Position numbers and translations under genes: made by a program
Notes under the pieces: model-generated
The model's database searches: none
Seen by the model: the letters and a program-made list of their open reading frames with translations, nothing else
What the model was told of the DNA's origin: nothing
Shown: positions 1 through 64,000 of the stretch, piece by piece
How the letters are laid out: each line of letters starts with the position of its first letter
How positions within the stretch are numbered: position 1 is the first letter of the stretch
From: Pseudomonadota bacterium
GTDB lineage: Bacteria; Pseudomonadota; Alphaproteobacteria; Rhizobiales; CBDHHC01
Direction: 5' to 3'
Length of the DNA: 64,000 nt
NCBI GenBank assembly: GCA_039033475.1
Contig: JBCCCO010000005.1
Coordinates: 2,106 to 66,105 of the forward strand

Positions 1-264
1 GCTGTTCCAGGGATTTGTTTTCTATCTGGAGGGCAAAGCGAAGAGCAAGCTACGCAGAACCTATCAATGATGAATGCGGTTTATGATACGCCTTGGGCTT
101 TAACCTTTTCTTATGGCCGAGCTTTACAACAGGCTGCCCTTAAAGCCTGGCAGGGGCGTGAAGAAAATGTAGCTGCTGCTCAGGCTGCATTTACACACCG
201 GGCAAGAATGAATAGCTTAGCTGCACTTGGAAAATGGGCTCCTGAGCTTGAGAATGCGGCTTAG
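1..264 (+). CDS. Class I fructose-bisphosphate aldolase, C-terminal fragment (5' end lies outside the window)
   Basis: Frame 1 is open from base 1. The translation [18 protein letters not shown]...[16 protein letters not shown] resembles the conserved C-terminal part of class I FBA. Confidence 0.8.
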
Positions 265-291
265 TTACTTGTTTTTATAAGCTATTTTGTG

Positions 292-873
292 ATGTGTGAG
301 CTTTATTTAAAGTTACCCCGGCTTTTAACACGCGGTGTTTTGCAAGACCTTCGTGAAGTTTTCGCAAAAATAGACATTGCTTGTATCTTAATGCAATTGC
401 CTGATGGTCATGATACCGCTGAGAGCATAGATGCTGCTTTGGCATCTGATTTTAGAGCGTTGTGTCATGACCATAATACAGCCTTACTTGTAGAAAATGA
501 TCTGTTTTTTGCTGGGCAAATTGGTGCTGATGGTATTCATTTTAGCACTGATATTTTGCAGCATGTTGAAAATTTTGATGATCTTCAAAAGCGATCTCGC
601 AAGGACTTGATGTTTGGGGGCTTCTGCACCGATCGTCATGAAGCTTTAATGTGTGGTGAGAAAGGGTTTGATTACGTTGCCTTTTCTATTGCTCAAGATG
701 CCAACGATAAGGATGGGTCCTATCTCAAATGGTGGTTAGACTTGGTTGAGCTGCCCTGTGTGGCTTGGGATGTTGGGACACATGAGGATATCAAAAAGTG
801 CTTTGCCATTGGCGTTGATTTTATAGGTCTGGATCTTGCATTATTGGATGTTTATATCTCAGCTAAAACTTAG
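292..873 (+). CDS. Thiamine-phosphate synthase-like (TMP-TENI/ThiE family) protein
   Basis: The ORF is 193-194 aa, with GTG at 289 and ATG at 292. It has a TIM-barrel-like ThiE pattern (ADGIHF..., GVDFIG) and the conserved position after fba. Confidence 0.5.
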   Translation: MCELYLKLPRLLTRGVLQDLREVFAKIDIACILMQLPDGHDTAESIDAALASDFRALCHDHNTALLVENDLFFAGQIGADGIHFSTDILQHVENFDDLQKRSRKDLMFGGFCTDRHEALMCGEKGFDYVAFSIAQDANDKDGSYLKWWLDLVELPCVAWDVGTHEDIKKCFAIGVDFIGLDLALLDVYISAKT

Positions 874-892
874 AATACATTTTTTGTCTTGT

Positions 893-1891
893 ATGTTTGC
901 GATTACCAATAGTTTCATGTCAAATATTTTGATTGTTTTGTCCCAGTTTCGGTCTACGCTCGTGTGGGTTTACCACCCAACCTGCAAATGTATCTTTATA
1001 TTTTTAGCTATTTTTTTCGTATTGTTTCAACCTCTTGCCTTTGCCAATACCCCTCCAGATCCAGCTTATGATGCCTTTGATCGCGGGCTTTATCTTAAAG
1101 CACTTAAAGAGGCGAAAAAAGCCTCTCAACGCGGGGAAGCGCAAGCCAATACACTCGTTGGCCGTATCTACCAAGAAGGGCTTGGGGTTGCGCAAGACCT
1201 CCCTGAAGCGATTAAATGGTATCAAAAAGGAGCTGGTCAGGGGGATACAGATTCCCAATTTGCGCTTGGTATGTTGTTGCTCAAGGGTGATGGAATTCCG
1301 CGCGATGCCAAATTAGCAGCTGATTTTTTTGAAGAGGCGGCCCGCAAAGGTCATGTGGAAGCTCAATACAATATTGCGCTTATCTATACCCAAGGATTGG
1401 GACGTAAAGAAAATTTAGAGAAAGCTGTCAACTATATGAAACAGGCAGCTGAAAAGAATAATGCCAAAGCCCAATATGACCTGGGTACATTTTATAGCAC
1501 TGGCCTTGGAGTGAAAAAGAATTTTGAGAAAGCTGTTTTTTGGACTGCAAAAGCTGCACAGCTTGGTTTGCATGAGGCTCAGCTTGAATATGCTATTATG
1601 CTATTCAAAGGACGAGGTGTTCAAAAAGACGTTGTGCAAGCTGTTCGCTTTTTTCGAATGGCGGCTTATAAAAATAACCCCATTGCACAAAACAGATTGG
1701 CGCGACTTTATCTTTATGGCGTTGGTATCGAACCCAATATGATTGAAGCTGCAAAATGGCATTTGCTTGCTCGCAAACGCGGCGTGTCTGATGGAAAACT
1801 CGATAAATTGCTGTTTCGCTTAACACAGGAAGAACGAGAGTTAGCTGAAAAAGCTGCAAACTCATTTGTTGAACAAAGCGACGTGCAGTAA
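893..1891 (+). CDS. Secreted Sel1/TPR-like repeat protein
   Basis: A hydrophobic signal-like segment ends in AFA-NT. It is followed by about 7 tandem Sel1 units (AxxWYxKAAxQGxxxAQxxLGxxY). The start is uncertain (836, 893 or 917). Confidence 0.8.
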   Translation: MFAITNSFMSNILIVLSQFRSTLVWVYHPTCKCIFIFLAIFFVLFQPLAFANTPPDPAYDAFDRGLYLKALKEAKKASQRGEAQANTLVGRIYQEGLGVAQDLPEAIKWYQKGAGQGDTDSQFALGMLLLKGDGIPRDAKLAADFFEEAARKGHVEAQYNIALIYTQGLGRKENLEKAVNYMKQAAEKNNAKAQYDLGTFYSTGLGVKKNFEKAVFWTAKAAQLGLHEAQLEYAIMLFKGRGVQKDVVQAVRFFRMAAYKNNPIAQNRLARLYLYGVGIEPNMIEAAKWHLLARKRGVSDGKLDKLLFRLTQEERELAEKAANSFVEQSDVQ

Positions 1892-1903
1892 GTTCAGTCG
1901 GAT

Positions 1904-1950
1904 TGAGGGGCTTGGTGTTTAAAACGCCTTTTTCTTAATCCTACTGGGAT
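1904..1950. repeat. Hairpin-repeat family locus R0: solo C tail
   Basis: TTGGTGTTTAAAACGCCTTTTTCTTAATCCTACTGGGAT matches the C module found at 7111, 9246, 42303 and other sites. Confidence 0.7.
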
Positions 1951-1965
1951 TACATAAAAACCATG

Positions 1966-2655
1966 TTATCTTTGTCCGCGTTCTCCAAAGAGGGCTGTTC
2001 CTACTCGGATATAAGTTGCGCCAAATTGAATGGCGGTTTCATAGTCTGCGCTCATGCCCATACTAAGTTCTTTCAAACCTAAGGCTGATGCTTTTTTTGC
2101 CAGTAAAGCAAAGTGGAGAGCTGGTTCTTCTTCCATGGGAGGGATACACATCAGACCTGCGATTGGCAAGCGTAAGTCGTGCTGGCAATATTCCACAAAT
2201 TCATCGAGTTGTTCGGTGGCGATGCCTGCTTTTTGCGGCTCTTCTCCGGTATTGACCTGAATAAAAAGTTTGAGCTGTTTGTCTTGGGTTTCCATTTGGT
2301 CTTTGATGGTCTTGGCAATTTTGGACCGGTCAACTGTATGGATGACATCAAAAAGGGCTACGGCCTCTTTGGTTTTGTTTGATTGTAATGGGCCAATGAG
2401 ATGCAATTCAACACCTGGGTATGTTGCTTTAAGTTGCGGCCATTTTTTTTGCGCTTCTTGTACTCGATTTTCCCCAAAGATGCGATGACCAGCTTCAAGC
2501 AGCGGCGTAATGGAGTTTTCATCTTGGGTTTTGGAGACCGCAATAAGGTTTATGTCATCTGGCGGGCGTTTTATAAGGTGGGCTGCTTGTGCAATTTTTT
2601 GTTTGATATCATGCAAACGATGTTGGTTTTTTTCTGTAGGGGGCATAAACAGCAC
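1966..2655 (-). CDS. yggS: YggS-family pyridoxal-phosphate homeostasis protein
   Basis: The ORF is 229 aa with the FGENRVQE and SMGMSxDxxxAI motifs typical of YggS/PROSC. Confidence 0.85.
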   Translation of the reverse strand: MLFMPPTEKNQHRLHDIKQKIAQAAHLIKRPPDDINLIAVSKTQDENSITPLLEAGHRIFGENRVQEAQKKWPQLKATYPGVELHLIGPLQSNKTKEAVALFDVIHTVDRSKIAKTIKDQMETQDKQLKLFIQVNTGEEPQKAGIATEQLDEFVEYCQHDLRLPIAGLMCIPPMEEEPALHFALLAKKASALGLKELSMGMSADYETAIQFGATYIRVGTALFGERGQR

Positions 2656-2802
2656 GTGTGCTTTTGTTGGATTTGCTGGTAAATGTTGAATTCTTAATGC
2701 AATTGTCTATAAGAGATAATTAGTAATTGCCACATTTTTTGTGGCTTGTTTTATAAAATAATAATCAGAACATCTGAAAGTCGGTTGATCTAGAGAATTG
2801 CT

Positions 2803-5439
2803 ATGACAAGTGAACGTTATAATGCCCCTGACCGGGAAGCCCATTGGCAAAAAGTTTGGGACAAGGAAGAAACATTTGTTGTCGATAATGCAGATGTCAT
2901 AGCAGATCAAACACATCCCAAATGTTATGTTCTTGAAATGTTTCCCTACCCTTCAGGGCGGATTCACATGGGGCATGTGCGCAACTATGCTATGGGCGAT
3001 GTGGTTGCGCGCTATAAACGGGCTAAAGGCTTTCATGTGCTGCACCCTATGGGGTGGGATGCTTTTGGAATGCCTGCTGAAAACGCTGCTATGCAACATA
3101 ATGTGCACCCGGCATCTTGGACTTATGAGAATATTGCAACGATGCGTGGGCAGCTTAAATCCATGGGGTTATCGCTTGACTGGAGCAGAGAGTTTGCAAC
3201 CTGTGATGTCGAGTATTACGAACAACAGCAACGTTTGTTTTTGGACATGCTGGATAAGGGGCTGGCTTATCGCAAAAAAAGCAAGGTGAATTGGGACCCT
3301 GTTGACCACACGGTTCTTGCAAACGAGCAAGTCATTGATGGCAAAGGATGGCGTTCTGGGGCACCCGTTGAGCAGCGAGAACTGACTCAATGGTTTTTTA
3401 AAATCACTGATTATGCCGAGGATTTGATTGAAGCCCTTGATGCACTTAAAGATTGGCCGGATGAAGTTTGTCTGATGCAGCATAACTGGATTGGGCGCTC
3501 GCATGGCCTATTAATGCGTTTTGAACTGCAAGGCGTTAACCTTCCTGATGACTTTTCAGTTTTGGAAATTTATACGACCCGGCCTGATACCATTTTTGGG
3601 GCTAGCTTTTGTGCGATTTCGCCTGAGCATCCGCTTGCCACCACTCTTGCTGAAGAGAATAAAGAGCTGGATGCGTTTATCAAAGACTGTCAGCGATTGG
3701 GCACCAGTGAAGAAGATATAGAGCGGGCTGAAAAGAAGGGGTATGATACTGGACTTGTTGCAAAGCATCCCTTTAAAGATGGTGAAGTTCTTCCTGTTTA
3801 TGTTGCTAATTTCATACTTATGGGATATGGCACTGGAGCTATTTTTGGATGTCCTGCCCATGATCAGCGCGATTTAGATTTTGCTAGGAAGTATGATCTT
3901 GATGTTACCCCTGTTGTCCTGCCTGATGGGATGGATCAGGAGTCATTTTTTGTAGATCAGGAGGCTTATACCGGTCTTGGCTCCGTTATTAACTCAGATT
4001 TTCTCAATGGTCTTGATATTCAGGACGCAAAAAATGAAATCTCCAAGCGGGCTAAAGATAAGAGAATTGGTGAGCGGCAAGTGAACTATCGCCTACGTGA
4101 TTGGGGGATTTCACGGCAACGTTATTGGGGGTGTCCGATCCCTATCATTCATTGTGATCAGTGTGGTGCCGTACCTGTACCTGATGAGGATTTACCCGTG
4201 CGATTGCCTGATGACGTTCGCTTTGATAAGCCTGGTAACCCGCTTGATCATCACCCAACTTGGAAGCATGTGGCATGTCCAAGGTGTGGAAATAAAGCGC
4301 TGCGCGAGACAGATACCTGCGATACGTTTGTTGACTCTTCATGGTATTTTGCACGGTTTTGTGCTCCTAAAGCAGAAACTCCAACAGATAAAGCGGCTGC
4401 AAATTATTGGCTTCCTGTTGATCAATATATCGGGGGTATTGAGCATGCGATTTTGCACCTGTTGTATTCACGATTTTTCACCCGGGCCATGCAAGCGACC
4501 GATCATCTTGATCTGAAAGAGCCTTTTGCCCGGCTGTTTACGCAAGGAATGGTCAATCACGAAACCTATCAATTGAATGATGGCACCTGGCTTAATCCAA
4601 ATGATGTGCGCATTGAAACTAATGGCAATGATCGTCTGGCTTGTCATATTTCAACTGGGGCACCAGTTGTGATTGGACCTGTCCGCAAGATGTCAAAATC
4701 AAAAATGAATGTGATTGATCCTGATGACATTATTGGACATTACGGTGCTGATACGGCGCGGTGGTTTATGCTTTCAGATTCCCCCCCTGAGCGTGATGTG
4801 CAATGGACAGAAGCTGGCGTTGAAGGGGCCGGGCGTTTTGTGCAACGGCTTTGGCGGCTGATTGATGAAGCGGCAGAGCTGGTTTGTCCAATTGATTCAC
4901 AAAAACCTACAAGCTTTTCTGATATGGCTTTAGATTTGCGGCGAGCTGCGCATCGTGCGCTTGATAAGACGTCTCAGGATATTGAAGCTTTACGTTTTAA
5001 TCGCGCGGTTGCCAATGTCTATGATTTTGCCAATACACTTGGTAGTGCCATTCAAGAGTGTAAGAAACACACGCAAAATTCGTCTTCCTCTGATATGAAA
5101 TGGTGTTTAAAAGAGGCCTGTGACTTTATTATTTTTATGTTTGGCCCAATGATGCCACATTTGGCTGAAGAATGTTGGATCAGACTTGATCATGGTGGTT
5201 TATTTTCTGATCAACCTTGGCCGGATGTTGAAAATTCTTTATTAAGAGATGAAACCGTGACAATAGCGGTACAGGTGAATGGAAAACGACGTGATGAGCT
5301 TACTATTTCATGCGATGCAAGCAAAGAAATGGTTGAGGCTGAAGCCTTAAAGTTGGATAATGTCGCTCGAGCCGTTGGTGAACGTCAAATAAAAAAAGTT
5401 ATTGTGGTGCCAAAAAGGATTGTAAATGTTGTTGTTTAA
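2803..5439 (+). CDS. leuS: Leucyl-tRNA synthetase
   Basis: The ORF is 878 aa with the class I motifs HMGH and KMSKS. Full-length LeuS architecture. Confidence 0.97.
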
Positions 5440-6001
5440 TTCTACGCAGAACGTTTCTTTTAAGCGGATATCTAAAGTTGTTACGATATTGGCACTTACA
5501 CTCATCGGGCCTATACTTGCAGGATGTTCTTTTCAACCGCTTTATGGCAGCAATTCACATGGTGAGAATGTTAATGAAGCTTTGAAGGCAGTTCAGATCC
5601 CCATCATACCTGGTCGTGTTGGGCAACGCGTTCGTAATGAGTTGATCTATCAAGTTACCAATGGTGGTTCACCTCTCGCTTCTAAATATCGGCTTAATTT
5701 AATTCTACGCGAATCTGAGATTGCTGCTTTGGTGACAACTTCTGGTGATTCACAGGGACAAATTTATCGTTTGGAAGCTCAATTTTCGCTTGTGCGTTTG
5801 AGTGACAACCAAGTTGTTTTTGAGGGAAAAAGTCATTCCCGTGCCGCTTACGATAAAAGCTTTTTGGATGATGCTGGCAACCAAGTGAATTCTATTTTTG
5901 GTAATGTTCGGGCGCGTATTGATGCTGAAAACAGGGCCTCACGCGTTATTGCTGAAGAATTAAAAGTTCGTCTGGCCACCTATCTCTCAACCTCTGCTTA
6001 A
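5426..6001 (+). CDS. lptE: LPS-assembly lipoprotein LptE (RlpB)
   Basis: The ORF is 191 aa with lipobox LAGC. It overlaps the leuS stop and sits in the conserved leuS-lptE-holA order. Confidence 0.75.
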
Positions 6002-6016
6002 AAGGCCTTATGCCTT

Positions 6017-7048
6017 ATGGCTGCCCTTTCCGCTGCCAAAGTACACTCTTTTGTTCAATCTCCTGATTTTTCTCTACATGCTTTTTTGATTTATGGGCAG
6101 GATCCTGGCTTGGTTCAAGAATACAGTATAGCTTTATCTCAAAAGCTGGCCCATGTCTCTCAAGATATTGGCGAAATTATTTTTCTTGATGATAATGATA
6201 TTTCCAATAATCCTGACAAACTCAGCCTTGAAATTGATATTGTTCCAATGTTTGGCGGCCAAAAGGTTGTTCGGGCGCGCACTGGTTTGCGTCTTAATGC
6301 AAGCTTATTAGAGCCTTTGATTCACAGCACAATGCAAAGCTATCTCGTTGTTGAGGCTGGTGATCTCAAAAAAAATGCCAAGCTAAGAACCCTTTTTGAA
6401 AAAAATAGTCATGCCATGGCACTTCCTTGTTACGGGGATGATAGCAAAGCTTTGCTGAGCCTTATTGATGATGAATTCTCACAAAGCAATATGACATTTG
6501 CTGTGAATGCCAAACAACATTTGCAAGATCAATTGGGTGCAGACAGGGCTTTATCTCGAGCAGAGTTAAAAAAACTTCTGTTATATGCTCATGGGCAAAA
6601 CGAAATTACGATTGAAGATATTGATGCTGTTATTGGGGATGCCGCCGCTCTTTCGTTAGAGCAGATTATTTATGCTTGCGGGCTTGGGGATATTGATGCT
6701 GCTCTTTCCCACTTTGATCGGGCATTGGATGCAGGACATTCTCCCCAAAGTGTGCTGTTTTTTTTGAATAAACATTTTACCCAACTTCATCACGTGCGTG
6801 GACAGGTCGATCGCGGAGATAGCTTGGATGTAATTGTTAGAAGACTGCGCCCTCCTGTTCACTTTAAGAGGCAAAATGACTTTAAAAGGCAGTGTTCTTC
6901 TTGGTCGCAAAAACAACTTTTTATGGCTCTTGATCTTATTACGCAAACCACCGTGCGGTGCCGTGGGAAAATGGCTTCTTATGGAAGTCTGGAGCGGATT
7001 TTTATTGAACGGTTGTTGCTAAACCTTGGCCGGATGGGGAGACGGTGA
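6017..7048 (+). CDS. holA: DNA polymerase III delta subunit
   Basis: The ORF is 343 aa. The call rests on size and on its position after lptE; motif evidence is weak. Confidence 0.75.
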   Translation: MAALSAAKVHSFVQSPDFSLHAFLIYGQDPGLVQEYSIALSQKLAHVSQDIGEIIFLDDNDISNNPDKLSLEIDIVPMFGGQKVVRARTGLRLNASLLEPLIHSTMQSYLVVEAGDLKKNAKLRTLFEKNSHAMALPCYGDDSKALLSLIDDEFSQSNMTFAVNAKQHLQDQLGADRALSRAELKKLLLYAHGQNEITIEDIDAVIGDAAALSLEQIIYACGLGDIDAALSHFDRALDAGHSPQSVLFFLNKHFTQLHHVRGQVDRGDSLDVIVRRLRPPVHFKRQNDFKRQCSSWSQKQLFMALDLITQTTVRCRGKMASYGSLERIFIERLLLNLGRMGRR

Positions 7049-7082
7049 GGGGTTTGAGTGATTGTAGTCCTTTATGGACTTT

Positions 7083-7227
7083 AGAGATTCCCGCTTTCGC
7101 GGGAATGACAATGGAGAGGTTTGGTATTAAAAATGCGCTTTTCTTAATCCTACCAGGGTTATAAGCTAAAATCTGCATTGTTTATGTGATTAACGTTACA
7201 GAGATCCTAGCTTTCGCTGGGATGACG
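7083..7227. repeat. Hairpin-repeat locus R1: A hairpin + C tail, spacer, then a second A hairpin
   Basis: AGAGATTCCCGCTTTCGCGGGAATGAC plus C occupies 7083-7160. GAGATCCTAGCTTTCGCTGGGATGACG occupies 7201-7227. Confidence 0.9.
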
Positions 7228-7245
7228 CAGCATTTAGAACTCTAA

Positions 7246-8112
7246 TTACGCCATTAACAATCGATCTCTGACAGCCTCAAGCTGTTCTAAACTGCGGTAT
7301 TTTATGCGCAATTCACCACTTTCTCCTGAGCTAGGATTGATGGTTACGCTTAAACCCAAAGCATCTGACAGCTCTTGCTCAACGGCTCTGGTATCTGCGT
7401 CTTTTTCTTTTTTGGGTTTAACCAAGCGATCTTGTTTACCCTGAATTAACGCTTCAACTTCACGGACATTGAGCCCTTTGGCCATAATCTTTTCAGCTAA
7501 TTCTTCTGCATTTTCCTGACCTATCAAAGCTCTGGCATGGCCTGCGCTAAGCTTGCTCTCACGGACCATATCCTGAACTGTCTGAGGTAGCTTTAAAAGG
7601 CGCATGGTATTGGCCAGATGGCTACGGCTTTTGCCTATAATTCTGGAGAGATCTTCTTGAGTGTATGAATATTCATCAATTAGCTCTTTGTAGCCGCCGG
7701 CTTCCTCAATGGGATTTAGATCACTGCGCTGCACGTTTTCAATAATGGCAACTTCAAGCAGTTCTTTGTCATTTAAATCACGAATAATCACTGGAAGAGT
7801 GTGCAAACCAGCAAGTTGAGATGCACGCCACCGACGTTCGCCTGCAACAATTTCATAGGTAGTGTGCAAGCCTTTGAGTGGACGGACGATAAGGGGCTGA
7901 ACAAGACCTTTTTCCGCGATGGAGGTCGCTAATTCTTCAAGCTCAGCTTGCGGGAAATCACGTCTTGGGTTCAGAGGGCTGGACTTTACATGCTCAATGG
8001 ATACCATGCGCTGTTCACCTTCCATTGGAATAGGTTGCCCTGCGTTTGCTGAATCTCCAATTAAAGCTGCCAAACCGCGTCCTAATCTTTTGTTTTGTGC
8101 CACTGCCACCAT
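7246..8112 (-). CDS. parB: Chromosome partitioning protein ParB
   Basis: The ORF is 288 aa with an LGRGLAAL N-terminus, the GERRWRA ParB box and an HTH region. Confidence 0.95.
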   Translation of the reverse strand: MVAVAQNKRLGRGLAALIGDSANAGQPIPMEGEQRMVSIEHVKSSPLNPRRDFPQAELEELATSIAEKGLVQPLIVRPLKGLHTTYEIVAGERRWRASQLAGLHTLPVIIRDLNDKELLEVAIIENVQRSDLNPIEEAGGYKELIDEYSYTQEDLSRIIGKSRSHLANTMRLLKLPQTVQDMVRESKLSAGHARALIGQENAEELAEKIMAKGLNVREVEALIQGKQDRLVKPKKEKDADTRAVEQELSDALGLSVTINPSSGESGELRIKYRSLEQLEAVRDRLLMA

Positions 8113-8175
8113 CTTTTGTTTTTCCTTATATTAAACTTTAAGCGTTTCTTGCTGCTTAATATGTGTTTTGATTTT

Positions 8176-9009
8176 TTAAGCAGCGCCCAGAAGGTTTTCA
8201 CGGTCAATAATTTCGCTTGCTAACCTGATATAAGCTTTACTGCCAACGCATTTGTGATCATATAAAAGGATTGGCTTACCATGGGATGGTGCTTCAGCAA
8301 TACGAACATTCCTTGGTATTTCTGTTGCATAGACTTTTTCACCAAAGAAATTCCGAACTTCACTGGCCACTTCATCGGCCAGTTTGGTACGTGAATCATG
8401 CATAGTCAGCACAACACCATGAATTTCCAAATCTGGATTTAAGCTGGCTTTGACATAGTCAATACTCTCCGCCAATTGTTGAATTCCTTCAAGCGCGAAA
8501 AATTCGCATTGCACGGGCACCAGGACTGAATCTGCTGCACTCATCGCATTGATCGTGAGAATATTAAGAGAGGGTGGGCAATCAATCAGAACGTAATTGA
8601 TGCGTTTGTCCTCAGGCATTTCAGAGTCTATTGCTTTCATATTCATAATTGCATCGCGAAGACGAAATGCTCTGTTCGATGAGGCGTTGAGTTCTGGCTC
8701 AAGGCCTGCCAAATCCCGTGTGGCCGGGGCCACTGCAAGATTTGGAATTTTTGAGGGAATTGCCGCTTGATGCAGTGTTGCGGTGCGGCTCATCACATCA
8801 TATATCGAGATGGTGCGGGATTGCTCATCTATTCCAAGGCCTGTGCTGGCATTGCCTTGAGGATCCAAATCAATCACAAGAACGCGCTGATCTACGGCTG
8901 CAAGAGCAGTGCCCAGGTTAATAGCGGTCGTGGTTTTCCCAACACCGCCTTTTTGGTTGGCTACAGCTAAAACGCGAGGGCCTGAATTTCCATATATTTT
9001 TCCAGTCAT
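8176..9009 (-). CDS. parA: Chromosome partitioning ATPase ParA
   Basis: The ORF is 277 aa with the deviant Walker A motif KGGVGKTT. Confidence 0.95.
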   Translation of the reverse strand: MTGKIYGNSGPRVLAVANQKGGVGKTTTAINLGTALAAVDQRVLVIDLDPQGNASTGLGIDEQSRTISIYDVMSRTATLHQAAIPSKIPNLAVAPATRDLAGLEPELNASSNRAFRLRDAIMNMKAIDSEMPEDKRINYVLIDCPPSLNILTINAMSAADSVLVPVQCEFFALEGIQQLAESIDYVKASLNPDLEIHGVVLTMHDSRTKLADEVASEVRNFFGEKVYATEIPRNVRIAEAPSHGKPILLYDHKCVGSKAYIRLASEIIDRENLLGAA

Positions 9010-9064
9010 GGTGTATCTCCTTTACCGGGATTCTGTTTTACTGGATATACATTTGTTATTTTTA
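9006..9064 (-). pseudogene. Relict 3' end of rsmG (KITNVYPVKQNPGKGDTP-stop), displaced by the 250-bp insertion
   Basis: This stretch reads in frame with rsmG once 9065-9314 is removed. Its TGA stop overlaps the parA ATG (ATGA at 9006-9009). Confidence 0.6.
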
Positions 9065-9314
9065 CTGCAATTTGGGATAGGAAAAAAATGAAAAAATACC
9101 CTAGCCACCCTGCCAGGTATGAGCCAGATCGGTGATTTGTGAAAAAAATCACTGTGTGGCCGAAAAATAGTTCTTTGACCGGGATTCCATTTTTCAATGC
9201 AAGACCGGTATAACCTGTTTGAGATTCCCGCTTTCGCGGGAATGACGGTGGAGAGTTTTGTTTTTTAAAATGCACTTTTCTTATCCATAACCGGGGCTAC
9301 ATTTGTTATTTTTA
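9065..9314. mobile_element. 250-bp insertion or duplication bounded by a 17-bp perfect direct repeat, carrying an A+C hairpin-repeat unit
   Basis: TACATTTGTTATTTTTA occurs at 9048-9064 and again at 9298-9314. The interior contains GAGATTCCCGCTTTCGCGGGAATGAC plus a C tail (9221-9297). Confidence 0.55.
9221..9297. repeat. Hairpin-repeat locus R2: A hairpin + C tail (inside the rsmG/parA insertion)
   Basis: GAGATTCCCGCTTTCGCGGGAATGACGGTGGAGAGTTTTG...CTTTTCTTATCCATAACCGGGG. Confidence 0.9.
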
Positions 9315-9990
9315 TTATTGTGCCTGCTGTTTCTGTCATGCTGAGGCAATCTTCATACTCAAAACGCCAGATTTTCTTAGCGTTTTGTATTTCTTTTTCC
9401 GTGTCCCGTCCTTTTAAAAAGACAAGTTCGGTGTTTTGTTGCAAAAATGGATGCGTGAGTCCTAACAGTTTGTCCAATGAAGCAAGCGCTCTTGCTGTCA
9501 CGCAATCAATAGACATATGTTGCGCTGACTCGTGCAAAGTTTCAATTCGGCAATTGTGAATTTCCACAAATGCGATGGAATTGGTGTGTGATTTTGAGCT
9601 CAGATCAAGCTTGCGAGCCACTTCTTGCAAAAAAGCACATTTTTTGGTGTTGCTTTCGACAAGGTGAAGTGCTGTGTTTTGAAATGATTTAGTCGCGGCC
9701 TGACTGTCTTGCATTAAAATTGCCAGGACCAGAGCCGGAAATCCAGCGCCAGAACCGATATCCACTAAATTTTTCGTACTTTTTGGAATATGCTGCAAAA
9801 GTTGCGCGCTATCTGCGAAATGGCGATGCCAGATGTCATTGATTGTGCTGTTTGCGATGAGATTTTTAGATTTTTGCCATAGCTTTAGGAGTGCTTCATA
9901 TTGCTCCAATTTTTCAATCGTTTCACGTGAAACTCCAAAGGCTTGAGCAAAATCTATTGCATTTTGAATATGGCGGATTTGATCAGGCAA
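9265..9990 (-). CDS. rsmG: 16S rRNA (guanine527-N7)-methyltransferase RsmG (GidB); the current 3' end is supplied by repeat sequence
   Basis: The ORF is 241 aa with SAM motif DIGSGAGFP. The last 11 codons ([10 protein letters not shown]-stop) lie inside repeat module C. Confidence 0.9.
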
Positions 9991-11911
9991 TGGTGCTGCT
10001 CTGGACTGTTTTGGTCGTTTTGTTTTTTGCGTTCTTGATATTTTTTACATGGGCCAAAATCAATGTTAATGCCGATGGGGTCATGCCTTCAAGACGCGAG
10101 GCCTGGCTTAAAGTTACAGGGCGATGGTGGGCTAATTTCTGTCGCAGCTCATTGGAAAGCCCTGAAATGGTCTGGTAGTTAAAATCTTTCGGGATCTTAA
10201 TGCCTTCATCTTTTTGGACTGCTCGAATGTCTTGCTCCTGACGCTTTAAGTACACCGCATATTTTGCGTCAATTGCTAATTGCTCTGCAATATTGGGCTG
10301 AATTTGCTCTAATTCCGGCCAAATCTGCGTGACCCTTCCCCATGTTATATCAGGAAACGACAATAAATCGAAAGCACTGCGGCGTTTGCCATCTTGATTT
10401 ATTTTCAGGCCCTTTTGGCCGGCTTGCTGAGGGGTAATATTGAAAGCGTTCAGTTTTACAGTGCCTGCATGCAATGCTTTTTCTTTTGCTGTAAAGAGAT
10501 CTGCTCTTTGTTTGCTTACGCACCCGATTTTTATGCCAAGTGGCGTTAAGCGTTGGTCGGCGTTATCTGCTCGCAGTTTCAGGCGATATTCTGCCCTTGA
10601 TGTAAACATGCGGTAAGGCTCAATTACGCCGCGCGTTACCAAATCATCTATCATCACACCTATATAGCTTTCGGTGCGGCTGAGAATAACACTTTGAGGT
10701 GTCCCCGAAGATGTGATGTTTGAGGCTTTCAATGCTGCATTGAGACCGGCTATAAGCCCTTGCCCCGCCGCTTCTTCATAGCCTGTCGTGCCGTTAATCT
10801 GGCCTGCTAGGAATAAGCCGTTTAGGACTTTTGTCTCCAATGTCGGGTAAAGCTCGCGAGGATCAACGTAATCGTATTCTATGGCATAGCCTGGCTGAAT
10901 TACGCGGGCTTTTTCAAGACCTGGAATTGTCTTAAGAAACGCATGTTGCACCTCTTCAGGGAGAGAGGTGGAAATGCCATTGGGGTAAACGGTGTCATCA
11001 TCAAGGCCTTCTGGCTCTAAAAAGATTTGATGGCTTTCTCGTTCTTTGAATCTGACGATTTTATCCTCGATGGAAGGGCAGTACCTAGGGCCAATGCTGT
11101 CGATCTGGCCTGAATACATCGGCGATTTTTTTAAATTGTTTTCAATCACAGAATGGGTTTGTGTATTGGTGTGGGTAATATAGCAGTTTACTTGCGGGTT
11201 TGTGATTGCTTCAGTTAAGGCTGAAAAGGGAATGGGCGGGGTATCTCCCGCTTGAGGTTTTAAACGATCCCATGCAATGGTTTTGCCGTCAAGGCGTGGG
11301 GGAGTGCCGGTTTTTAGGCGGCCCATGCGCAAATTCAAGCTGTATAGCCGATCAGATAATCCTATCGCTGGGGCTTCACCAATGCGGCCCGCTTGGATTT
11401 TTTTCTCACCAATATGGATTAGCCCCTTGAGAAACGTGCCTGTTGTGAGTACGACAGCGCCTACTTTGTAATATGTGCCTTGTGCTGTAATCACCCCAGT
11501 AATCTGGTTGTTTTCAACTTTAAGGTCTTCAACAGCTGCGGAAATCACGGTTAGATTGGGGATTTGTGCGATAGCGGTTTGCATGGCCTCGCGGTAGCGC
11601 TTGCGATCTGCTTGTGCTCTTGGGCCTTGGACTGCTGGACCTCTTGAGCGATTGAGAACACGGAATTGGATGCCCCCTTGATCTGCAACGCGGCCCATTA
11701 ATCCATCAAGAGCATCGATTTCGCGAACCAGATGGCCTTTGCCTAAGCCTCCGATGGCTGGATTACAGGACATTTCTCCGATGGTTTGAGCTTTATGTGT
11801 GATCAGTGCTGTTTGTGCACCCATGCGCGCGGCTGCACTCGCAGCTTCACAGCCGGCATGGCCACCTCCGATAACGATAACATCGAATGTCTTTTGTGTG
11901 TTGGTTTTCAT
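9983..11911 (-). CDS. mnmG: tRNA uridine 5-carboxymethylaminomethyl modification enzyme MnmG (GidA)
   Basis: FAD motif [12 protein letters not shown]. The start is taken at MKTNTQ (11911) rather than the ORF-track start at 11971. Confidence 0.95.
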
Positions 11912-12172
11912 GGAAATGGATATAGCAAGAATGAACGAAAAGTTAAAGATTGTTTCATGTGAAACAAACACATTAACAAATACTTTCGAAGACTCTGAAA
12001 TGATTCAGAAAGATTCGAGATAGACTCAAAACGACTCTAAATATGATGTTCTAGACTCATTTTTTACTGAAGTGACTTTTAGAGTTATTGGGGGAAAAGG
12101 AAGAGTAATGTTTGTGATTAGTGATTTTTTTTCCTGGTAAAATTCGATGGATGTTTAAAGCACTACTTTTGC

Positions 12173-12309
12173 GCCATACTTGCGAAAGCTGGGATCTTAA
12201 CAAAAAAACTCAGCGAGATCCCAGCTTTCGCTGGGATGACGGAGTGTGTTTCGTGGGAATGACGAACTGAAAGTATCTTAGAATATATAAACCATTCTAA
12301 ATTAGATCC
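12173..12309. repeat. Hairpin-repeat locus R3: degenerate inverted A, A hairpin, half-A + D tail
   Basis: GAGATCCCAGCTTTCGCTGGGATGAC lies at 12215-12240. GGGAATGACGAACTGAAAGTATCTTAGAATATATAAACCATTCTAAATTAGATC runs to 12309. Confidence 0.85.
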
Positions 12310-12316
12310 GCTATAC

Positions 12317-13744
12317 TCATTTGCCAATGCAGAATGAGCTGAAAATCTCGCCAAGTATGTCTTCCACATCAATGCGACCGGTGATACGGCCGATGGCATT
12401 GGCGGCGATGCGCAAATGCTCAACCTGTAATTCAAGCGGCAACTCTTGTGCATTTAAAAATGACTTCAGGGACTCTTTACAAATTTCAAGATGCTCGCGG
12501 TGGCGCGCGCGGGTGATCAGGAGCGCATCTTGTGTTCCAAGAGTGGTTTGTACATGCTGTGAAATATGATCAATCAGATGATTCACACCAAACCCTGTTT
12601 TGGCCGAAATTAATAATGCGTTTTCTACTATGTCTTCGGGATCGCGTTTTTGTAGGTTTTGCTGCACAGTCTTGATGTCTTCTGATGAAAATTGATCAAC
12701 TTTATTGAGTACCAAGCACGTTACAGGTTTGCTTTGTGCAATGCTCTCACTGTCTTGATTTAAGATATGCTCTAGCTCTTTAACAAAAGAGGGGGCGTTG
12801 TTCGTGCTATTACTCACTTGCGCTATATCTTCACACCAGAGGACCAGATTGGCATTTGAGATATAAGATTGCGCGCGGCGGATGCCTTCTTGTTCTATTT
12901 TGTTATGCGCCTCACGAATTCCAGCTGTGTCTGTTATTATTACCGCATATCCGTTGAGATTTAGGTGTACTTCAATGGCATCTCTTGTGGTACCAGCTTC
13001 TTCAGAGACAATTGCAGCTTGCCTTTGGGATAGCACATTCAACAGGGTGGATTTGCCGGCGTTTGGTGGTCCAGCAATGACAATACGAAAGCCATCACGC
13101 ATGATTTCTCCACGGTGATTGTCTTGCAAATGCTCTTTTATTGACTTGTTGGACTCTTTAATCTGTTGATAGGCTTGACTTGCCACGCTTTGCGGAACAT
13201 CTTCTTCATCGGAAAAGTCTAATTCTGCTTCAATATAAGCTAATCCTGTTATTATCGTATTGCGCCAGCTTTCATATAATATTCCTAACGCCCCTGTTGA
13301 TTGTTGCAATGCTTGGCGTCGCTGGCTTTCGGTTTGAGCATTGATTAGATCTGCCAGCCCTTCGATTTGGGTTAAATCCATTTTGCCGTTTAGAAATGCG
13401 CGGCGGGAAAACTCTCCTGGTTCTGCCAACCGCAAGCCTTGACAGCAGCTTAGCGCCTCTAAGACACTCTCAATTACAGCTTTGCCACCGTGAATGTGAA
13501 ATTCGCACACGTGTTCTCCGGTAAAACTGCTCGGGGCCGGAAAGCTTATCACAAGGGCATGGTCAAGGTGCTCCCTTGTTATGGGATGGGTTAGGGTGCG
13601 AAGGCTCGCCTGCCGTGGCCTAGGTGTTGTGCCCGCTATTTCATTAAGTGTGCGCTCAACACCCGGCCCTGAGATACGGATGATAGCAACGCCTGCCCGG
13701 CCTGGCGCTGTTGAAAGGGCATATATGGTCTCTTGATCTGACAT
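12317..13744 (-). CDS. mnmE: tRNA modification GTPase MnmE (TrmE/ThdF)
   Basis: The ORF is 475 aa with G1 motif GPPNAGKST and the characteristic C-terminal FCIGK. Confidence 0.95.
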   Translation of the reverse strand: MSDQETIYALSTAPGRAGVAIIRISGPGVERTLNEIAGTTPRPRQASLRTLTHPITREHLDHALVISFPAPSSFTGEHVCEFHIHGGKAVIESVLEALSCCQGLRLAEPGEFSRRAFLNGKMDLTQIEGLADLINAQTESQRRQALQQSTGALGILYESWRNTIITGLAYIEAELDFSDEEDVPQSVASQAYQQIKESNKSIKEHLQDNHRGEIMRDGFRIVIAGPPNAGKSTLLNVLSQRQAAIVSEEAGTTRDAIEVHLNLNGYAVIITDTAGIREAHNKIEQEGIRRAQSYISNANLVLWCEDIAQVSNSTNNAPSFVKELEHILNQDSESIAQSKPVTCLVLNKVDQFSSEDIKTVQQNLQKRDPEDIVENALLISAKTGFGVNHLIDHISQHVQTTLGTQDALLITRARHREHLEICKESLKSFLNAQELPLELQVEHLRIAANAIGRITGRIDVEDILGEIFSSFCIGK

Positions 13745-13760
13745 GGAGGGTTCGTGAATG

Positions 13761-13824
13761 CTTTAGCTGGAATGATGAGTTGAAAGTATCTTGATAAAAA
13801 TAAACCATTTAAAAATTAGATCAG
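13761..13824. repeat. Hairpin-repeat locus R4a: half-A + D tail
   Basis: GCTGGAATGATGAGTTGAAAGTATCTTGATAAAAATAAACCATTTAAAAATTAGATCAG. Confidence 0.8.
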
Positions 13825-13896
13825 ATGTTGTTTTAAAATAAGATAATTGTAACTTACCTGGAAAATAAAGATATAAAATTATGCTATGTCCACATA

Positions 13897-13923
13897 GGTC
13901 CCCGCTTTCGCGGGAATGAAGGC
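13897..13923. repeat. Hairpin-repeat locus R4b: solo A hairpin
   Basis: GGTCCCCGCTTTCGCGGGAATGAAGG lies immediately upstream of the thioredoxin-domain ORF. Confidence 0.8.
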
Positions 13924-13926
13924 GAT

Positions 13927-16068
13927 GTGGATCTTTATTTCACTTTTGTAGCGTTAGGAATATCCCTCGTGTCATCAAACCATCTTCAATACGAAACCAG
14001 CCCTTATTTGTTGCAACATAAAGATAACCCTGTTCATTGGTGGGCTTGGGGGACTGATGCGCTGGCCGAAGCGCGGCGACTGCATAAACCGATCCTGCTT
14101 TCTGTTGGTTATGCGGCCTGTCATTGGTGCCATGTTATGGCGCACGAAAGTTTTGAGGATGAAGCAACGGCGGCGCTGATGAATAATCTCTTTGTTAATA
14201 TCAAAGTTGATAGGGAAGAGCGTCCTGATATTGATGCACTTTATATGGATGCACTGCACATGATGGGAGAGCAGGGAGGCTGGCCGCTTACGATGTTTTT
14301 GACGCCCAAAGGTGAGCCGTTTTGGGGTGGCACGTATTTTCCGAAAAAACCGAGCTATGGTCGTCCTTCATTTCAAACAATTTTGAAAGAAATTGCTCGG
14401 ATATACAAGGAGGAGCCTAAAACAGTTTTAAACAACAGTGACGTTATTACCAAACATCTCAAACAGCATTCTTCGTTTCTAGTTAACTCCGCTGACGATG
14501 GAGACTCTGTCATATTAAATAGCTCTCAACTTCGAGAATTTGCAAATAAGCTTTACGATATCGTTGACCTAAAATGGGGTGGTACTCAGGGCGCGCCTAA
14601 ATTTCCTCAAGTTGGTTTGTTCGAATTTTTATGGCGTAAGGGGTTACACCTCAATAATACTGACTTTCAGGGCTCTGTGCGTTTAAGTTTGCGCAACATG
14701 TGCCAAGGTGGGATTTATGATCATCTTGGTGGCGGGTTTGCACGGTACTCTGTCGATGATAAATGGCTAGTGCCGCATTTTGAAAAAATGCTCTATGACA
14801 ATGCATTGTTGCTAGATTTGATGTGCGAAGTATCGCGCGAGACAGAAGACCCTTTGTTAAAACAAAGAATTTTTGAAACAGCGGAATGGGTGTTGCGAGA
14901 GATGATTGCTGAGGGGGGTGGGTTTGCTGCTTCCCTTGATGCAGACTCAGAAGGTGTTGAAGGTAAGTTCTATGTCTGGGACCGTGATGAGGTGATTGCT
15001 GTTCTCCGTGATAGGGGTATGGGGGATATGGTTGAGCCTTTTTGTAAGATTTATGATGTTCAAGAAAACGGGAATTGGGATGGGAAAACTATTTTAAATC
15101 GGCTGGAGGCAATCGATTATTTTGGGGAGGATGGTGCTATGGAGGGTGGGGAGGATATGGAGATGGACCTCCAGAAGTGTCGAAACATCCTCCTGAATGC
15201 CAGGACTCACAGGATAAGACCTTCCTGGGATGATAAAGTATTGTCCGACTGGAATGGTTTGATGATCACTTCCCTCGCAAAAGCAGGAGAGATTTTTGCT
15301 CAGACACATTGGATTGCAGCAAGCATTACAGCGTTTGATTTCGTTGTTACGCAGATGATGGAAGTCGGGCGGCTTTATCATAGCTACCGAGCAGGGCAAG
15401 CTAAAGTGTCTGCCATCTCATCTGATTATGCGAATATGATTGGTGCGGCGCTCTGTCTTTATCAGATTACGACAGAAGAAAAATATCTCGACTATGCCAA
15501 GGATTGGGCAGATATTTTGGACCAGTATTATTGGGATCACGATGAAGGAGGATATTTCCTCATTGCGCAGGATACGAATGATGTTCTTATTCGACAAAAG
15601 TCTGCACGGGACGATGCCACGCCGAGCGCCAATGGAGTTATGGTGTCAGAATTATCGAAGCTGTTCGTCTTAACTGGAGAGATGTCTTATAAGGATCGTG
15701 CTGAGAAATTGGCGCAGGTTTTTTCATCATCTGCTGGCGACAATTTGTTTGCTCATACAAAATTCTTTTCTGGAATATTGGATTTGTCGTCATTGATTCA
15801 CGTGGTTATTTCAGGTCAAAATAAAGAAGGAAGAGATGCATTTGTGAAAGCGTTTTATGATGTCTCACTTCCAGGCGCTGTTTTGCAAGTTGTCCCTGAT
15901 GCTTCTGTTTTGCCAGAGCATTCCCCTGCTAAGCCAAAGGCCATCACATCGGATGGTGTTGTTGCTTATATTTGTGTTGGAGCATTGTGCCTTGAGCCCG
16001 CAACAGATTTGGCTGATTTTAGAGGGAGGCTGTTGTTAGCTCGGGGAGATAGGTTAACAAACATTTAA
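13927..16068 (+). CDS. Thioredoxin-domain protein of the YyaL/DUF255 family (thioredoxin fold plus six-hairpin glycosidase-like domain)
   Basis: SPYLLQH..NPVHWW and CHWCHVM motifs. The true start may be the GTG at 13969. Confidence 0.8.
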   Translation: MDLYFTFVALGISLVSSNHLQYETSPYLLQHKDNPVHWWAWGTDALAEARRLHKPILLSVGYAACHWCHVMAHESFEDEATAALMNNLFVNIKVDREERPDIDALYMDALHMMGEQGGWPLTMFLTPKGEPFWGGTYFPKKPSYGRPSFQTILKEIARIYKEEPKTVLNNSDVITKHLKQHSSFLVNSADDGDSVILNSSQLREFANKLYDIVDLKWGGTQGAPKFPQVGLFEFLWRKGLHLNNTDFQGSVRLSLRNMCQGGIYDHLGGGFARYSVDDKWLVPHFEKMLYDNALLLDLMCEVSRETEDPLLKQRIFETAEWVLREMIAEGGGFAASLDADSEGVEGKFYVWDRDEVIAVLRDRGMGDMVEPFCKIYDVQENGNWDGKTILNRLEAIDYFGEDGAMEGGEDMEMDLQKCRNILLNARTHRIRPSWDDKVLSDWNGLMITSLAKAGEIFAQTHWIAASITAFDFVVTQMMEVGRLYHSYRAGQAKVSAISSDYANMIGAALCLYQITTEEKYLDYAKDWADILDQYYWDHDEGGYFLIAQDTNDVLIRQKSARDDATPSANGVMVSELSKLFVLTGEMSYKDRAEKLAQVFSSSAGDNLFAHTKFFSGILDLSSLIHVVISGQNKEGRDAFVKAFYDVSLPGAVLQVVPDASVLPEHSPAKPKAITSDGVVAYICVGALCLEPATDLADFRGRLLLARGDRLTNI

Positions 16069-16086
16069 AGACTAATAGGTTCAAAA

Positions 16087-18114
16087 TTATTCTTTAGATA
16101 GCGCTGGGAGGTTAGCAAACTCTAGAAGTTTGATTGCACCGTGCGCGTTAAGGTGTCCTAGGTCGCGATACAAAAATATATCATCCAGCACTGCATGACA
16201 TAGAGTTTGATCGCACAAGATGTCGGTTGGAATAAATGTGGTAACATTTTCGTACTCGTTAGCCAGCTTTCTAAATACAGCGTTTGAATGGTGTAGTTTT
16301 TGTTTATATTCACTTGCCATGCCACAGTGCGGTTTTTTGTCTGCTTTAATTGCGTGCCTGATACAACGCAATGGTAAGCCACCAATTTTTGTATAGGATG
16401 GGATGTCGCCAATGATATGAACGGCTATGCCGCGCTTTAGCAAAAATTCGATGGTTAGCCTTAAATGATATTCCAATGTTCCTGGTTTTACATTTTTTTG
16501 CAGAATGCTTTTGTGCAGTTCTTTATCCAAACTCAAATCGATAGGGGTATGGGCCTTGCTATTTTGAAAAGATGCCCAACTTGCAGATAACACTGCAAGC
16601 TTTAAGCCTGGGTTGGCAGCAACGAATTGAATGAGGGTTGTTTGCAAGTTCACACAGTTTTTTCTTTGTTGCCTTTTCCAGTATGTACGCTCTATTTCCA
16701 GGACTGCGCCGCATCCTCCACCTTGGGTGACCTGCCTTCCTGATAACCCCGCCTCTTTGGCATACTTACCCAGCATTGGAACATAATGATCTGCTTTGGA
16801 ATCGCCAAAAACTACTATGTCAAAAGACTCTGTTTTGGCTTTTGGTACGCCAAAGTTGCAGAATTCATTGTTTATAAAAGCTCTGTGATAGCTGCCACAG
16901 GATTTGCGCTTGACATTGGCTGTGGCCATTTGTTCGTAAACGGTACGGATGTTTTCATTTAATCGCCATGGCCAACCATGATAGCCATAAATGATGATAC
17001 CGAGCACGCCTAGGGAGATCATGGAAAGGCTGCCATAGGCCAGTGCATTCTTTGCAGATGGATAGAGTTTGGATTTTTTATTGCGAAAGGGCTGTTCGAT
17101 ATATTTCCATGAAACATAAGCGCAAAGAATGGAGATCACACCAAGTCCTATAGCTTCTATCGTTGTGAAATGGCGTTCGAGGTACACATGAGTTAGTGAG
17201 ATGATTGGCCAATGCCAAAGATATAAGGAATAGGAGATCAAACCTAATCCGACCATCGGTCCAAAACTTAGGGTTTTGCTAATGACAGTATTGTGGTTCA
17301 CGCATGCGGCGATTAGACATGCTGTGCCGAGACATACAGGCAAAGCGCCTAAGCCTGGAAACATGCTATGTTGACTAAGAAATATCGCGCTTGTGCATAT
17401 CAGTGTTATGCCTAGCGCTGCAAGGCTTTGTGCGGTTATTTTTGACATCGTTATGTGAGGCAGAATCAGAGCCAACAATGCGCCAAGCATCAATTCCCAC
17501 GCTCTGGATGTAATAAGATAAAACGCTTTTGCAGGGCCTGTACTTAATAAGTATTGAGAATATATCAGAGATGCTATGCATATCAGTGTGGCGCATATCA
17601 CGATAACTGTTTTGATGCGTTTTGCTTTGAAGAGCGTTGTGCTTATAGCTGCTATTGTTAGCAAAAGAATGGGCCAGATAAGATAAAATTGCTCTTCAAC
17701 AGAGAGTGACCAGGTGTGCAGTAGTGGTTTTTCGAGAGCTGGAGCTTCGAAATATCCTGTTTTGCGATAAAAATAATAGTTTGAATAGAAAAAGATAGCT
17801 GCGGTTAAACTGCGGCCAAAAGCGCGAAATGTATCTGGCATTAAGACGAAAAATGCAACTATAAATGTTGCAACGTATACAATGAAGGCTGCGGGTAATA
17901 ATCGGCGAACGCGGCTTGCATAAAATTCACCTATATGAAATGTGTTGTTTTGAATTTTTTGCCAAATAATTGATGTGATCAAAAACCCCGAAATGACAAA
18001 AAAGACATCAACACCAATAAATCCGCCAGGGAGAAATGTTGGAAAGAGATGAAAGATAACAACGCAAGCAATGGACAGGCCGCGTAAACCATCCAAGAAT
18101 TTATAATAGGTCAT
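16087..18114 (-). CDS. OafA-like O-acyltransferase (acyltransferase-3 membrane domain fused to an SGNH-type C-terminal domain)
   Basis: The ORF is 675 aa. It has an LDGLRGLS..FH N-terminus, about 10 TM segments and a soluble C-terminal domain of about 280 aa. Confidence 0.8.
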   Translation of the reverse strand: MTYYKFLDGLRGLSIACVVIFHLFPTFLPGGFIGVDVFFVISGFLITSIIWQKIQNNTFHIGEFYASRVRRLLPAAFIVYVATFIVAFFVLMPDTFRAFGRSLTAAIFFYSNYYFYRKTGYFEAPALEKPLLHTWSLSVEEQFYLIWPILLLTIAAISTTLFKAKRIKTVIVICATLICIASLIYSQYLLSTGPAKAFYLITSRAWELMLGALLALILPHITMSKITAQSLAALGITLICTSAIFLSQHSMFPGLGALPVCLGTACLIAACVNHNTVISKTLSFGPMVGLGLISYSLYLWHWPIISLTHVYLERHFTTIEAIGLGVISILCAYVSWKYIEQPFRNKKSKLYPSAKNALAYGSLSMISLGVLGIIIYGYHGWPWRLNENIRTVYEQMATANVKRKSCGSYHRAFINNEFCNFGVPKAKTESFDIVVFGDSKADHYVPMLGKYAKEAGLSGRQVTQGGGCGAVLEIERTYWKRQQRKNCVNLQTTLIQFVAANPGLKLAVLSASWASFQNSKAHTPIDLSLDKELHKSILQKNVKPGTLEYHLRLTIEFLLKRGIAVHIIGDIPSYTKIGGLPLRCIRHAIKADKKPHCGMASEYKQKLHHSNAVFRKLANEYENVTTFIPTDILCDQTLCHAVLDDIFLYRDLGHLNAHGAIKLLEFANLPALSKE

Positions 18115-18212
18115 TTAGCACATCTATTGTTTTAAATATTTTGTTTTTTATTTGCATATAAAACTGACCACTGTGATCCCAGCGATAAGTCAGGATTCTT
18201 TTTGAAACTCTT

Positions 18213-18292
18213 GGGATTCCAGTTTTTGCTGGAATGATGAGCCTAGAGTATCTTAATAAAAGTGAATTATTTTTTTAAATCGAAACTGCTGT
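18213..18292. repeat. Hairpin-repeat locus R5: A variant + degenerate D tail
   Basis: GGGATTCCAGTTTTTGCTGGAATGATGAGCCTAGAGTATCTTAATAAAAGTG... Confidence 0.75.
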
Positions 18293-18302
18293 AATTCTTA
18301 CA

Positions 18303-19298
18303 CTATAGAAATGTATTTTCCCAGATCTCAGCCCGGTTATCCCATGTGTAAAACCCGCGATATTCAACAGACCCACGGTGTAAGTTTTGCCATGTGGTAT
18401 CGTTGGAAAGAACATCGATAATAGCTGTTGCCATTGCGGGATTGTCTTTTGCAATAATACCATTTTTTCCGTGCGTTACCCGTTCGGATAAGACCCCAAT
18501 TCCTTGTGTTACTATGGGAAGACCACATGCTGTGGCTTCATGGGCTGCGTTGCAAAATGTTTCTTCTTCATGACCTGGGTAAATTAAAAGGCGGGCGGAT
18601 TCATAAACCTTTGAAAGTTCTACATGGGTAACACGAGCTTTGACTTTTATATTAAGTGTTGCTGTGCTTTCCTTCAATTTTACATGTCTTGGATCACAAT
18701 ATATATGCAGTTCTGCATTTGGCAATATAGGATGAATTGAGTTCTTCCAGATATCAATCACCCGATCTAAATTACGATGAGGGGCTGATGAAAATATAGC
18801 AATCTGATTGTCTGGCGTTTGCTTGTACTGTTTTTTTCGTAAAAAAGCATCATCAATGCCATGCTCTATAACATGACGGCTTTTGTAGGGGATTATTGCT
18901 GGCGTAATATTGTGTTGTTGATGGGACAGGAAAACAGCAGATGGCCTATGTAATGCTATGCCTGTGATGCATTTGCGAAACCTTGACCATTTGTTCATTG
19001 GATTGTGTAGCCAAAGGCATTTTTGTTTTGCTTTCACGCGTCCTAAAGTTTTGGGATAAAGATTTGCAATTGCCAGATCATAAGATGCAAGGTTTGGGCG
19101 GGTGTCCCAAATGACACCGTTATAGACCTCTTTATTGTTGTTGGGCTCAACACACTCAACATGATGGCCCCGTTTTGCAAGACATTCAGCCAGGGCTATT
19201 GTTGTATTTGAAACACCTCTGGGGCCTTTGCCTTTTGAGCGGCCTAATATTTTGCGTCTGGGAACGAATACAATTGAACTCATGTTGGTGATCTGCAT
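18303..19298 (-). CDS. Glycosyltransferase, GT-B fold (GT1/GT4-like)
   Basis: The ORF is 331 aa. The C-terminal half carries an E..FCNAAHEA.ACGLP motif typical of GT4 enzymes. Confidence 0.7.
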   Translation of the reverse strand: MQITNMSSIVFVPRRKILGRSKGKGPRGVSNTTIALAECLAKRGHHVECVEPNNNKEVYNGVIWDTRPNLASYDLAIANLYPKTLGRVKAKQKCLWLHNPMNKWSRFRKCITGIALHRPSAVFLSHQQHNITPAIIPYKSRHVIEHGIDDAFLRKKQYKQTPDNQIAIFSSAPHRNLDRVIDIWKNSIHPILPNAELHIYCDPRHVKLKESTATLNIKVKARVTHVELSKVYESARLLIYPGHEEETFCNAAHEATACGLPIVTQGIGVLSERVTHGKNGIIAKDNPAMATAIIDVLSNDTTWQNLHRGSVEYRGFYTWDNRAEIWENTFL

Positions 19299-19389
19299 TT
19301 ATAATTATTTTTGGTCTATATTACATATTGTTATACCAACTTCAAATGCAGATTTTTTTCAGAGCAGATCAGTTTTGCGTGGCCTGTTT

Positions 19390-20652
19390 TTATGTATTCA
19401 TCGAGTCAAAGAAATCATCATTGGTTTTGGTTTGTTTGAGTTTATCAATGAGAAATTCAATGCTGTCCATGGTGCCCATTGGGTTGAGTATGCGACGCAG
19501 GACATACATTTTCTTGAGTTGCTGTTTGACAAGAAGTTCTTCTTTGCGTGTTCCTGATTTTGCAATATCAATTGCTGGGAAGACCCGTTTGTCGGCAACT
19601 TTACGATCGAGCACAATTTCTGAGTTACCTGTTCCTTTAAATTCTTCAAAAATGACTTCATCCATGCGCGAGCCGGTGTCAATTAATGCGGTTGCTATGA
19701 TGGTCAATGAGCCACCTTCTTCAATATTTCGTGCAGCACCAAAAAAACGTTTTGGCCGTTGTAGCGCATTTGAGTCTACACCACCTGTAAGAACCTTACC
19801 TGATGAAGGGACAACAGTGTTATAAGCGCGGCCGAGCCGGGTTATGGAATCAAGCAATATAATGACGTCACGCTTATGTTCCACGAGGCGTTTGGCCTTT
19901 TCAATTACCATTTCTGAGACTTGAACGTGGCGAGATGGGGGTTCATCAAAAGTTGAAGAAATGACTTCACCATTAACAGAACGCTGCATGTCGGTGACTT
20001 CTTCTGGTCTTTCATCGATAAGCAAAACAATAACATAACACTCTGGATGGTTGGTGGTGATAGAATGGGCTATGTTTTGCAAAAGTACTGTTTTACCGGT
20101 ACGCGGTGGTGCCACAATCAATCCACGCTGACCTTTTCCGAGAGGAGCAACCATATCAATTACTCTTGCCGATAAGTCTTTGTTAGTTGGATCCTCGGTT
20201 TCCATATTTAACCACTCATCTGGATAGAGCGGCGTGAGATTATCAAAATGAATTTTATGTCGGGTTTTATCTGGTTCATCAAAATTGATTTTGTTTACTT
20301 TTAGTAGGGCGAAGTAACGCTCGCCATCTTTGGGAGAGCGGATATGGCCTTCTATGGTATCACCAGTACGTAAACCAAAACGGCGAATTTGACTTGGGCT
20401 GACATATATATCATCAGGGCCTGGGAGATAATTTGCATCTGGAGAGCGCAAGAAGCCAAAGCCGTCTTGTAACACCTCAACAACACCGTTGCCTATGATT
20501 TCTATATCTTGCGTTGCCAGTTTTTTGAGAATGGCAAACATTAATTCTTGCTTGCGCATTGAACTGGCGTTTTCAACTTCAAGATTTTCGGCAAAACTCA
20601 AAAGCTCTGTTGGCGTTTTGATTTTGAGTTCTTCAAGCTTCATTTCCTGCAT
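19390..20652 (-). CDS. rho: Transcription termination factor Rho
   Basis: The ORF is 420 aa with an N-terminal RNA-binding domain and P-loop PPRTGKT. Confidence 0.97.
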
Positions 20653-20703
20653 AAGAAACTCCGTACGATTTTTGATTTATAATTTTTTGTTAATGCTCAA
20701 TCC

Positions 20704-20831
20704 ATTTGTCTTTTTCTAAATATCTTTATTATAAAAACCGATTGATTTATCTGAAGAGTGTCTTTGAATACAAATTTGGTTTTGAGGACAAAGACCTGAT
20801 TTAAAGGATAAGATTTTAGAAAAAGACAAAT
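20704..20831 (-). promoter_or_regulatory. rho upstream/leader element: a 17-bp perfect inverted repeat enclosing 94 nt
   Basis: ATTTGTCTTTTTCTAAA at 20704-20720 is the exact reverse complement of 20815-20831. A third partial copy (AAAAAGACAA) lies at 20916-20925. Confidence 0.4.
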
Positions 20832-20951
20832 AACTGAATTGCTGTGAATAATTCTAGATTTATAGAATCATACAAGATAATTGATATTTTCTTATAACAG
20901 AATATTTTTTAAATAAAAAGACAAGTTTGATAGAATGTATACGAAAACGAT

Positions 20952-21392
20952 TTAAAATGGCTTTACGACAACCAAAATAATGACACCAATCATCAATACA
21001 GTTGGAATTTCGTTTATGTATCTGTAGAAATTCTCAGATTTTGTATTTTTGTCTGCAAAAAAATCTTTGCGCCACTTGCCCAAAACCATATGGAAAATTG
21101 ATAGCAGGACGACCAGAGTTATTTTGGCATGAAGCCAAGGGTCAGAAAACTGATTTTGTTTGTAAGCCAGTAAAAGACCGAAAATCCAGGCAACAATCAT
21201 GGCAGGATTCATGATGATTTTGAGCAGCCTGTATTCCATGATCTTGAATGTTTCGGATAGTTCTGAACCTATTGCAGCTTTGGCGTGGTAAACAAATAAT
21301 CTTGGTAGGTAGAGTAGACCTGCCATCCAAGCGATGATGGCAATCACATGAATTGCTTTTGTCCAAAGAGCCCAATCTACACTGCTGTCCAT
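20952..21392 (-). CDS. hemJ: Protoporphyrinogen IX oxidase HemJ
   Basis: This is a 146-aa four-TM protein with HVIAIIAWMAGLLYLPRLFVYH. It sits next to hemE. Confidence 0.8.
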   Translation of the reverse strand: MDSSVDWALWTKAIHVIAIIAWMAGLLYLPRLFVYHAKAAIGSELSETFKIMEYRLLKIIMNPAMIVAWIFGLLLAYKQNQFSDPWLHAKITLVVLLSIFHMVLGKWRKDFFADKNTKSENFYRYINEIPTVLMIGVIILVVVKPF

Positions 21393-21497
21393 AATATTTT
21401 ACTCAAAAGTTAGTTTTCAATTTTTTGTTAACCTGATTCTTGCTCGGAGTCTTAAAAAAAATTTGGGTGTGTTTTTGAATGTGTATTTGTTTGAGTT

Positions 21498-22553
21498 TTA
21501 GGAACTCTGACGAATGCGTTTGACCAATTGTTCGACATGGGAGATTGGGGTTTGAGGTAAGATGCCGTGGCCGAGGTTGAAGATAAACGGGCCGTTTGAA
21601 AGGTTTTGCAAAATTTCGTCAATGCGTTTGTCGAGAGCTTGACCGCCTGAAACGAGGAGTAAGGGGTCGAGATTACCTTGTACGGCAACCCTATTTTGCA
21701 GGCGGCTTTGGATGAATGTGAGCGGGAGTGCAGTGTCGCAGCTCACTGCGTTAACTTTGGTCATGGCTACAAATTCTGGATACTTTGGGCCAATGCCTTT
21801 TGGAAAACCGATGACGGGGATGTTTGGGTGACGTGCTTTGAGTTGGCTGACAATTTGTTCGGTTGATTTGATAACCCATTTTCTGAATTCGTCATCGGGG
21901 AGATTGCCAGCCCAACTGTCAAAAATTTGGATCGCATTTGCGCCTGCTTTGATTTGGCCAGAGAGGTAATCAACTGAGGTGAATACCAAGATTTCGATGA
22001 GTTTTTTGAATAGTTTGGGTTTTTGATAGGCGAACAGTCTGGTGGTGGCTTGATCAGGTGATCCTTTGCCACCGATCATGTATGTGGCAACAGTCCATGG
22101 CGCACCGCAAAAACCGATGAGCGCGGTTTCTTTGGGTAGGTTTTCGCGTATTAGGCTAACGCTTTCGTAGATTAAATCAAATTTTGGTTTGGTTTTTTCT
22201 GGTTTTAGGGCGGTGATGTCTTTTTGGGTTTCCAGGGGGGTTAGTTTGGGGCCCTCTCCTGGGATGAAGGAGACGGTTTGTCCAAGGGCGTCTGGAACAA
22301 CGAGGATGTCTGAAAATAGAATTGCAGCATCAAAGCCAAAGCGTTTGATCGGTTGTAGGGTGACTTCGCATGCGAGTTTTGGATTGTAGCACAGGTCAAG
22401 GAAGGAGCCTGCTTGCTCACGGGTTTTAAGATATTCTGGTAGGTAACGGCCAGCCTGGCGCATCAACCAAATGGGTGGAGGAAATACACTTTCGTGCTCG
22501 AGAACTTTGAGAAAGAATGACTTTGAGGTGTTTTGCGATGAGCGCGTTTTCAA
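21498..22553 (-). CDS. hemE: Uroporphyrinogen decarboxylase
   Basis: The ORF is 351 aa with PPIWLMRQAGRYLPEY. It appears to use a TTG start. Confidence 0.95.
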   Translation of the reverse strand: MKTRSSQNTSKSFFLKVLEHESVFPPPIWLMRQAGRYLPEYLKTREQAGSFLDLCYNPKLACEVTLQPIKRFGFDAAILFSDILVVPDALGQTVSFIPGEGPKLTPLETQKDITALKPEKTKPKFDLIYESVSLIRENLPKETALIGFCGAPWTVATYMIGGKGSPDQATTRLFAYQKPKLFKKLIEILVFTSVDYLSGQIKAGANAIQIFDSWAGNLPDDEFRKWVIKSTEQIVSQLKARHPNIPVIGFPKGIGPKYPEFVAMTKVNAVSCDTALPLTFIQSRLQNRVAVQGNLDPLLLVSGGQALDKRIDEILQNLSNGPFIFNLGHGILPQTPISHVEQLVKRIRQSS

Positions 22554-22979
22554 AGATTAATCCCTATAAAAAATATAATTTAAAATTTTAAAGATTTCTT
22601 TTTCTTTTATTAGGCTATGGATATTGAATATTAATTTTTAAGACAGGATTTTCCACAGTTTGCCCCATGTGAAAAAAGTAAAGTCTATATCTATAGGTTT
22701 CTTTGTTTATAGCTACTAGATATGAGAAAAACATATTCGCGATCAACGTATTAATCAATGGCCTGGCTATAAAAATATGGTATTTTTTTTGTTTACGAGC
22801 TTTTGATAACTTTTAATAAGATGTGTTTTAGGATTTAATAGGGATAAGTCTAAATTTTTTTGCACAGGCTTAAATATGTGTACATCTTAGAGGATAAAAA
22901 TTTAGGACATGGGAGTAATTTTCGTCAGTATAGATATTGATGCGATATATGGTGATGTTATGCATGGGTTATACCCATA
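22554..22979. other. Candidate chromosomal replication origin (oriC) in the hemE / DUF299 intergenic region
   Basis: The gap is 426 bp, AT-rich and non-coding, at the position of Cori in Caulobacter and of the hemE-linked origins in Rickettsia and Rhizobiales. It contains one DnaA-box-like TTTTCCACA (22649-22657). Gene orientation diverges here. Confidence 0.5.
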
Positions 22980-23831
22980 ATGAACAGAGAACCTTCGCGC
23001 TATTTTCATCTTCATTTGGTTTCGGATTCAACCGGTGAGACGCTTACTGCAATTTCTAAGGCGGCTTCGGTTCAATACTCCTTTATTCATGTTATTGAGC
23101 ATGTCCATCCTTTGGTGCGCACCAAACGTCAGCTTGAGCGGGTGTTACAGGATATCGATGCTTCTCCTGGGATTGTTCTTTATACAATTGTCAGTGAAGA
23201 ACTTGGGATACAGCTTGAAGAGAGTTGTAAAGCCTTGAATATTCCATGTGTTGCTGTCTTAAAGCCGGTTATGGAAACGTTTGAAAATTATTTTGGAGCT
23301 CCTTCCAAGCCTAAAGTTGGGGGGCAGCATGTGCTGAATTCTGAGTATTTTAGGCGCATGGAAGCTCTCAATTTTACGATGATGCATGATGATGGGAATT
23401 TGCCGGAAAATTTAAAGGAAGCGGATATTGTTCTTGTTGGTATTAGCCGGACATCAAAAACGCCAACGAGTATTTATCTTGCAAACCGAGGGTTTAAAGC
23501 TGCTAATTTGCCACTGGTGCCAGATTTGCCGATATCATCTGATATTGAAGAGCGGTTGAAAGATACTTTTGTTGTGGGATTGATTGCCAGCCCGGAGCGA
23601 ATTTCACAAATCAGGCGCAACCGTGTGGACATTATGACATCTCAAGGGTTGGAGCTTAAAGATTACGTTGATAGAGATTTGATAGCTCGCGAGATCGCTT
23701 ATACACGGCGGCTATGTTCGAAGAATAATTGGCCAATTATTGATGTTACCCGCCGGTCAATTGAGGAAACAGCTGCAGCCATTATCAAACTTCACTCAGA
23801 TAAAAATATAGCCGAGAAAGCCTTTATGTAA
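22980..23831 (+). CDS. Pyruvate,phosphate dikinase / PEP synthase regulatory protein (DUF299, RP001/CC0001 homolog)
   Basis: The ORF is 283 aa with an HLVSDSTGET N-terminus and P-loop-like GISRTSKTP. Confidence 0.85.
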   Translation: MNREPSRYFHLHLVSDSTGETLTAISKAASVQYSFIHVIEHVHPLVRTKRQLERVLQDIDASPGIVLYTIVSEELGIQLEESCKALNIPCVAVLKPVMETFENYFGAPSKPKVGGQHVLNSEYFRRMEALNFTMMHDDGNLPENLKEADIVLVGISRTSKTPTSIYLANRGFKAANLPLVPDLPISSDIEERLKDTFVVGLIASPERISQIRRNRVDIMTSQGLELKDYVDRDLIAREIAYTRRLCSKNNWPIIDVTRRSIEETAAAIIKLHSDKNIAEKAFM

Positions 23832-24439
23832 TGGAAAAATTGATACTCGCTTCTGCAAGCAAAGCCCGGTCTATGATTTTAAAGAACGCTGGTTTGCAAT
23901 TTGATATTATTCCGGCAAACGTTGACGAGGCGGGTCTGCGTTCATCTTTCATAGAAGGTGCAGAGGGGGCTTTGGCCGAAGATGATATGGGGGATATTGC
24001 CCAGATTTTGGGGGTTGCCAAAGCCAAAGCAGTCTCTTCTGATCATCCAGGATATGTGATTGGCGCTGATCAAATTCTTGCCCTTGGGTGCAGGGTTTTT
24101 GAAAAGCCTAAAACGTTAGAAGAGGCTGAGGAAACACTTTTTTTGCTGCGGGGGAAAGAACATGTTCTCTATAGTTCGGTGTGTGTTGCCCGTGACGGTG
24201 ATGTGATCTGGCATTATGGTGACCGGGCTAAAATGAAAATGCGAAATTTTAGTCCAGAGTTTGTAAGCTCTTATTTAGAGACTTGTGGAGAGCAGGTATG
24301 TCAGTCTGTTGGAGCTTATCAAATTGAAGGTTTTGGCATTCAGCTTTTTTCTGAAATTCGTGGTGATTATTTTACGATACTCGGATTGCCGGTTTTGCCT
24401 TTGTTGCGATTCTTGCGCCAATCAGATGTGATTTCATGA
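23831..24439 (+). CDS. maf: Maf-like nucleoside triphosphate pyrophosphatase
   Basis: The ORF is 202 aa with an LILASASxxR N-terminus and GAYxIEG near the C-terminus. Confidence 0.9.
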   Translation: MEKLILASASKARSMILKNAGLQFDIIPANVDEAGLRSSFIEGAEGALAEDDMGDIAQILGVAKAKAVSSDHPGYVIGADQILALGCRVFEKPKTLEEAEETLFLLRGKEHVLYSSVCVARDGDVIWHYGDRAKMKMRNFSPEFVSSYLETCGEQVCQSVGAYQIEGFGIQLFSEIRGDYFTILGLPVLPLLRFLRQSDVIS

Positions 24440-25302
24440 TGATAAATGTTGATAATGGTTCTGTGCGCAAAGCTTGTCTATTGGGCTGGCCGGTTGCGCA
24501 TTCCAGATCGCCGCTCATTCATAATACCTGGCTTAAAGGTTTTGGGATCAATGGCGTTTATGATAAACGGGCAGTGGCTCCTGAAAATTTTGCTCAATTT
24601 TTAAAGCATGATTTGAGATCTCTTGGGTATGTGGGGGCGAATGTGACTGTCCCGCATAAAGAAGCTGCCTTTCATCTTGCTGATAAAAAAGATGATATGG
24701 CACATGCCGTGCAAGCCGCTAATACCTTGTGGTTTGAGGGAGATGTGCTTTGTGCCTCAAATACTGATGTTTATGGATTTATATCTTATTTGCAAGTGTG
24801 CGCGCCGCTATGGGCAAAGACGCAGCGACCAGTTGTGGTGCTTGGAGCTGGCGGTGCTGCGCGGGCAATTGTTTATGGGCTGTTACAAGAACATGTTTGC
24901 GAATTGCGTTTGCTCAATAGGACACGAACAAAAGCTGAAGAATTGGAGGGTTTTTTTGAGGGGCCTATTCGTGTTTTTGACTGGCAAGAGCGAGATGATG
25001 CGCTCAAAGACTGTGGACTATTGGTCAATACAACAAGTCTTGGCATGACGGGGAAGCCAGAGTTGCTGATTAATTTGGATGGGCTTGCAGAACATAGTGT
25101 TGTTTTTGATATTGTATATGCCCCGCTTGAGACAGGTTTGCTTAAGCAAGCAAAGGTCAAGGGACATATTGGCGTTGATGGATTGGGGATGTTATTGCAT
25201 CAGGCGGTTCCTGGGTTTCACAAGTGGTTTGATGTCAAACCAGAGGTGACAGAGGAGCTATATGATTGTGTTGTTAAAGATTTAATGCGCGTAGAGATTT
25301 AG
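24436..25302 (+). CDS. aroE: Shikimate dehydrogenase
   Basis: The ORF is 288 aa with the SRSPLIHN, NVTVPHK and GAGGAARA motifs. Confidence 0.92.
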   Translation: MMINVDNGSVRKACLLGWPVAHSRSPLIHNTWLKGFGINGVYDKRAVAPENFAQFLKHDLRSLGYVGANVTVPHKEAAFHLADKKDDMAHAVQAANTLWFEGDVLCASNTDVYGFISYLQVCAPLWAKTQRPVVVLGAGGAARAIVYGLLQEHVCELRLLNRTRTKAEELEGFFEGPIRVFDWQERDDALKDCGLLVNTTSLGMTGKPELLINLDGLAEHSVVFDIVYAPLETGLLKQAKVKGHIGVDGLGMLLHQAVPGFHKWFDVKPEVTEELYDCVVKDLMRVEI

Positions 25303-25312
25303 ATTTTTACTT

Positions 25313-25963
25313 ATGCTTATTGTTGGACTTACCGGTTCTTTGGGGATGGGCAAGAGCACTGTCGCCAAAAGATTTATTGATCATGGCATTGCTGTTTTTG
25401 ATGCTGACCAGTCTGTGCATGATCTTTATCGAGGGGCTTTGGTTGATGATATTGCTGCTCTTTTTCCTAAGGTTGTGGTCGAGGGGAAGATTGATAGATC
25501 TCGTTTGTCAAAACATTTACGCTCTGGAAGTAAAGCCGAGAATGAGGAGAATTTTGCAAAATTAGAAGCTGTTGTTCATCCCAAAGTTCGAGACATGGAA
25601 CAAGAGTTTTTGTTACAGTGTTACAATAAAAATGCATTGATAGCTGTGCTTGAAGTACCGCTTTTATTTGAAACTGGATTGGATCAGCTTGTCGATGTTA
25701 CGGTTGTTGTTTCTGCACCACCTAAGATACGAGATCAGCGGGTGTTTGCATCGCGGCCCGATTTGAGCAAAGATAAGCTTAGGACTTTGATTGCAAAACA
25801 GATGCCTGATGAAGATAAGCGTACTCTTGCTGATTATGTGATTGATACGAGCGGTGATATTGCTCAAACGTATGCATATGTTGACGATCTTATTCTGACT
25901 TTGAAGGATGAGGCTAAACAAGACCTTGGTGGTCATGCTTTGCAAGAATGGGGTATTGGTTAA
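25313..25963 (+). CDS. coaE: Dephospho-CoA kinase
   Basis: The ORF is 216 aa with P-loop GLTGSLGMGKST. Confidence 0.92.
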   Translation: MLIVGLTGSLGMGKSTVAKRFIDHGIAVFDADQSVHDLYRGALVDDIAALFPKVVVEGKIDRSRLSKHLRSGSKAENEENFAKLEAVVHPKVRDMEQEFLLQCYNKNALIAVLEVPLLFETGLDQLVDVTVVVSAPPKIRDQRVFASRPDLSKDKLRTLIAKQMPDEDKRTLADYVIDTSGDIAQTYAYVDDLILTLKDEAKQDLGGHALQEWGIG

Positions 25964-25979
25964 ATTTAATGGGGGTAGG

Positions 25980-26675
25980 ATGCGTGAAATTGTACTGGAT
26001 ACGGAGACCACGGGGCTGAGCCCAAAAGGGGGGGACCGTATTGTCGAAATAGGATGTGTTGAGCTTATCAATCACTTTCCATCAGGGCGGACATATCATG
26101 AATATTTAAATCCGGAGCGGGATATGCCTGTAGATGCTTACAAGGTTCATGGGCTATCGGGTGAATTTTTATCTGATAAGCCGTTATTTAAAGATTTGGC
26201 AGATGGGTTTTTGGATTTTATTGAGGGGGCCGTGCTTGTCATTCACAATGCAAGTTTTGATGTTTCCTTCTTGAATATGGAGTTGAAACGCGTTGTCAAA
26301 CCTTTGATTTCTATGGATCAGGTTATTGATACGCTGGCGTTGGCGCGGCGCAAACACCCTGGCGCGCAAAATAATCTTGACGCGCTTTGTCGGCGTTACA
26401 AAATAGACAATTCAAGTCGCCAAAAACACGGGGCATTGCTCGATTCTGAGATTTTGGCTCAGGTCTATGCAGAACTTATTGGCAGTACGCAGGGTCATTT
26501 ATCTCTTTCAAAAGAAGCTCAAAACACGACAGAAAAGACAGTCAAAAGCTATCAAGCAAAACAACGTGAGAACGCCTTAAGTCAACGTCTTACGGATGAG
26601 GAACGGGCTGCTCATCAGTCTTTTCTGTCTGAAGAATTTGGTGATGACGCTATTTGGCAAAAATATATGAAGTAA
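25980..26675 (+). CDS. dnaQ: DNA polymerase III epsilon subunit (3'-5' exonuclease)
   Basis: Exo motifs DTETTG and HNASFD are present. The start is taken at MREIVLD (25980) rather than the ORF-track start at 25908. Confidence 0.92.
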   Translation: MREIVLDTETTGLSPKGGDRIVEIGCVELINHFPSGRTYHEYLNPERDMPVDAYKVHGLSGEFLSDKPLFKDLADGFLDFIEGAVLVIHNASFDVSFLNMELKRVVKPLISMDQVIDTLALARRKHPGAQNNLDALCRRYKIDNSSRQKHGALLDSEILAQVYAELIGSTQGHLSLSKEAQNTTEKTVKSYQAKQRENALSQRLTDEERAAHQSFLSEEFGDDAIWQKYMK

Positions 26676-26693
26676 AATTTTTGCTCATCCGTT

Positions 26694-27164
26694 TTAATTT
26701 ATCATTTGTTTTGATTTGATCTCATCGCTCATGTTTTGTTTATACAATGCAGCAAAATCTATCGGGTCAAGCTGTAAGGGAGGGAAGCTTCCCTCTTGGG
26801 TCATTTGTAATATCAAAGCTCTTACAAACGGAAAAATATAGTTCGGGCAGGTAATCATCAAAATTTGTTGTAATGCTTTTTCTTGAATGTTTTTTAGTTG
26901 AAAAAGGCCAGCATAGGCAAGCTCAACTTTATAGATAAAGTGCTTTTCACTTTTTGCATCCGCTGTGAATTCCAGTACCACTTCAAATATGTCATCTTTT
27001 ATTTTTCTGCCATTCACCCCGATTTCGATCTGGATATTGGGATTTTCTCCAGGTTGTTCCAGGCTTTGGGGGGCATTGGGGTTTTCAAAGGAGAGATCTT
27101 TTAGGTATTGACCTATCATACTGATTTGCATGTGAGTGTTTTGATCGTGTTCATCTTGTTGCAT
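26694..27164 (-). CDS. secB: Protein-export chaperone SecB
   Basis: The ORF is 156 aa with a SecB-like pattern (YLKDLSFENP..., CPNYIFPF). Confidence 0.9.
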   Translation of the reverse strand: MQQDEHDQNTHMQISMIGQYLKDLSFENPNAPQSLEQPGENPNIQIEIGVNGRKIKDDIFEVVLEFTADAKSEKHFIYKVELAYAGLFQLKNIQEKALQQILMITCPNYIFPFVRALILQMTQEGSFPPLQLDPIDFAALYKQNMSDEIKSKQMIN

Positions 27165-27175
27165 AATGGTTATTT

Positions 27176-27694
27176 CTAAGTTTTCGGGGGTTGATTTTCT
27201 GAATTTGGAAGCTGTAAAGGGGCTTTGGCTTTTTCTGATGTCTCATTTTGATTTTCATTGATTACGGTGTAGTCTTCAAAGTCAACAATAGTTTCATTGT
27301 TTGATGTTTTTTTGCTTGTAAAGGTTTTATCAAATTTTTTTGATTTTAATAGTGTTGTTATGAGTCTTTTGCTGCTCCATCTGCGTAAAGGTGTAATGAA
27401 TGTTATAACTCCTAGGAGGTCGGTTATCAGTCCTGGAATGATCAGCAATACACCTGCTAATCCTATCAAGACGGTTTCTAGAATTGAATCAAGTGGAATT
27501 TGTCCTTGATTTAAGGTGTGTTGTGCTTCCTTTAGGGCTGAAAATCCCTGACGTTTTACCAGCATGATCCCGAGTATCGCAGTTAGAATGATATTGATTA
27601 TTACAGGCAAAACGCCAATATATTGGCCTATGTAAATTAATAGACTAAGTTCAGTGAGTGCTGTTGCTATGAATATGATTGCTGATTTTGACAT
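27176..27694 (-). CDS. fxsA: FxsA family membrane protein
   Basis: The ORF is 172 aa with the typical FxsA N-terminal TM pair and the LLIIPGLITD motif. Confidence 0.8.
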   Translation of the reverse strand: MSKSAIIFIATALTELSLLIYIGQYIGVLPVIINIILTAILGIMLVKRQGFSALKEAQHTLNQGQIPLDSILETVLIGLAGVLLIIPGLITDLLGVITFITPLRRWSSKRLITTLLKSKKFDKTFTSKKTSNNETIVDFEDYTVINENQNETSEKAKAPLQLPNSENQPPKT

Positions 27695-28015
27695 GGTTCT
27701 CTATAGAAGCTGAGGTTGCTATTGTGATCAAAGCTTTAGTAGACGGCAAAAAAGACAGGTGCTATTAATAGGATTAGAAAGTTTTATTTTGAGATGTATT
27801 GATCTCTTTGATCGTAAAGACATTTTGATTTATCCAAATTTTCGTATATTTATATTATTTTCTAGTATGAAAACATATTAAAAAGAGAAAAGACGAATTT
27901 CATGTAGAGCATATATCATATTAGCAATGAGTGATTATACTTCCTGAAATCAATATAATATTATGACATATGTGCTTTTTTGAAGTGCATTGTAATTTGA
28001 TGGGGTGCCAAGACA

Positions 28016-28738
28016 TTGGGCGATTATATTACACTCTTATTCCTTGTAATTGCTGTTGTTATCTTTTTTAGACTAAGGAGCGTGCTTGGAAGACGTACTG
28101 GCCATGAACGCAGTCCGCTAGATTATCAGTCACAAAGTGACCGAGACACGGATAATGACACATACGGTAAAGACAATGTTGTTGCTTTGCCAAAATCACA
28201 CGGAAAGTACAAGCAAAAGTCAGGGGCTGAAGCTGATAAGCAGGATCTGGATGAGCTTATCCGTAATCATGCACAGCCTGGAACTGAACTTGAGGCGGGT
28301 TTGAAAGCGCTCATTGCGCGTGATTCCCTGTTTGACCCATCTGAGTTTCTTGTGGGTGCTAAAACAGCTTATGAGATGATTGTTGTTGCTTATTCTGAAG
28401 GGAACAAAAACAGTCTTAAGCCTTTGCTGAGCCCGGATGTTTATGATGGTTTTGTTGAAGAAATTGATAACAGGAATGAACGAGACGAAGTGATGGACTC
28501 AAGCTTTGTTGGTATTAACAAAGCAGTGTTGATGGAAGCTGAGCTTAAAAACAATGATGCGCTCGTTACAGTGAAATTTGTGAGTGAGATGATTATTGCT
28601 GTCCGCAATACGGAAGGAAAAATTCTTTCTGGAGATCCAAAGAAAATTATTGATGTCACCGATATTTGGACATTTTCCCGTGATGTAACATCTAAAGATC
28701 CGAACTGGAAACTTATAGGGACAGGAACAGAAAATTAA
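28016..28738 (+). CDS. Tim44-like domain membrane protein
   Basis: The ORF is 240 aa with an N-terminal TM and a C-terminal Tim44-like fold pattern (W.F.RD....PNWKL). It uses a TTG start. Confidence 0.75.
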   Translation: MGDYITLLFLVIAVVIFFRLRSVLGRRTGHERSPLDYQSQSDRDTDNDTYGKDNVVALPKSHGKYKQKSGAEADKQDLDELIRNHAQPGTELEAGLKALIARDSLFDPSEFLVGAKTAYEMIVVAYSEGNKNSLKPLLSPDVYDGFVEEIDNRNERDEVMDSSFVGINKAVLMEAELKNNDALVTVKFVSEMIIAVRNTEGKILSGDPKKIIDVTDIWTFSRDVTSKDPNWKLIGTGTEN

Positions 28739-28936
28739 ATTCTTTTTATATTTACAATATATTGAACTTTTTGTTACTAGAGAATATTAGCTTAAAGTGC
28801 GTTAACCATTTATGTTGTAGTATTTCTAAAAACGAGCAATTTTAGCTCAAGACCGACGTGTGGATACAGGTAAAGTGCATCAAGGTTTATAATGCTTTGA
28901 TATAAGTATGAAATAGTCTGGTTTGGTAGTGCTGAC

Positions 28937-30163
28937 GTGATTCGTTTTTTTGTTTTTTCCTTGTTGCTTGTTCTTGGTGCCTGTGCCCAACCTGAGATGC
29001 TCTTGATATCTAAAGATACCCCTTCAAATAACGTTGTGAAGACTTCTCTTCCTCAACAGAAGAAATTGCCAAAGGGTGTGCGATTTCATCCGGTTTCTTT
29101 TTCTGATCTGCCTGGTTGGCGTAAGGATGATCATAAGGCCGCGTTTTTGGCTTTCCGTCGTTCTTGCGAGAAAATCATGTCTTCTCAAGTTCGTGTTGCG
29201 GGTTTGGGGGAAAAATCGAAGTTTAAGGCGATGTCACGTGCTTGTCTTGAATTACAGAAATTTAAAAAAATGCCAGAGCGAAATGCCGCTAGACGTTTTT
29301 TTGAGACACATTTTCAGCCACACAAAATTGTTGTTTCGCGCAAAGGTGTGCGCAGTTTACTGACCGGCTATTATGAGCCTATTTTGCAAGGCTCACGCGT
29401 TCGAACAAAAAGATTTTATGTTCCGATTTATAAAAAGCCTGCGGATTTGATTTCCCTGAGTCGGGAAGATAGGAAGAATAAAAACCTTAAAGGGCTGACC
29501 ATGGGCCGTAAAACGGCACGTGGGATTCGCCCTTATTACACTCGTGAAGAGATTGATAAGGGGAGGCTCAAAGGCGAAGGCGTAGAGTTGCTTTATCTAG
29601 ATGATGAAGTAGACGCTTTCTTTTTGCAAATTCAAGGTTCTGGCCGTATTCGTTTTAAAAATGGAACACATGCACGGGTTAATTTTGCAGCACGTAATGG
29701 TTACCCTTATAGCTCCATTGGGCGTTATATGTTGGCTAAGGGTTTGGTTAAACGCTCTAATGCGTCTTTGGCTTCAATGAAAAAATACCTTCGTGCTAAT
29801 ATCAAAAAACGTCGAAAAATCTTATGGCAAAATAAATCTTACATTTTCTTTAGAGAATTGAATAATTATAAAAGCAAAGATGGACCGATGGGCGCTATGG
29901 GTGTGCCTTTAACCTCAGGACGGTCACTTGCTGTTGATACCCGTTATCATCAACTTGGCACACCAATATACGTTGTTTCTCCTAAGTTAAAATCTCATAG
30001 AAAAAATGGTTTTCGGCGGCTGATGGTAGCTCAGGATGTGGGGTCTGCTATCAAGGGTCCTCAGCGTGGTGATATTTATTGGGGCTCTGGTAAAAAAGCT
30101 GGTCAAATTGCGGGGCGGACAAAAAGTGCAGGTCAGTTCTTTGTTCTTTTGCCAAAACGTTAG
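28937..30163 (+). CDS. mltA: Membrane-bound lytic murein transglycosylase A
   Basis: The ORF is 408 aa with a lipoprotein signal (LGAC) and the MltA/3D-domain motifs LTGYYEP and FFLQIQGSGR. Confidence 0.9.
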   Translation: MIRFFVFSLLLVLGACAQPEMLLISKDTPSNNVVKTSLPQQKKLPKGVRFHPVSFSDLPGWRKDDHKAAFLAFRRSCEKIMSSQVRVAGLGEKSKFKAMSRACLELQKFKKMPERNAARRFFETHFQPHKIVVSRKGVRSLLTGYYEPILQGSRVRTKRFYVPIYKKPADLISLSREDRKNKNLKGLTMGRKTARGIRPYYTREEIDKGRLKGEGVELLYLDDEVDAFFLQIQGSGRIRFKNGTHARVNFAARNGYPYSSIGRYMLAKGLVKRSNASLASMKKYLRANIKKRRKILWQNKSYIFFRELNNYKSKDGPMGAMGVPLTSGRSLAVDTRYHQLGTPIYVVSPKLKSHRKNGFRRLMVAQDVGSAIKGPQRGDIYWGSGKKAGQIAGRTKSAGQFFVLLPKR

Positions 30164-30211
30164 GGTGTGTCTCTCATTCTATTCCTATGAACCGAATTAA
30201 GGGGCTCTAAT

Positions 30212-30354
30212 TAAGCCCAGTTATGGATAAGGGAAAAAAATACCTCCGTCATTCCAGCCAGAAAATAGTTATTTTGTTTTAGATTCCAGCTTTCACTGGA
30301 ATGACAAACGGAGTTTATCTTGATAAAATCAAACCATTTAAAAGTTGGATCAGT
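30212..30354. repeat. Hairpin-repeat locus R6: inverted C, half inverted A, spacer, A hairpin, D tail
   Basis: TAAGCCCAGTTATGGATAAGGG...CCGTCATTCCAGCC is followed by AGATTCCAGCTTTCACTGGAATGAC (30281-30305) and then D. Confidence 0.85.
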
Positions 30355-30394
30355 TATATTTACGGATGGTGTTTTATTACAATTTTTGTGAAAA

Positions 30395-31072
30395 ATGAGT
30401 AGACCTTCTAAAGAAAAAGATTCCAAACAAAAGCAAGATCTTAGTGCTCTTAATTCTGAAGATGCGAAGGTTTGGGAGCGTTTTGCGTCTTCTGTTGACC
30501 CGCTTCGAAATCAAGATACTCCGTCACCATCTAAGACCTCTCAAAGTGTTTCTGCTCAAGATCAAAAGTCAGAGTTTGCGCAGTTGTTATCGGAGGAGCA
30601 TTCGGGGGTAAATCGGGCTGTTGTTAAAGATAATAAAGACGTTCCTGTGAAAGTGGATGTTTCTCGAAAAAAGCCCCAAAAACCAAAACCTATTCCTGAA
30701 TTGACGTCTTTTAATACCAAGGATTATCGCAAGGTTGGGCGGCAACAGCATGAGATTGATGCCACTTTGGACTTACATGGGTATCGTCAAGATCAGGCTT
30801 ATACCAAGCTCAAAAGGTTTTTAGTACATGCGCAAACTATCGGTGCGCGTTATGTTTTGGTGATTACTGGAAAAGGGCGGCAGAAGTCTTCTTATGAGGA
30901 TGATGATCTCTATCTGCAAAGTTCATCGCAATATGGTGTGCTGCGCCAAGCTGTTCCGCAATGGTTACAAGAAGATGAGTTTCGCAAATGTGTTGTTGGT
31001 TTCGCACCCGCTCATGGCCATAATGGAGGGGAGGGGGCGCTTTATGTCCATATCAGGAAGAAGAAAGCGTGA
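30395..31072 (+). CDS. Smr-domain protein
   Basis: The ORF is 225 aa with a low-complexity N-terminus and a C-terminal Smr domain (LDLHG....A, VITGKG). Confidence 0.8.
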   Translation: MSRPSKEKDSKQKQDLSALNSEDAKVWERFASSVDPLRNQDTPSPSKTSQSVSAQDQKSEFAQLLSEEHSGVNRAVVKDNKDVPVKVDVSRKKPQKPKPIPELTSFNTKDYRKVGRQQHEIDATLDLHGYRQDQAYTKLKRFLVHAQTIGARYVLVITGKGRQKSSYEDDDLYLQSSSQYGVLRQAVPQWLQEDEFRKCVVGFAPAHGHNGGEGALYVHIRKKKA

Positions 31073-31098
31073 TTGCGTTTGGTTATAAAAAACTATAG

Positions 31099-31242
31099 CT
31101 GGTTCAACCTAAAATGGTTTATTTTTATCAAGATGCTCTCAATTTGTCATTCCAGCGAAAGCTGGAATCTTTAAATATCAGTATGTTGCAAGTTCCAGAG
31201 ATCCCGGCTCGCGTGCATTAGATGCACTTGGCCGGGATGACG
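31099..31242. repeat. Hairpin-repeat locus R7 (inverted): D, A, spacer, B extended hairpin
   Basis: GTCATTCCAGCGAAAGCTGGAATCT lies at 31146-31170. CCAGAGATCCCGGCTCGCGTGCATTAGATGCACTTGGCCGGGATGACG lies at 31195-31242. Confidence 0.9.
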
Positions 31243-31278
31243 ATTTGTATTTTGCTCTTTCGGGCTTAACTCTCTAAA

Positions 31279-32589
31279 TTATAAAATGAACTTTGACATA
31301 TCTGAGTTTTCTATCAAATCACCGATGTGCTCTTTGACATAGGCTTCATCGACAATGACTTTTTCGCCAGGTTTGTCGGTTGCCTCAAAGGATATTTCAT
31401 CTAGTACTCGTTCCATCACCGTCATAAGCCGTCTGGCCCCGATGTTTTCGATATTTGCGTTAACATCTACCGCGATATTTGCAAGGGCTTCGATGCCATC
31501 GTCGGTGAATTCCATTTCTACATTTTCTGTTTTCATGAGCTCTATATATTGTTTTATCAGGCTAGCTTTAGGCTCAATTAGGATGCGGCGGAAATCTTCT
31601 TTCGTGAGGGCGCGTAATGTCACGCGGATTGGGAGGCGGCCTTGGAGTTCTGGTAATAGATCAGAGGGTTTGGCCACATGAAATGCGCCAGAAGCAATGA
31701 ACAGGATATGGTCGGTTTTGACCTGGCCATATTTGGTGCTAACCGTCGTGCCTTCAATGAGAGGTAAAAGGTCACGCTGTACGCCTTCACGGCTGACATC
31801 TCCACCAACACGTTCTGAGCGCGCTGAGATTTTGTCGATTTCATCCAAGAAGACAATGCCTTTGTTTTCGACGGTGTCAATGGCTTCTTGTACAATCTGA
31901 TCCTCATCAATGAGTTTGTCTGATTCTTCGGCTATTAAGCTCTCGTAACTGTCTTTGATGGTGATTTTTCGGGTTTTGGTTTTTTGGTTAAAGGCTTTGC
32001 CGAACATATCGTTGAGGTTGATCATGCCAACCTGGCTGCCTGGCATTCCCGGTATTTCGAAGCTTGGCATACCGCCGTTTCCGGTATCTGCCATTTCGAT
32101 TTCAATTTCTTTGTCATCGAGTTCGTTTTCTCGCAGTTTTTTACGGAATGCTTCCCTGGTGGAAGGGCTTGCATCTGCTCCAACGAGAGCATTAAGCACA
32201 CGTTCTTCTGCATTAATGTGGGCTTTTGCGCGAACTTCACTGTGCTTTTGGTCGCGCACGAGACTCATGCTGACTTCCATTAAATCGCGTATAATTTGCT
32301 CAACATCGCGGCCTACGTATCCAACTTCAGTAAATTTTGTGGCCTCGACTTTGGCAAAAGGTGCATTGGCGAGTTTTGCCAATCTTCTTGAGATTTCTGT
32401 TTTGCCAACGCCGGTTGGCCCGATCATGAGAATGTTTTTTGGCAGAACTTCTTCACGCATTTCATCATCAAGTTGTAAACGGCGCCAGCGGTTTCGCAGT
32501 GCAATGGCAACAGCGCGCTTGGCATCTTTTTGGCCGATGATATAGCGGTCTAGTTCAGAGACGATTTCGCGGGGGGAGAAGTTGGTCAT
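31279..32589 (-). CDS. hslU: ATP-dependent protease ATPase subunit HslU
   Basis: The ORF is 436 aa with Walker [10 protein letters not shown]. Confidence 0.97.
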
Positions 32590-32633
32590 AGGTTTTGCTT
32601 CTGTGTTGAATGATTTACTGGGGTGCGTGATTT

Positions 32634-33191
32634 TTAAAGTGTTTCAATGGTAAGATTTTCATTTGTATAGACGCAAATATCAGCGGCAATTTTCATTGCT
32701 TTTCTGGCTATTGTTTCGGGGCCATGGTCGGTATCAATCAAGGCCTTGGCGGCGGCTTGTGCATAATTTCCGCCAGAGCCGATGCCGATAACGCTGTCTT
32801 CAGGCTCTAGCACGTCTCCTGTGCCTGTTAAAACAAGCGTGTTGGATTTGTCGGCAACGATCATCATGGCTTCTAGGCGTCTGAGATATCTGTCTGTGCG
32901 CCAGTCTTTGGCAAGCTCCACACATGCTCTGACCAATTGTTCAGGATATTGTTCCAGTTTGGATTCTAAGCGTTCAAAAAGCGTGAAGGCATCGGCTGTG
33001 GCACCGGCAAATCCTGAAATTACATCGCCCTTGCCTAAGGTACGTACTTTTTTGGCATTTCCTTTGATGACTGTATCGCCAAGACTGACCTGGCCATCTC
33101 CTGCAATAACGATTTTTTCGTCTTTGCGGACGGCTAAAATTGTTGTGCCATGCCATATGGGGATGTTGTTGTGAGAAGCGGGTGTTGTCAT
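32634..33191 (-). CDS. hslV: ATP-dependent protease subunit HslV
   Basis: The ORF is 185 aa with an HGTTILAV N-terminal nucleophile region. Confidence 0.97.
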
Positions 33192-33400
33192 TAATCGCCT
33201 TACTGTCTTCTATCGTTGTAATGTTTTATTCTTTTTGTCGAATTGTTTGTGTTGTTGAATGGTTCTTAAAAGAAATATATTACTTTTTTAAACTTTACAT
33301 GTTGTATTGTCTAAATATTTTTCGGTATATAGTCACGAATTTATTTTATTAAAGGCTGTGGAATTTAGATTGAGACATTTATTTGGGTTAAGACATTTCT

Positions 33401-33994
33401 ATGCGCACTGCTGATATATCGCGAAAAACTCAAGAAACCAACATTCAAGTGTCTGTGAATTTAGATGGTTCCGGGCAATATACGGTTGATACCGGTATTG
33501 GTTTCTTTGATCATATGTTGGAGCAACTTGCTCGCCATTCCCTTATTGATATCACTGTTAAAGCAGTGGGAGATTTGCATATTGATATGCATCATACGGT
33601 TGAGGATGTGGGCATTGCGCTGGGCCAAGCGTTTGATAAAGCCTTAGGTGATAAAAAGGGGATTACCCGTTATGCTTCAGCATATTTGCCGATGGATGAG
33701 GCTCTAACGCGGTTGAGTTTGGATGTATCGGGTCGGCCTTATCTGGTCTGGCATGTTGCATTTTCGCAAGGCAAAATTGGTGAGATGGATACCGAGTTGT
33801 TTCGTGAGTGGTTTCATGCTTTTGCGCAAAATGCTTATCTTACATTGCATGTTGAGACGCTTTATGGTGAAAATAACCATCACATTGCAGAGAGCTGTTT
33901 TAAGGCATTAGCGCGTTCCCTTAAAAGTGCTATTGCTGTCGATGAACGGCAGAAAAATAAGATTCCATCGACCAAGGGTCGATTGGGTGCGTAG
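33401..33994 (+). CDS. hisB: Imidazoleglycerol-phosphate dehydratase
   Basis: The ORF is 197 aa with the [11 protein letters not shown] and HH..E motifs. Confidence 0.95.
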
Positions 33995-34004
33995 GTTTTA
34001 GGTT

Positions 34005-34514
34005 ATGACAAGTTATACCATTTTTCAGCCTCCGGTTCCGGCGCTTGACTCCGTTTCGCGTTCTGATGAACTTGTGTTTGTTAAAGAGGGATTTTCTTGG
34101 GCTGCTTTTTTGATCCCCCTGATTTGGCTGGTGTATCACAGAGTATGGATTGGGCTGGGGCTCATGCTTGCCATAAGTATTGTTATCAATGTTATTTTTG
34201 AATCGCTTCGTAGTCCTGAGATTTATGCAACTTTGGCTTTTTTGGCGATCTCGCTTATTGTTGCCTTTGAAGGCAATGCTATGCGCCGGTGGCAGTTAAG
34301 CCGTAGAGATTATCGTTTGATCGGTGTTGTATCTGGACGTAATTTGAGCGAGTGTGAAGAGATTTTCTTTCGGATACATGGTGATGAAATTCTTGCTGAG
34401 CCTGCTGATTCCAGCCAAGACATGGGCCAAACGCTTTCCTTGCCTTTAATGCCCGGTTCTTCTTCTAAACCTTCGTCGTTGCATGATGAGCAAATCAAGA
34501 CTTCCTGGATATGA
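34005..34514 (+). CDS. DUF2628-like small membrane protein embedded in the his operon
   Basis: The ORF is 169 aa with two TM segments. Its stop overlaps the hisH ATG (ATGA). Confidence 0.6.
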
Positions 34515-35161
34515 GTGTTGTTATTATTGATTATGGGTCTGGTAATTTGCACTCAGCGCTAAAGGCGTTTGAGCGCGCCGCATCAGATGCAGGTTTGCAG
34601 ACTTCAATCCAGCTTACAACACGCCCTGAAGATGTGCTTGGTGCTGATCGGGTGGTGTTGCCAGGTGTTGGTGCTTTTGCAGATTGTCGTGCTGGTTTGG
34701 AAAATATACCCGGTATGCTCGATGCCTTGGATGAGGCTGTGCGGGTTCAAGCCAAGCCTTTTTTAGGGATATGTGTTGGGATGCAATTAATGGCCCAGCG
34801 CGGTCTGGAGCATGGGCAATGGGATGGTTTTGGCTGGATTGATGGGGAAGTAAGAGCGATTGAACCTTGCGATCCTGATTTGAAGATTCCGCATATGGGC
34901 TGGAATACACTTGATGTTGTCTCTAAACATGAAGTATTGCAGGGCCTTGCAACCGGTGCGCGGGGTCTGCATGGGTATTTTGTGCATTCGTATCATTTTC
35001 GTGCTACAGAGCCTGATGTGGTTGTGGCCGAGGCGGATTATGGTGGGCCTGTAACGGCTATCGTGGCAAAAGAAAATATGATTGGAACTCAGTTTCATCC
35101 AGAAAAAAGCCAGCAGCTTGGGTCGCACTTGATTGAGAATTTTTTGCGCTGGGCGCCATAA
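34511..35161 (+). CDS. hisH: Imidazole glycerol phosphate synthase, glutaminase subunit
   Basis: The ORF is 216 aa with LPGVGAF, GICVGMQ and a C-terminal FHPEKS. Confidence 0.95.
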
Positions 35162-35179
35162 AAAACGAAGTGATTGAAG

Positions 35180-35917
35180 ATGATTTTATTTCCTGCAATT
35201 GATCTTAAAGATGGCCAGTGTGTTCGGCTCAAGCTGGGTGACATGGAGCAGGCCACAGTGTTTCATGATGACCCGGTGGAACAAGCCCGTCATTTTCAAG
35301 CGCAAGGGTTTAAATATTTGCATATTGTAGATTTGAACGGTGCGTTTGCGGGCAAACCTGTTCATGGAGATGTTGTTGAGAATATTGTTAGCGCTCTTTC
35401 AATACCAGCCCAATTGGGCGGCGGTATTCGGGATTTCGAGACCATTGAGATGTGGCTGGCAAAAGGGGTAGCGCGGGTTATTCTTGGCACTGTTGCGGTG
35501 CGTGATCCAGAACTGGTACGCCGGGCGTGCCAAGCTTTTCCTGGGCAGATTGCCGTTGGTATTGATGCTAAAGGCGGATACGTTGCTGTTGAGGGCTGGG
35601 CTGAGACTTCTGAATTAAGCGCGATTGAGTTGGCAAAGCGTTTTGAAGATGCTGGGGTGTCGGCTCTGATTTATACAGATATTGACCGGGATGGTGTGCT
35701 TAAAGGTTTAAATATAGACGCAACCTTGGCACTCGCCCATAGTGTTTCTATTCCTGTGATTGCTTCGGGGGGATTGGCTTCTATTGATGATGTGAAACGG
35801 TTGCTAGAGCCAGATTGTGCGATTTTAGAGGGAGCTATTTCAGGCCGGGCGCTTTATGATGGGCGGCTTGATGCTGGGGAAGCGTTGGCGTTGATTGAAG
35901 GTTCTCGTGGCTTATAA
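35180..35917 (+). CDS. hisA: ProFAR isomerase
   Basis: N-terminus [15 protein letters not shown] at 35180 is preferred to the TTG at 35174. Confidence 0.95.
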
Positions 35918-35920
35918 GAT

Positions 35921-36075
35921 AACCTTAAGTAGGATTAGGGAAATTGCATTTTATATATCAAAACGTGCCACCGTCATTCCCGCGCAAGCGGGAATCTCGG
36001 AAAAGTTGCAATGAGATCCCAGCTTTCGCTGGGATGACGAGGTATTTCATATTTTTCTCATCCATAACTGGGCTT
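35921..36075. repeat. Hairpin-repeat locus R8 between hisA and hisF: inverted C + inverted A, spacer, A + C (overall palindromic doublet)
   Basis: GTCATTCCCGCGCAAGCGGGAATCTC lies at 35973-35998. GAGATCCCAGCTTTCGCTGGGATGACG lies at 36013-36039. Confidence 0.9.
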
Positions 36076-36086
36076 CATATCATATT

Positions 36087-36869
36087 ATGCTAAAAATACG
36101 TGTGATCCCATGTCTTGATGTGAAAGATGGCCGTGTGGTCAAAGGGGTTAATTTTGTTGATTTGATTGATGCGGGTGATCCGGTTGAAGCGGCTATTGCT
36201 TATGATGCTGCGGGGGCTGATGAGCTTTGTTTTTTAGATATAACAGCCAGTCATGAAAACCGTGATACGATTTTTGATGTGGTACAACGTACGGCTGAGC
36301 ATTGTTTTATGCCGCTTACGGTTGGGGGCGGTGTGCGCACCACAGATGATATTCGAAAATTATTGGAAGCTGGTGCTGATAAAGTTTCAATGAATACAGC
36401 AGCGGTTCAAAGACGGGAATTTGTGCGTGAAGGTGCTGAAAAGTTCGGGGCGCAATGTATTGTGGTTGCGATTGATGCAAAACGAGTTTCTGATGAGGGG
36501 CAAGAACCGAAGTGGGAGATTTTTACCCATGGTGGGCGTAAGCCAACTGGTCTTGATGCGATTGAATATGCAAGAGAAGTGGTTGGACTTGGGGCTGGTG
36601 AGATATTATTAACCTCTATGGATCGTGATGGCACGCGTGCTGGGTTTGATTTGCAATTAACACGTGCTATTGGTGATGCTGTGAGTGTGCCTGTGATTGC
36701 TTCTGGCGGTGTTGGCACTCTTGATCATTTGGTTGATGGTGTATTGCATGGCAAGGCAAATGCGGTTTTGGCGGCCTCTATCTTTCATTTTGGCGATTAC
36801 ACCATTGGTCAGGCCAAGCAGCATATGGCACAACAGGGCATTCCAGTGCGATTAGATGGATTGAGTTAG
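36087..36869 (+). CDS. hisF: Imidazole glycerol phosphate synthase, cyclase subunit
   Basis: The ORF is 260 aa with [16 protein letters not shown]. Confidence 0.96.
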
Positions 36870-36875
36870 CTTTTC

Positions 36876-37199
36876 ATGGATCTTGATATTTTACAAAAAC
36901 TTGTACGCATTATTGATGATCGCAAAGAGGCTACTGAGGATGTATCTTACACAAAGCAGTTGCTAAATGCAGGACCTGAAAGGTGTGCTAAAAAGCTAGG
37001 TGAAGAGGCTGTTGAAACCGTTATTGCTCTCGTTGCCCAAGATGATGATGCACTAAAAGCTGAAGCGGCTGATTTGCTGTATCATTTGTTGGTGGCTCTG
37101 GCATGTCGCAATATTGCTCTAGAGGATGTGCTTGGCCTTCTAGAGCAGCGCATGGGTGTTTCGGGACTGGATGAAAAAGCTGCGCGAACACGTGGTTAA
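36876..37199 (+). CDS. hisE: Phosphoribosyl-ATP pyrophosphatase
   Basis: The ORF is 107 aa with SYTxxLL..G......KLGEEA.E. Confidence 0.9.
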   Translation: MDLDILQKLVRIIDDRKEATEDVSYTKQLLNAGPERCAKKLGEEAVETVIALVAQDDDALKAEAADLLYHLLVALACRNIALEDVLGLLEQRMGVSGLDEKAARTRG

Positions 37200-37221
37200 T
37201 ATATAGCAAATACTTAAGATT

Positions 37222-38196
37222 ATGGCCCTTGTTGTTGAAAATATAATAAAACAAGACGATCTCGAATTTTCTCCTTACAAGACTTTTTCACGAGCAGAAT
37301 GGGCATGTTTGCGCGCTGATACCCCGATGACATTGGATGAGGGTGACCTGGAAAAACTCAGTGGTTTGACCGAGCAGGTTTCCATGGATGAGGTCGTTAC
37401 GATTTATTTGGCGTTATCGCGGTTGCTTAATCTTTATGTGGAAGGTTCGCAGGCGCTGCATTTGGCGACATCGCAATTTCTTAGTCAAAATGATCATAAG
37501 GTGCCGTTTATTATCGGCATCGGGGGCTCTGTTTCTGCTGGAAAAAGTACGACGGCTCGTGTGTTGCAAGCTTTGCTAGCTAGGTGGCCATCGCACCCAC
37601 GTGTTGATTTGGTGCCAACGGATGGTTTTTTGTATCCCAATTCAGTTTTGCAAAGCCGGGATCTCATGACCAAAAAGGGGTTTCCGCAAAGTTTTGATCG
37701 CCATACTTTGCTACGTTTTTTAGCGGATATCAAGGCGGGCAAACGGTATGTGGAAGCACCGGTTTATTCGCATTTTCACTATGATATTGTGCCTGATGAA
37801 ACGATTGTGGTGGATCAACCGGATATTCTGATTGTTGAGGGGCTTAATGTGTTACAGCCTGCACGGTTGCCCAAAGATGGTAAGGAAATTCCGTTTGTTT
37901 CTGATTTCTTTGACTTTTCGATTTATATCGATGCAGATATTGATTTGTTAGAGCAATGGTATGTGGCGCGTTTTTTACGTTTGCGCGAGACAGCTTTTCG
38001 TGATCCAAAGGCTTATTTTCATAGATACTCTAAGTTAATCAATGCAGACGCTATTGAAACGGCAAGTGATATATGGAATGAAATCAACCTGCCAAATTTG
38101 AAAAAAAATATCTTGCCGACGCGCCAGCGGGCTTCTTTGATCCTTAAAAAGGGAGCCTTCCATAATGCGGTCTCTGTTGATTTACGCAAATTGTGA
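37222..38196 (+). CDS. coaA: Type I pantothenate kinase
   Basis: The ORF is 324 aa with P-loop GSVSAGKST. Confidence 0.93.
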
Positions 38197-38209
38197 TTGA
38201 TAGTATTTT

Positions 38210-38740
38210 TTACGTGTTTTTGGCGTCTTCTATGGCTTTTTGAATTGTTTCCTTGGCTTCATTTGCATTGCCCCAGCGCTCAATTTTAACCCATTTGTTG
38301 TTTTCCAGGTCTTTGTAATGTTCGAAAAAATGAGCTATACGTTGTAATAAGATATCTGGTAAATCACTGATATCTTTCGTTTTTTCATACATAGGTGAGA
38401 CTTTTGGTGATGGGACCGCAATAATCTTTTCATCCCCTCCACCTTCATCTGACATGATGAGAACGCCAATGGGTTTACAGTTTATAATGGCACCTGGAAT
38501 AAGAGGGCGTTGATTGGGAATAAGCACATCTATAGGATCGCCATCGGCTGATAGAGTATGGGGTACAAAGCCATAATTTCCTGGATAGGTCATGGCAGTG
38601 TATAAAAAGCGGTCCACAAACATAGTGCCAGAGGCTTTGTCCATTTCGTATTTGATTGGTTCGCCCCCTATGGGAACCTCGATCGCAACATTTATGTCTT
38701 CTGGTGGATTATCTCCAATAGGGATTGCATCTATGCGCAT
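38210..38740 (-). CDS. ppa: Inorganic pyrophosphatase
   Basis: The ORF is 176 aa with the family I PPase motifs (YPGNYGF.P.T...DGDP.DVL). Confidence 0.95.
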
Positions 38741-38835
38741 GTGCTGCCTTTCATGATCAAATATTGTGATGTGTTAGAGGTTGTGTTGGGATTATTGTTT
38801 ATTCGGTTTAGAATGATCTTACTTTATATACATAT

Positions 38836-38957
38836 AAAATCACCCAGAGATCCCCGCTTTCGCGGAGATGAAGATGGGTGATTTTTTGAGATTCCCGCTT
38901 TCGCGGGAATGACCAACCGAGAGTATCTTAAAATATAAATCATGTTGGATTGGATCT
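38836..38957. repeat. Hairpin-repeat locus R9: extended hairpin (outer 10-bp stem around an A-type core, then a T-run), A hairpin, D tail
   Basis: AAATCACCCA (38837-46) pairs with TGGGTGATTT (38875-84) around GAGATCCCCGCTTTCGCGGAGATGAAG. GAGATTCCCGCTTTCGCGGGAATGAC lies at 38888-38913. Confidence 0.85.
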
Positions 38958-39004
38958 ATATCCCAAGCTTTTTGTTTTGGAAGGTAACTAAAATCTAATC
39001 TGAA

Positions 39005-39448
39005 TTATTTCACTTGCTGGAAAGCTTGCGTTGTTGCCGTATTAAAAGATTTCGCGGTATCGGCTGTGATTTTGCTTGAGATTTCGTAAATCTCTTTTGA
39101 TTGTTCGCTTAGCTTTTCAAATTGTTGCTTCATAAATTCTGCTTGAATTTGTGCAGCTTCTGGAACAGATTTGGTTTGCAAAATCGCTTCTGCAACTGCA
39201 AATGCAGCTTTGGTATTCTCTGATGTTTGCGCAATTAGTGTATCTGCAATCTCTTTTGTGCCTTGTTGCGCAGTCGTGTAGACGTCTTCAAATGCTTTGG
39301 TGGCATCTTCTGTCATTTCAGAAAACTTTGAATATGCATCACGTGTCTTGTTCATGTTTTCTTCCATTGCTTTTTGAACACCTTCTGGCATAACCATTTC
39401 TTGTGTTTTTTTAATCATTTCTTCAGCTTGTTTGGCATATTCTTGCAT
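39005..39448 (-). CDS. Phasin family protein (PHA granule-associated)
   Basis: This is a 147-aa all-helical, Ala/Glu/Lys/Gln-rich protein. ATG at 39448 is preceded by GGAG, whereas the ORF-track start at 39460 is TTG. Confidence 0.7.
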   Translation of the reverse strand: MQEYAKQAEEMIKKTQEMVMPEGVQKAMEENMNKTRDAYSKFSEMTEDATKAFEDVYTTAQQGTKEIADTLIAQTSENTKAAFAVAEAILQTKSVPEAAQIQAEFMKQQFEKLSEQSKEIYEISSKITADTAKSFNTATTQAFQQVK

Positions 39449-39518
39449 TTTCGTCTCCAATATTGCTCAATGTGTGGGATGATGTGAAAACTATATATAA
39501 ATATATAAAGTTAATTTT

Positions 39519-39549
39519 GTTGCAATGCAACATATTTTTTGCAGTGCAA
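39519..39549 (-). promoter_or_regulatory. Two TTGCA-N-TGCAA palindromes upstream of the phasin gene (candidate PhaR-type operator)
   Basis: GTTGCAATGCAAC lies at 39519-39531 and TTGCAGTGCAA at 39539-39549, with centres 19 bp apart, about 70-100 nt upstream of the phasin start. Confidence 0.35.
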
Positions 39550-39575
39550 TAAAATATTCATTTCTCCTGATTTTG

Positions 39576-41414
39576 TTAAAGTGCAGCTGCTTTTTTTTCA
39601 GCCTTTTTGCGCTCGTTAGGATCAAGATATTTTTTACGCAACCTTATGGACTCTGGGGTAATTTCAACCAGTTCATCGTCGTTGATATACGATAAAGCTT
39701 TTTCCAAAGACAGTCTTATTGGTGGGGTTAACGCAACGGCGTCATCTTTTCCAGCGGCTCTGACATTAGTCAATTTTTTACCTTTGAGGACATTTACTTC
39801 TAAATCATTACCTCTGGAATGTTCACCAACAATCATGCCTTGATACACTTTGGTTTGCGGCTTAATCATGAGGGGGCCGCGGTCTTCGAGATTCCATAGC
39901 GCATAGGCTACGGCCTCTCCTTGAGAGTTGGCAATCAGAACGCCGGTGTGGCGGCCTTGAATTTGGCCTTTATGTTCGGCCCAATCGTGAAAGACCCGGT
40001 TCATTATGGCTGTGCCCCGGGTGTCTGATAATAGCTCGCCATGGTATCCGATTAGACCTCTTGTTGGCACATGGAGGACCAAACGTTGGCGTCCACCGCC
40101 AGAGGGTTTCATCTCGATTAATTCACCTTTGCGTTCGGATAGTTTTTGCACAATTGTGCCGGTGAATTCTTCATCCACGTCGATTGTAACTTCTTCAATC
40201 GGCTCTGAAGGCTTTTTGCTAGCCTCATCAGTTTTCATGACAACACGGGGCCTTGATACGGTGAGTTCAAAGCCTTCACGGCGCATGGTTTCTATCAGAA
40301 TAGAGAGTTGTAATTCTCCGCGTCCTGAAACTTTAAAGGCGTCTTTGTCATCTGTTTGTTCGACTTTAAGGGCGATGTTGCCTTCAGCTTCTTGTTGCAA
40401 GCGGTCCCATATCACGCGGCTTTGAACCTTGCTGCCTTCCTGTCCGGCTAATGGGCCATCGTTAATGCGAAACAGCATGGATAGAGTTGGTGGATCAATG
40501 GGTTGTGCTGGGAGTGCCGTTTCAACGGATAGCTCGCAAATGGTGTTTGACACAGTGGCTTTGGCTAACCCTGATATGGCGATAATATCTCCGGCGCTGC
40601 CTACTTCTATCGGTTCTCTTTCAAGGCCCCTGAAGCCAAGCACTTTAGAAATTCGGCCTTGCTCCACGATTTCATTGTTTCGCGATAGCGCTTTTACTTG
40701 CATGTTAGGTTTTATGCTGCCTGAGGTGATGCGGCCAGTGATGATGCGGCCTAAGAAAGAATCAGATTCTGTTGTGGTGGCGAGCATTTGAAATGGAGCG
40801 TCCTGATTAACATCTGGTAGGGTGACATGGCTTAGCACCAAATCCAAAAGCGGGGCCATGGTGTCTTTGGGGCCTGTTGGTTCGTTAGACATCCAGCCTT
40901 GTTTTGCTGAGCCATAGAGAATTGGGAAATCAAGCTGTTCTTCATTGGCTTCAAGAATGGCAAATAAATCGAAGACTTCATCGACCACGTCTTCATGACG
41001 CTCTTCTGGTTTGTCAATTTTGTTGATGGCAACTATTGGCTTCAGGCCGATGTTCAATGCTTTGGAGACCACGAATTTTGTTTGTGGCATAGGGCCTTCG
41101 GCAGCATCAACCAAGACAATTGCTCCATCTACCATGTTGAGTATGCGCTCTACCTCGCCACTGAAATCGGCATGGCCTGGGGTATCGATGATGTTAATGC
41201 GGGTGTCTTTCCATAAGATGCTGGTGCATTTGGCAAGAATGGTGATACCGCGTTCGCGCTCTAAGTCGTTTGAATCCATTGCTCGCTCGCTGACTTTTTG
41301 ATTGTCGCGAAACGTGCCAGATTGTTTTAGCAGCACATCAATGAGGGTGGTTTTGCCATGGTCGACGTGCGCGATGATAGCAATGTTTCGTATGTTGTTT
41401 GCCGGTTGGGACAT
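39576..41414 (-). CDS. typA: Translational GTPase TypA/BipA
   Basis: The ORF is 612 aa with [10 protein letters not shown] and DTPGHADF. Confidence 0.96.
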
Positions 41415-41494
41415 GAGCTTTTTGTTATTCCGATTTGTGTGTTATTTTTCAATTTGGTTTTGACGTAACACAGAAATTTGGGTGTGGCTATTTC

Positions 41495-42127
41495 TTAATA
41501 AATAAGTACAGGGCTTTTGTGAATGTAGGCCGTATCATCGATTTGATTGATTAAGAAATCTGCCACATCAGCGCGGCTGATAAAACCGATTTTCCATTTT
41601 TTCTTTTCGGTTAAGACTTGGTAGGTTTTCTTGGCAGGCAATCGGGTGAGGATGCCGGGGCGAACGATGGTCCAATCAAGGGTGCTGTTTTGGATATGGT
41701 CTTCTTCGCGGGTTTTATCGTCGTATATGGTGCCCAAGAAAAAGGGGCGCAGCATTTTGGTGATGAAAATATTTCCTGAATTTTTACTCTCTCCTGCGCC
41801 TAATCCTGTGACAGAGATGAGACGTTTGACACCATGGTTTTGCATGGCTTTGATGACAACTTGAATGCTGTCTGAAAATAATGTGACATCTTGAAAGGTC
41901 GGAGATATGCCAAGGGTTGTGATGACCGCATTGCATCCTGTGATTGCTTCATTTATGGCAACTTCATCTGTAGCACTTGCACTGATAGGGACAAGATTTG
42001 GGTTGCTGATTTCAATGTGTTCTGCTGAACGGGCAAGGGCTCGTACTTTATGGCCGGCTTCAAGAGCTTGTTTTATGGTTTCCAGGCCGACGCCTTTGCT
42101 TGCGCCTATGATGAGAACAGTTGCCAT
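41495..42127 (-). CDS. NAD(P)H-binding (atypical SDR / NmrA-like) protein
   Basis: The ORF is 210 aa with an N-terminal Rossmann motif IIGASKGVG. Confidence 0.7.
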   Translation of the reverse strand: MATVLIIGASKGVGLETIKQALEAGHKVRALARSAEHIEISNPNLVPISASATDEVAINEAITGCNAVITTLGISPTFQDVTLFSDSIQVVIKAMQNHGVKRLISVTGLGAGESKNSGNIFITKMLRPFFLGTIYDDKTREEDHIQNSTLDWTIVRPGILTRLPAKKTYQVLTEKKKWKIGFISRADVADFLINQIDDTAYIHKSPVLIY

Positions 42128-42204
42128 GTTGATGTCTAACCCGATTTAGAAGATATTTTAAAAGGTATGTTGTTCTATGAAAATTCATAAAACAAAAGCC
42201 CCTC

Positions 42205-42355
42205 ATCATCCCGGCCAAGTGCATGCAATGCACGTGAGCAAAGGATCTCTGAAACGTAAAACTATTGATAACCAAAGAGATTCCAGCTTTCGCTGGAATG
42301 ACGGTGGCGCGTTTTGGTGTTTAAAATATACTTTTTCTTATTCATAATTGGGATT
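42205..42355. repeat. Hairpin-repeat locus R10: B extended hairpin, spacer, A hairpin, C tail
   Basis: ATCATCCCGGCCAAGTGCATGCAATGCACGTGAGCAAAGGATCTCTG ... AGAGATTCCAGCTTTCGCTGGAATGAC ... GGTGTTTAAAATATACTTTTTCTTATTCATAATTGGGATT. Confidence 0.9.
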
Positions 42356-42785
42356 ACCCTAGAGCGTTGCGTAGTTTTGTTGCGTGCTCAGCTAAGATGT
42401 CTTGTTCAGCCATTATGCCTGGGGGGCGAAGCTCTACACCTTCTTGTCTTGGTAAAATATGAAAATGGAGATGAAACACTTCTTGGCCTGATGCGGCCTC
42501 ATTAAATTGCTGAATAAGAAGGCCTTGTGCTGCAAAAACTGTTATTGCGGCTTTGCCAATTGTTTTTACAGTCTGAATAACAGCTGTTAAATCGTCTGGA
42601 TTAATATCTAATATGTTACGGCATGGGGCTTTGGGAATAACCAGGGTATGGCCATCGCTGCGTGGCATAATATCCATAAAGGCGAGCACTTTATCTGTTT
42701 CATAAACATTATGACAGGGGATTTCGCCGCGCAGTATTTTTGCAAAGATATTGTCATTCTCATATGTTGCTGTCTTTTCAGTCAT
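42354..42785 (-). CDS. HIT family hydrolase
   Basis: Histidine triad HLHFHILP. The start is taken at MTEKTATYEND (42785), which overlaps the upstream stop by 8 nt. Confidence 0.9.
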   Translation of the reverse strand: MTEKTATYENDNIFAKILRGEIPCHNVYETDKVLAFMDIMPRSDGHTLVIPKAPCRNILDINPDDLTAVIQTVKTIGKAAITVFAAQGLLIQQFNEAASGQEVFHLHFHILPRQEGVELRPPGIMAEQDILAEHATKLRNALG

Positions 42786-44022
42786 TTTTATTGGTCCTTT
42801 GGCAGGTTGTGCTGACATCTGGTTTTTGTGCGTAAGGCGTATGGGTGGAGAGAATATTGTTTTCAAAAGCAATGTGGTCTTTTTCATGTTCAAGATATCT
42901 TGCAATCACATGACGTAACTCTGGGTTGGTAATATAGTGTGTGCTGTATGTTAGTGTTGGCACGTAGCCTCTTGCCAATTTGTGCGCGCCTTGAGCGCCC
43001 GCCTCTACTCGAGATAGGCCGTTTTGAATCGCAAAGTCAATAGCTTGATAGTAACACGCTTCAAAATGCAAAAATTTGTGGTCTTCAATGGCTCCCCAGT
43101 TGCGGCCATACAGCGTATCACCACCGATAAAATTTAAGGCACCTGCAATAATCTTATCACCACGATGACAGAGTATGAGCAAAATTTGATCTCTCATTGT
43201 TTCATTAATATGTGAAAAGAACTCTCTGGTCAAATAAGCCTGGCCCCATTTTCGTGATGAGGTGTCGAGATAAAATTCGTAAAAATGGTCCCAATGGTTT
43301 TCTTGTAAATCTGAGCCGGTGAGCCATTTGATGGTGATGTTATTGTTTTGTGCTTCACGGCGTTCTTTGCGAATGGTTTTACGTTTGCGTGACGAGAGGG
43401 TTGCTAAAAACTCATCGAAGGTTTTGTAAGCATTGTTGTGCCAATGAAATTGTTGACTGTGTCTGGTTAAAAATCCCATCTCTGACATGATAGTATGTTC
43501 TTGTTCATTCAAAAATGTGCAGTGAAATGAGGATATATCAAGTTTTTCAACAAGTTGTATAGCTGCTGCAGCGAGGCTTTTTTGATGTTTCTTTTGATTT
43601 GGGTTTGCTGGGGTGAGTAGCCGTGGTCCAGTTGCCGGGGTAAACGGTATAGCGCATTGTAATTTGGGGTAGTATTGTTTATGCAAGCGCATGTAAAGTT
43701 CTGCCCAGGCGTGGTCAAAAATATATTCGCCATAGCTGTGGGATTTGATGTAACATGGCATTACGCCAAGGATGGTATCTTGATTATTTTCTTCAGAATT
43801 TTGCATGGCCGTATCTTCTGCTGATAGCGCGAGGTGACAAGGCATCCAGCCGGTTTTTTTGCATACGGATTTTGATTTTTCTAAGGCGTTTAAAAAGTGG
43901 TAGGAGACAAAGGGGTTATAGGTTTTAGGATTTGGGTTGGCACATGCATTCCAGCTTTTGGCACTTAATTCTGCAATGCTGCTGACAGAGCGGACGAAAT
44001 GTTTTGTTGGTGGTGAAGCCAT
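42778..44022 (-). CDS. DUF482 / FemAB-like (BioF2-like) N-acetyltransferase-fold protein
   Basis: The ORF is 414 aa with a COG3146-like pattern (FLNALE.S, GGDTLYGRNWG, EAGAQG.HK..RG). Confidence 0.7.
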   Translation of the reverse strand: MASPPTKHFVRSVSSIAELSAKSWNACANPNPKTYNPFVSYHFLNALEKSKSVCKKTGWMPCHLALSAEDTAMQNSEENNQDTILGVMPCYIKSHSYGEYIFDHAWAELYMRLHKQYYPKLQCAIPFTPATGPRLLTPANPNQKKHQKSLAAAAIQLVEKLDISSFHCTFLNEQEHTIMSEMGFLTRHSQQFHWHNNAYKTFDEFLATLSSRKRKTIRKERREAQNNNITIKWLTGSDLQENHWDHFYEFYLDTSSRKWGQAYLTREFFSHINETMRDQILLILCHRGDKIIAGALNFIGGDTLYGRNWGAIEDHKFLHFEACYYQAIDFAIQNGLSRVEAGAQGAHKLARGYVPTLTYSTHYITNPELRHVIARYLEHEKDHIAFENNILSTHTPYAQKPDVSTTCQRTNKND

Positions 44023-44045
44023 GGCATTTTATGTTTAGGGTTGTT

Positions 44046-44195
44046 CAGTTATGTATCAAGAAACAATCAACACCCCTCTTGTCATCCTAGCGAAAGCTGA
44101 GATCTCTTTGCGATTTTTTTTAGATTCCCACTTTCGCGGGAATGACGGCGGCGCGTTTTGAGGTGTAAAATGCACTTTTCTTACTCAATTAAGTG
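44046..44195. repeat. Hairpin-repeat locus R11: degenerate inverted C, inverted A, spacer, A hairpin, C tail
   Basis: GTCATCCTAGCGAAAGCTGAGATCTC lies at 44081-44106. TAGATTCCCACTTTCGCGGGAATGAC lies at 44121-44146. Confidence 0.85.
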
Positions 44196-44216
44196 AAATT
44201 GCTAAAGTAGCATAGC

Positions 44217-46040
44217 TTATACGGCAAGAGTTTCAATGTCGATTGCTATCGCAGGACATAAACCACGGACAGAATTTCCCAAGAATATCTGTTCTGCGGT
44301 TTTTAAATCTTTTCGCGTTAAGCATTGTTCTTTGACTTTTCCTTTTTCAATTAAGTCTGCGCGTAACGTTCCGGCTAATAACCCGCAGGATATTGGCGGG
44401 GTAAGAAGCGTGGGATCGCCCTCGCGTTTGATAAACAAGTTGGTACGACTGCCTTCAGTGAGGTGTCCATGTTGGTTAAGAAAAATGACCTCATCACAGT
44501 TATATCGCTCTGCCATGGCCTTATGTTCGTCATCATAAAATGCGCGGTTGGTGGTTTTATGATACAAAAATAGATTGTCGGTGTGCATGGTTTTATCTGA
44601 CATCATATAACGCATGATTTTGTTTGGATTAGGCGCTGGGGCGGGGGTTGATGTTAAGGTGATCCGCCCCTTTTGGGAGAGTAGCAGTCTTACCCGATGT
44701 GTTGTTTTTAATGTTTTGGCTAATTCTTCCAATTCTCTTTTTATAGTGCCTTGGTCATATTTAAAATCAAAATAGGCTGCGGAGTGTTTTAGGCGTTGTA
44801 AATGGTGGTCATAATAAAGATAGCCGGTTTGTGGCAGACACATCAGCGTTTCCAGTAATTCAAAAGAAGGCCAGCTTTTGGTTAAGAACTGCATTTTGAG
44901 TAAGCATTCTTGATACTCTTGCTTTGGTTTAGAATCGCTGACAACGCCGCTGCCAATGCCCATTTCTCCTGTGCCATCTGGCCAAAGGGTGAGCGTACGT
45001 ATGGCCACATTGAAATAGACTTGTGTGGTTGATTTTTGCTTTGGAAGAAACATACCAATTGTGCCGGTATAAATGCCGCGTGGGGTGTGTTCAAGGTCAT
45101 GAATTAATTCCATGGCGCGGATTTTGGGGGCACCTGTGATAGAGCCGGGCGGGAATAAAGCTTTGAGCCAGCTTTTCAAGTCGATATCTGGTTTTAAGTT
45201 TGCGCAAACCGTTGATGTCATTTGATGAAGTGTGGGATAGGTTTCTACGGCGAAAAGTTCAGGGACATGGACGGAGCCAATTTCTGAGATGCGGGCTAAA
45301 TCATTGCGCATCAAATCAACGATCATTAAGTTTTCAGCTTGAGATTTTTGGTCTTGCGCAAGCCACGTTTTATTATGCTGATCGTCTTTGTAGGTTAATC
45401 CTCGGTCTTTTGTGCCTTTCATTGGGCGGGTCGTGGCACAGCCTTGTTGTAAATCAAGAAATAGTTCTGGTGAGGCGGAGAGTATTGTAAAATCTTCGCC
45501 CATTATAAGGGCTCCATGGCCCATGTTTTGTTTACGTTTGAGATCTTGATATAGCGTGGTTGGGTTGCCAGAAAAGGTAAAACTGCTTTTGAATGTGAGG
45601 TTGAGTTGGTAGATGTCCCCGCTTGAGATTGCATTTTGTGCGTTTTGAAAACACTCTTGGTAAGAGAGTTCATCGTGGCTGAGTGACATATTTTCTATTG
45701 TATAGCCTTCTTTGCCAAATGCTTTGGCGTTGGAAGATAGCCAATCGTCAGTTGCGTTTGAGTTTAAAGGTTCGAAGTGGTCAAAGATGGCGAACCATAT
45801 CAGTGGGGCGTTGTTTGATTCTTTTGGGAGTAGATGGTTTAGTTTTTTCTCCAAAGCATAGCCGAGTTCGTAAGAGAAAAATCCTGCTGCGGATTTACCT
45901 TGCGCTATGGTGTGTTCTAAGTCTGAGAGGGCTTTACCCACTTGCTCAAAATTTTCTGCTACAATGAACCCAGTTGGGTTTTCAAAATAATAAGAGTGTT
46001 CTAGTTGGCTGTTGCCAGTATCGATGAGAATTTTGGTCAA
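44217..46040 (-). CDS. pabB: Aminodeoxychorismate synthase component I fused to a class IV aminotransferase-like (PabC-type lyase) domain
   Basis: The ORF is 607 aa. The N-terminal two thirds resemble chorismate-binding enzymes (SPELF, RPMKGT, GSITGAPK, RGIYTG). The C-terminal third of about 210 aa resembles PabC. It uses a TTG start. Confidence 0.8.
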   Translation of the reverse strand: MTKILIDTGNSQLEHSYYFENPTGFIVAENFEQVGKALSDLEHTIAQGKSAAGFFSYELGYALEKKLNHLLPKESNNAPLIWFAIFDHFEPLNSNATDDWLSSNAKAFGKEGYTIENMSLSHDELSYQECFQNAQNAISSGDIYQLNLTFKSSFTFSGNPTTLYQDLKRKQNMGHGALIMGEDFTILSASPELFLDLQQGCATTRPMKGTKDRGLTYKDDQHNKTWLAQDQKSQAENLMIVDLMRNDLARISEIGSVHVPELFAVETYPTLHQMTSTVCANLKPDIDLKSWLKALFPPGSITGAPKIRAMELIHDLEHTPRGIYTGTIGMFLPKQKSTTQVYFNVAIRTLTLWPDGTGEMGIGSGVVSDSKPKQEYQECLLKMQFLTKSWPSFELLETLMCLPQTGYLYYDHHLQRLKHSAAYFDFKYDQGTIKRELEELAKTLKTTHRVRLLLSQKGRITLTSTPAPAPNPNKIMRYMMSDKTMHTDNLFLYHKTTNRAFYDDEHKAMAERYNCDEVIFLNQHGHLTEGSRTNLFIKREGDPTLLTPPISCGLLAGTLRADLIEKGKVKEQCLTRKDLKTAEQIFLGNSVRGLCPAIAIDIETLAV

Positions 46041-46072
46041 GATGAGCTCTTGTTTTAAGCTGCTTTTTTAAA

Positions 46073-46250
46073 CCTTAGTGGATTTAAGAAAAAAGACGAA
46101 ATACCCTTGTCATCCGCGAGAAAGCGGAGATTTCCTTTTTCAAGGTAACACCTTAATCAATTACTCACAGATTCCAGCTTTTGCTGGAATGACAGTGGAG
46201 AGTTTGGGTGTTGAGAATGCAATTTCCTTAATCTTATTGGATTTTTACGT
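46073..46250. repeat. Hairpin-repeat locus R12: inverted C, inverted A variant, spacer, A hairpin, C tail; overlaps the 3' end of the PAP2 ORF
   Basis: GTCATCCGCGAGAAAGCGGAGATTTCC lies at 46109-46135. CAGATTCCAGCTTTTGCTGGAATGAC lies at 46168-46193. Confidence 0.85.
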
Positions 46251-47032
46251 TTTAGAAGCAATTGCAGTCTTGCTTTTGTATATCTTATTACACGGTTTAG
46301 CTGGATATGAATAGGGCCTTTGTGGGCGAATGTGGTTGCATATCTTACAAAGACCAGCCAATGCAAGGCAGATACAACCAAAGCCATAATAATACCGGAA
46401 AACAGAACGTCGCTTAGAAAGTGTCCGCCTTGTAAGATACGCACTGCACCTGATGCCATTCCGGCTAAGATGCCGTAAAAAATTAGGTTTTGGGCGTGCA
46501 GTGGAAATATTAATGCGAGTGCAAAAAAGCCAACAAAAATCATGGCGGCTTCACCGCTGATAAATGAACAATTTCTTTGGCATTGATCTGAGACTTGCAT
46601 AACAGGTGTGAATTTTTGCTGGCCGTCAAATTGTTGGATGTAGTGAGGTCTGGCTCTGCCCCAATTGTCTTTGAGAAGTGTATTGGCGACAAGGCCAGGG
46701 CCGATGATGAGGCATAGCGTTAAGAACATCCATTTAGGGAAGGTTAAATTGAAAACAGAGTTTTTACTGTGTGTACAGATGTACAGACTAATGAGAACGC
46801 CAATGCAAAGGGTTGTGAAAAACAGTTGGAACAAGAAGCGTAAGATGGGGCCGATTTGCCAGATATCGAATAAGAACGTACGTTGGCCATGATAAAAGAG
46901 GGCGGATACAGCAATGTCAAGATTGGGAAAACTGACAAAAATAAATGCGCATGCAAGCCCTGTAGCGCACGCCAGATTGATGAGTTTTTGACGTACAGTA
47001 TGCTGTTTTGCCAATGCCTGGTTATGTTGCAT
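46157..47032 (-). CDS. PAP2-family membrane phosphatase (LpxE/LpxF-like); the C-terminal tail is encoded by repeat sequence
   Basis: The ORF is 291 aa and multi-TM, with the PAP2 motifs SFISGEA and GGHFLSDV. Its last 31 codons or so (46157-46250) lie inside repeat locus R12. Confidence 0.75.
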   Translation of the reverse strand: MQHNQALAKQHTVRQKLINLACATGLACAFIFVSFPNLDIAVSALFYHGQRTFLFDIWQIGPILRFLFQLFFTTLCIGVLISLYICTHSKNSVFNLTFPKWMFLTLCLIIGPGLVANTLLKDNWGRARPHYIQQFDGQQKFTPVMQVSDQCQRNCSFISGEAAMIFVGFFALALIFPLHAQNLIFYGILAGMASGAVRILQGGHFLSDVLFSGIIMALVVSALHWLVFVRYATTFAHKGPIHIQLNRVIRYTKARLQLLLKRKNPIRLRKLHSQHPNSPLSFQQKLESVSN

Positions 47033-48557
47033 CTGCTTTGTATCCTGAAAGTTGGAAAAAATATAAGGTTCTTGTTCGTGTTAGTCCTGCGGGTATCGTG
47101 TGTTTGCTCAAGGGTGTTACTTTATCGAATTTTGACAAGATATGATTAGGATTTTGTTTAAATGTTACTAAGAGCATTTGTAAGGGAGCTTTTTGTGCGG
47201 AAAAAGGCCTGGTGAGTTGAAAATGGTCTTTTGGGGTGGATTGTGCTTTCCAGCTATAGACTTCTAGGTCTGTTTTATGGAGATAATATAGTAACTCTGC
47301 TGTGAGGGCTCTGCGCTCGGTTATTATTGTATTGAGTTGGTGTTTTTCTGATAATGCCCGCGTTTTTGTTGCGATCTCTTGCCAGCCTAGAACGCGTGAG
47401 TATGGATCATTATTACCCGGTAAAGAAAATTCACCAGCATAGCGCCCTGAGAAAATTAAAAGAATTGCAATTATGCCATGTATTGCAAAAGACATTTGTA
47501 GCCAACGCCATCTGTTATCTTGCATCATAACGGCTATTACCAGGAGTGTTGCCGCTGGATAAGCTGTTGCGGCCCAATTGGCGTGAGCTCTTGATAAAAA
47601 GGCCTGGATGAGGATGATGGTTATAATTGGTATCGAAAAGCACAATAGAAATGTTCTGATTTCAAACTGCTCTTGATCTGATGTTGTATCGTGGCTTTCT
47701 CTATAGGTTTGCAGTGCAATTATGAGGAGGGCAGCGAATAGAATTGGTCCAAAAACGCCAAACTGGGCACCAAAAAATTCTAATGTTTTGGTGGGGTTAA
47801 GCAGTGAGCCGGTCCAATTCGCATTGTCTGCGGTATGGCTAAAGGTGACAAGGCCATTTTGTAAATTCCAGAAAATATTAGGCAAAATCAAAATGAATGC
47901 GATGGCTATGGCAATACTAAATTGTCTAGTTTGAAACGCGTTTCGCGCGTGTTTTGAGATCAGGGCATAGATGAGAGCGTTTCCGATAAAGTAAAGCATG
48001 GCGTATTTGGAGAGCAGTCCAAATCCTAAGGCAAGGCCGAGGATAATCGTCCAGACCACATTTTGATGTTTAATGAAGTTGGCAAAGGCCCAAAGAGCTA
48101 TTGTCCAGAATAGTAGTAATGGCACATCTGTTGAAATCAGGGTGGATGAAAAGGAGATGCCAGGTAGGGTTGCATAAGCCAACGCTGATATAAGGGCTAT
48201 CTTGTTGTTAAACAGTGTGCGTGCTGCTAGAAATAGAAAAAATGCGGTCAGGCTGTGAAGAATAGGTGATGTAATTCTGACACAAAATTCTGACAAACCG
48301 CAGCTTTCTGTTCCCGCTCTTATGATCCAGGCAAGCCCTGGGGGTTTTGAAAAATAGCCAAAATCCAGCTGTTGTGACCAAGCCCAATATTGTGCCTCAT
48401 CGAAAAAAAGGTCGGTTTTTGCGATGTAAAGTGCAATCAATCTAAGCAAAAGCAATATAGATAACGATATGGCTAAGGTGAGCCAGATGCGAATGGGGCT
48501 TGATAAACATAGTATTTGGACGTGCTGCGGTGTTGTTCTGAAACCATCTAAAAGCAT
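47022..48557 (-). CDS. ArnT/PMT-like glycosyltransferase (GT-C fold, family 39/83)
   Basis: The ORF is 511 aa with about 12 TM segments and an N-terminal DEAQYWAW loop motif typical of the ArnT/PMT_2 family. Confidence 0.8.
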   Translation of the reverse strand: MLLDGFRTTPQHVQILCLSSPIRIWLTLAISLSILLLLRLIALYIAKTDLFFDEAQYWAWSQQLDFGYFSKPPGLAWIIRAGTESCGLSEFCVRITSPILHSLTAFFLFLAARTLFNNKIALISALAYATLPGISFSSTLISTDVPLLLFWTIALWAFANFIKHQNVVWTIILGLALGFGLLSKYAMLYFIGNALIYALISKHARNAFQTRQFSIAIAIAFILILPNIFWNLQNGLVTFSHTADNANWTGSLLNPTKTLEFFGAQFGVFGPILFAALLIIALQTYRESHDTTSDQEQFEIRTFLLCFSIPIITIILIQAFLSRAHANWAATAYPAATLLVIAVMMQDNRWRWLQMSFAIHGIIAILLIFSGRYAGEFSLPGNNDPYSRVLGWQEIATKTRALSEKHQLNTIITERRALTAELLYYLHKTDLEVYSWKAQSTPKDHFQLTRPFSAQKAPLQMLLVTFKQNPNHILSKFDKVTPLSKHTIPAGLTRTRTLYFFQLSGYKADAT

Positions 48558-48687
48558 AAATTTTGTTTTCTTGTTGTTTACATTAAATGAAATCTATCAT
48601 TTACTAACTTGTATTTGGCAGAAGAAAATTGCTATTTATTTGTAACTAGAAAATAAAGATAAGAAAATGTTCGAAAGAGTGTTCATG

Positions 48688-49464
48688 CGCATTTCCGTTG
48701 TCATACCAGCCTTTAATGAAGAAGGAAACATTGGTCGTTTGGTGGAAGAGACATTTCAAGCGGTGCCGGAAAGTGTTTTAAGTGAAGTTATTGTGATTGA
48801 CGATTGCAGTGATGATGGCACGCGCGATGAGGTGGTTAGCTTGGTGCGACAGCATGATAAGCTGTGTTATTTGCAGCATCGTGAGCGTTCTGGGCAATCA
48901 GCTGCTTTGCGCACGGGAATTCTTGCGGCATCTAGTCCTATCATTGTGACGATGGATGGGGATGGGCAAAATGATCCGGCGGACATCTTATCGCTTGTGC
49001 AAAAAATTGGACAACCAGGGGGGGATGGGCCTGCTCTTGTTGGCGGTGTTCGGGCCAAACGCAAGGCGGAAGGATCCAAGCGGTTGGCATCACAATTTGC
49101 TAATTGGCTTCGCAGCCGGATTTTAAAGGATGATTGTCCAGATACCGGATGTGGTTTGAAGGTTTATTGGAGGGATGCTTTTTTAAAACTTCCCTTTTTT
49201 ACCAGTATGCATCGCTATCTGCCTGCGTTGTTTTTGTCCTATGGGCATGAGGTGACTTATAGTCCTGTAAATGATCGACCACGGGTGGCTGGGCATTCCA
49301 AGTATACCAATTTGGGACGTGCTCTTATTGGTCTTTATGATTTGTTTGGGGTGACATGGCTACGGCGGCGAACCAAAGTTCCTGGTATTGCTGAGAGTGT
49401 TAGAAAACGTGAGCAGGTTTTAAAATTCTCTGAAAAAGAAGATATGAAAGAGGCCTTGAAGTGA
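48688..49464 (+). CDS. GT2 polyprenyl-phosphate glycosyltransferase (ArnC / dolichol-P-sugar synthase-like)
   Basis: ISVVIPAFNEE and MDGDGQNDP motifs. The start is taken at MRISVV (48688). Confidence 0.85.
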   Translation, partial: RISVVIPAFNEEGNIGRLVEETFQAVPESVLSEVIVIDDCSDDGTRDEVVSLVRQHDKLCYLQHRERSGQSAALRTGILAASSPIIVTMDGDGQNDPADILSLVQKIGQPGGDGPALVGGVRAKRKAEGSKRLASQFANWLRSRILKDDCPDTGCGLKVYWRDAFLKLPFFTSMHRYLPALFLSYGHEVTYSPVNDRPRVAGHSKYTNLGRALIGLYDLFGVTWLRRRTKVPGIAESVRKREQVLKFSEKEDMKEALK

Positions 49465-49832
49465 GCGGTTTTTTGCAACATTTTAGCGCTCAGTTGAGCT
49501 TATGGTGGGCGAGCATTGGGACGACCGAGTTGATTTGGCTTGGGATTGGTTTTGGTGCACAGTTGATGTTTTCTATGCGCTTTATCATACAATGGATTGC
49601 GAGTGAGCGCGCAAGGCAGAGCGTTGTGCCAGAAGTATTTTGGTATTTTAGCTTTTTTGGTGGTTTGATGCTGTTTACTTACGCTATTTACCGCGTTGAT
49701 CCTGTGTTTATCATGGGGCAGGGTATGGGACTCGTTATCTATTGCCGGAATATTTATTTTATCTGGATTAACAAAACGGGCTCTTCTGAAGACGTTGCTA
49801 ATGCAGATACTGCAAAAGTGCCTGCTGAGTGA
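49461..49832 (+). CDS. Lipid A biosynthesis N-terminal (LAB_N) domain membrane protein
   Basis: The ORF is 123 aa with an RF.IQW..SE...QSV.P..FW..S..G pattern. It has a GTGA overlap with the GT2 stop. Confidence 0.75.
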   Translation: MSGFLQHFSAQLSLWWASIGTTELIWLGIGFGAQLMFSMRFIIQWIASERARQSVVPEVFWYFSFFGGLMLFTYAIYRVDPVFIMGQGMGLVIYCRNIYFIWINKTGSSEDVANADTAKVPAE

Positions 49833-50249
49833 ACTTTTTGAGTACGCATGTAAATTCATGGTAGTGCCTGTTGATATTTTTACATAACACCTCCTCTCTT
49901 TGATTTAAATTCTCCTATAAAAATTTTTCTATAATATTTCATCTCAATGAAAGTTGAGATTATTAAGTGATTCCACACGTTTAGTTTACACAGAATGGAT
50001 GCTACCTACTTACGTCCTGAGCCTAAAGCTAATAAAAGTACTAGTAAGTGCTTAAATGACTTTTCAATCTAGAATTGTAAATGACTTGAAATTCTTTTTA
50101 GTTATGTAAATAAAATAGCTATTTATGACCATAAATTCACTTAAAACATAAAAATGACATAAAAAATTTACATTCATATTTTACTTTAACTATTAAAGTT
50201 GTTATGTATGTGTTATCAGAAAAAATTGAGTTTATGGATGGATGGTATT

Positions 50250-50897
50250 ATGAAAAAAATTGCTTTAGCTTTTTCAATGATTTTAATGACCTTTGTAGGG
50301 TCTCAAAGTGGGATCGCCAGTCAGAAATCAGAGATGACCGATCTTTTGAATAATCTGAAAAAAGGTGGTTACATTGTGTACATGCGCCATCCACAGACAG
50401 ATAAATCTCAAAGAGATACGGATATAAAAAATCTTGCCAGTTGCGATACTCAGAGAAATCTTAGTAATGTGGGTAGAGAGACGGCTGGAAAAATTGGTCA
50501 GGCTATAAAATCACTGGATGTGAAATTTTCAGTCATTAAAACAAGTGAATACTGCCGTGCTCGTCAGGTTCCCGAATTGATGGGTATCAAAACGTTTGAG
50601 ATTACACCGGATCTTAATCACAGTGGAAATATGGAAGAGCCTGCAGGAGAGCAGCAAGTTCAGAAGTTGCGAACTTTTTTTGCTGAACCCCCTAAGGGAG
50701 GCATGAATACACTGCTTATTGGCCATTCCCCAAATGTTATTGCAATGGATCCAAATTTGATTTCAAAAGGTTTTAAGTCTGGTGATATGCTTGTTCTAAA
50801 ACCTAAGGCAGACAAGTCAGGGTATACTTTTGTAGGTCGCATTGCTCCCAAAGATTGGGATAGCCTTAAGGTTAAGCTTGCGTCACGTAATAAATAA
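50250..50897 (+). CDS. Secreted histidine phosphatase superfamily protein (SixA/PGAM-like)
   Basis: It has a signal peptide (MKKIALAFSMILMTFVG), a catalytic RH motif (YMRHPQTD) and a distal LLIGHSPN. Confidence 0.75.
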   Translation: MKKIALAFSMILMTFVGSQSGIASQKSEMTDLLNNLKKGGYIVYMRHPQTDKSQRDTDIKNLASCDTQRNLSNVGRETAGKIGQAIKSLDVKFSVIKTSEYCRARQVPELMGIKTFEITPDLNHSGNMEEPAGEQQVQKLRTFFAEPPKGGMNTLLIGHSPNVIAMDPNLISKGFKSGDMLVLKPKADKSGYTFVGRIAPKDWDSLKVKLASRNK

Positions 50898-50907
50898 TTC
50901 ACAGGGA

Positions 50908-50941
50908 AAGCAGTCAGCATAACGACAAGTGCTGACTGCTT
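50908..50941 (+). terminator. Candidate intrinsic terminator after the histidine phosphatase gene
   Basis: A perfect 12-bp stem (AAGCAGTCAGCA / TGCTGACTGCTT) with a 10-nt loop lies 10 nt after the stop. The downstream tract is only partly T-rich. Confidence 0.5.
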
Positions 50942-51007
50942 GATATGTGTTGTTAGCTGGAATACTATCCTCACATAAAAAATTACTTTAAATTCAGGAG
51001 TGTTGTG

Positions 51008-52189
51008 ATGAAGCGCGTACGTGCTTTTTTTGTCTTATTTGTTGTCTGTTGTTTGTTCGGTGTGACCTCTGTACGCTCACAGCAAAACAGCTCGGAAAAT
51101 GATCCCTCTAATCTAAAAAAGGCACCGGCCAGTCAGGCGCTGATACGAAGTGAGACTGAAGCGGAAGTCAAGAGGCGGAAAAATGCCTGGACTGTTGGTT
51201 TGGCAACGGGGCAAATTGAAGCTTCTTATCCCCCGTTAGCTCAGGATCTAACCAAGGTTTTGGATGATGGTGAAAATTTAAGAGTGCTTCCTATTATAAC
51301 CTACGGTTCTGTGGGGAATGTGGAAGATCTCTTGTATCTCAATAATGTTGATATGGCTTTCACGAAATCAGATAGTTTTGCATATTTTGAGAAGCTCAAT
51401 GTTCCAAATCTATATAATAGGATACATTACATTGCGAGATTATATGATGCCGAAATGCATATTCTGGTAGGGCCTGATATTAAGACTATTAAGGATCTCG
51501 AAGGTAAGACTGTTAATTTTGGCTTGCAGGGGAATGCAGCTAATGTGACTGCTCCGATCATGTTTGAGCGTCTTGGTATTACGGTAAAGCCAATTTCTGT
51601 TGACCATGATATTGGTATTGAAATGCTTAAGAAGGGTGAAATTTCAGCAGCATTACGCGTGGCCGGAAAACCAGCAACGACCTTCCGAAAAGTGCCTCCT
51701 GGAACTAACTTGCGTTTTCTAGGAGTATCATCAACAGAGTATGCGACTCATTTTAGTGATCTTTATGTTTTAGGAAAGTTGACAAATGAGGATTATCCAA
51801 ATCTCGTTCCCAAAGGACAAGTGGTCTCTACATTTGCAGTTCCTGATATATTGGTAACGTATAATTGGAGTAGAAAAACCAGTAGGTACAAACGTGTAGA
51901 ACGTTTCATAACTGCCTTTTTTAATAAATTTGATAAGTTGCGGAAACCTCCTTTTCATAAAAAATGGCGTGATGTTAATCTCGCCGCGACCTTGCGGGGT
52001 AAATGGAAACGTTTTGAAGTCGCGGAACGTATGTTGCAACGAAAACTGAGAAATCGTAGAACAGCCTCTAAAGAGAATAGAGTTTTCAGTAATTTTCTGA
52101 AGACGAAAAATTCTTTAAGTCAGAAACTGAGTAATAGAGAAAGAGAAGCCCTATTTCTAGAGTATCGTGCCTGGCTAGAGCAGAGGTAA
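51008..52189 (+). CDS. TAXI-family (TRAP-associated) periplasmic solute-binding-like protein with a basic C-terminal tail
   Basis: It has a signal peptide and a TAXI-like core (GS.GNVEDLLYL..VDMAF.KSD; KDLEGKTVNFG). There is no transporter membrane gene nearby. Confidence 0.6.
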   Translation: MKRVRAFFVLFVVCCLFGVTSVRSQQNSSENDPSNLKKAPASQALIRSETEAEVKRRKNAWTVGLATGQIEASYPPLAQDLTKVLDDGENLRVLPIITYGSVGNVEDLLYLNNVDMAFTKSDSFAYFEKLNVPNLYNRIHYIARLYDAEMHILVGPDIKTIKDLEGKTVNFGLQGNAANVTAPIMFERLGITVKPISVDHDIGIEMLKKGEISAALRVAGKPATTFRKVPPGTNLRFLGVSSTEYATHFSDLYVLGKLTNEDYPNLVPKGQVVSTFAVPDILVTYNWSRKTSRYKRVERFITAFFNKFDKLRKPPFHKKWRDVNLAATLRGKWKRFEVAERMLQRKLRNRRTASKENRVFSNFLKTKNSLSQKLSNREREALFLEYRAWLEQR

Positions 52190-52358
52190 GCTTTTGCAAG
52201 GTTCGCACGAATGATTTCCAGGGGATACCACGTTTAAATGAATTCATTTGATATGCCCTGAGTTTTTATGGGTGAAAAGTTTTCCGTTGTTTAAGTGAAT
52301 TTACTCGAAAATGGATTACTCTAGTTTCTTTTTCTTAAGTTACGATGTGTGTTGAAAA

Positions 52359-53234
52359 ATGAAGAAGTTTTTATCTGCTTTGATTACTCAAAATGAGATT
52401 GTGTGGGTCTATTTCCTTTGTTTAGTGCTCTTAGGTTATGCTTTGGGTCCTGCCTCGTTATCAGCAAACCAATTCCCTGTAGCGGTTGTTCCAACAAAAC
52501 CAAACATAGTAAAAGTGCAAGAGGTTGGGACTTTTTCCGTAAAAGACGTCAAAGGATTTTCTGGTAATCCAGCACCTGTAATTATCAAGTTGCCGAATGA
52601 TCTTAAGCAGAGTGATATGAATAAGATATGGTTGCGTGTTATCGGTTTACCAAAAAATTTACGTTTTTCTGTAGGGTCATTAATAAGTGATATCTGGTTT
52701 ATTCCGGTTCATAAAATTTCCGATCTGTCTTTGATCTCTCCTCCGGGTTATTCTGGAAATTTTTCATTATCTTTTTTTCTTATGAAAAGAGATACGGGGG
52801 TGGTGATTATTTTGAGTAAAAAGAATGTTGGTGTCGATTTACAAACTGCCGTCTCTTCACTTCCTTCGGAGTTGGCTAATGATGCAACTACATCAGGCAA
52901 TAATTCTGCTAATGTGAGTGGAGAAATTAAGCTTGATGAAACTCTTCCCAAATTAACATCGCAAGAAGAAACGGTCCTTTTAAAGCGTGCTTCGGAGCTT
53001 GTGGCGCTTGGCACATATGCTCCGGCACGCCTCATATACGAAGAGCTTGCAAAACGAGGAAGTTCAAAAGGAGCATTTGAGTTGGCAAAGCTTTATGATC
53101 CTATCTTTATACGTGATGCCCCAGCTTCAGGGATGAAACCCGATATAGAAAAGGCCAGAAAATGGTATTCTCAGTCCTCGAAACTTGGTAATCAAGATGC
53201 TTTGTTGAGATTGTACCAGCTCCAAAACTGGTAA
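52359..53234 (+). CDS. Secreted protein: unknown N-terminal domain plus a C-terminal Sel1-like repeat (paralog A)
   Basis: The ORF is 291 aa. It shares WLRVIGLPK.LRFS.GS and FFLM..D blocks and a C-terminal AFEL.K.YDP...A..WY block with the ORF at 53294-54229. Confidence 0.65.
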   Translation: MKKFLSALITQNEIVWVYFLCLVLLGYALGPASLSANQFPVAVVPTKPNIVKVQEVGTFSVKDVKGFSGNPAPVIIKLPNDLKQSDMNKIWLRVIGLPKNLRFSVGSLISDIWFIPVHKISDLSLISPPGYSGNFSLSFFLMKRDTGVVIILSKKNVGVDLQTAVSSLPSELANDATTSGNNSANVSGEIKLDETLPKLTSQEETVLLKRASELVALGTYAPARLIYEELAKRGSSKGAFELAKLYDPIFIRDAPASGMKPDIEKARKWYSQSSKLGNQDALLRLYQLQNW

Positions 53235-53293
53235 AATCATCTTAATGTTTTACAGCTGATTTTTTTTACAGATAGCTAGAAAGTATTGTGGAA

Positions 53294-54229
53294 CTACCTT
53301 GTAATAGAGGTCGTTGATGTTTGTTTTTTGAAGTTTTCAAACAATATGTTTTTTTGAGTATATGTTAGTTTACTTACTTTGAACTTAAGAGTTTTTGACA
53401 AAACATCTAAAAAGATTTTGGGAGTTGGAGGAGGGTTTGAGCTAAAATGAGTGTTCAAATTCGTTAGTTGGATTGCTTTTTTATACCATTGTTTTGCGAG
53501 CTTTTCATTTGGTTTTAAACCTCGCAGTAAAAAGCGCTTTAAAAATCCTGGATCGTAGGTTTTTCCAAGTTCAAAGGCTGCTTGACCATGACCCTTAGCA
53601 GCAATTTTCTCATAAAGCAGGCGTGCTTTTGGGATATCACCTTGGTTTAAATATTCTTGCGCGCGTGACATGAGTTCTAAGTCTTCTTGCGACATTTGTT
53701 TTTTTGCAAATACGGTTGCTTGAGGTTCTTTATCTTTAAACTTTGGTGAAGGTCTGTCTTTATATGCAAGTATTTCTATTGCAGCTTTACGCTTTTTTAA
53801 AATTGAGACAATGGATTGATCTTCTTGCATGAGGAAAAATTCGATATTAAATTTGGATTGAAATTTTGAGGGAGATTTCAAAGTCAGATCTGATAAATCG
53901 CTTAACGACATAAACCAGACATCATTTATGCGAGACCCCTTAGAAAAACGTAAGTCTTTTGGTAAACCAATAACTCTAAGCCAAGTTTTTTTGTTTTTTG
54001 CGAAAGATGTATCTGGAAAAATGTCAACTTTAACGGGTGTCTCTTGGCCTGCTATACCTGTTATATTGTCAATGTTAAAAATAATGTCCTGATTGATTTT
54101 GTATGCGGGCGCGGGATAATTAATATCATTCAGCTTGCTGGCATGCGCTAGGCTTGATAAGAACGTCCCCGCAGTCATTATAAAAAATGTGCCCGTGATG
54201 ATCTTATGTGTAATTTTTTTTTGTTTCAC
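53294..54229 (-). CDS. Secreted protein: unknown N-terminal domain plus a C-terminal Sel1-like repeat (paralog B)
   Basis: The ORF is 311 aa with a signal peptide ending AHA. It uses a GTG start and has an A9 tract in codons 3-6. Confidence 0.65.
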   Translation of the reverse strand: MKQKKITHKIITGTFFIMTAGTFLSSLAHASKLNDINYPAPAYKINQDIIFNIDNITGIAGQETPVKVDIFPDTSFAKNKKTWLRVIGLPKDLRFSKGSRINDVWFMSLSDLSDLTLKSPSKFQSKFNIEFFLMQEDQSIVSILKKRKAAIEILAYKDRPSPKFKDKEPQATVFAKKQMSQEDLELMSRAQEYLNQGDIPKARLLYEKIAAKGHGQAAFELGKTYDPGFLKRFLLRGLKPNEKLAKQWYKKAIQLTNLNTHFSSNPPPTPKIFLDVLSKTLKFKVSKLTYTQKNILFENFKKQTSTTSITR

Positions 54230-54556
54230 GATGGAGAAAACCTTATTTAACAGGCCATTAATTCATTTTCCTAAAACTTTTTTTAAACGTAAGTTTTTAT
54301 ATCATAACAATTATCTAGATATAAATAATATTTTTAATGCTTTGCTAGCGCATTGGCTTTGCAGTGCATAAGACTTTTTTGTTTTTTTTGCAGAATATTA
54401 CATAATATCAAGGCGATGTTAATTTTGGAACTATGGTCTTATATAGGAAATTATATGATCCTCTAGGATGAGGAGATTTGGTTTTTAATATTTGTAGTGT
54501 GAAATTCTTTTTTGCCTGTGGATAATTGAAATGGGGTTTGTCGTTAGGAGAGATCA

Positions 54557-54633
<77 letters not shown>

Positions 54634-54635
54634 TA

Positions 54636-54781
54636 AAAATATAGTTATAAGTTCTACTTCTGCTGGCTGCAAACAATGCTTTTCTGTGCTTTCCGGTACT
54701 CATGTACCTCAAGTACATTCCGTTCCGGTTCTCGAAAAACATCATTTTCGCTGCGCATAAGCGAATTTATAACTATATTTT
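54636..54781. repeat. 146-bp imperfect palindrome with 15-bp perfect termini between tRNA-Arg and polA
   Basis: AAAATATAGTTATAA at 54636-54650 is the reverse complement of 54767-54781. The arms keep patchy complementarity (TTC, CCGG, ATGTAC) around the centre GTACCTCAAGTAC. Confidence 0.6.
54644..54672 (-). promoter_or_regulatory. Candidate sigma70-type promoter of tRNA-Arg
   Basis: On the minus strand the sequence reads TTGCAG, a 17-nt spacer, then TATAAC. The -10 element ends 10 nt upstream of the mature tRNA 5' end. Confidence 0.4.
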
Positions 54782-54860
54782 GCGTGACAAAGGTATCGAA
54801 TTTTGTCGTATACTGCAATCCTTGATTTCCTTTAAGGCAAAAACGGGCTATACCACAACA

Positions 54861-57764
54861 ATGTCAAAACCAAGCTCCCTGCCGATTACAGCAGACTCTC
54901 ATATTTATCTCATCGATGGCTCAGGCTATATTTTTAGGGCTTATCATGCTTTGCCGCCTTTAAGTCGGCCTTCAGATCAGATGCCGGTTGGTGCGGTGCA
55001 TGGGTTTTGCCAGATGTTATGGAAGTTGATGCAAGACACCAAAGAGGGGGATCAGCCTAGTCATCTGGCTGTGATTTTTGATGCGGCTCGTGAGAATTTC
55101 CGTAATGAGATTTATTCTGATTATAAAGCAAACCGACCACCGCCGCCTGAAGATTTAATTCCACAATTTTCTCTTATTCGTGATGCCACCAAAGCTTTTG
55201 GTATCCCCTGCATTGAGCAGGAGGGGTATGAAGCGGATGATTTGATTGCCACTTATGTGCAAGAGGCGGTTTCTCAAAGCGCTGAAGTTACGATTGTGTC
55301 TTCTGATAAAGACCTGATGCAGTTGATTGTGCCAGGGATTACCATGCTGGATACGATGAAAAATAACAGGCGCATTGCAAAAGAGCAGGTGATTGAGAAG
55401 TTTGGTGTTGGTCCAGAACATGTGGTTGATGTACAGGCTTTGGCTGGAGATTCGGTTGATAACATTCCTGGTGTTCCTGGGATTGGAGTGAAAACGGCGG
55501 CCCAATTAATTTCTGAGTTTGGTGATCTGGATACTTTACTGGATCAAGCGGATACCATTAAGCAAAAAAAGCGCCGGGAGAATTTGATCGAATTTTCTGA
55601 TAAAGCCCGGATGAGTAAGGAGCTCGTGAAACTTAAAAACGATGTGCCAGTGGAATGTGGCTTGGCTGAGTTTGCAGTGGTGCCGCCAGAGCCTGAGACT
55701 TTGTTAAATTTTTTGCGTGATATGGAGTTTAACAAATTAACAGCCCGCATTGCAGAGAATTTAGGGGTTGATGTGCCCAAAGCCAAAATAGTGCAGGCGC
55801 GCGCATCTGGTTTTCAGATGGCAGGGGGTGCGGCAGAGCTTTGCCCTGCGCTATTGGCTGCTGAACAGATGTCTCGCATTGCCTCGGTGGGGGTGGATCG
55901 CTCGCAATATGAAACTGTGTCTGATATTGAGGCGTTGCAAAATTGGGTTCATCAGGCGTACGCCCAAGGATACTTTGCGTTTGACACTGAGACAACGTCT
56001 CTTGATGCAATGCAAAGTGAGTTGGTTGGGGTGTCTTTAGCTTTGAGCCCCAATAAAGCGTGTTATGTGCCATTGTTACATCACGCAGATGGTGATTTGC
56101 TTGATTTGGATGCAGCTGCGCAAATTTCGCAAATTCCATTTGATCAGGCTATTGAGGTGCTAAAACCAATCTTGGAAGACGAGGCCGTTTTGAAAATTGG
56201 TCAGAATCTTAAATATGACTATTTGGTTCTAAAAAAGTATGATATTACGTTGAATGCAATTGATGATACGATGCTGCTGTCTTATGCGCTGGATGCTGGA
56301 CTTGGTGGTCATGGTATGGATGAGCTTGCGTTGCGTCATTTTGGCCATACTTGCATTGCGTTTAAGGAAGTTGCTGGAACGGGCAAATCTCAGGTAACAT
56401 TTGATAAAGTGCCTATTGATAAAGCTAGCAAATATGCTGCCGAAGATGCGGATGTTACTTTGCGGCTTTGGCAGATTTTAAAGCCAAGATTGTCTGGAGA
56501 CGGGCGAACAACGGTTTATGAAACATTGGATAGGCCTTTGTTGCCAATTTTAGCAGACATGGAAGCTATAGGTATTAAAGTTGACCCTAAAGTTCTTTCG
56601 AAGCTCTCGGAAAGATTTGCCAAACGCTTGCAGAGTTTGGAAACCGATATTCATAGACTGGCAGGAGAGGATTTTAATGTGGCGTCACCCAAACAGTTGG
56701 GTGAGATTTTGTTTGGTAAACTTGGGTTGCCGGGAGGTAAAAAAACAAAAACAGGGGCGTATGGTACGAGCGCGAGTGTGCTTGAAGATTTGAGTTTTCA
56801 TGAGGATCTTTCTGAGGAAATGAGAGATCTTATTTTAAAGATACTTGAGTGGAGGCAGCTGGCCAAATTAAAGAGCACTTATACGGATTCTTTGCAAAAC
56901 TTTGTTCATCCTCAGACTGGGCGTATTCACACCTCTTATGCTATGGCAGCGACAACAACAGGACGACTTGCTTCGACGGATCCGAATTTGCAGAATATAC
57001 CGATCCGAACCAAAGAGGGGCGGGAAATTCGTACTGCTTTTATCGCCGAACATGGCTGCCAATTGATTTCTGCGGATTACAGCCAAATTGAATTGCGGGT
57101 TTTGGCGCATATTGCTGATATTGCCGCGTTAAAGCAGGCATTTTCGGATGGCCTTGATATTCATGCGATGACAGCCTCTGAGATGTTTGGTGTGCCAATT
57201 GATGATATGGATCCAATGGTTCGGCGCCGGGCAAAAGCCATTAATTTTGGTATTATCTATGGTATTTCGGCTTTCGGTCTTGCCAATCAACTGGGTATTG
57301 CCCGCTCAGAGGCTGGGGATTATATCAAGATGTATTTTGAGCGCTTTCCTGGCATTAAAGATTATATGGAGGAAACCAAAAAGCTGGCGCATGAGCAGGG
57401 GTATGTGCAGACAATTTTTGGACGCACCATTCATTATCCGCAAATTAATACCAAAAATTCTCAGCAGCGTTCGTTTTTTGAGCGTGCTGCCATTAATGCA
57501 CCTATTCAGGGGGCTGCTGCTGATATTATTCGCCGGGCGATGATTCGTATGCCGCAAGCTTTAGAAGGGGCTGGCTTTAAGGCAACAAAAATGCTGTTGC
57601 AAGTGCACGATGAGTTGATTTTTGAAGCTGCGGACCATGAGGTTCACAGTGCCATACACGTTATTACTGAGACTATGGAGAATGCTTGTTTTCCTGCGGT
57701 TGCTTTTTCTGTTCCGCTTAAAGTTGATGCACAATCAGCTGGCAATTGGGATGAGGCGCATTAG
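54861..57764 (+). CDS. polA: DNA polymerase I
   Basis: The ORF is 967 aa from MSKPSS. It has a 5'-nuclease domain, a 3'-5' exo motif FDTETTSL and the polymerase motifs DYSQIELR and QVHDEL. The upstream 53 codons in the ORF track run through the palindrome. Confidence 0.96.
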   Translation: MSKPSSLPITADSHIYLIDGSGYIFRAYHALPPLSRPSDQMPVGAVHGFCQMLWKLMQDTKEGDQPSHLAVIFDAARENFRNEIYSDYKANRPPPPEDLIPQFSLIRDATKAFGIPCIEQEGYEADDLIATYVQEAVSQSAEVTIVSSDKDLMQLIVPGITMLDTMKNNRRIAKEQVIEKFGVGPEHVVDVQALAGDSVDNIPGVPGIGVKTAAQLISEFGDLDTLLDQADTIKQKKRRENLIEFSDKARMSKELVKLKNDVPVECGLAEFAVVPPEPETLLNFLRDMEFNKLTARIAENLGVDVPKAKIVQARASGFQMAGGAAELCPALLAAEQMSRIASVGVDRSQYETVSDIEALQNWVHQAYAQGYFAFDTETTSLDAMQSELVGVSLALSPNKACYVPLLHHADGDLLDLDAAAQISQIPFDQAIEVLKPILEDEAVLKIGQNLKYDYLVLKKYDITLNAIDDTMLLSYALDAGLGGHGMDELALRHFGHTCIAFKEVAGTGKSQVTFDKVPIDKASKYAAEDADVTLRLWQILKPRLSGDGRTTVYETLDRPLLPILADMEAIGIKVDPKVLSKLSERFAKRLQSLETDIHRLAGEDFNVASPKQLGEILFGKLGLPGGKKTKTGAYGTSASVLEDLSFHEDLSEEMRDLILKILEWRQLAKLKSTYTDSLQNFVHPQTGRIHTSYAMAATTTGRLASTDPNLQNIPIRTKEGREIRTAFIAEHGCQLISADYSQIELRVLAHIADIAALKQAFSDGLDIHAMTASEMFGVPIDDMDPMVRRRAKAINFGIIYGISAFGLANQLGIARSEAGDYIKMYFERFPGIKDYMEETKKLAHEQGYVQTIFGRTIHYPQINTKNSQQRSFFERAAINAPIQGAAADIIRRAMIRMPQALEGAGFKATKMLLQVHDELIFEAADHEVHSAIHVITETMENACFPAVAFSVPLKVDAQSAGNWDEAH

Positions 57765-57936
57765 TTTTGTGTATGGCTTAAAACAAAACTTAGCCAATAG
57801 ACGCGAGTGTTGAGGCTTTTATAAGCCAGCTTGAAAATATGGATTTTGTTATTCTTGAAAAACTTATTTCTACTTCTGTGGCATACATGAAGGAAATTTA
57901 TCCTGAATGGTCAGAAAAGGTAGATGGTTTTTAGAG

Positions 57937-58626
57937 TTATAAGTACTTATTGTAAGTTGATCTTTTAGGTATGTTTTCTTCTAGTCTTTTTGTTTCTTCA
58001 GGGAGAATAAGCAAACGATGTATTAACCCTTCAGCAGTGTCTAATATTATTGATAGTTCTTCATCAGAGGGACGCCAACCTCTATGAGCGGCTGCATTTC
58101 CGGCTTCAATAATAGGTTCTAGTATTTGAAGTTCATCAACTGATATTTTTCCATTATGTTTAAGTGCTTCCAACCCCTTTTTAAAACACCCTTTATCACC
58201 TACCATGATAAAAATTAAACGGTCGATTGCAGTTCTTGAACCAAATGTTGCTAGGTAGTTTGATTTCAAACTCAAAGCATTGTAAGTCTCGGTTAATATA
58301 TCAATTAATGTTCTATCTTCTAATTTTTTTAACCATAATGGAGTTTTGCGATAGGAGACTGGAGGATAAATTACTTCATCCCAATTTTGAACTTCAATGG
58401 TTTTTCCTGTTTTAGGACAATAATCAAGGTATACATCTTCTGACAAAAAGGTTTTCTTCGCTAGTGCATGATTTTCACATCCACAGCATTCAATAATTAA
58501 TAATCTTGTAATTAAGTAAATAGGATATTTTTTATCCTCTTCTGTCTTTGTATGCTCTCCACGTATGAAATGTTTTGTTACAGTTTTGCACTTATTACAA
58601 AAAAATTTCTCTTTTATTTCTTCCAC
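57937..58626 (-). CDS. Zn-ribbon plus DUF4145-like domain protein
   Basis: The ORF is 229 aa with an N-terminal CxxC...CxxC (CNKC / CCGC) and a C-terminal helical domain containing GNAAAH, as in DUF4145. The gene is visibly AT-rich and uses a GTG start. Confidence 0.55.
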   Translation of the reverse strand: MEEIKEKFFCNKCKTVTKHFIRGEHTKTEEDKKYPIYLITRLLIIECCGCENHALAKKTFLSEDVYLDYCPKTGKTIEVQNWDEVIYPPVSYRKTPLWLKKLEDRTLIDILTETYNALSLKSNYLATFGSRTAIDRLIFIMVGDKGCFKKGLEALKHNGKISVDELQILEPIIEAGNAAAHRGWRPSDEELSIILDTAEGLIHRLLILPEETKRLEENIPKRSTYNKYL

Positions 58627-58662
58627 AAGAATAAATTACCTACTATTATTGAATAGAAAAAG

Positions 58663-58977
58663 TTACTCAATATACCGAAAGCCTGTGCCATATGCGATCA
58701 CTTCAACGCCGCCATCAACAAGGCTGGGGTGGGAGAGGCGGACGGCGACAACGCCATCATATCCTAAGTCTTTTGCACGGCTATCTAATTTTCCTAAAGC
58801 GCGGCTAATGGCTTTTTCTGAAAGTTCTTCATATTTGTGCATTTGGCCGCCAAATGTGTTGGTGATTTTTTCGCGGACATCTTTGATAATATTGGCAGCT
58901 TCGACCGCGCAAACGGAGATGAGTTCGCCTTCTTCTATTTCGCGGTTCGAAAAACGTTCTGTGGTGTGTAGGGTCAT
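58663..58977 (-). CDS. ybjQ: YbjQ/UPF0145 family protein
   Basis: The ORF is 104 aa from MTLHTTERF, with the G..I..V.G....A..I....R and DG..A.R motifs. Its ATG overlaps the upstream stop (ATGA at 58974-58977). Confidence 0.8.
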   Translation of the reverse strand: MTLHTTERFSNREIEEGELISVCAVEAANIIKDVREKITNTFGGQMHKYEELSEKAISRALGKLDSRAKDLGYDGVVAVRLSHPSLVDGGVEVIAYGTGFRYIE

Positions 58978-60836
58978 GTTTTGTCTTTGGCTGATATGTC
59001 TTGGGGGACGTATTGTACAACAACGGGTTTGCGGCGACCAAATATTAGCCTGTATAGGCTTAAGCTCAAAAGGAGAAAGATAAAGCCCGAGATCATGACC
59101 GCGAAGGGTTGTTTGCTCCAAAGTAAAAATGGGTGAATTTCCCCTTGGAGTACCAGCCCGGCGTCATCTGGAAAATTTAAAAACTCTAGAGATGATGGTT
59201 CGCGCAAAATATAGGATATTGCTTTTTGTTGATTTGAGCTGGCTAAAATGCCGTTGCGGACTTCTGTTCTGTCAAGCAAGATTATTTTTTGTGGGTTGTT
59301 TTTTATTCCTGAAACCAGTTTGCGCGATATGTTTGGCTCTAGCGATGAGAGATAAAAAGCAAGAGATGATAACTGCTCTGGTGATAGCTGGTTAGAAAAG
59401 GTTTTGAAATCACTTTTAGATAAACCTAGCAGAGCATTACGTTTTTTGACTGAAAATCCAGAAATGGAAGTGATGGTTTTTGTGTCTTGTAAAGATAGCA
59501 ATTTTTGCAAGGCGCTTTGCGTAAAGGTGTCTGGCAGTGTGGTCTTATGGAGTTGCAATTGAACAACTTTGTCGATTTTGGTGTTTGCCAGTTCGTACCA
59601 GGAAAAGGCATCTTGCAGTGAGTTGTTATCAACGGCTAAATCGACTGCGGGTTCTGGTAATGTTACGATAGCACGCTTTAGAAGGCCTCTTTCTAGAGCT
59701 TGGTTGATACCGCTTTCACCAGATTTTTCAAATAACAAAGAGATGACTTTATTGGTTTTTCGGAGTCGCTCGATTTTGATTTTGTCATCTGTGCTGTCAA
59801 TGTCTTGTAAAAACTGGCGAAATTCTGGGTTGTTTTTTGTGAGGTCTACGGTTCTTTGATTTTGTTTTTTGAATTCAAGCCATAAATCTATAATCCCTCG
59901 TGAAATATCTGGGGGAACTGTTTTGAGAATTTTGTTTACTTCGACTTTTAATTCGCTGATCAGTTCTGTTTGGATGCGTGTTTTGGCTTCATCTGATTTC
60001 ATTTCCTTGGCGATGATTGGCAGTACGCCAAGGCGTAAATCCCACAGTTCTTTTGCAACCAAAATCCAGCCAATTATGCTAACAGCGGCTCCTACTGCTC
60101 TGGTGACAAGAGCACCGACAAGCCTGCGTCCCAATGCTTGAGAGAGACGGGTTAGTATTGTTTGGCGTAGGATGAGGAGAAGACCGCCTGTTAGACCAAC
60201 GGAAGATTCTTTGATGATGTCTGTGACAGATGTTTGTGATTGGGAGGCATCAGGATTAAACGTCATTTGGTTGCGCGTTTGGGTGGAGACCAGAGACGCT
60301 ATGGTTTGGCCGTATTGCGGGCCGATAAATTTTTGCACGCATTGTGATATGGGGTCAGCGGCTTTTAAGCTGAGAATATCGAGTTTTTTGCTAAGGGCAT
60401 TGCCAACATCTGTTGCGATGAGTTCGATGGTTTGTTCGAATTTTTCAGAGCCATAGACAGAGGTGGCAAGCTCTTGGGCCAGTTGTTCTCTTGCTTTTTG
60501 TGATGTTAGGGTTTGCACCAATTCGAGGATGGATTTATCCGCGCGCAGACGGTTCACTTCTAAGTCGACCAAATTATCAATTTTGGTGTTGATGCGGTTT
60601 TGCGTCCATGATGTATCAACGATAAATTTGTAATTTAAGTGCTGAACTGTGTCTTGCAGGACGTCTTGTAAAATGATTTCAAGTTGTTTGCGAAAGGCTT
60701 GTTCAGAGGAGACATTGCAACTTATTTCAGTTGCGGCCAATTGCGCGTGGGCTGGTTTATAGGTTTGCAAAAATGGTAGTATGCTTAAGCAAAATGAAAC
60801 CAGAAGCGCGATTAGTGGTTTGGTTGGTTTGGCCAT
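58974..60836 (-). CDS. Large membrane-anchored helical protein of unknown function
   Basis: The ORF is 620 aa. It has a signal peptide (..PAHA-Q), a central hydrophobic hairpin (GLTGGLLLIL...AVGAAVSIIGWILVA) and a C-terminal TM followed by a basic tail. I recognise no family. Confidence 0.6.
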   Translation of the reverse strand: MAKPTKPLIALLVSFCLSILPFLQTYKPAHAQLAATEISCNVSSEQAFRKQLEIILQDVLQDTVQHLNYKFIVDTSWTQNRINTKIDNLVDLEVNRLRADKSILELVQTLTSQKAREQLAQELATSVYGSEKFEQTIELIATDVGNALSKKLDILSLKAADPISQCVQKFIGPQYGQTIASLVSTQTRNQMTFNPDASQSQTSVTDIIKESSVGLTGGLLLILRQTILTRLSQALGRRLVGALVTRAVGAAVSIIGWILVAKELWDLRLGVLPIIAKEMKSDEAKTRIQTELISELKVEVNKILKTVPPDISRGIIDLWLEFKKQNQRTVDLTKNNPEFRQFLQDIDSTDDKIKIERLRKTNKVISLLFEKSGESGINQALERGLLKRAIVTLPEPAVDLAVDNNSLQDAFSWYELANTKIDKVVQLQLHKTTLPDTFTQSALQKLLSLQDTKTITSISGFSVKKRNALLGLSKSDFKTFSNQLSPEQLSSLAFYLSSLEPNISRKLVSGIKNNPQKIILLDRTEVRNGILASSNQQKAISYILREPSSLEFLNFPDDAGLVLQGEIHPFLLWSKQPFAVMISGFIFLLLSLSLYRLIFGRRKPVVVQYVPQDISAKDKT

Positions 60837-60943
60837 CACATTCTCTCATGACGAAGGTGTATTATGATATAATTCACATATTACGCTTTGTGTCTATATG
60901 TTAAGTGGGTGGTGTGGGGCTAACTTTTTTAGCTTAACTTATT

Positions 60944-61113
60944 AACCCCAGTAGGATCAAGAAAGTTGTATTTTAAACACCAAAACGCGCCACCGTCATC
61001 CCGGCCAAGCGCATATAAAGCGCGCTAGCCGGGATCTCTGGAACTTTCAACATACTGATATTTAAGAGATTCCCGCTTTCGCGGGAATGACGGTGGATAG
61101 TTTTATGCTTTCG
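60944..61113. repeat. Hairpin-repeat locus R13: inverted C, B extended hairpin, spacer, A hairpin, truncated C
   Basis: GTCATCCCGGCCAAGCGCATATAAAGCGCGCTAGCCGGGATCTCTGG lies at 60995-61041. AGAGATTCCCGCTTTCGCGGGAATGAC lies at 61065-61091. Confidence 0.9.
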
Positions 61114-61173
61114 TTTTGATTTTGTTTTTTGCGATCTTATGAAATTTACGCTTTTGCTGGAGGCTATTTACAT

Positions 61174-62091
61174 CTAAACCGAGCGTTTTCGCTTTGGACC
61201 AAACAGGCAGGTTATGCCAAGTATGATGCCAGAAATAGTTGCGATCATGCCTGCCGCGCTGACAGCATGTTCAAAACCAAGCCATAGTGGAGCGTAGCCT
61301 GCAAGGATATATCCCAAAATTGCAGACAAGATTGCAAAAACAATGCTCCAGAGCACTTGGATGTGGAGCTGGTTTGTCATGAGGCGGGCTGAGGCTGGGG
61401 GGCAGATAAACATGGCAATGACTATAATGGAGCCGACGGCATCAAATGCGGCAACGGCTGTTATTGCAACAATTACCACGATTGCAAATCCAAGAGTGTT
61501 GGTGGGAAGATTGAGGCTTTTGGCAAAAGCTTCATCAAATGTGGAAATTGTTAGCTCTTTCCAAAACAGAACAACAAAACCAGATACTGTAATCATCACT
61601 ATAAATAGCCGCAACAGTTGCGGGGGAAGATCGGCCAGAGCTTTTCTGTCTAATAGAGATTCCCAGCCGGTTGCAGAAAGCCAGATGAGACTTTCCAAAT
61701 TGCCATAAAGGGCATGTTCAACATCTAGGTGGACCCCACTTGTTTCGGTTTGCTCTAATAACAGGACACCTGCTGCAAACAGGGTGGTGAAAATAACCCC
61801 CATGGCTGCACCTGGCTCAATGCGCCCTAAGCGGCGGGTTAATTCAATAAGGATGGCTGCGATGATGGAGGCAATGGTGGCTCCTAGCATCACAGGCCAA
61901 GCGTTTATCGTTCCTGTGATCAGAAAGGCAATGACAATGCCAGGGAGAACCACGTGGCTTATGGCATCTCCAATGAGTGCTTGTTTGCGTAAGACTAGAA
62001 AGTTGCCGGGAATGGCACAGCATATGGCTGCCAAGGTTGCGATGAGAAGAGGCACTAAGCTGAGTTGTACGAATTCGGCTGCAAATGTCAT
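61174..62091 (-). CDS. Metal (Mn/Fe-type) ABC transporter permease, ABC-3 family (SitD/MntD/YfeD-like)
   Basis: The ORF is 305 aa with the DAISHVVLPG motif. It has an ATGA overlap with the upstream permease. Confidence 0.85.
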   Translation of the reverse strand: MTFAAEFVQLSLVPLLIATLAAICCAIPGNFLVLRKQALIGDAISHVVLPGIVIAFLITGTINAWPVMLGATIASIIAAILIELTRRLGRIEPGAAMGVIFTTLFAAGVLLLEQTETSGVHLDVEHALYGNLESLIWLSATGWESLLDRKALADLPPQLLRLFIVMITVSGFVVLFWKELTISTFDEAFAKSLNLPTNTLGFAIVVIVAITAVAAFDAVGSIIVIAMFICPPASARLMTNQLHIQVLWSIVFAILSAILGYILAGYAPLWLGFEHAVSAAGMIATISGIILGITCLFGPKRKRSV

Positions 62092-63302
62092 GAGGGCTTT
62101 AACCCGTTTATGTGCTGGTCAAGTTGGTGAATTTCATCTTTGGTGAAAACCTCTTCAATTGGAATAAGAGCTCCATATTGCGTGTGGGGATCATCGTTTT
62201 TGTATAGGGTTTGCGCTAGAGCCCAGCGGGCTTCATCTTGTAATGCTTTTTGAGCAGCGTGTTGTCCTGCTTCTGTGATAACGCCATCACCCTGAATAAA
62301 CTTGCGTTGTTTTAACAGCTTTATCGTGAGCCTATCATAGATGGTTTCCTGGCGGGCTAATGCGAGTAAGCCTTGGCGTAGGTGAACTTTTCTGGTGTAG
62401 GTCATTTGATTGATGACAAAGGCAAGTAGTCCTCTTACCGGGGAGAGGATTAGCGATCCCAGAAATATTGTAAAACTGAGCAAAACAATGATGGGACCTG
62501 TGGGCAAGTTTGTTGCTATGCTTGAGAGGCATGCTCCGAGGTATCCTGCCAGTGCACCTAGGGTTGCAGCAAGAGCTACCATTCTGTCTGCTCTGTTTGT
62601 CCATAGTCTTGCGGTGACGGGAGGGATAATAAGTAAGGCGACACTTAGAACGAGGCCGACAATTTTTAAGCTGACAACGGTAATGATCAAGGCCAATGTC
62701 ATCATTAAAAGGTCGGTACGATTGATGCTTATTCCGCTTGTGGCCGCATGGTGGGGATCAAATGCGACACTGATCATTGCATAATGAAACATAAAGATTA
62801 TGATGGCGCACAAGGCGGCGATGCTGGCGATTGTTAAAGCTTCAGAATAGAGCATGCCTGCTGTTGAGCCGAGCAGAAATGTTTCCAGACCGGCTTGACG
62901 GCCAATTGGGATATTTTGGATGATCGTTAAAATGACAACGCCAAAGCCAAAGAAGACGGATAAAACAGCGCCGATGGCGGCGTCTTCACTGAGCCGTGTT
63001 TTGGTCACAATCCATTGCATCAGGACAACTCCGCATAGGGCTGAGGCTGTTGCTCCCAGTAATAGGCCTGGGAGGAGACGGCCGTCACCACCAAGATAAA
63101 CCATTGCGATAAAAGCCAGGCCAATGCCAGGTAAGCAGGCGTGGGCTATGGCATCGCTGATAAGAGCACGTTTGCGCAAAAATACAAACGTTCCAACACC
63201 CCCAGCAGCTAAGCCGAGCAGTGCTGTTCCTATGGTGACAAGGGCGGTGTTATATCCTGACTGAAGTGTTAATGCATTTATGAAAAGCTCAAGATGTGAC
63301 AT
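62088..63302 (-). CDS. Metal ABC transporter permease (SitC/MntC/YfeC-like) with a C-terminal cytoplasmic extension of about 114 aa
   Basis: The ORF is 404 aa. The ABC-3 core (DAIAHACLPG) ends at about LILSPVRGLL. The extension resembles a DtxR-type winged helix. Confidence 0.8.
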   Translation of the reverse strand: MSHLELFINALTLQSGYNTALVTIGTALLGLAAGGVGTFVFLRKRALISDAIAHACLPGIGLAFIAMVYLGGDGRLLPGLLLGATASALCGVVLMQWIVTKTRLSEDAAIGAVLSVFFGFGVVILTIIQNIPIGRQAGLETFLLGSTAGMLYSEALTIASIAALCAIIIFMFHYAMISVAFDPHHAATSGISINRTDLLMMTLALIITVVSLKIVGLVLSVALLIIPPVTARLWTNRADRMVALAATLGALAGYLGACLSSIATNLPTGPIIVLLSFTIFLGSLILSPVRGLLAFVINQMTYTRKVHLRQGLLALARQETIYDRLTIKLLKQRKFIQGDGVITEAGQHAAQKALQDEARWALAQTLYKNDDPHTQYGALIPIEEVFTKDEIHQLDQHINGLKPS

Positions 63303-63340
63303 GTTATTTGGTATTAGAAAACTTCAGTGTTTTATGAAAA

Positions 63341-63507
63341 TTAACAAAACAAAAGTAACTCGTCATCCCGGCAAAGTGCATGAAATGCACGCGAGCTAAG
63401 GATCTCTGGAACGTGCAACGCATTTATATTTAATGAAATTCCCGCTTTCGCGGGAATGACGAACTGAGAGTATCTTGATAAAAATAAACTATTCAATACT
63501 CGATCAG
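63341..63507. repeat. Hairpin-repeat locus R14 inside the metal ABC operon: B extended hairpin, spacer, A hairpin, D tail
   Basis: GTCATCCCGGCAAAGTGCATGAAATGCACGCGAGCTAAGGATCTCTGG lies at 63362-63408. GAAATTCCCGCTTTCGCGGGAATGAC lies at 63435-63460, and D runs to 63507. Confidence 0.9.
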
Positions 63508-63541
63508 CTACAGACCTACCCATAAACTCAAGTTTTATACT

Positions 63542-64000
63542 TCACCCAGCCTGAATATTGAGTTCATGAATGTGCGTTGTCGCCAGTTGGCCGCCATATG
63601 TGGCGTTTAAGTTTTCTGCATCGCATGTGGTTTTTACCGGACCGTCGGCAATTTTGCGCACGTTGATGAAAAGGACGTGGTCAAAATATTGGGTAAGAGT
63701 TGCCAAATCGTGGTGAACGCAAATGACGGTGCGGTTATCATTTTTTAAGCTTTTCAAAACCGAGACAATTGTGCGTTCGGTGGCCGCATCAACACCTGCA
63801 AAAGGCTCATCAAGTAAATAGAGTTTAGCGTTTTGGGCAAGGCTGCGGGCTAAAAAGACGCGTTGTTGTTGTCCACCAGAAAGTTGGCCAATCTGGCGGT
63901 TGGCAAAGTCTGCCATACCAACACGTTCTAGGCATTCTAGGGCTGTTTTTTTATGTTTTGAATTGAAAAAACGAAACAGCCCGGCTTTAGAATATAGTCC
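63542..64000 (-). CDS. Metal ABC transporter ATP-binding protein, C-terminal part (5' end lies outside the window)
   Basis: The frame is open to the window edge. It carries the ABC signature LSGGQQQR and Walker B LYLLDEP. Confidence 0.88.
   Translation of the reverse strand, partial: GLYSKAGLFRFFNSKHKKTALECLERVGMADFANRQIGQLSGGQQQRVFLARSLAQNAKLYLLDEPFAGVDAATERTIVSVLKSLKNDNRTVICVHHDLATLTQYFDHVLFINVRKIADGPVKTTCDAENLNATYGGQLATTHIHELNIQAG

What the first reader, a model, noticed from the sequence alone, without database searches (positions are those of the whole stretch)
1904..63507. Dense family of modular hairpin repeats (REPIN / BIME / NIME-like mosaic) in 15 intergenic gaps
Reading the intergenic DNA shows one repeat family built from four modules. 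A is GAGATTCCCGCTTTCGCGGGAATGAC, an 8-bp stem with a 4-nt loop. B is an extended hairpin with the same termini, GTCATCCCGGC..GTGCAT-N-ATGCAC..GCCGGGATCTCTGG. C and D are two alternative tails of about 50 nt: C is GGTGGAGAGTTTTGGTGTTTAAAATGCACTTTTCTTAATCCTACTGGG and D is GAACTGAGAGTATCTTGATAAAAATAAACCATTTAAAAATTAGATCAG. Full units read [inverted C]-[inverted A or B]-spacer of 15-27 nt-[A]-[C or D] and span about 150-180 bp. That makes them inverted hairpin doublets, like REPINs. About two dozen hairpins occur in 64 kb, and all lie between genes or at gene ends. I saw no intact copy between about 19.3 and 30.2 kb (the origin-proximal core) or between about 46.3 and 60.9 kb. No transposase or RAYT gene is in the window. 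From memory, the core format ATTCCC-N8-GGGAAT is the same as the Neisseria dRS3 repeat that flanks NIME mosaic elements, which would be unexpected in an alphaproteobacterial background.
Basis: partly seen in the sequence, partly recalled or inferred. Interest (0 to 1): 0.7.

Follow-up and report, generated by a model that had tools for sequence, protein, structure and literature searches.

The report
Ssn-type (dRS3-like) hairpin repeat mosaics
The intergenic hairpin repeats are real and belong to a known, very widespread family, the CGTC-tagged REP / "Ssn-related motif" (the same family as Neisseria dRS3/NTS); here they fill about 29% of the non-coding DNA of an uncultured alphaproteobacterium and carry lineage-specific 50-nt side modules.

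Summary
I count 29 hairpin units in 16 intergenic gaps, against about 0 expected by chance. They mostly form inverted pairs flanked by recurrent ~50-nt modules: C, a short C', D, and a further module E.

The reverse complement of module A is CGTCATTCCCGCGAAAGCGGGAATCTC. This is a CGTC-1 REP (Di Nocera 2013) and matches the first 26 of 28 nt of the Neisseria NTS, whose core is dRS3 (Chenal 2025). That family predominates in Alphaproteobacteria, so finding it here is not unexpected.

Its known partner is not a RAYT. It is SsnA, a ~100-aa GIY-YIG nuclease that binds the hairpin in single-stranded DNA and cuts just upstream.

- The exact 26-mer occurs in more than 120 loci from many phyla.
- In two loci (L110, a Hyphomicrobiales MAG, and L127) it flanks an ssnA homologue.
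- The window holds no ssnA, RAYT or transposase gene.
- Orthologous gaps in the three nearest relatives lack the elements.
- Modules C, D and E were found nowhere else.

Verdict: a new, unusually dense member of a known kind. The ssnA link for this genome is inferred, not shown.

The parts
1904..1952 (-). Solo long C module with no hairpin, 13 nt after the yggS stop codon
   Evidence: nhmmer C profile, E=6.7e-11; sequence read
7086..7226 (-). Head-to-tail pair downstream of parB: variant hairpin 7203-7226 (GTCATCCCAGCGAAAGCTAGGATC), C module 7112-7161, A hairpin 7086-7109
   Evidence: (two SRM regex hits)
9223..9299 (-). C module (9247-9299) plus A hairpin (9223-9246). The C module supplies the last 7 codons and the stop codon of gidB
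   Evidence: GidB alignment: extra MDKKSAF tail compared with relatives
12173..12317 (.). Three-unit cluster: decayed hairpin 12173-12198 (+), hairpin 12217-12240 (-), half hairpin 12249-12264 (-), and D module 12265-12317 (-) abutting the trmE stop codon
   Evidence: The Logan contig L001 of the same organism ends inside hairpin 12217-12240
13762..13830 (-). Decayed A hairpin plus D module in the divergent trmE / DUF255 gap
13889..13931 (-). Hairpin 13897-13920 (TTCATTCCCGCGAAAGCGGGGACC) nested inside a longer palindrome CCACAT...ATGTGG
18173..18293 (.). Outward-headed pair: hairpin 18173-18197 (+), A-type hairpin 18215-18238 (-), D module 18240-18293 (-)
30211..30358 (.). Short C' module 30211-30244 plus half hairpin 30250-30262 (+); A-type hairpin 30282-30305 (-); D module 30307-30358 (-)
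31092..31241 (.). D module 31092-31144 (+), A-type hairpin 31146-31169 (+), conserved spacer of about 29 nt, extended hairpin B 31200-31241 (-)
35920..36076 (.). Full palindromic composite between hisA and hisF: C 35920-35972 (+), A 35973-35996 (+), 18-nt spacer, hairpin 36015-36038 (-), C' 36039-36076 (-)
   Evidence: hisA and hisF identified
38836..38959 (.). Hairpin 38849-38872 nested in a terminator-like palindrome (AAAATCACCCA...TGGGTGATTTTTT, 38836-38886); A hairpin 38890-38913 (-); D module 38915-38959 (-), downstream of the phasin gene
42153..42357 (.). E module 42153-42204 (+), B hairpin 42205-42247 (+), spacer, A-type hairpin 42279-42302 (-), C module 42303-42357 (-), which overlaps the HIT-gene stop codon
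44081..44200 (.). Hairpin 44081-44104 (+), A hairpin 44123-44146 (-), C module 44148-44200 (-)
46068..46245 (.). C' 46068-46106 (+), hairpin 46109-46132 (+), A-type hairpin 46170-46193 (-), C 46195-46245 (-). The PAP2 ORF (46157-47032) reads through C and A for its last ~28 codons
49938..49961 (+). Decayed solitary hairpin TTCATCTCAATGAAAGTTGAGATT
60942..61112 (.). C 60942-60994 (+), B 60995-61036 (+), 29-nt spacer, A 61068-61091 (-), truncated C to about 61112 (-)
   Evidence: the 107-nt core folds at -31.3 kcal/mol, z = -7.6
63309..63513 (.). E 63309-63361 (+), B 63362-63404 (+), 30-nt spacer, A 63437-63460 (-), D 63462-63513 (-), lying between cistrons of an ABC-3 transporter cluster

Best explanation
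The hairpins are CGTC-1 type REPs, also called Ssn-related motifs (SRM). This is the family that contains Neisseria dRS3/NTS.

Anatomy of one unit: an unpaired (C/T)GTC head, an 8-bp stem starting AT, a GAAA loop, and a C directly after the stem. Two units usually sit with their heads outward (Di Nocera's 'HH dimer'), 15-30 nt apart. Most pairs are heterodimers: A with B, or A with an ATCCCAGC variant. In this lineage the head of each unit abuts one of several ~50-nt repeat modules (C, C', D, E). The whole is therefore a 120-205-bp imperfect palindrome, comparable to a small NIME unit.

Proposed working (inferred from the family, not shown for this genome):
1. When the DNA is single-stranded, the d(GCGAAAGC)-cored hairpin extrudes.
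2. A small GIY-YIG nuclease of the Ssn family (cd10448), encoded elsewhere in the genome, binds the hairpin.
3. It nicks that strand a few nucleotides 5' of the CGTC head, which here lies inside the proximal end of the C/D/E module.

The elements behave as non-autonomous, lineage-specific insertions. They have accumulated in the few tolerated sites of a compact genome, typically 0-50 nt after a stop codon and sometimes inside an older terminator-like palindrome.

The A unit nearly always lies on the sense strand just after the upstream gene. The transcript would therefore end in, or carry, a GNRA-looped RNA hairpin. A secondary role in 3'-end protection or attenuation is plausible but untested.
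For: Sequence identity to the family:
- The reverse complement of A is CGTCATTCCCGCGAAAGCGGGAATCTC. It is identical to the published NTS consensus CGTCATTCCCGCGMAVGCGGGAATCYRG over the first 26 of 28 positions.
- The published degenerate SRM pattern hits 8 copies, against 0.12 in shuffles.
- All CGTC-1 features of PMC3733652 are present: 8-bp stem starting AT, 4-nt loop, CGTC/TGTC tag, short tail, outward-headed dimers, intergenic position.
- The positions critical for SsnA are the best conserved here. These are the GTC before the palindrome and the C after it.

Distribution and link to ssnA:
- 59 of 125 of those copies have an inverted partner on the tail side, with a median spacing of 24 nt. 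This is the architecture seen in the window.
- The hairpin-anchored loci hold 4 GIY-YIG ssnA homologues next to the hairpins.
- One of these is in the Hyphomicrobiales MAG L110, which shows the classical SRM-dimer / ssnA / SRM arrangement.
- The Logan contig L127, whose SsnA is 82% identical to that of L110, is flanked by three exact A-type hairpins.

Evidence for insertion and selection:
- The gidB-parA gap is 255 bp here. It is 66 bp in L122 (90% ParB identity) and 16-17 bp in L123 and L125 (77-78% identity).
- The parB-holA gap is 197 bp here and 47-48 bp in L123 and L125.
- None of those relatives has A-type hairpins in these loci.
- Hairpin units are better conserved than their flanks: 0.81-0.86 against 0.63-0.67 mean pairwise identity. 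The stem also covaries.
- 12 of 14 A-type units, by manual tabulation, follow the stop codon of a co-oriented gene (binomial p = 0.0065).
Against: - No ssnA homologue lies in the 64 kb. The rest of the source genome could not be reached. The cognate nuclease is therefore inferred for this organism.
- About 19% of genomes with more than 200 SRMs lack a detectable ssnA (PMC11893778).
- No transposition mechanism has been shown for SRMs in any organism.
- I found no target-site duplications.
- No relative is close enough (the best is 78% nucleotide identity) to show a clean filled-versus-empty site.
- The 3' tail here is CTC(T/A), not the Neisseria CYRG or the CCA typical of CGTC REPs.
- Hairpin B has a 26-nt loop and so falls outside the published SRM pattern.
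- The RNA-level role rests only on position and orientation. The hairpins are not followed by T runs, and the terminator scan shows no clear excess: 29 found against 22 +/- 4.1 expected.
Confidence: 0.75

Rival explanations
1. REPINs: inverted REP doublets mobilised by a RAYT (an IS200/IS605-type Y1 transposase) encoded elsewhere in the genome.
For: The inverted-doublet architecture and intergenic location resemble REPINs. RAYT genes are single-copy and could lie outside the window.
Against: RAYT-associated REPs carry a GTAG tag. These carry CGTC or TGTC. Di Nocera et al. found no RAYT or other transposase gene flanked by CGTC repeats in any species. Identical hairpins in other genomes flank GIY-YIG ssnA genes instead. 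No Y1_Tnp domain is present in the window.
Confidence: 0.03
2. Classical MITEs: deletion derivatives of a DDE-type insertion sequence. The C modules would be the terminal inverted repeats, and the hairpins merely internal passengers.
For: Three composites (35920-36076, 46068-46245, 60942-61112) have C-type modules in inverted orientation at both ends. The whole unit folds as a long palindrome. The modules are lineage-specific.
Against: I saw no target-site duplication at the outer ends (sequence read). The ends are heterogeneous: C/C', C/D, E/C, E/D and D/none occur. This does not fit one transposase recognising one terminal repeat. The best-conserved part is the internal hairpin, not the termini. 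Hairpin pairs without such arms occur across many phyla.
Confidence: 0.07
3. Host-evolved regulatory hairpins (terminators, mRNA stabilisers or protein-binding sites) that arose in place, with no mobile or nuclease-linked origin.
For: 12 of 14 A units sit on the sense strand just after a stop codon. They carry a GNRA loop. One copy is embedded in a terminator-like stem followed by a T run (38836-38886). Several copies lie between cistrons, for example hisA-hisF and the ABC-3 cluster.
Against: Independent origin cannot explain ~50-nt flanks shared between unrelated loci, an identical 26-mer shared across phyla, or absence from orthologous gaps in relatives. Most copies have no T tract, and the terminator-like sites show no clear excess. 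C and D have no conserved fold of their own. This reading is credible only as a secondary, acquired role.
Confidence: 0.05
4. The hairpins are chiefly attachment or target sites for an IS110/Piv-type recombinase, as dRS3 is for Neisseria filamentous prophages.
For: Phage-encoded transposase/recombinase integration into dRS3 is documented (PMC1797815). As general knowledge, IS110-family elements often target REPs.
Against: No IS110/Piv gene, prophage or insertion interrupts any of the 29 hairpins in the window. Being a target would not explain how the repeats multiplied. This reading is also compatible with the main explanation.
Confidence: 0.05

Closest known systems
Ssn-related motifs (SRM) / Neisseria Transformation Sequence (NTS), the recognition hairpins of SsnA GIY-YIG ssDNA nucleases (Chenal et al. 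2025, PMC11893778)
   Same: The first 26 of 28 nt match the NTS consensus. The motif is an oriented hairpin with a (C)GTC head and a C after the stem. 8 copies match the published SRM pattern. The location is intergenic. The identical hairpin flanks ssnA homologues in L110 and L127.
   Different: The tail is CTC(T/A) rather than CYRG. The host is an uncultured Hyphomicrobiales-like alphaproteobacterium. Extended hairpin B (26-nt loop) lies outside the SRM pattern. Conserved ~50-nt side modules are present. The cognate ssnA was not seen for this genome, and no link to natural transformation is known.
CGTC-1 family of CGTC-tagged REPs (Di Nocera et al. 2013, PMC3733652)
   Same: 8-bp stem beginning AT, 4-nt loop, CGTC/TGTC tag, short unpaired tail, outward-tagged ('HH') dimers, predominance in Alphaproteobacteria. 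There is a precedent for dimers embedded in longer palindromes (H. neapolitanus).
   Different: The tail is CTC instead of the usual CCA. Heterodimers dominate here, whereas homodimers predominate in CGTC-1 overall. Density is very high (0.45 units per kb).
Neisseria dRS3 / NIME arrays (PMC1797815)
   Same: Seven copies fit ATTCCC-N8-GGGAAT exactly. Several families of ~50-nt repeat blocks (C, C', D, E) adjoin the hairpins, as RS elements adjoin dRS3. Small dRS3-RS-dRS3-like units exist (7086-7226, 12173-12317).
   Different: There are no long arrays; the maximum is 3 hairpins per gap. Paired hairpins are separated by 15-30 nt, not by 50-150-bp RS blocks. The elements sit among housekeeping genes, not surface-antigen genes.
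REPIN / RAYT and E. coli BIME systems
   Same: Short GC-rich extragenic palindromes form inverted doublets with alternating variants and accumulate after stop codons.
   Different: A different terminal tag (CGTC, not GTAG), no RAYT association, and a different partner protein class (GIY-YIG nuclease rather than an HUH Y1 transposase).
Rickettsia palindromic elements (RPE-6 = CGTC-1 according to PMC3733652)
   Same: The same hairpin superfamily in an alphaproteobacterium. Repeat DNA is read through by ORFs (the gidB tail and the PAP2 tail here).
   Different: RPEs are typically inserted in frame inside genes. Here only the 3' ends of two ORFs run into the elements.

Membership tests
SRM / NTS (Ssn-related motif) | Matches the published degenerate pattern HGTCWYN(0-2)YYVSBRHN(0-5)WNVSBRGN(0-2)RNCYNB, enriched over shuffled sequence | tested here: met
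   8 matches against a mean of 0.12 (maximum 2) in 100 dinucleotide shuffles. Most other copies miss by one tail base or have decayed.
SRM / NTS (Ssn-related motif) | Oriented hairpin: conserved GTC just 5' of the palindrome and a C just 3' of it (the positions critical for SsnA cleavage and binding) | tested here: met
   Alignment A2: T3 and C4 of the head are at least 90% conserved. C follows the stem in 17 of 22 copies. The stem pairs in 93.8% of cells and shows covariation.
SRM / NTS (Ssn-related motif) | The genome encodes a cd10448-type GIY-YIG Ssn nuclease, typically flanked by the motif | not testable with these tools
   None is present in the 64-kb window. The rest of the MAG could not be retrieved. 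The same hairpin does flank ssnA homologues in L110, L127, L004, L024 and L073.
SRM / NTS (Ssn-related motif) | Bound and cleaved by the cognate Ssn only as single-stranded DNA and only in the CGTC orientation | not testable with these tools
   This requires a biochemical assay.
CGTC-1 REP | Terminal CGTC (or TGTC) tag, 8-bp stem starting AT, 4-nt loop, short unpaired tail | tested here: met
   Alignment A2 consensus is CGTC-ATTCCAGC-GAAA-GCTGGAAT-CTCT.
CGTC-1 REP | Mostly dimers with the tags outside ('HH'), and rarely intragenic | tested here: met
   12 of 16 loci hold an outward-headed pair. 28 of 29 units lie outside long ORFs.
Neisseria dRS3 / NIME | 20-bp repeat ATTCCC-N8-GGGAAT | tested here: met
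   7 exact instances.
Neisseria dRS3 / NIME | Long arrays in which many dRS3 copies are separated by 50-150-bp RS elements of many families | tested here: not met
   At most 3 hairpins per gap. Partners are 15-30 nt apart. Only four side-module families (C, C', D, E) occur.
REPIN / RAYT | GTAG-tagged REP doublets with a cognate RAYT gene flanked by the same REPs | tested here: not met
   The tag is CGTC or TGTC. No Y1 transposase domain is present in the window. Published work finds no RAYT association for CGTC REPs.
MITE | Uniform terminal inverted repeats, target-site duplication, and a related autonomous IS | tested here: inconclusive
   Inverted C arms occur in 3 composites, but the ends are heterogeneous. 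No duplication was seen. A parent IS cannot be sought outside the window.

The most novel reading that the evidence does not exclude
The composites could be NIME-type mosaics outside Neisseria that are still being moved or reshuffled by an Ssn nuclease. The same hairpins occur with different ~50-nt modules (A+C, A+D, B+C, B+E). The shared sequence ends within about 10 nt of the position where SsnA is known to nick, 3 nt 5' of CGTC. Under this reading the module swaps are scars of hairpin-guided single-strand cleavage and rejoining. That would be an IS200/IS605-like 'peel and paste' carried out by a GIY-YIG enzyme, and the first natural evidence for how SRMs multiply. The tandem arrays of half-hairpins seen in other phyla (L026, L047) could be related footprints.
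Probability: 0.12. Interest if true: 0.7.

Novelty: new member of a known kind. Interest (0 to 1): 0.32.

Why it matters
The hairpin family itself is already described: CGTC REPs in 2013, and the partner nuclease SsnA in 2025. The finding therefore does not reveal a new kind of element.

Its value is as a clean natural example outside Neisseria. Roughly 29% of the non-coding DNA of a compact alphaproteobacterial region consists of Ssn-type hairpin pairs. Interchangeable side modules join close to the predicted nicking site. The units show a strong sense-strand, post-stop-codon placement. Two ORFs have tails written by the repeat.

How SRMs spread, and what Ssn nucleases do in non-competent bacteria, are open questions. 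A genome like this one would be a good place to test them. For annotation, it matters that such repeats are labelled SRM/CGTC-REP rather than REPIN or terminator. They also break short-read assemblies, as seen for L001.

Tried and rejected
- **Bartonella-like host.** I guessed this from GC content and gene order. It is rejected. The window's ParB is 100% identical to an NCBI 'MAG: Pseudomonadota bacterium' protein, and the nearest labelled relative is a Methyloligellaceae MAG at 78% identity.
- **Retrieving the rest of the source genome.** The exact-protein look-up of P0001 is not on record. MnmE returned only an 8.6-kb Logan contig identical to window 12216-20793.
- **Looking for this lineage's ssnA.** I searched with the L110 SsnA and fetched three Logan candidates. 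None came from the source sample and none carried C/D/E modules. L127 did show ssnA flanked by exact A-type hairpins.
- **Metagenome scan with a C-module pattern.** It gave one hit, and that hit has no adjacent hairpin, so it is a chance match.
- **Modules C, D and E in the fetched loci from other genomes.** None were found.
- **Promoter and terminator scan of 1-20 kb.** There is no excess of promoter-like sites, and the A hairpins are not called as terminators.
- **Conserved fold in C or D.** RNAalifold predicts only the hairpin itself.
- **Rfam at gathering thresholds.** Only the tRNA-Arg was found.
- **Target-site duplications at the outer ends of composites.** None are convincing.
- **A strand bias related to replication.** GC skew is positive throughout the window, so the replication direction cannot be assigned and I dropped this line.

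Full report

Yes. The 26-nt module A occurs 9 times at up to 3 mismatches, 5 of them exact, and never in 100 dinucleotide-preserving shuffles. The looser core ATTCC-N10-GGAAT occurs 12 times against 0.08 expected. The head of module B occurs 7 times against 0.56 expected.

The repeat finder groups the hairpins with their tails into families of 35-78 nt. Profile searches built from the aligned tails recover 11 C-type copies, 7 D copies and 2 copies of a third module. The C-type copies comprise 8 long and 3 of a shorter C' form with an internal deletion. I call the third module E (TTTTATGAAAATTNAYAAAACAAAAG, upstream of B at 42153 and 63309). Nothing else in the window matches these profiles.

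Reading every gap gives 29 hairpin units in 16 non-coding gaps. The window is 88.7% coding, yet 28 of the 29 units lie outside long ORFs. The chance of that for 16 loci is about 7e-16. The elements sum to about 2.1 kb, roughly 29% of the 7,177 bp of non-coding DNA.

The stem is maintained by compensatory substitutions (ATTCCCGC, ATTCCAGC, ATCCCAGC and ATCCCGGC, each with its matching 3' arm). 93.8% of cells pair. 20 cells carry changes on both sides, against 8.8 in shuffles, and slid registers pair in at most 41.5% of cells.

As single-stranded DNA, unit A folds at -9 kcal/mol (z = -4.2), B at -14.8 kcal/mol, and the B-spacer-A core at -31.3 kcal/mol (z = -7.6).

**2. Which organism?**

The gene content is the classical origin-region set of Hyphomicrobiales (Rhizobiales):
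- leuS, lptE, holA
- parB, parA, gidB, gidA, trmE
- rho, hemE
- ppsR, maf, aroE, coaE, dnaQ
- further on, hisBHAFE, polA and an ABC-3 transporter

My first guess of Bartonella was wrong. The ParB is 100% identical to a protein of an NCBI 'MAG: Pseudomonadota bacterium' on a 68,977-bp contig. The next relatives are at 90% and 85% (unnamed Logan contigs) and 78% (a MAG labelled Methyloligellaceae).

**3. What is the hairpin?**

Written on the other strand, A is CGTCATTCCCGCGAAAGCGGGAATCTC. Two papers define this object.

Di Nocera et al. 2013 (PMC3733652) sorted prokaryotic REPs into GTAG-tagged and CGTC-tagged superfamilies.
- CGTC-1 has an 8-bp stem beginning AT, a 4-nt loop, a CGTC or TGTC tag and a short tail.
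- It forms mostly dimers with the tags outside.
- It predominates in Alphaproteobacteria.
- It has no associated transposase.
- In Neisseria it corresponds to dRS3.

Chenal et al. 2025 (PMC11893778) extended this.
- dRS3 (ATTCCC-N8-GGGAAT) is the core of a 28-nt oriented element, NTS (CGTCATTCCCGCGMAVGCGGGAATCYRG).
- NTS-like 'Ssn-related motifs' (SRM) occur in many phyla.
- They are spatially associated with ssnA, a 94-aa single-domain GIY-YIG gene (cd10448).
- SsnA binds the hairpin only as single-stranded DNA, only in the CGTC orientation, and cuts a few nucleotides upstream.

The window's A unit equals the NTS consensus over its first 26 of 28 positions. The published degenerate SRM pattern hits 8 copies against 0.12 in shuffles. 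The positions that the mutagenesis found critical are the best conserved here: GTC before the stem and C after it.

**4. Evidence from other genomes**

These come from Devosia, Inquilinus, Neomegalonema, Rickettsiales, Bdellovibrionales, Bacteroidota, Chloroflexota, Fibrobacter, Patescibacteria and others. In 59 of 125 copies an inverted partner lies on the tail side at a median of 24 nt, and most pairs are heterodimers. This is the doublet seen in the window.

The hairpin-anchored loci (966 kb in all) contain four GIY-YIG ssnA homologues next to the hairpins.
- In L110, a Hyphomicrobiales MAG, the order is outward-headed dimer, then ssnA, then hairpin.
- A Logan contig whose SsnA is 82% identical to that of L110 carries three exact A-type hairpins around the gene.

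The A hairpin is therefore the flanking motif of an SsnA clade present in the same bacterial order as the window's organism.

**5. What is specific to this lineage?**

Modules C, C', D and E were not found in any of the other fetched loci. A metagenome scan with a C pattern gave only one chance match. The modules have no conserved fold of their own. They are less conserved than the hairpins: 0.63-0.67 against 0.81-0.86 mean pairwise identity. This fits selection or homogenisation acting on the protein-recognised hairpin while the flanks drift.

Orthologous regions of the three nearest relatives lack the elements.
- The gidB-parA gap is 255 bp here, 66 bp in L122, and 16-17 bp in L123 and L125.
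- The parB-holA gap is 197 bp here and 47-48 bp in L123 and L125.
- The trmE-gidA gap is 345 bp here and 117 bp in L123 and L125.

L122 instead carries a different CGTC variant (CGTCATTGCGAGCG...CGCGGCAATCCA) in its parA-parB gap. Different variants have thus invaded different gaps in sister lineages. A short-read contig of the same organism ends exactly inside hairpin 12217-12240, as expected for a high-copy repeat.

**6. Placement and likely consequences**

The module-plus-A unit typically begins 0-50 nt after a stop codon. In 12 of 14 cases, by manual tabulation, it is on the sense strand of the upstream gene (binomial p = 0.0065). The partner hairpin faces the next gene.
- In two cases the repeat supplies the end of an ORF. 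The last seven codons and the stop codon of gidB lie in C. The PAP2 ORF reads through C and A for about 28 codons.
- Two hairpins are nested in longer palindromes. One of them is followed by a T run (38836-38886). This echoes Di Nocera's note that some REP dimers sit inside longer palindromes, and it hints at insertion into pre-existing terminator hairpins.
- The hairpins themselves lack T tracts, and the terminator scan shows no clear excess.

An RNA-level role, such as protection of 3' ends by a GNRA-looped stem, remains an inference from position only.

**7. Mechanism and status of each step**

Shown here:
- family identity
- pairing and covariation
- intergenic restriction
- orientation bias
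- lineage-specific insertion
- association of the identical hairpin with ssnA in other genomes

Taken from the literature: SsnA binds and nicks the CGTC strand as single-stranded DNA, upstream of the hairpin.

Inferred:
- that this genome encodes such an enzyme.
- that the enzyme acts on A and B
- that it has anything to do with multiplication of the repeats

Rivals:
- RAYT-driven REPINs have the wrong tag and no published association.
- Classical MITEs would need uniform ends and target duplications; the ends here are heterogeneous, no duplication was seen, and the core is the best-conserved part.
- Regulatory hairpins evolved in place cannot explain shared 50-nt flanks or identity across phyla.
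- IS110 target sites are compatible with the main explanation but do not account for multiplication.

**8. Verdict**

This is a new, very dense member of a known kind: CGTC-1 REP / SRM, the dRS3-NTS family.
- The dRS3 resemblance is real and reflects family membership.
- Its presence in an alphaproteobacterium is expected.
- The relevant partner is a GIY-YIG nuclease, not a RAYT.

The remaining interest lies in the interchangeable side modules that join near the predicted nicking site. Interest also lies in using such a genome to test how SRMs spread.

Noticed in passing
L026:2621-2811; L047:1559-1724 and 2221-2374 (also L046, L092): Tandem arrays of the 5' half of the hairpin, each array ending in one full hairpin. 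In a Bdellovibrionales MAG the 18-nt unit GTCATTCCCGCGAAGCTT is repeated 10.6 times at 100% identity. In an Alphaproteobacteria MAG a 24-nt unit, CACAAACACTCGTCATTCCCGCAT, is repeated 6-7 times. This is unexplained. It could be a footprint of slippage or of repeated cleavage and repair at the Ssn site.
   Followed up: partly
window 9247-9299 (gidB 3' end) and 46157-46245 (PAP2 ORF 3' end): Repeat DNA supplies ORF ends. GidB has a 7-aa tail (MDKKSAF) and its stop codon inside module C; both are absent in the L123/L125 relatives. The PAP2-family ORF reads through C and A for its last ~28 codons.
   Followed up: partly
window 11991-12054: Six GANTC (CcrM methylation) motifs lie within 64 bp upstream of gidA, against 1.47 per kb on average. 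By eye, the same gap in relatives L122 and L123 also has GANTC clusters and a TGTTTCACGTGAAACA-type palindrome. This suggests a conserved cell-cycle regulatory region.
   Followed up: partly
window 38836-38886 and 13889-13931: SRM-like hairpins are nested inside longer palindromes. The first (AAAATCACCCA...TGGGTGATTTTTT) looks like a bidirectional intrinsic terminator with the repeat in its loop. This suggests insertion into pre-existing hairpins.
   Followed up: partly
L122:3860-3990 and 1-40: The closest available relative (90% ParB identity) carries a different CGTC-tagged variant (CGTCATTGCGAGCG...CGCGGCAATCCA) in its parA-parB gap and at a contig end. That gap is only 63 bp and repeat-free in the window.
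   Followed up: no
window 22554-22979: The 426-bp AT-rich hemE-ppsR gap is where Caulobacter-type origins lie. It is free of the repeats and has only one near-consensus DnaA box (22649). GC skew stays positive across the whole window, so an origin here is not confirmed.
   Followed up: partly
window 31172-31199, 42248-42276, 61037-61065, 63405-63434: The spacer between B and A is itself conserved (TCTGGAAC...ATACTGATATTTAA, about 29 nt) in the four B-A pairs. Spacers of the other pairs are unrelated. B-spacer-A therefore behaves as one ~100-nt unit.
   Followed up: no
window 54557-54633: tRNA-Arg(CCG) on the minus strand is the only Rfam or ARAGORN hit in the window.
   Followed up: no
window 50199-50897, 52359-53234, 58974-60839: Three sizeable ORFs (232, 291 and 621 aa) have no Pfam match. 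They lie in the repeat-free 46-61 kb stretch, which also has the lowest GC content of the window (0.37-0.39).
   Followed up: no

What the first reader, a model, noticed from the sequence alone, without database searches (positions are those of the whole stretch)
7087..7227. Compensatory substitutions and G-T wobble in the hairpin stems imply selection on structure
Across copies the stem changes in pairs. ATTCCCGC/GCGGGAAT occurs at 7087, 9225, 38891, 61068 and 63438. ATCCCAGC/GCTGGGAT occurs at 12218 and 36016. ATTCCAGC/GCTGGAAT occurs at 31149, 42279 and 46171. Both T:A to C:G and G:C to A:T changes are compensated on the opposite arm. The copy at 7204-7223 (ATCCTAGC/GCTGGGAT) pairs fully only if a G-T (G-U) wobble is allowed. 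The inner stem of module B also covaries: GTGCAT/ATGCAC at 42219, 63377 and 31214 versus AGCGC/GCGCT at 61008. The loop stays TTTC/GAAA. This pattern indicates that the folded form (ssDNA or RNA) is the selected unit rather than the primary sequence.
Basis: seen in the sequence. Interest (0 to 1): 0.55.

Follow-up and report, generated by a model that had tools for sequence, protein, structure and literature searches.

The report
Known CGTC/NTS-type hairpin repeat family
These hairpins are copies of a widespread bacterial repeat that is already described (CGTC-tagged REP, also called NTS/SRM, the single-strand-DNA target of the small nuclease Ssn); the paired stem changes are real, but this is an ordinary new member of a known family.

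Summary
The window carries about 26 intergenic copies of one hairpin, (C/T)GTC-ATTCCCGC-GAAA-GCGGGAAT-CTC. The stem comes in three compensated types, with T:A/C:G at pair 3 and C:G/A:T at pair 6 (Fisher p 3e-4 and 1e-5). In 120 loci from many phyla, pairs 3 and 6 take all four Watson-Crick forms and stay paired in 119/120 and 115/120 units. The other six pairs, the loop and the unpaired CGTC tag are nearly invariant. So both structure and sequence are constrained.

The element is already described. It is the CGTC-1 REP family (Di Nocera 2013). It is also the dRS3/NTS/SRM motif that the GIY-YIG nuclease Ssn binds and cuts only as single-stranded DNA, on the CGTC strand, and not as RNA (Chenal 2025). 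Eight units match the published SRM pattern exactly, against 0.1 expected.

The G-T wobble argument fails. On the CGTC strand that copy has a C·A mismatch, and wobble and A·C mismatches are equally common. Nine of the 20 canonical units carry uncompensated mismatches.

No ssn gene, transposase or RAYT lies in the window, so the Ssn link for this genome is inferred. Verdict: a new member of a known kind, of low interest.

The parts
7084..7109 (-). Canonical unit with a perfect stem, ATTCCCGC/GCGGGAAT. The strand given is the one that reads (T)GTC-stem-GAAA-stem-CTC.
   Evidence: exact SRM match; DNA fold -9 kcal/mol, z -4.2
7110..7161 (.). Module M1, a ~52-nt repeat that abuts the tag side of the unit. 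Other copies start at 1902, 9248, 42304, 44148 and 46195.
   Evidence: families D1/D6; about 62% pairwise identity, against 90% for the unit cores
7201..7226 (-). Unit with one transition in the stem. It reads as T.G on the + strand and as C.A on the CGTC strand. This is the 'wobble' copy.
   Evidence: (fold -5.0 on + and -3.6 on -)
9221..9246 (-). Canonical unit with a perfect stem, followed by module M1 (9248-9298).
12173..12198 (+). Degenerate unit with 3 non-paired stem positions. It is the left half of an HH dimer with 12215.
12215..12240 (-). Canonical unit with stem type ATCCCAGC/GCTGGGAT, perfect.
12249..12264 (-). Half-unit (loop, 3' arm and tag, with no 5' arm) stacked 8 nt after the tag of unit 12215. 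Module M2 follows.
   Evidence: (D5)
13762..13777 (-). Half or degenerate unit, followed by module M2.
   Evidence: (D4/D5)
13895..13920 (-). Unit with 2 non-Watson-Crick positions and tag GAAG. It sits in a divergent intergenic region.
18172..18199 (+). Degenerate unit (5-nt loop, mismatched 3' arm). It is the left half of an HH dimer with 18213.
18213..18238 (-). Unit of stem type ATTCCAG(T)/GCTGGAAT with loop TTTT and one wobble, followed by module M2.
30246..30261 (+). Half-unit (CGTC tag and 5' arm only). It is the left half of a dimer with 30280.
30280..30305 (-). Unit of type ATTCCAGC with one A.C mismatch at the closing pair, followed by module M2.
31146..31171 (+). Canonical unit of type ATTCCAGC, perfect. 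It is part of the inverted copy of the B-A composite.
31198..31242 (-). Module-B unit. The outer stem is ATCCCGGC/GCCGGGAT and is intact. The 22-nt loop holds a nested hairpin, GTGCAT-TAG-ATGCAC.
   Evidence: (-13.7 kcal/mol, z -5.4)
35973..35998 (+). Canonical unit with loop GCAA. It is one mismatch from the Neisseria NTS consensus. It forms an HH dimer with 36013, between hisA and hisF.
36013..36038 (-). Canonical unit of type ATCCCAGC, perfect.
38847..38872 (-). Unit with one C.A mismatch and tag GAAG. It lies in tandem with 38888.
38888..38913 (-). Canonical unit, perfect, followed by module M2.
42204..42249 (+). Module-B unit. The tag is CATC and the outer 3' arm is degenerate (GCAAAGGAT). 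The nested hairpin GTGCAT-GCA-ATGCAC is intact.
   Evidence: (D7)
42277..42302 (-). Canonical unit of type ATTCCAGC, perfect. It is the partner of B at 42204 and is followed by module M1.
44081..44106 (+). Degenerate unit with 2 non-Watson-Crick positions. It is the left half of an HH dimer with 44121.
44121..44146 (-). Unit ATTCCCAC/GCGGGAAT with one A.C mismatch, followed by module M1.
46109..46134 (+). Degenerate unit with 3 non-Watson-Crick positions. It is the left half of an HH dimer with 46168.
46168..46193 (-). Canonical unit of type ATTCCAGC with loop TTTT, perfect. It overlaps the last codons of the PAP2-family ORF 46157-47032(-) and is followed by module M1.
60994..61038 (+). Module-B unit with an intact outer stem, ATCCCGGC/GCCGGGAT. 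The 22-nt loop holds the nested stem AGCGC/GCGCT.
   Evidence: D7; -14.8 kcal/mol, z -4.4
61066..61091 (-). Canonical unit, perfect. It is the partner of B at 60994, and 60994-61091 forms a ~100-nt HH heterodimer.
63361..63406 (+). Module-B unit. The outer 3' arm is degenerate (GCTAAGGAT). The nested hairpin GTGCAT-GAA-ATGCAC is intact.
   Evidence: (D7)
63435..63460 (-). Canonical unit, perfect (tail GAA instead of GAG). It is the partner of B at 63361 and is followed by module M2.

Best explanation
The hairpins belong to the CGTC-tagged REP family CGTC-1 (Di Nocera et al. 2013). This is the same element as Neisseria dRS3/NTS and the wider 'Ssn-related motif' (SRM) of Chenal et al. 2025. Here it populates the intergenic regions of an uncultured alphaproteobacterium related to Hyphomicrobiales. 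It occurs mostly as head-to-head dimers interleaved with other short repeat modules, a mosaic like the Neisseria NIMEs.

Proposed mechanism. When the DNA is single-stranded, the strand reading CGTC-ATTCCCGC-GAAA-GCGGGAAT-C folds into an 8-bp hairpin. A small single-domain GIY-YIG nuclease (Ssn, cd10448) recognises the helix, specific bases in it, the C just 3' of the stem and the GTC just 5' of it. It then nicks a few nucleotides upstream.

Because binding needs a formed helix, only copies with complementary arms remain recognisable. That is why the stem types differ by compensated double changes. Because the protein also reads bases, six of the eight pairs, the tag and the tail hardly vary. 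Pairs 3 and 6 are read only as 'paired'.

The few perfect sequence types, each present in several identical copies, look like recently amplified or homogenised masters. The many unique, uncompensated variants are decaying copies.

What is shown here: the family identity, the covariation, and the sequence constraint. What is taken from the literature: ssDNA-only, strand-specific recognition by Ssn. What is inferred: that this genome encodes an Ssn, and that Ssn (or an ssn-carrying element) drives the spread and maintenance of the units.
For: Family identity:
- The units have an 8-bp stem starting A-T, T-A, a 4-nt loop and an unpaired 3-nt tail. The tag is CGTC in 9 of the 20 canonical units and TGTC in 6. 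This is the CGTC-1 definition (PMC3733652).
- 10 tag-outward (HH) dimers are present. All units are intergenic or at 3' gene ends.
- 8 units match the published SRM pattern exactly, against 0.1 in shuffles. 7 units are within 3 mismatches of the Neisseria NTS consensus, and 35972-35999 is within 1.
- The host is alphaproteobacterial: its MnmG is 73% identical to Methyloligellaceae, Methyloceanibacter and Hyphomicrobiaceae proteins. Alphaproteobacteria are the class in which CGTC repeats predominate.

Structure constraint:
- In the window, 92% of cells are paired, 2 pairs covary and 0 of 500 shuffles reach the score. Fisher p is 2.6e-4 and 1.1e-5.
- A pattern that left pairs 3, 5 and 6 free found more than 120 loci in many phyla.
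- Pair 6 reads CG 82, AT 25, GC 21, TA 19, with only 5 of 152 non-Watson-Crick. Pair 3 reads TA 103, CG 41, GC 4, AT 2.
- With one unit per locus, pair 3 is Watson-Crick in 119/120 and pair 6 in 115/120, far above every one of 10,000 shuffles.

Sequence constraint:
- Pairs 1, 2, 4, 5, 7 and 8 are nearly invariant, even in units that were not selected on them.
- Unit cores are 81-90% identical between copies, against about 61% for the adjoining modules.

The ssDNA/Ssn link:
- SsnA binds and cuts the NTS only as ssDNA and only on the CGTC strand. It does not act on RNA or dsDNA. Loop identity is dispensable and loop extensions are tolerated. The C after the palindrome and the 3 nt before it are critical. 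A hairpin-preserving change of sequence kills activity (PMC11893778).
- In my 120 loci, ascertained only by the repeat, 3 small GIY-YIG ORFs (PF01541, E 1e-15 to 1e-18) each lie within 100 bp of flanking units.
- The unit's flanks are asymmetric, GAG on one side and GAC on the other. This fits recognition of one strand rather than of a symmetric duplex site.
Against: - No ssn/GIY-YIG gene is present in the 64-kb window. The best six-frame hit to an Ssn profile has E 0.9, a motif regex found nothing, and Pfam annotation of all long ORFs shows housekeeping genes only. The rest of the MAG could not be reached.
- Chenal et al. tested only Neisseria and Wolbachia enzymes. The role of Ssn in other bacteria, and whether it spreads the repeats at all, is unknown.
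- 45% of the canonical units here carry uncompensated mismatches, so any constraint on individual copies is weak.
- Within the window the covariation needs only two ancestral double substitutions inherited by subfamilies.
- No excess of G.T over A.C mismatches on either strand marks a particular folded strand.
Confidence: 0.62

Rival explanations
1. The units act as RNA. They are transcribed in 3' UTRs or between genes of an operon, and they fold into hairpins (with a GNRA loop, GAAA, on the CGTC strand) that stabilise upstream mRNA, terminate transcription or tune expression. Stem covariation would then reflect selection on RNA structure.
For: - Most units lie 20-90 nt downstream of stop codons, between unidirectional or convergent genes. 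Only 1 of 15 repeat-bearing intergenic regions is divergent.
- One dimer sits inside the his operon, between hisA and hisF, and so must be transcribed.
- The loop on the CGTC strand is GAAA or GCAA, which is GNRA type.
- Di Nocera et al. argued for this reading from location and G-T pairs.
Against: - No Rfam family matches.
- No unit is terminator-like, because none has a T-run.
- G.U-compatible mismatches are not favoured over A.C on either strand: 5 vs 6 in the window and 10 vs 18 across taxa.
- Unit orientation does not follow the direction of transcription. The same orientation is found next to + genes and next to - genes, and dimers present both orientations.
- Near-invariance of six stem pairs and of the unpaired tags across phyla with 27-73% GC is not expected of a generic stabiliser hairpin.
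- The only biochemistry available shows that the cognate protein ignores RNA.
Confidence: 0.15
2. The covariation carries no functional meaning here. A few palindromic master copies were amplified in the past and the copies are now decaying relics. Palindromy is restored mutationally, by intrastrand template switching or gene conversion between arms or copies, rather than by selection.
For: - Only three or four compensated stem types exist in the window, each in 2-6 identical copies. Every unique variant is uncompensated.
- 2 of 4 module-B outer stems are broken.
- Di Nocera et al. raised the possibility that CGTC families are heading for extinction.
Against: - Across about 115 species, pairs 3 and 6 take all four Watson-Crick forms with 1-4% mismatches, while the neighbouring pairs stay fixed. 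Mutational symmetrisation would not hold six pairs, the loop and two unpaired tags constant across phyla.
- Unit cores are much better conserved than the adjoining modules.
- A dedicated protein that needs the hairpin is known.
Confidence: 0.1
3. The units are double-stranded target (att) sites for a site-specific recombinase or an IS110/Piv-type transposase. Neisseria dRS3 plays this role for the filamentous Nf/MDA prophages. The palindrome would then be kept because it is a recombination site.
For: - dRS3 is reported as the target of a specific phage recombinase (cited in PMC11893778).
- 7 units satisfy ATTCCC-N8-GGGAAT.
- Stacked half-units beside 15% of units across phyla could be scars of insertion and excision.
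Against: - The window holds no recombinase, transposase, prophage or IS.
- A duplex half-site model predicts fixed bases, not freely covarying pairs.
- The flanking tags are asymmetric.
Confidence: 0.07
4. The units are classical REP/REPIN elements mobilised by a RAYT (an IS200/IS605-type Y1 transposase).
For: The general architecture is shared: short tagged hairpins, inverted dimers 15-40 nt apart, an intergenic location, and mosaics with other modules.
Against: - The tag is CGTC/TGTC, not GTAG.
- There is no RAYT or any HUH transposase in the window.
- Di Nocera et al. found no tyrosine transposase gene flanked by CGTC units in any species.
- In the loci gathered here, the gene flanked by units is a GIY-YIG nuclease.
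Confidence: 0.04

Closest known systems
CGTC-1 REP family (Di Nocera, De Gregorio & Rocco 2013, BMC Genomics 14:522; PMC3733652)
   Same: Both have the unpaired CGTC/TGTC tag, an 8-bp stem beginning A-T, T-A, a 4-nt loop and a 3-nt unpaired tail. Both show mostly tag-outward (HH) dimers, an intergenic location near 3' gene ends, subfamilies with complementary stem changes, no linked transposase, and a predominance in Alphaproteobacteria.
   Different: The tail here is CTC rather than the commoner CCA. The dimers here are heterodimers, including a partner with a 22-nt structured loop, whereas CGTC-1 is mostly homodimeric. The host is an undescribed low-GC (42.5%) MAG.
NTS / Ssn-related motif (SRM) with the GIY-YIG ssDNA nuclease SsnA (Chenal et al. 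2025, Nat Commun 16:2388; PMC11893778)
   Same: The window consensus CGTCATTCCCGCGAAAGCGGGAATCTC differs from the NTS consensus CGTCATTCCCGCGMAVGCGGGAATCYRG only in the last bases. Eight units match the SRM search pattern exactly. The positions critical for SsnA (GTC before the stem, C after it) are the conserved ones here.
   Different: No ssn gene was seen in the 64 kb examined. No biochemistry exists for this lineage. Nothing is known about natural transformation, the process that SsnA modulates in Neisseria, in this organism.
Neisseria dRS3 repeats and NIMEs (Neisseria intergenic mosaic elements)
   Same: Both have the ATTCCC-N8-GGGAAT core, and in both the hairpin units alternate with other 50-150-nt repeat modules in intergenic mosaics (here M1, M2 and the B-spacer-A composite).
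   Different: The organism belongs to a different class. The loop is GAAA instead of GCAG/GMAV. The accompanying modules are unrelated, and no DUS or Nf-type prophage is present.
GTAG-tagged REPs / REPINs with RAYT transposases; E. coli BIMEs
   Same: These are also short tagged extragenic palindromes in inverted doublets, recognised as folded single-stranded DNA by a dedicated small nuclease or transposase whose gene is flanked by the repeats.
   Different: The tag differs (GTAG) and the enzyme is of a different superfamily (HUH Y1 transposase rather than GIY-YIG). There is no sequence similarity.

Membership tests
CGTC-1 REP (Di Nocera 2013) | Unpaired CGTC tag (variants TGTC, CCTC) at one end of the hairpin | tested here: met
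   Of the 20 canonical units, 9 have CGTC, 6 TGTC and 1 GGTC; 4 are degenerate.
CGTC-1 REP (Di Nocera 2013) | 8-bp stem with complementary A-T and T-A at positions 1 and 2, and a 4-nt loop | tested here: met
   Position 1 is A:T in 19/20 units and position 2 is T:A in 20/20. The loop is 4 nt in all 20: TTTC in 17, TTTT in 2 and TTGC in 1. Four further units have a 22-nt loop. Loop-length variants are also reported for CGTC-1.
CGTC-1 REP (Di Nocera 2013) | Short unpaired 3-nt tail (mostly CCA) | tested here: met
   A conserved 3-nt tail is present, but it is CTC (GAG on the opposite strand) rather than CCA.
CGTC-1 REP (Di Nocera 2013) | Intergenic, mostly between unidirectional or convergent genes; HH dimers predominant; no linked transposase | tested here: met
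   The 15 repeat-bearing intergenic regions are 12 unidirectional, 2 convergent and 1 divergent. There are 10 HH dimers. No transposase lies in the window.
NTS/SRM-Ssn system (Chenal 2025) | Sequence fits the SRM search pattern HGTCWYN(0-2)YYVSBRHN(0-5)WNVSBRGN(0-2)RNCYNB, enriched over shuffles | tested here: met
   8 exact matches against a mean of 0.1 (maximum 1) in 50 dinucleotide shuffles. 7 units are within 3 mismatches of the strict NTS.
NTS/SRM-Ssn system (Chenal 2025) | Conservation of the bases critical for SsnA: GTC 5' of the stem and C immediately 3' of it | tested here: met
   In alignment A1, the G of GAC is invariant and the A is at least 90% conserved. The C after the stem (G3 on the opposite strand) is present in 18/20 units.
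NTS/SRM-Ssn system (Chenal 2025) | A cd10448-type single-domain GIY-YIG gene (ssn) in the same genome, often flanked by the motif | tested here: inconclusive
   None is present in the 64-kb window. In 3 of 120 other loci found through the repeat alone, such a gene is flanked by units.
NTS/SRM-Ssn system (Chenal 2025) | Binding and cleavage by Ssn only as ssDNA, on the CGTC strand | not testable with these tools
   This needs protein and oligonucleotide assays. Only the predicted DNA folding was checked.
Neisseria dRS3 / NIME | ATTCCC-N8-GGGAAT palindrome flanking other repeat modules in intergenic mosaics | tested here: met
   7 units fit the dRS3 pattern. Modules M1, M2 and the B-spacer-A composite alternate with units. 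The host is not a Neisseria, so this is the same kind of mosaic and not the Neisseria element itself.
GTAG REP / REPIN with RAYT | GTAG tag and a RAYT (Y1 HUH transposase) gene flanked by the repeats | tested here: not met
   The tag is CGTC/TGTC. No HUH or RAYT gene lies in the window.
Intrinsic (Rho-independent) terminator | GC-rich hairpin followed directly by a T-run | tested here: not met
   None of the units between 6.5 and 19 kb is called terminator-like. On the two strands the stems are followed by GACGG... and by CTC....
Any curated RNA family (Rfam 15) | Covariance-model match at the gathering score | tested here: not met
   Only one tRNA is found in the window.

The most novel reading that the evidence does not exclude
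The data contain two features that neither of the two papers appears to describe, in the passages I read.

1. In about 15% of units across many phyla (32/211, including 12249-12264 here), one to three 'half-units' (arm plus tag, with no partner arm) are stacked 7-10 nt beyond the tag. This is the side on which Ssn nicks.
2. In this window, well-kept canonical units place the cleavable CGTC strand on the leading-strand template 14:2. Their partners with the opposite polarity are mostly degenerate.

The novel reading combines these. The half-unit stacks would be footprints of an Ssn-initiated nick-and-copy process that creates and spreads the repeats. That would be the long-missing mobilisation mechanism of CGTC REPs. 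The host would tolerate intact units only where the cleavable strand is not exposed on the lagging-strand template.
Probability: 0.12. Interest if true: 0.6.

Novelty: new member of a known kind. Interest (0 to 1): 0.2.

Why it matters
For annotation, these roughly 26 features and their modules should be labelled CGTC-1 REP / SRM (NTS-like) repeats. They should not be labelled novel structured RNAs or RAYT REPs. About one unit per 2.5 kb suggests a repeat-rich genome, of the kind Chenal et al. found enriched among symbionts.

The cross-phylum tabulation made here may be modestly useful. It predicts which base pairs Ssn reads by identity (pairs 1, 2, 4, 5, 7 and 8) and which it reads only as a helix (pairs 3 and 6). 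This could guide substrate design for Ssn-based ssDNA tools.

Beyond that, the finding repeats an observation published in 2013 (complementary stem changes in REP subfamilies), and its mechanistic basis was largely supplied in 2025.

Tried and rejected
1. Strand-specific wobble tolerance as a test for a folded RNA or a particular DNA strand. G.T versus A.C counts were 5 vs 6 in the window and 10 vs 18 across taxa, not significant. I dropped it as evidence either way.
2. Orientation of units relative to local GC skew across 120 loci. The counts were 96 vs 82 (p 0.33). Singletons with |skew|>0.03 gave 25 vs 13, not significant. The strong in-window bias therefore does not generalise with this crude measure.
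3. Search for ssn in the window by regex, a custom HMM and Pfam: nothing found.
4. Two metagenome scans with lineage-specific repeats (the module-B core and the M2 core), meant to reach more of this lineage and perhaps its ssn. The first gave 0 hits. The second gave 4 chance hits with no CGTC units.
5. Exact-protein look-ups to get the MAG record. Only short Logan contigs of run SRR22824269 came back.
6. Rfam and a terminator scan: neither gave any support for a known RNA family or an intrinsic terminator.
7. My initial guess from memory was a low-GC Neisseriaceae, because of the dRS3 core. MnmG homology rejected this and points to Alphaproteobacteria.
8. DnaA-box search for an origin next to hemE: no enrichment.
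9. I ran no further search on fishing for this organism's ssn, because hits cannot be tied to a genome.
Full report
**What is there.** The sequence at 7087-7106 is ATTCCCGC-TTTC-GCGGGAAT, flanked by GAG and GAC. Read on the other strand it is (C/T)GTC-ATTCCCGC-GAAA-GCGGGAAT-CTC. The exact palindrome occurs six times in the window, against none in 100 shuffles. A search allowing up to 7 mismatches to the 26-mer finds 20 units, all outside or at the very end of long ORFs.

Reading the repeat-bearing intergenic regions adds more:
- one degenerate unit and three half-units;
- four 'module B' units, which are the same CGTC-tagged hairpin (outer stem ATCCCGGC/GCCGGGAT) with a 22-nt loop that holds a nested hairpin.

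Ten pairs of units form inverted dimers with the tags outward. Four of these are copies of one ~100-nt composite (B unit, conserved 27-nt spacer, canonical unit), three in one orientation and one inverted. On the tag side the units abut one of two ~52-nt repeat modules, M1 or M2.

**Is the covariation real?** In the window the stem has three perfect types (ATTCCCGC, ATTCCAGC, ATCCCAGC), plus ATCCCGGC in module B. The types differ at pair 3 (T:A or C:G) and pair 6 (C:G or A:T).

On the 20-unit alignment, 92% of cells are paired, two pairs change on both sides, and no shuffle of 500 reaches the observed covariation. Fisher tests give p=2.6e-4 for pair 3 and p=1.1e-5 for pair 6. These numbers treat copies as independent, although two ancestral double substitutions would be enough to produce the pattern. 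Nine of the 20 units carry uncompensated mismatches, and two module-B outer stems are broken.

The pattern, AGATNCNNGCTTTCGCNNGNATGAC, leaves pairs 3, 5 and 6 unconstrained. About four matches would be expected by chance in 596 Gb by my estimate. The loci come from Alphaproteobacteria, Gammaproteobacteria, Dehalococcoidia, Bacteroidota, candidate-phyla-radiation lineages and others, with 27-73% GC.

In those loci:
- Pair 6 is C:G 82, A:T 25, G:C 21 and T:A 19, with 5 of 152 not Watson-Crick.
- Pair 3 is T:A 103, C:G 41, G:C 4 and A:T 2.
- Taking one unit per locus, pair 3 is paired in 119/120 (shuffle maximum 83) and pair 6 in 115/120 (shuffle maximum 65).

That criterion is not met, so the helix is under constraint.

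**The primary sequence is constrained as well.** In units not selected on those positions, pairs 1, 2, 4, 5, 7 and 8 are nearly invariant, as are the loop and the unpaired tags. In the window, the 26-nt cores are 81-90% identical between copies, while the adjoining modules are about 61% identical. 'Structure rather than sequence' is therefore wrong. The correct reading is structure and sequence together.

**The wobble.** Unit 7201 has T.G on the + strand, which is C.A on the CGTC strand. It folds at -5.0 and -3.6 kcal/mol respectively, against -9 for unit 7084. Mismatches that would be wobbles on the TTTC strand and on the CGTC strand are equally common: 5 vs 6 in the window and 10 vs 18 across taxa. 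The copy is a single transition in a decaying unit. It is not evidence for RNA-type pairing.

**What the element is.** Two papers already describe it.

Di Nocera et al. 2013 (PMC3733652) defined CGTC-tagged REPs. Their family CGTC-1 has:
- an 8-bp stem beginning A-T, T-A, a 4-nt loop and a 3-nt tail;
- predominantly tag-outward (HH) dimers;
- a predominance in Alphaproteobacteria;
- no associated transposase.

They list the Neisseria elements of the intergenic mosaics as CGTC-1. They also note subfamilies with 'alternative complementary stem residues' and frequent G-T pairs, from which they too inferred an RNA role.

Chenal et al. 2025 (PMC11893778) showed that the Neisseria dRS3 core is part of a 28-nt oriented motif, NTS (CGTCATTCCCGCGMAVGCGGGAATCYRG). 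Related motifs (SRM) occur in many phyla next to a small GIY-YIG gene, ssnA. Their biochemistry shows that:
- SsnA binds and cuts the motif only as single-stranded DNA and only on the CGTC strand; it does not act on dsDNA or RNA;
- the loop is dispensable and can be extended;
- the C after the stem and the three bases before it are critical;
- changing the palindrome while keeping the hairpin abolishes activity.

The window's consensus differs from NTS only in the last bases. Eight units match the SRM search pattern exactly, against 0.1 expected, and unit 35972-35999 is one mismatch from the strict NTS. MnmG of the window is 73% identical to proteins of Methyloligellaceae, Methyloceanibacter and Hyphomicrobiaceae. 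The only identical entry is an NCBI MAG labelled 'Pseudomonadota bacterium'. The host is thus an uncultured alphaproteobacterium.

**The link to Ssn.** The window contains only housekeeping genes: leuS, holA, parAB, rsmG, mnmG, mnmE, rho, hemE, a his operon, polA and others. It has no GIY-YIG gene, transposase, RAYT, IS110-type gene or integrase. I could not reach other contigs of this organism.

In the 120 loci collected through the repeat alone (871 kb), three small GIY-YIG ORFs are present. Each lies within 100 bp of flanking units. This independently reproduces the published NTS-ssn-NTS arrangement. For this genome, however, the Ssn link remains an inference.

**How it most likely works.** On single-stranded DNA the CGTC strand folds into the hairpin. 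Ssn reads the helix, specific bases in it and the two unpaired tags, and nicks just upstream.

Complementarity is needed for recognition, so successful sequence types differ by compensated changes. Only pairs 3 and 6 are free to change in this way. A few perfect types exist in several identical copies, and every unique variant is uncompensated. This pattern fits amplification or homogenisation of competent masters followed by decay.

Whether the host gains anything is unknown for this organism. In Neisseria, SsnA restricts transformation by NTS-bearing DNA.

**Rivals.**
- An RNA role fits the location of the units and the GNRA-type loop. It gets no support from Rfam, from terminator features, from mismatch spectra or from orientation.
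- A purely neutral history does not explain six fixed pairs and fixed tags across phyla.
- A duplex recombinase site predicts fixed bases, not covariation.
- RAYT mobilisation fails on both the tag and the enzyme.

**Verdict.** The element is a new member of a family that is already known and now mechanistically explained. Interest is low.

Two side observations may be worth a specialist's look. The first is the stacked half-units on the nicking side of 15% of units across phyla. The second is a 14:2 polarity bias of intact units relative to the G-rich strand in this window, which a crude cross-taxon test did not reproduce.

Noticed in passing
window 12249-12264 and 13762-13777; loci L018, L041, L059, L063, L020, L107 and others (positions): In 32 of 211 units from many phyla, one to three half-units (end of the 3' arm plus the GAC tag, with no 5' arm) are stacked 7-10 nt beyond the tag, often as 16-20-nt tandem repeats. 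37 units have an extra arm-plus-tag copy on the tag side, against 10 on the tail side. The tag side is where SsnA is reported to nick. The cause is unknown.
   Followed up: partly
window 60994-61091, 63361-63460, 42204-42302, 31146-31242 (inverted): Four copies of a ~100-nt composite. Each has a CGTC unit whose loop is expanded to 22 nt with a nested hairpin, a conserved 27-nt spacer (TGGAAC...ATATTTAA) and a canonical unit in inverse orientation. The outer stem of the expanded unit is broken in two of the four copies, while the nested hairpin is intact in all four.
   Followed up: partly
whole window (units listed; skew): Well-preserved canonical units (at most 1 non-Watson-Crick pair) have their CGTC strand on the - strand 14 times and on the + strand twice. 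The + strand is G- and T-rich throughout, i.e. the leading strand. In dimers, the partner with CGTC on the + strand is usually the degenerate one. A cross-taxon test against local GC skew showed no bias (96 vs 82).
   Followed up: partly
window 1902-1952, 7111-7161, 9248-9298, 42304-42355, 44148-44199, 46195-46246 (M1); 12264, 13777, 18241, 30306, 38914, 63461 (M2 starts): Two families of ~52-nt repeat modules abut the tag side of the units, about 61% identical among copies. The M1 copy at 1902 has no intact unit next to it. The same module occurs with different stem types and the same stem type with different modules, giving a NIME-like mosaic.
   Followed up: partly
window 35973-36038: A tag-outward dimer lies between two His_biosynth-family genes (35174-35917 and 36087-36869, presumably hisA and hisF), inside what looks like a his operon (33401-37199). 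It is presumably transcribed through and does not terminate transcription.
   Followed up: no
window 46157-46193: Unit 46168-46193 overlaps the last ~12 codons of the PAP2-family ORF 46157-47032(-). The repeat may supply the C-terminal residues and the stop codon of that gene.
   Followed up: no
window 30246-31242: A Smr-domain (nicking-endonuclease family) gene at 30395-31072 is flanked on both sides by units, at 30246/30280 and at 31146/31198. This mimics the repeat-gene-repeat layout reported for ssn. It is probably coincidental, because many genes here are flanked in this way.
   Followed up: no
window 22554-22979: An AT-rich 426-bp intergenic region lies next to hemE (21498-22553, -). In many Alphaproteobacteria this is the position of the replication origin (from my own knowledge). 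Here, however, GC skew does not change sign and DnaA-box-like sites are not enriched.
   Followed up: partly
locus L057 5790-5886: In an Ignavibacterium album MAG, complete units form a tandem array with a 36-nt period and identical 11-nt spacers (AGAGAAAAAAT). The array is CRISPR-like in spacing but has no variable spacers.
   Followed up: no
window 12163-12453 (-): This 96-aa ORF runs through the repeat cluster 12173-12316 and has no Pfam match. It is almost certainly an artefact of the repeats and not a gene.
   Followed up: partly

Follow-up and report, generated by a model that had tools for sequence, protein, structure and literature searches.

Probable insertion of a modular hairpin-repeat element, with duplication of its target, at the 3' end of rsmG in an alphaproteobacterial genome

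The 3' end of rsmG in the DNA analysed here (64,000 nucleotides of one contig, hereafter the window) has probably been remodelled by the insertion of one complete element of a dispersed, modular hairpin-repeat family, with duplication of the target sequence. A full-length 233-bp copy of this non-coding family would have entered the last rsmG codons, just past those of the final beta-strand, and repair of a staggered break would have duplicated 17 bp of the target, or 12-17 bp should the repeat begin with bases of the element end. Translation of RsmG would then pass from the duplicated KITNV codons to element sequence in the right arm, add 10 residues and end at a TAA provided by the element. 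The old tail of 13 codons, which includes the parA ribosome-binding site and ends with a TGA placed on the parA ATG, would have been left as non-coding DNA, and rsmG and parA, which would have overlapped before the event, now lie 255 bp apart. In this reconstruction the repeat would be a target-site duplication made by transposition, the event would be recent, and its effect would be nearly neutral, because the new tail lies outside the RsmG fold and the ribosome-binding site of parA is retained.

A direct repeat and the reading frame recovered by deletion in silico

The sequence TACATTTGTTATTTTTA forms a 17-bp direct repeat with copies at positions 9048-9064 and 9298-9314, offset by 250 bp, both of which encode KITNV on the minus strand. 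This repeat had been described in an earlier note on the sequence, and direct reading together with a pattern search confirmed it. No third site was found in the 64 kb when up to two mismatches were allowed, and two matches were obtained in 0/100 shuffled sequences. Among exact direct repeats of the window spaced 60-600 bp apart it exceeds all others in length; the maxima in 30 Markov nulls were 12-16 bp. The repeat does not extend past 17 bp, as in the next 8 nt the two copies agree at AC.GG only and the remainder is at background. The rsmG-proximal copy (9298-9314, minus strand) encodes residues K227-V231, the core of the last RsmG beta-strand, and the parA-proximal copy (9048-9064, minus strand) is now non-coding and reads KITNV in a second frame, called here the ghost frame.

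The ghost frame is part of an open frame from 9275 to 9006 (minus strand) that ends KITNV-YPVKQNPGKGDTP-TGA, the TGA and the parA ATG overlapping as ATGA at 9009-9006. The segment 9006-9047 (minus strand), which comprises YPVKQNPGKGDTP and this TGA, is the putative tail of rsmG before the insertion. Because 250 = 3n+1, the rsmG frame and the ghost frame are one position apart. In silico removal of 9065-9314 produced a single continuous RsmG ORF of 244 aa whose stop is the TGA overlapping the parA ATG, as had been predicted from the sequence; the reconstructed protein ends in ...KITNVYPVKQNPGKGDTP.

The 233-bp element and its family in the window

The 233 bp between the two repeats (9065-9297) correspond to one complete member of the modular hairpin-repeat family of the window, because each part matches the family and the parts come in the order found in the copy at 46062-46248. 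Other copies contain homologs of its left arm, its middle module, its hairpin and its right arm. The 17-bp repeat directly adjoins both ends of the element, the exact junctions being ambiguous within the repeat. The left, or 'type 2', arm GGATAGGAAAAAAATGAAAAAATACCCTAGCCACCC (9075-9110, plus strand) matches the left arm of the copy at 46062-46248 (c46165; p=0.001, and p<0.004 in a separate test) and the reverse complement of the right arm of the copy at 35918-36075 (c35919; p=0.0025). The left and right arms make up an imperfect terminal inverted repeat: the core sequences GGATAGGAAAA and GGATAAGAAAA lie at mirror-image offsets, 10-11 nt inside the direct repeats (p=0.012), and the ends of the element pair with each other in the predicted RNA fold.

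The left arm is followed by about 68 bp (9111-9178) that are unique in the window, include an A+T-rich hairpin (GTGATTT/AAATCAC, 9132-9152) and occupy the place of the left hairpin of other copies. The middle module CGGGATTCCATTTTTCAATGCAAGACC (9179-9206, plus strand) is also present in the copy at 46062-46248 (p<0.0005). It is followed by the core hairpin GAGATTCCCGCTTTCGCGGGAATGACGG (9221-9248), in which 9224-9243 reads ATTCCC-N8-GGGAAT, and by the outer right, or 'type 1', arm (9249-9297, plus strand), which on the minus strand gives RsmG residues 232-241 and the TAA stop at 9265-9267. The right-arm region 9220-9301 gave the strongest match of an arm HMM in the window (E = 8e-24). The earlier statement that the end of rsmG derives from repeat sequence was thus borne out with this arm HMM, the last 10 codons and the stop lying inside the family right arm. 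An Rfam search returned no family matching the element.

The family is present at about 15 loci in the 64 kb and is built around the hairpin GAGATTCCCGCTTTCGCGGGAATGAC. Its full-length copies consist of two long inverted arms, one or two hairpins and a short middle module; clear inverted arms were also seen in the copy c61063. The rsmG copy has one canonical hairpin and one that is degenerate and interrupted. The motif ATTCCC-N8-GGGAAT occurs at seven sites in the window (the rsmG copy and six more) vs 0.14 expected, and hairpins are grouped only in small sets (7084/7201 and 38847/38888). Other genes of the window also end inside or at an element, namely PAP2 at 46157 and HIT at 42354. No flanking direct repeat above chance was found at any of 13 other copies in the window, so that the check suggested in the earlier note, a search for duplications around other copies, gave a negative answer and the 17-bp duplication is not established as a trait of the family.

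Neither a transposase nor a phage gene was found among the 50 larger ORFs of the window, which are all housekeeping genes, and none of these 50 ORFs belongs to a parent IS with matching ends. The ORFs of the 64-kb window likewise contained no match to a RAYT gene (Y1 transposase, PF01797-type) and no IS110/Piv-type recombinase gene. Outside the window, the arm pattern AAAATGCNCTTTTCTTA (16 specified bases), which is too short to be specific on this scale, gave 120 chance matches over 596 Gb of genome contigs, in unrelated phyla and none with an arm. The arms were shared by 0/120 metagenome contigs carrying the exact 23-nt hairpin. As far as these sequence searches reach, the arms are private to this genome. 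The 27-nt hairpin CTGGATTCCCGCTTTCGCGGGAATGAC recurs without change in soil, marine and sludge metagenome contigs whose G+C content is 30-72%.

The rsmG-parA junction, the RsmG tail and parAB expression

The gene order mnmE-mnmG-rsmG-parA-parB, which is conserved in alphaproteobacteria, is present on the minus strand of the window (mnmE, 12317-13744; mnmG, 9983-11911; rsmG or gidB, 9265-9990; parA, 8176-9009; parB, 7246-8112), and the same order was observed in two related contigs, L002 and L003. The products carry the expected domains (PF02527, GidB, for the 241-aa RsmG; PF01656/PF13614, ParA, for the 277-aa ParA, whose start MTGKIYG is conserved in relatives; and a ParB domain). The exact RsmG sequence was found in a single NCBI MAG ('Pseudomonadota bacterium', MEM7619100.1), and the protein collection contained no close relative of it (best match, 58% identical). 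The best ParA matches, 91% identical, come from contigs L002 and L004.

The distance from the rsmG stop to the parA ATG is 255 nt in the window, compared with 66 nt in L002 and 81 nt in L004 (ParA 91% identical in each) and 17 nt in L003 (ParA 79% identical), and these three contigs carry no family sequence. A 250-bp spacer shared by relatives, which according to the earlier note would have spoken against an insertion, was therefore not observed. As the nearest relatives have short spacers without the element, the insertion is specific to this lineage. Once the element and one copy of the repeat are taken out, 38 nt separate the conserved V codon from the parA ATG, which falls in the range of the relatives (29-108 nt). 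The search for an empty site was successful in part: the junctions of L002, L003 and L004 are free of the element, but a true empty site is not among them, because the closest outgroups are distant (RsmG 48-57% identical). Together with the family origin of the parts of the insert, the absence of the element in the closest relatives upholds the claim that an insertion displaced the 3' end of rsmG.

The present tail of RsmG is the arm's own translation: the non-coding copy at 7082-7163 (c7081), read in the same frame, gives ...IKKSAF... (ORF 7002-7178), to be compared with MDKKSAF in RsmG. In 120 RsmG homologs the tail beyond the last conserved hydrophobic residue has 2-20 residues (median 6). 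A proline occupies position +2 of the tail in 56 of them, and a tail starting with xPV is found in 10, including the RsmG of the window (APV); tails of near relatives end HPV-stop, QPV-stop and RPV-stop. The full ghost tail YPVKQNPGKGDTP is present in none of the 120. Recovery of the ghost C-terminus in orthologs, which had been proposed as a test of the insertion, was thus obtained only weakly, in the recurrence of the xPV start, and this start does not discriminate, since the ghost tail (YPV...) and the element-encoded tail (APV...) both fit. In the AlphaFold2 model of RsmG (mean pLDDT 89.6) the last beta-strand comprises residues 224-233, and residues 234-241 form a coil in which confidence falls; PDB relatives align to RsmG only as far as about residue 205. 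The insertion point would therefore be at the very end of the RsmG fold, as the strand ends at 233 with coil beyond, and judging from this model the replacement of a 13-residue tail by a 10-residue tail is likely to be tolerated.

It had also been proposed that the insertion broke the translational coupling of rsmG and parA. The ATGA overlap that is restored by removal of the insert is real. However, a stop/start overlap of the two genes is absent in L002, L003 and L004, and the parA ribosome-binding site is intact: its Shine-Dalgarno sequence, AAGGAGAT (9015-9022, minus strand), lies 5 nt upstream of the ATG within the ghost-tail codons GKGD, and AAGGAGA(T/A), 5-7 nt upstream of the ATG, is conserved in relatives. 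The ATGA at the start of parA is also found in relatives, because ParA begins Met-Thr. Coupling by overlap is thus not a conserved feature at the sequence level, given relatives without overlap, an ATGA that is trivial and a ribosome-binding site that is kept; by the same sequence comparison, any loss of rsmG-parA coupling was probably minor.

A terminator-like stem-loop (9100-9128, minus strand, about -11 kcal/mol) in the left arm, followed on the minus strand by GUAUUUUUUCAUUUUUUU (9099-9082), sits 90 nt upstream of parA in the rsmG-to-parA direction; with one such site in the insert vs 0.6 expected in shuffled sequences it is a weak candidate only. No T-run follows the core hairpin on the minus strand, and no sigma-70-like promoter directed towards parA was detected inside the insert. 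The only open frame of the insert, an 89-aa ORF that joins element and ghost tail, had no homolog among 5.8 billion proteins. The occurrence of a stop-free frame through the element has p=0.06 for that frame and p=0.17 for any of the three. A relay function of this ORF (GTG at 9275 to TGA at 9006), which would deliver ribosomes to parA, was considered and rejected, as its openness is not significant and it has neither a good ribosome-binding site nor homologs. The insertion probably has little effect on RsmG or on the expression of parAB.

Origin of the insertion and comparison with known repeat systems

A unique, perfect repeat on both sides of a complete element whose ends are inverted is what a target-site duplication classically leaves. 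Its exact length depends on where the element stops. The element ends ...GGGGC TACAT, and since ...GGGATTACATA and ...GGGCTTCATA are the ends of two other copies, the TACAT with which the repeat begins might be element sequence, which would leave a duplication of 12 bp. The length of 17 bp, set against typical IS and MITE duplications, and the 0/13 other copies with a flanking repeat were noted on the opposite side, as were the absence of a transposase from the window and the 68 bp of the insert that are unique there. As for the age of the event, which had been called recent, the perfect 17/17 repeat fits a recent date, but a near-identical source copy is lacking and the 13 other copies have no flanking repeat.

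The same insert could have arrived without a transposase, by illegitimate or microhomology-mediated recombination or by break repair, for instance with another locus or imported DNA as the template. The 17-bp repeat would then be a by-product of repair in this single event, in line with what is expected of REP- or NIME-like repeats, which as a rule lack target duplications. The lack of flanking repeats at 13/13 other copies and of a transposase in the 64 kb would agree with this origin, as would the core hairpin, which fits the Neisseria dRS3 sequence, since NIMEs are thought to spread by recombination (PMC1797815). Older duplications could, however, have decayed, and the inverted-repeat arms with clean ends adjoining the repeat are those expected of a transposed MITE. 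The ghost tail (TACTGGATA, TACCGGGATT) weakly resembles the terminus of the element (TACTGGGATTA), a further point in favour of recombination, but these resemblances are not significant (p = 0.05-0.8). We consider a recombinational origin unlikely. The idea that the ghost tail is a remnant of an older element end, or that similarity of the target guided the insertion, was dropped because the alignments were not significant.

Two further explanations dispense with the insertion itself. In one, which we regard as hardly credible, both the spacer of 255 bp and the tail that RsmG now carries are ancestral, and the repeat and the ghost frame are a coincidence or the product of an unrelated small local duplication. 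That the ghost tail occurs in no ortholog, that a frame running through the element without a stop is unsurprising (p = 0.06) and that ATGA is found in relatives for a trivial reason can all be cited for it. Against these points, 17-bp exact repeats within 600 bp are expected far less than once in the window, this one brackets exactly one element, the spacers of relatives are short and free of the element, and the present tail is arm sequence. In the other, the MAG contig was mis-joined inside a repeated hairpin and the repeat copies are not truly 250 bp apart. Two independent Logan contigs (run SRR22824269) are identical to the window over 2176-9250 and 9420-12241; their exact match confirms independently the left junction and most of the element, and the right junction (9251-9419) is supported by the NCBI MAG contig alone. 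The breaks of these contigs at 9250, inside the hairpin, and at 9420 are what a mis-assembly might produce. However, all relatives compared have rsmG immediately upstream of parA, the same 17-mer on both sides of an element collinear with the copy at 46062-46248 would be hard to obtain from a chimeric join, and a 17-bp repeat is shorter than assembler k-mers; an assembly artefact is therefore very improbable. Insertion of a family element with target duplication is the reading retained below.

The element resembles MITEs in being small (233 bp) and devoid of a transposase gene, in having terminal inverted repeats, although imperfect ones, and in being dispersed in many copies; a flanking duplication is seen at the rsmG copy and at none of the 13 others examined. 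A similar outcome has been described for QMITE1 and QMITE2 of Coxiella burnetii. They overlap the 3' ends of several genes, among them ubiB, pntAA, mutT, recN and ruvB, and the last 33 residues of EnhC in strain Dugway, with the stop region, come from QMITE2 (PMC5896051). QMITEs share with the rsmG element its small non-coding nature, inverted-repeat ends, stable hairpins, frequent overlap with gene 3' ends and replacement of a C-terminus; they are present in tens of copies, and the short ones are REP-like without visible flanking repeats (PMC5896051). They differ by flanking repeats of 2-4 or 7-9 bp, vs 17 bp here, and by their gammaproteobacterial host (PMC5896051), and no sequence relationship to the rsmG element was seen.

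The earlier note had instead likened the outcome to that of the in-frame Rickettsia palindromic elements (RPEs), past which the host ORF continues (PMC10969869). With these the rsmG element shares a palindromic repeat, an intracellular-type alphaproteobacterial host, a position inside a coding sequence and the addition of residues to a protein. The analogy does not hold for the reading frame: the rsmG insert is 3n+1, so it is not an in-frame insertion with an ORF that continues downstream; the ORF stops after 10 codons of element sequence, and the protein no longer has its old tail. RPEs are not known to be accompanied by target duplications. The result is a C-terminal replacement like those of QMITE1/2 (PMC5896051).

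With respect to the length of the repeat, common IS families and MITEs make target duplications of 2-13 bp (PMC2266710, PMC5896051) and Correia elements duplicate TA (PMC1797815). IS1549 and IS1634 make long and variable ones, of 8-514 bp (PMC2266710), and thus provide a precedent for duplications longer than one helical turn; unlike the rsmG element they are full insertion sequences with a transposase, and no relationship to it is established.

The core hairpin (ATTCCCGCTTTCGCGGGAAT) has the form of the Neisseria dRS3, a 20-bp inverted repeat ATTCCC-N8-GGGAAT (PMC1797815), and an identical 28-mer, GATTCCCGCTTTCGCGGGAATGACGGTGG, was found in an IMG/VR contig, in an array with a 77-bp period. 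The modular build, with hairpins separated by modules of 40-120 bp, is also that of dRS3/NIME repeats; in contrast to these, elements stand singly in the window and form no long arrays, and the arms outside the hairpin were unshared in the 120 metagenome contigs. NIMEs have been described as Neisseria-specific (PMC1797815). As in REPs and BIMEs, the hairpins of the family are G+C-rich, extragenic and mostly located immediately 3' of genes, their stems vary in a compensatory way, and copies without flanking duplications occur. The family differs in the sequences that flank the hairpin (GAGAT.../...ATGAC), and the rsmG copy in its long arms and flanking repeat. The head of a REP is GTAG/GGAG. 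No RAYT gene flanked by REPs was found within the 64-kb window.

We think it unlikely that the element belongs to a dRS3/NIME-like system that extends beyond Neisseria, for which the identity of the 27-nt hairpin across metagenome contigs of 30-72% G+C would suggest a shared recognition factor, and that the rsmG copy is the fresh footprint of a cut-and-fill event with a 17-bp stagger. If this were true, the rsmG copy would be rare, and the mechanism would be one not described for REP- or NIME-type repeats.

In conclusion, the event is a clean but ordinary case of a known kind, in which the 17-bp duplication is the sole part that goes beyond textbook cases and to which the wide distribution of the hairpin core adds value. 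For annotation, it means that both the tail of RsmG and the 'hypothetical' ORF 9006-9275 should be read as artefacts of the element. The junction provides a before-and-after record of a small repeat remodelling a housekeeping operon, with the new and the abandoned protein ends both readable, and such a footprint helps to trace the spread of hairpin families that normally leave no trace.

Position of the elements relative to genes

Most elements of the hairpin family lie at or near gene 3' ends: in the whole window, 14 of the 15 copies have a gene 3' end 0–41 nt away, three of them overlapping it, and 11 of the 15 are located between co-directional genes. The family arms fall into two subtypes, type 1 and type 2. 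The copy at the rsmG 3' end and the element at 46062–46248 have a type 2 left arm and a type 1 right arm; the order is reversed in the element at 35918–36075 (type 1 left, type 2 right). The latter is a complete, 158-bp element that occupies the hisA–hisF junction. Its start lies 1 nt past the stop codon of hisA and its end 11 nt upstream of the ATG of hisF, which makes it another within-operon insertion. Its right end (...ATCCATAACTGGGC) is nearly identical to that of the rsmG copy.

Gene ends, gene starts and open frames that overlap or adjoin elements

A PAP2-family gene (46157–47032, minus strand) has its 3' end inside the element 46062–46248, the right arm and hairpin of which supply the last 92 nt of the gene, that is about 29 codons and the stop (ending ...NPIRLRKLHSQHPNSPLSFQQKLESVSN*). 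The PAP2 tail is a second element-derived C-terminus within the same window as that of rsmG. No flanking repeat was detectable at this element. In the HIT-family gene (42354–42905, minus strand), the TAA stop at 42354–42356 is the terminal TTA of the element copy 42145–42358 (...GGGATTA); this copy either adjoins the stop of the gene or provides it.

One gene start is also concerned. For a DUF255/thioredoxin-domain gene, the start was predicted at a GTG (13927) that falls within the family hairpin at 13894–13936; the gene probably begins further downstream. In addition, stop-free frames cross two whole elements on the minus strand, forming ORFs of 89 amino acids (9006–9275) and 58 amino acids (7002–7178). 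The peptides from these ORFs include SFPRKRES and IPAKAGIS, and annotation is likely to list both ORFs wrongly as hypothetical proteins. No homolog of the 89-aa ORF was found in the protein collection.

Contig breaks and the nearest relative

The independent short-read Logan contigs L001 and L245, which come from the same run (SRR22824269), have ends at window positions 9250 and 12241, inside family hairpins. A further break, at 9420, lies within unique rsmG sequence, with no visible cause; low coverage or a polymorphism close to the insertion could explain it.

In the nearest relative (contig L002, ParA 91% identical), there is no hairpin in the rsmG–parA spacer. A different hairpin type (CTCGCAATGACG...CGTCATTGCGAG) is present at 3887–3924 of this contig, inside the 275-bp parA–parB spacer, and it shares the flank ...AATGACG with the family hairpins of the window.

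The hairpin core in other genomes

The hairpin core fits the pattern of Neisseria dRS3, at 9224–9243 and at six other sites of the window. The hairpin-core comparison loci were L125–L244 and L246–L325. At least 120 metagenome contigs, which range in G+C from 0.30 to 0.72, contain the exact 23-mer ATTCCCGCTTTCGCGGGAATGAC of the core, as do 112 IMG/VR contigs. The consensus across the metagenome contigs is CTGGATTCCCGCTTTCGCGGGAATGAC, and their flanks are otherwise unrelated. One IMG/VR contig (L306) carries a hairpin array at 2071–2431 (77-bp period, 4.8 copies, 93% matches), which looks similar to a NIME-type array; its units are the window-family hairpin with the flank GACGGTGGCGGGGG, and the 28-mer GATTCCCGCTTTCGCGGGAATGACGGTGG is common to the array and to the family arms of the window. 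An identical hairpin core recurs among very different genomes.

Follow-up and report, generated by a model that had tools for sequence, protein, structure and literature searches.

We have identified a conserved operon-like pair of genes, so judged from sequence and position, that joins a membrane protein of an undescribed family to a member of the YbjQ/UPF0145 family. The two genes lie on the same strand, meet at a short or overlapping junction, and recur in three lineages between unrelated flanking genes. YbjQ/UPF0145 proteins are widespread in bacteria and occur even in E. coli K-12, and their structure was solved long ago. To our knowledge the family has no established function, and its description as heavy-metal-binding is a structural guess; our literature search on YbjQ and UPF0145 turned up no work on function. 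A conserved, coupled partner is a concrete and testable handle on this family. The pair was found in a 64-kb stretch of DNA, which we call the window; the features of the locus are collected in Table 1.

Table 1. Features of the gene pair and its surroundings (positions in the window; residues are those of the 620-aa protein)
Feature	Position	Strand	Basis or remark
polA	to 57764	+	flanks the gene set
DUF4145 gene	57937-58626	co-oriented with ybjQ	Pfam E=6e-8; 36 nt past ybjQ
ybjQ-family gene, 104 aa, acidic, no signal peptide	58663..58977	-	Pfam YbjQ_1 E=5e-18
ATGA stop/start overlap, putative translational coupling	58974-58977	-	sequence
620-aa membrane-protein gene	58974..60836	-	ORF list and sequence; alternative GTG start at 60839
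C-terminal TM helix 577-599, basic tail (GRRK...) and stop	58974..59108	-	hydropathy
C-terminal helical-repeat domain, residues 271-576	59109..60026	-	pLDDT 90-98
Central membrane element, residues 206-270	60027..60221	-	Gly-rich hydrophobic 212-223, Arg/Lys-rich amphipathic loop 224-246, hydrophobic 247-262, WDL..G.LP.I motif
N-terminal helical domain, residues 32-205	60222..60743	-	acidic; conserved Cys pair C40/C166
Predicted signal peptide, residues 1-31	60744..60836	-	basic N-terminus, hydrophobic core (8-26), AHA↓Q cleavage-type motif
Upstream intergenic region	60837..61173	-	possible promoter and repeat copy
Dispersed palindromic repeat copy	61068-61091		upstream of the large gene

The larger gene encodes a protein that has escaped classification. 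Its open reading frame runs from a GTG (58974..60839, minus strand), and an ATG one codon in gives a protein of 620 residues that is identical to the NCBI MAG protein AAF228_01625. An earlier note on this DNA had described it as an exported, membrane-anchored helical protein of no known family, and the searches bear this out. No Pfam family matched above its cutoff (best E=0.02), and neither NCBIfam (best E=0.046) nor PADLOC (lowest E=0.012, for a weak resemblance to Cas6) gave a significant match. A sequence-profile search of the PDB returned only noise, with ribosomal protein S20 at E=0.11. Two AlphaFold models of the protein are both all-helical, and Foldseek found nothing in the PDB at E<0.5 with either. 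No match was found by tblastn among plasmids, and no Pfam family recurred among 55 diverse members of the family. The protein belongs to an undescribed family, absent from both Pfam and NCBIfam, for which even a confident model reveals no relative of solved structure.

This family is extensive. An exhaustive profile search yielded at least 605 clusters of homologues at 50% identity, so the gene is real and more than a chance reading frame. Members occur in Hyphomicrobiales, in Rhodobacterales-type Alphaproteobacteria and in Caldilineaceae (Chloroflexota). A Pfam scan of 55 diverse and 18 long members found no natural fusion to YbjQ; P0062 (HSP90 fusion) and P0160 (MMPL) appear to be chimeras.

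Family members share a common layout: a signal peptide, a Cys pair, a pair of Gly-rich hydrophobic segments that enclose a loop rich in Arg and Lys, one or more copies of a helical module, and a C-terminal transmembrane helix with a basic tail. In the protein of the window, hydropathy marks three hydrophobic segments: residues 5-26, with AHA↓Q next in the chain, residues 239-262, and residues 577-599, with GRRK behind them. The first and the last agree with the signal peptide and the C-terminal transmembrane helix described earlier. Diverse members show the same n-h-AxA↓Q layout at the N-terminus, and the signal peptide is presumably cleaved. The AlphaFold models have confident blocks at residues ∼45-191 and 272-599; a confident model has an overall pLDDT of 87, and values of 86-97 were obtained across residues 45-191 of the N-terminal domain. 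The two cysteines of that domain, C40 and C166, are invariant in alignments A1, A2 and A6 and are present in at least 90% of the sequences in A3.

Across 105 family sequences the N-terminal domain has 2.04 Cys per sequence and a net charge of -8.9, and the C-terminal domain a net charge of -11.4; the central loop has a net charge of +5.6 between flanks of -1.6 and -1.9. The C-terminal tail is also basic across the family (+2.8). This positive-inside distribution, together with the conserved Cys pair, fits an N-out, hairpin, C-in topology, and we infer that the protein sits in the inner membrane in this way, with a periplasmic N-terminal helical domain. The bulk of the protein is predicted to lie on the side of the membrane opposite YbjQ.

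The central element, which served as the search motif, is the most conserved part of the protein: R246, G256, G270 and P273 are invariant in the family alignments, and conservation peaks in the membrane element and its basic loop, not in the repeat domain. Charge statistics from the family as a whole support the hydrophobic hairpin that the earlier note placed here, but the AlphaFold models contain none; confidence in the region is low (40-69), and residues 205-250 are drawn as a single long helix. Covariation between the two hydrophobic segments gives a mixed picture. The top mutual-information pairs fall on one antiparallel register, but register-averaged scores are no higher than those of parallel controls. 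Residues 267-269 are coupled with residues 576-578 at z about 3, which suggests that the two sites may lie on the same membrane face.

The C-terminal domain is expandable. Giant paralogs carry 3, 5 or 10 copies of its core module, which spans profile positions of about 321-513, and across the family the helical module occurs 1-10 times per protein. The giants with profile matches in multiple stretches are P0046, P0039 and P0019. TAL effectors and designed helical repeats are likewise stacks of short helices that expand in tandem, and they are the top Foldseek matches. These matches are not significant (E 1.5-10, TM-scores 0.06-0.2), there is no sequence relation, and TAL effectors and designed repeats are soluble whereas the protein of the window is predicted to be membrane-anchored.

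The smaller gene is a bona fide YbjQ/UPF0145 member (PF01906; 1VR4, 2GTC, 1Y2I), a single domain of about 100 residues. Residues 1-99 align with positions 1-100 of the 103-position profile at 66 bits (cutoff 23; E=5.3e-18). It is a superfamily member and no curated equivalog, the best score against the NCBIfam equivalogs being 36 bits where the cutoffs are 160-181, and it has 30% identity to E. coli YbjQ. The YbjQ proteins linked to the large gene are 42-58% identical across lineages and end in a shared C-terminal pattern, ...GYDG..V..SHP..V.GG.E...YG.GF, which is absent from E. coli YbjQ. The protein of the window is a divergent subtype of the family, with a C-terminal motif common only to the linked copies. 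It has a pI of 5.4 and a net charge of -4. The PDB relatives 2gtc, 1vr4 and 1y2i each contain five chains and have been described as pentamers (PMC4092069); by homology, the YbjQ of the pair is probably pentameric too.

At the junction, the final codons of the large gene (...AAA ACA TGA) run into the first codons of ybjQ (ATG ACC), which is read in another frame. The overlap of the TGA with the ATG had been pointed out before and is confirmed in the sequence. Because the genes overlap in this way, no intergenic terminator can separate them. Stoichiometric co-expression had been read into the coupling; coupling of translation points to co-expression but does not show stoichiometry.

The arrangement extends well beyond the window. 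In close relatives (loci L001-L004, L009 and L010), ybjQ lies directly downstream of the large gene in the same orientation. Wider counts of ybjQ as a neighbour rest on tblastn, which we preferred because clustering of neighbouring open reading frames had merged out-of-frame shadow frames of GC-rich genomes into the ybjQ cluster. Eighty Hyphomicrobiales species genomes were taken; 27 of the 77 that could be evaluated have an adjacent ybjQ, and at 15 of these 27 linked loci the stop and start codons overlap (ATGA, GTGA or TGATG). In a neighbour-joining tree, ybjQ is adjacent in all basal branches. It is missing from the adjacent position in ∼65% of the evaluable genomes, mainly those of one derived Hyphomicrobium clade, from whose loci, on the evidence of the tree, it has been lost. 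The large gene is kept in these genomes, which implies that the partnership is dispensable or operates in trans there.

Outside the Hyphomicrobiales, the pair is found at a Rhodobacterales-type locus with a 5-nt gap, in two Caldilineaceae genomes, and in Caldilineae-type metagenome loci, where ybjQ is present in about 30 of 40 and often stands in the order paralog-ybjQ-paralog. The wider synteny leuA...gltB is conserved within Caldilineae, so that these 30 loci count as one lineage and not as 30 independent observations. Between lineages the flanking genes are unrelated (ABC-3 and polA; GST and Rrf2; leuA and gltB; nuclease and glycosyltransferase), and they vary among the alphaproteobacterial loci as well. 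We estimate that chance alone would put a gene that occurs about once per genome right beside the large gene in far fewer than 1% of cases. Recurrence in three lineages with unrelated flanks indicates that the coupling to YbjQ is no local accident. Homologues are linked to ybjQ in other genomes and match no characterized family, the two points on which the earlier note had staked its reading; the linkage recurs across three lineages but is not universal.

The adjacency might nevertheless be without functional meaning, either an inherited gene order or a small hitch-hiking gene, with the overlap a by-product of genome compaction. The conserved leuA and gltB flanks show that synteny in Caldilineae is partly phylogenetic inertia, and a large clade has lost ybjQ from this position while retaining the large gene. 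Against this, the pair is the sole element common to the three lineages. Order, orientation and tight junction have been kept while the large proteins have diverged to only 22-25% identity between lineages, and the ybjQ of Caldilineae sits between two paralogs of the large gene. We regard a meaningless adjacency as very unlikely. Other candidate partners, namely an alpha/beta hydrolase, DUF2147, MacB and a 58-aa membrane open reading frame, proved to be clade-specific synteny; ybjQ alone crosses lineages.

The neighbouring DUF4145 gene is a different matter. It had been counted with the pair as a three-gene array flanked by a dispersed repeat and polA, and its orientation and both flanks are confirmed by position. 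A system of all three genes, for example one of defence-like or stress function, would agree with the co-orientation, with the short gap after ybjQ and with the lack of any terminator-like site seen between the two genes. However, DUF4145 was found in none of 130 related loci. Its gene has a GC content of 0.32 and a GC3 of 0.21, compared with a GC3 of 0.41-0.46 in its neighbours, and in relative L009 the slot between ybjQ and polA is filled instead by an SNF transporter and a 163-aa open reading frame. PADLOC gave no significant match for any of the three proteins. By these sequence criteria the DUF4145 gene is a foreign insertion that lies outside the module. The three-gene array does not hold up, and a joint function of the three proteins is extremely improbable; the defence-system version is rejected on the absence from the 130 loci, the composition and the PADLOC result.

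We propose that the remaining pair forms an inner-membrane complex in which YbjQ, acidic and probably pentameric, binds to the large protein at its basic loop and tail on the cytoplasmic side, a reading that we hold to be possible, though somewhat short of probable. The large protein would be exported via Sec and its signal peptide then removed. Its acidic N-terminal helical domain, with a disulfide-type Cys pair, would lie outside the cytoplasm, as would the acidic C-terminal helical-repeat domain, and it would be anchored in the inner membrane by a Gly-rich hairpin of two hydrophobic helices and by the C-terminal transmembrane helix. Only the basic amphipathic loop of ∼22 residues within the hairpin and the basic C-terminal tail would face the cytoplasm. 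There, YbjQ translated by coupling from the same mRNA, and a pentamer by homology, could bind them; the charges are complementary, with a pI of 11.8 for the loop and 10.2 for the tail facing the acidic YbjQ. Once docked, YbjQ might act on an oligomer of the membrane protein, by organizing or gating it, or it might transmit the state of a ligand or metal in the cytoplasm to the helical domains outside. Several observations speak against this model: about two thirds of the Hyphomicrobiales genomes keep the large gene with no ybjQ beside it, no natural fusion of the two proteins turned up, AlphaFold draws one long helix in place of the hairpin, the covariation registers did not tell antiparallel from parallel packing, the Caldilineae loci amount to a single lineage, and most of the mass of the large protein would be across the membrane from YbjQ. 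Such a complex, if real, would add a new component to the envelope of Hyphomicrobiales, Rhodobacterales relatives and Caldilineae.

An alternative is that the large protein works on its own, as an extracytoplasmic helical-repeat scaffold or spacer that lines the cytoplasmic membrane on its outer side and whose length depends on how many modules it has. YbjQ would then be a co-regulated cytoplasmic factor that forms no stable complex with it, for instance a stress protein required in the same circumstances, or a factor that chaperones or helps to assemble the nascent chain, which is basic and hydrophobic. Copying of the C-terminal module from one to ten times is what structural or ruler-like proteins show, and many genomes carry the large gene with no adjacent ybjQ. 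Moreover, carriers include Caldilineaceae, Neomegalonema and Hyphomicrobium, which are filamentous or prosthecate organisms.

The E. coli locus is a parallel case to the pair and bears on both readings. There, ybjQ shares a 4-nt overlap with the gene for the exported amidase AmiD, so that, as in the window, its reading frame overlaps at stop and start with that of an envelope protein that is exported. The order is reversed, with ybjQ first in E. coli and second in the pair, and AmiD, a peptidoglycan amidase, bears no relation to the helical protein. We know of no functional link between YbjQ and AmiD. The E. coli coupling suggests that YbjQ associates with envelope proteins in general and not with one specific partner. 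On the other hand, conservation in the large protein peaks at the membrane element, with its basic loop on the cytoplasmic side, and not in the repeats, and the linked YbjQ proteins are a distinct, highly conserved subtype across phyla, which a specific partner explains better than a generic helper does. We consider an autonomous scaffold rather unlikely.

In its most specific form, our proposal of a YbjQ complex becomes a homopentameric channel or transducer. Five helical proteins would be joined by their Gly-rich hairpins around a cap formed by the YbjQ pentamer, and the number of modules would set their extracytoplasmic reach. CorA and MscL, which are pentameric and combine a two-helix membrane hairpin with a soluble cytoplasmic part, offer an analogy only, in that a Gly-rich helix pair and a pentameric cytoplasmic component would be combined here. 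There is no similarity in sequence or fold (Pfam negative; Foldseek E>1). Moreover, the cytoplasmic part at this locus is a separate polypeptide, and the bulk of the membrane protein would be extracytoplasmic. A channel or transducer of this kind is unlikely as we see it; were it correct, it would give the YbjQ/UPF0145 family its first biochemical role. Should the two proteins form no complex at all, the analysis still defines a new family cleanly and corrects the three-gene hypothesis. The architecture of the family is also unusual, in that an exported helical domain is combined with a hairpin, with helical modules that can grow in number and with a tail anchor.

Upstream of the large gene, a promoter scan gave 9 sites, no excess over the 8.3 expected from shuffled sequences, among them one weak site at 60896-60869. 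The palindromic repeat that flanks the gene set on this side is dispersed through the window, with 12 copies in the 64 kb where 0 are expected.

The large gene, encoding a 620-aa membrane-anchored helical protein, and the ybjQ-family gene directly 3′ of it are co-oriented, overlap by ATGA and have stayed paired across very deep divergence. The large gene ends AAA ACA TGA, and its stop shares three bases with the ybjQ ATG (ATGA at 58974-58977). The 620-aa protein, this junction, the ybjQ and DUF4145 genes and the flanking repeat and polA were all found again as described in the earlier note, so that its account of the locus is accurate. Two ABC-3 permease genes and one copy of a dispersed palindromic repeat lie upstream of the large gene. 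The mechanically called polA ORF starts about 50 codons 5′ of the likely true start (MSKPSSLP...), and this N-terminal extension is probably untranslated.

Coordinates of the genes and repeats at the locus
Feature	Coordinates	Strand	Remarks
Large gene ORF	58974..60839	-	GTG start; ATG one codon in gives 620 aa
ybjQ-family gene, 104 aa	58663-58977	-	Pfam YbjQ_1, E=5e-18, 66 bits vs cutoff 23
DUF4145 gene, 229 aa	57937-58626	-	Pfam DUF4145, E=6e-8; 36 nt past ybjQ
polA ORF	54702-57764	+	ends at 57764, on the strand opposite to the pair
Palindromic repeat copies	61068-61091; also 7086, 9223, 13897, 30282, 31146, 35973, 38890, 42279, 44123, 46170, 63437		
Imperfect inverted repeat, 27 nt	60982-61008 / 61078-61104		

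The large protein is a member of no known family. The first reading had recognised none, and every test of membership in known families or folds has since failed. Searches against Pfam, NCBIfam and PADLOC gave sub-threshold noise only, an 18-homolog profile matched no PDB sequence (best E=0.11), and no Pfam family recurred in more than two of 55 diverse members. Of two AlphaFold models, the second, built on a 77-sequence alignment, has a mean pLDDT of 87.3 and a pTM of 0.72 (N-domain 86-97, C-domain 90-98). Foldseek against the PDB gave best E values of 0.5 and 1.5 for the first and second models. Its top matches were designed helical repeats, TAL effectors and Borrelia helical lipoproteins (TM-scores 0.06-0.2), and the likeness to helical-repeat proteins is one of general character only.

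The family is nevertheless real and sizeable. A word-indexed search returned 18 clusters, one of them the identical NCBI MAG protein (‘Pseudomonadota bacterium’ AAF228_01625), and an exhaustive profile search returned 605 (50% identity, E≤1e-3), 317 of them at E≤1e-30. A one-genome-per-species scan found 257 carriers, nearly all Hyphomicrobiaceae, Hyphomicrobium, Filomicrobium or Methyloligellaceae MAGs; match names place two distant subfamilies in Caldilineaceae (Chloroflexota) and Neomegalonema/Rhodobacteraceae. One contig labelled ‘Bacteroidota bacterium’ (L014, JBLNBZ010000114.1) has a copy of the Hyphomicrobiales type (35% identity) that is attached to ybjQ, and may reflect mis-binning or horizontal transfer. 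Two fusions, of the family N-terminal half to an HSP90/HtpG region (P0062, 740 aa) and of an MMPL fragment to the family C-terminal part (P0160, 538 aa), may be assembly or gene-calling chimeras.

All six close relatives (L001-L004, L009 and L010; 43-59% identity) have ybjQ 22-39 nt downstream of the large gene. More broadly, tblastn with the window YbjQ against 80 species genomes, 77 with enough downstream sequence to judge, placed ybjQ directly downstream and co-oriented in 27 of the 77; the large-gene stop overlaps the ybjQ start in 15 of these 27 (ATGA, GTGA or TGATG). In a neighbour-joining tree built from the large proteins, every basal lineage has ybjQ; genomes that lack it next to the large gene belong chiefly to a single derived Hyphomicrobium clade, and a few small losses occur in other parts of the tree. 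This distribution indicates that the pair is ancestral and that adjacency was lost later; the linkage is not universal. A conserved ORF of 58 aa (MGLKAPGII...CIMRGL), which has two hydrophobic stretches, occurs at L005:7954-8130, L006:8014-8190 and 46 other Hyphomicrobiaceae loci; neither the window nor the Caldilineae-type loci contain it. It lies directly past the large gene, or past ybjQ where ybjQ is present, which suggests a clean excision of ybjQ in the Hyphomicrobium clade.

The pairing recurs in distant lineages. Caldilineae-type large proteins are only 22-25% identical to the window protein, and ybjQ is found in about 30 of 40 metagenome loci of this type, mostly sandwiched by two large-gene paralogs, the second sometimes a long multi-module form (for example L114/L120 1841-4729). 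Two Caldilineaceae genomes have the order leuA, large gene, ybjQ, gltB; in one, two additional genes separate the large gene from ybjQ (L131:10112-11907; one encodes 267 aa and belongs to no family, the other encodes 278 aa and matches HmpF weakly). In the single Rhodobacterales-type locus retrieved, ybjQ lies 5 nt downstream. The three lineages have unrelated flanking genes, and the flanks also vary from one alphaproteobacterial locus to another: the window has ABC-3 and polA, L001 has GST and Rrf2, Caldilineae-type loci have leuA and gltB, and L133 has a nuclease and a glycosyltransferase. No neighbour other than ybjQ was common to the lineages in the loci compared. Because the flanks too are conserved within Caldilineae, we treat that group as a single lineage and not as 30 independent observations. 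That the adjacency is simply inherited and without meaning appears improbable.

The association of the large gene with ybjQ is thus borne out, though it is not universal. The earlier note had gone further and proposed a three-gene array with DUF4145; the two-gene module stands, kept as a pair in three lineages with unrelated flanks, and the third gene does not. DUF4145 was absent from all 130 related loci, other genes fill the slot between ybjQ and polA in L009, and its composition is foreign (GC 0.32; GC3 0.21 vs 0.41-0.46 in neighbours). These observations rule it out as a part of the module, and a three-gene system is scarcely credible. DUF4145 is best seen as foreign DNA that apparently entered the slot between ybjQ and polA recently. 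Its product has a CxxC...CxxC motif at the N-terminus and found no match in PADLOC. Because no terminator-like site was seen between the pair and DUF4145, the gene may be transcribed by read-through from the pair.

The layout of the large protein is constant across the family: a signal peptide, predicted to terminate in an AxA|Q-type motif, an acidic N-domain, a central element, an acidic helical-repeat domain, and a C-terminal TM helix with a basic tail. The helical N-domain (~150 aa) has two cysteines, C40 and C166, which never vary in alignments A1, A2 and A6; at least 90% of the 105 sequences of A3 have them too (2.04 Cys per N-domain). The central element is the best-conserved part. It comprises a short Gly-rich hydrophobic segment, an Arg/Lys-rich amphipathic segment and a ~20-residue hydrophobic stretch followed by WDL..G.LP.I; R246, G256, G270 and P273 are invariant in this region. 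Some members carry a ~190-aa C-domain module in near-identical tandem copies between the putative hairpin and the C-terminal TM helix, the giant paralogs P0046 (1044 aa), P0039 (1411 aa) and P0019 (2212 aa) having 3, 5 or 10.

Net charges averaged over 105 family sequences obey the positive-inside rule: +5.6 for the loop that joins the two central hydrophobic segments (6.0 K/R and 0.5 D/E per ~22 residues), -1.6 and -1.9 for their outer flanks, +2.8 for the C-terminal tail, and -8.9 and -11.4 for the N- and C-terminal large domains. Taken with the signal peptide and the cysteine pair, this pattern leads us to infer an N-domain outside, a putative hairpin with its basic loop inside, a C-domain outside, and a last TM helix with its tail inside. 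Residues 267-269, just past the second segment, covary (z ~3) with 576-578, which immediately precede the last TM helix; this is consistent with both lying at one membrane face. AlphaFold renders the putative hairpin region as a long low-confidence helix. The top covarying pairs there (219-249, 221-253, 219-253, 221-252, 219-252 and 213-262) fall on a single antiparallel register, with register-averaged scores not above parallel controls.

Linked YbjQs are far better conserved than the large proteins (42-58% identity across phyla) and have in common, at the C-terminus, the motif ...GYDG..V..SHP..V.GG.E...YG.GF, which is missing from E. coli YbjQ (30% identical to the window's). The window's gene is a YbjQ_1 member that matches no curated NCBIfam equivalog, and the YbjQ/UPF0145 literature yielded no established function for the family. 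Solved YbjQ homologs are pentamers (PDB entries; PMC4092069). With a pI of 5.4 the window YbjQ is acidic, and it lacks a signal peptide; under the predicted topology, the large protein would expose short stretches to the cytoplasm, both of them strongly basic (pI 11.8 for the loop and 10.2 for the tail). We tentatively suggest that the two proteins form a physical membrane complex, in which a YbjQ oligomer would dock on the basic loop and tail. Docked YbjQ might then organise, gate or report to a membrane-protein oligomer whose conserved core would be the membrane element. A channel or transducer of this kind is more speculative than the complex and is unlikely; the resemblance to pentameric hairpin channels (CorA, MscL) is an analogy only.

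In E. coli K-12 (L134, NC_000913.3 904593-905743), ybjQ overlaps by 4 nt with amiD, whose product is an exported N-acetylmuramoyl-L-alanine amidase. Here too YbjQ is translationally coupled to an envelope protein, the second such case, and it may therefore be tied to such proteins more generally. The same overlap, and the many genomes that retain the large gene without adjacent ybjQ, fit a somewhat less probable alternative to the membrane complex, that the large protein is an autonomous extracytoplasmic scaffold and YbjQ a co-regulated helper.

The repeat upstream of the large gene is a REP/MITE-like palindromic element, GTCATTCCCGCGAAAGCGGGAATC, which occurs 12 times in the window where 0 copies are expected. 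Its stem is kept in variant copies by paired changes (CCCGCG/CGCGGG vs CCAGCG/CGCTGG). The copy 5′ of the large gene adjoins, and lies partly inside, one arm of the 27-nt imperfect inverted repeat.
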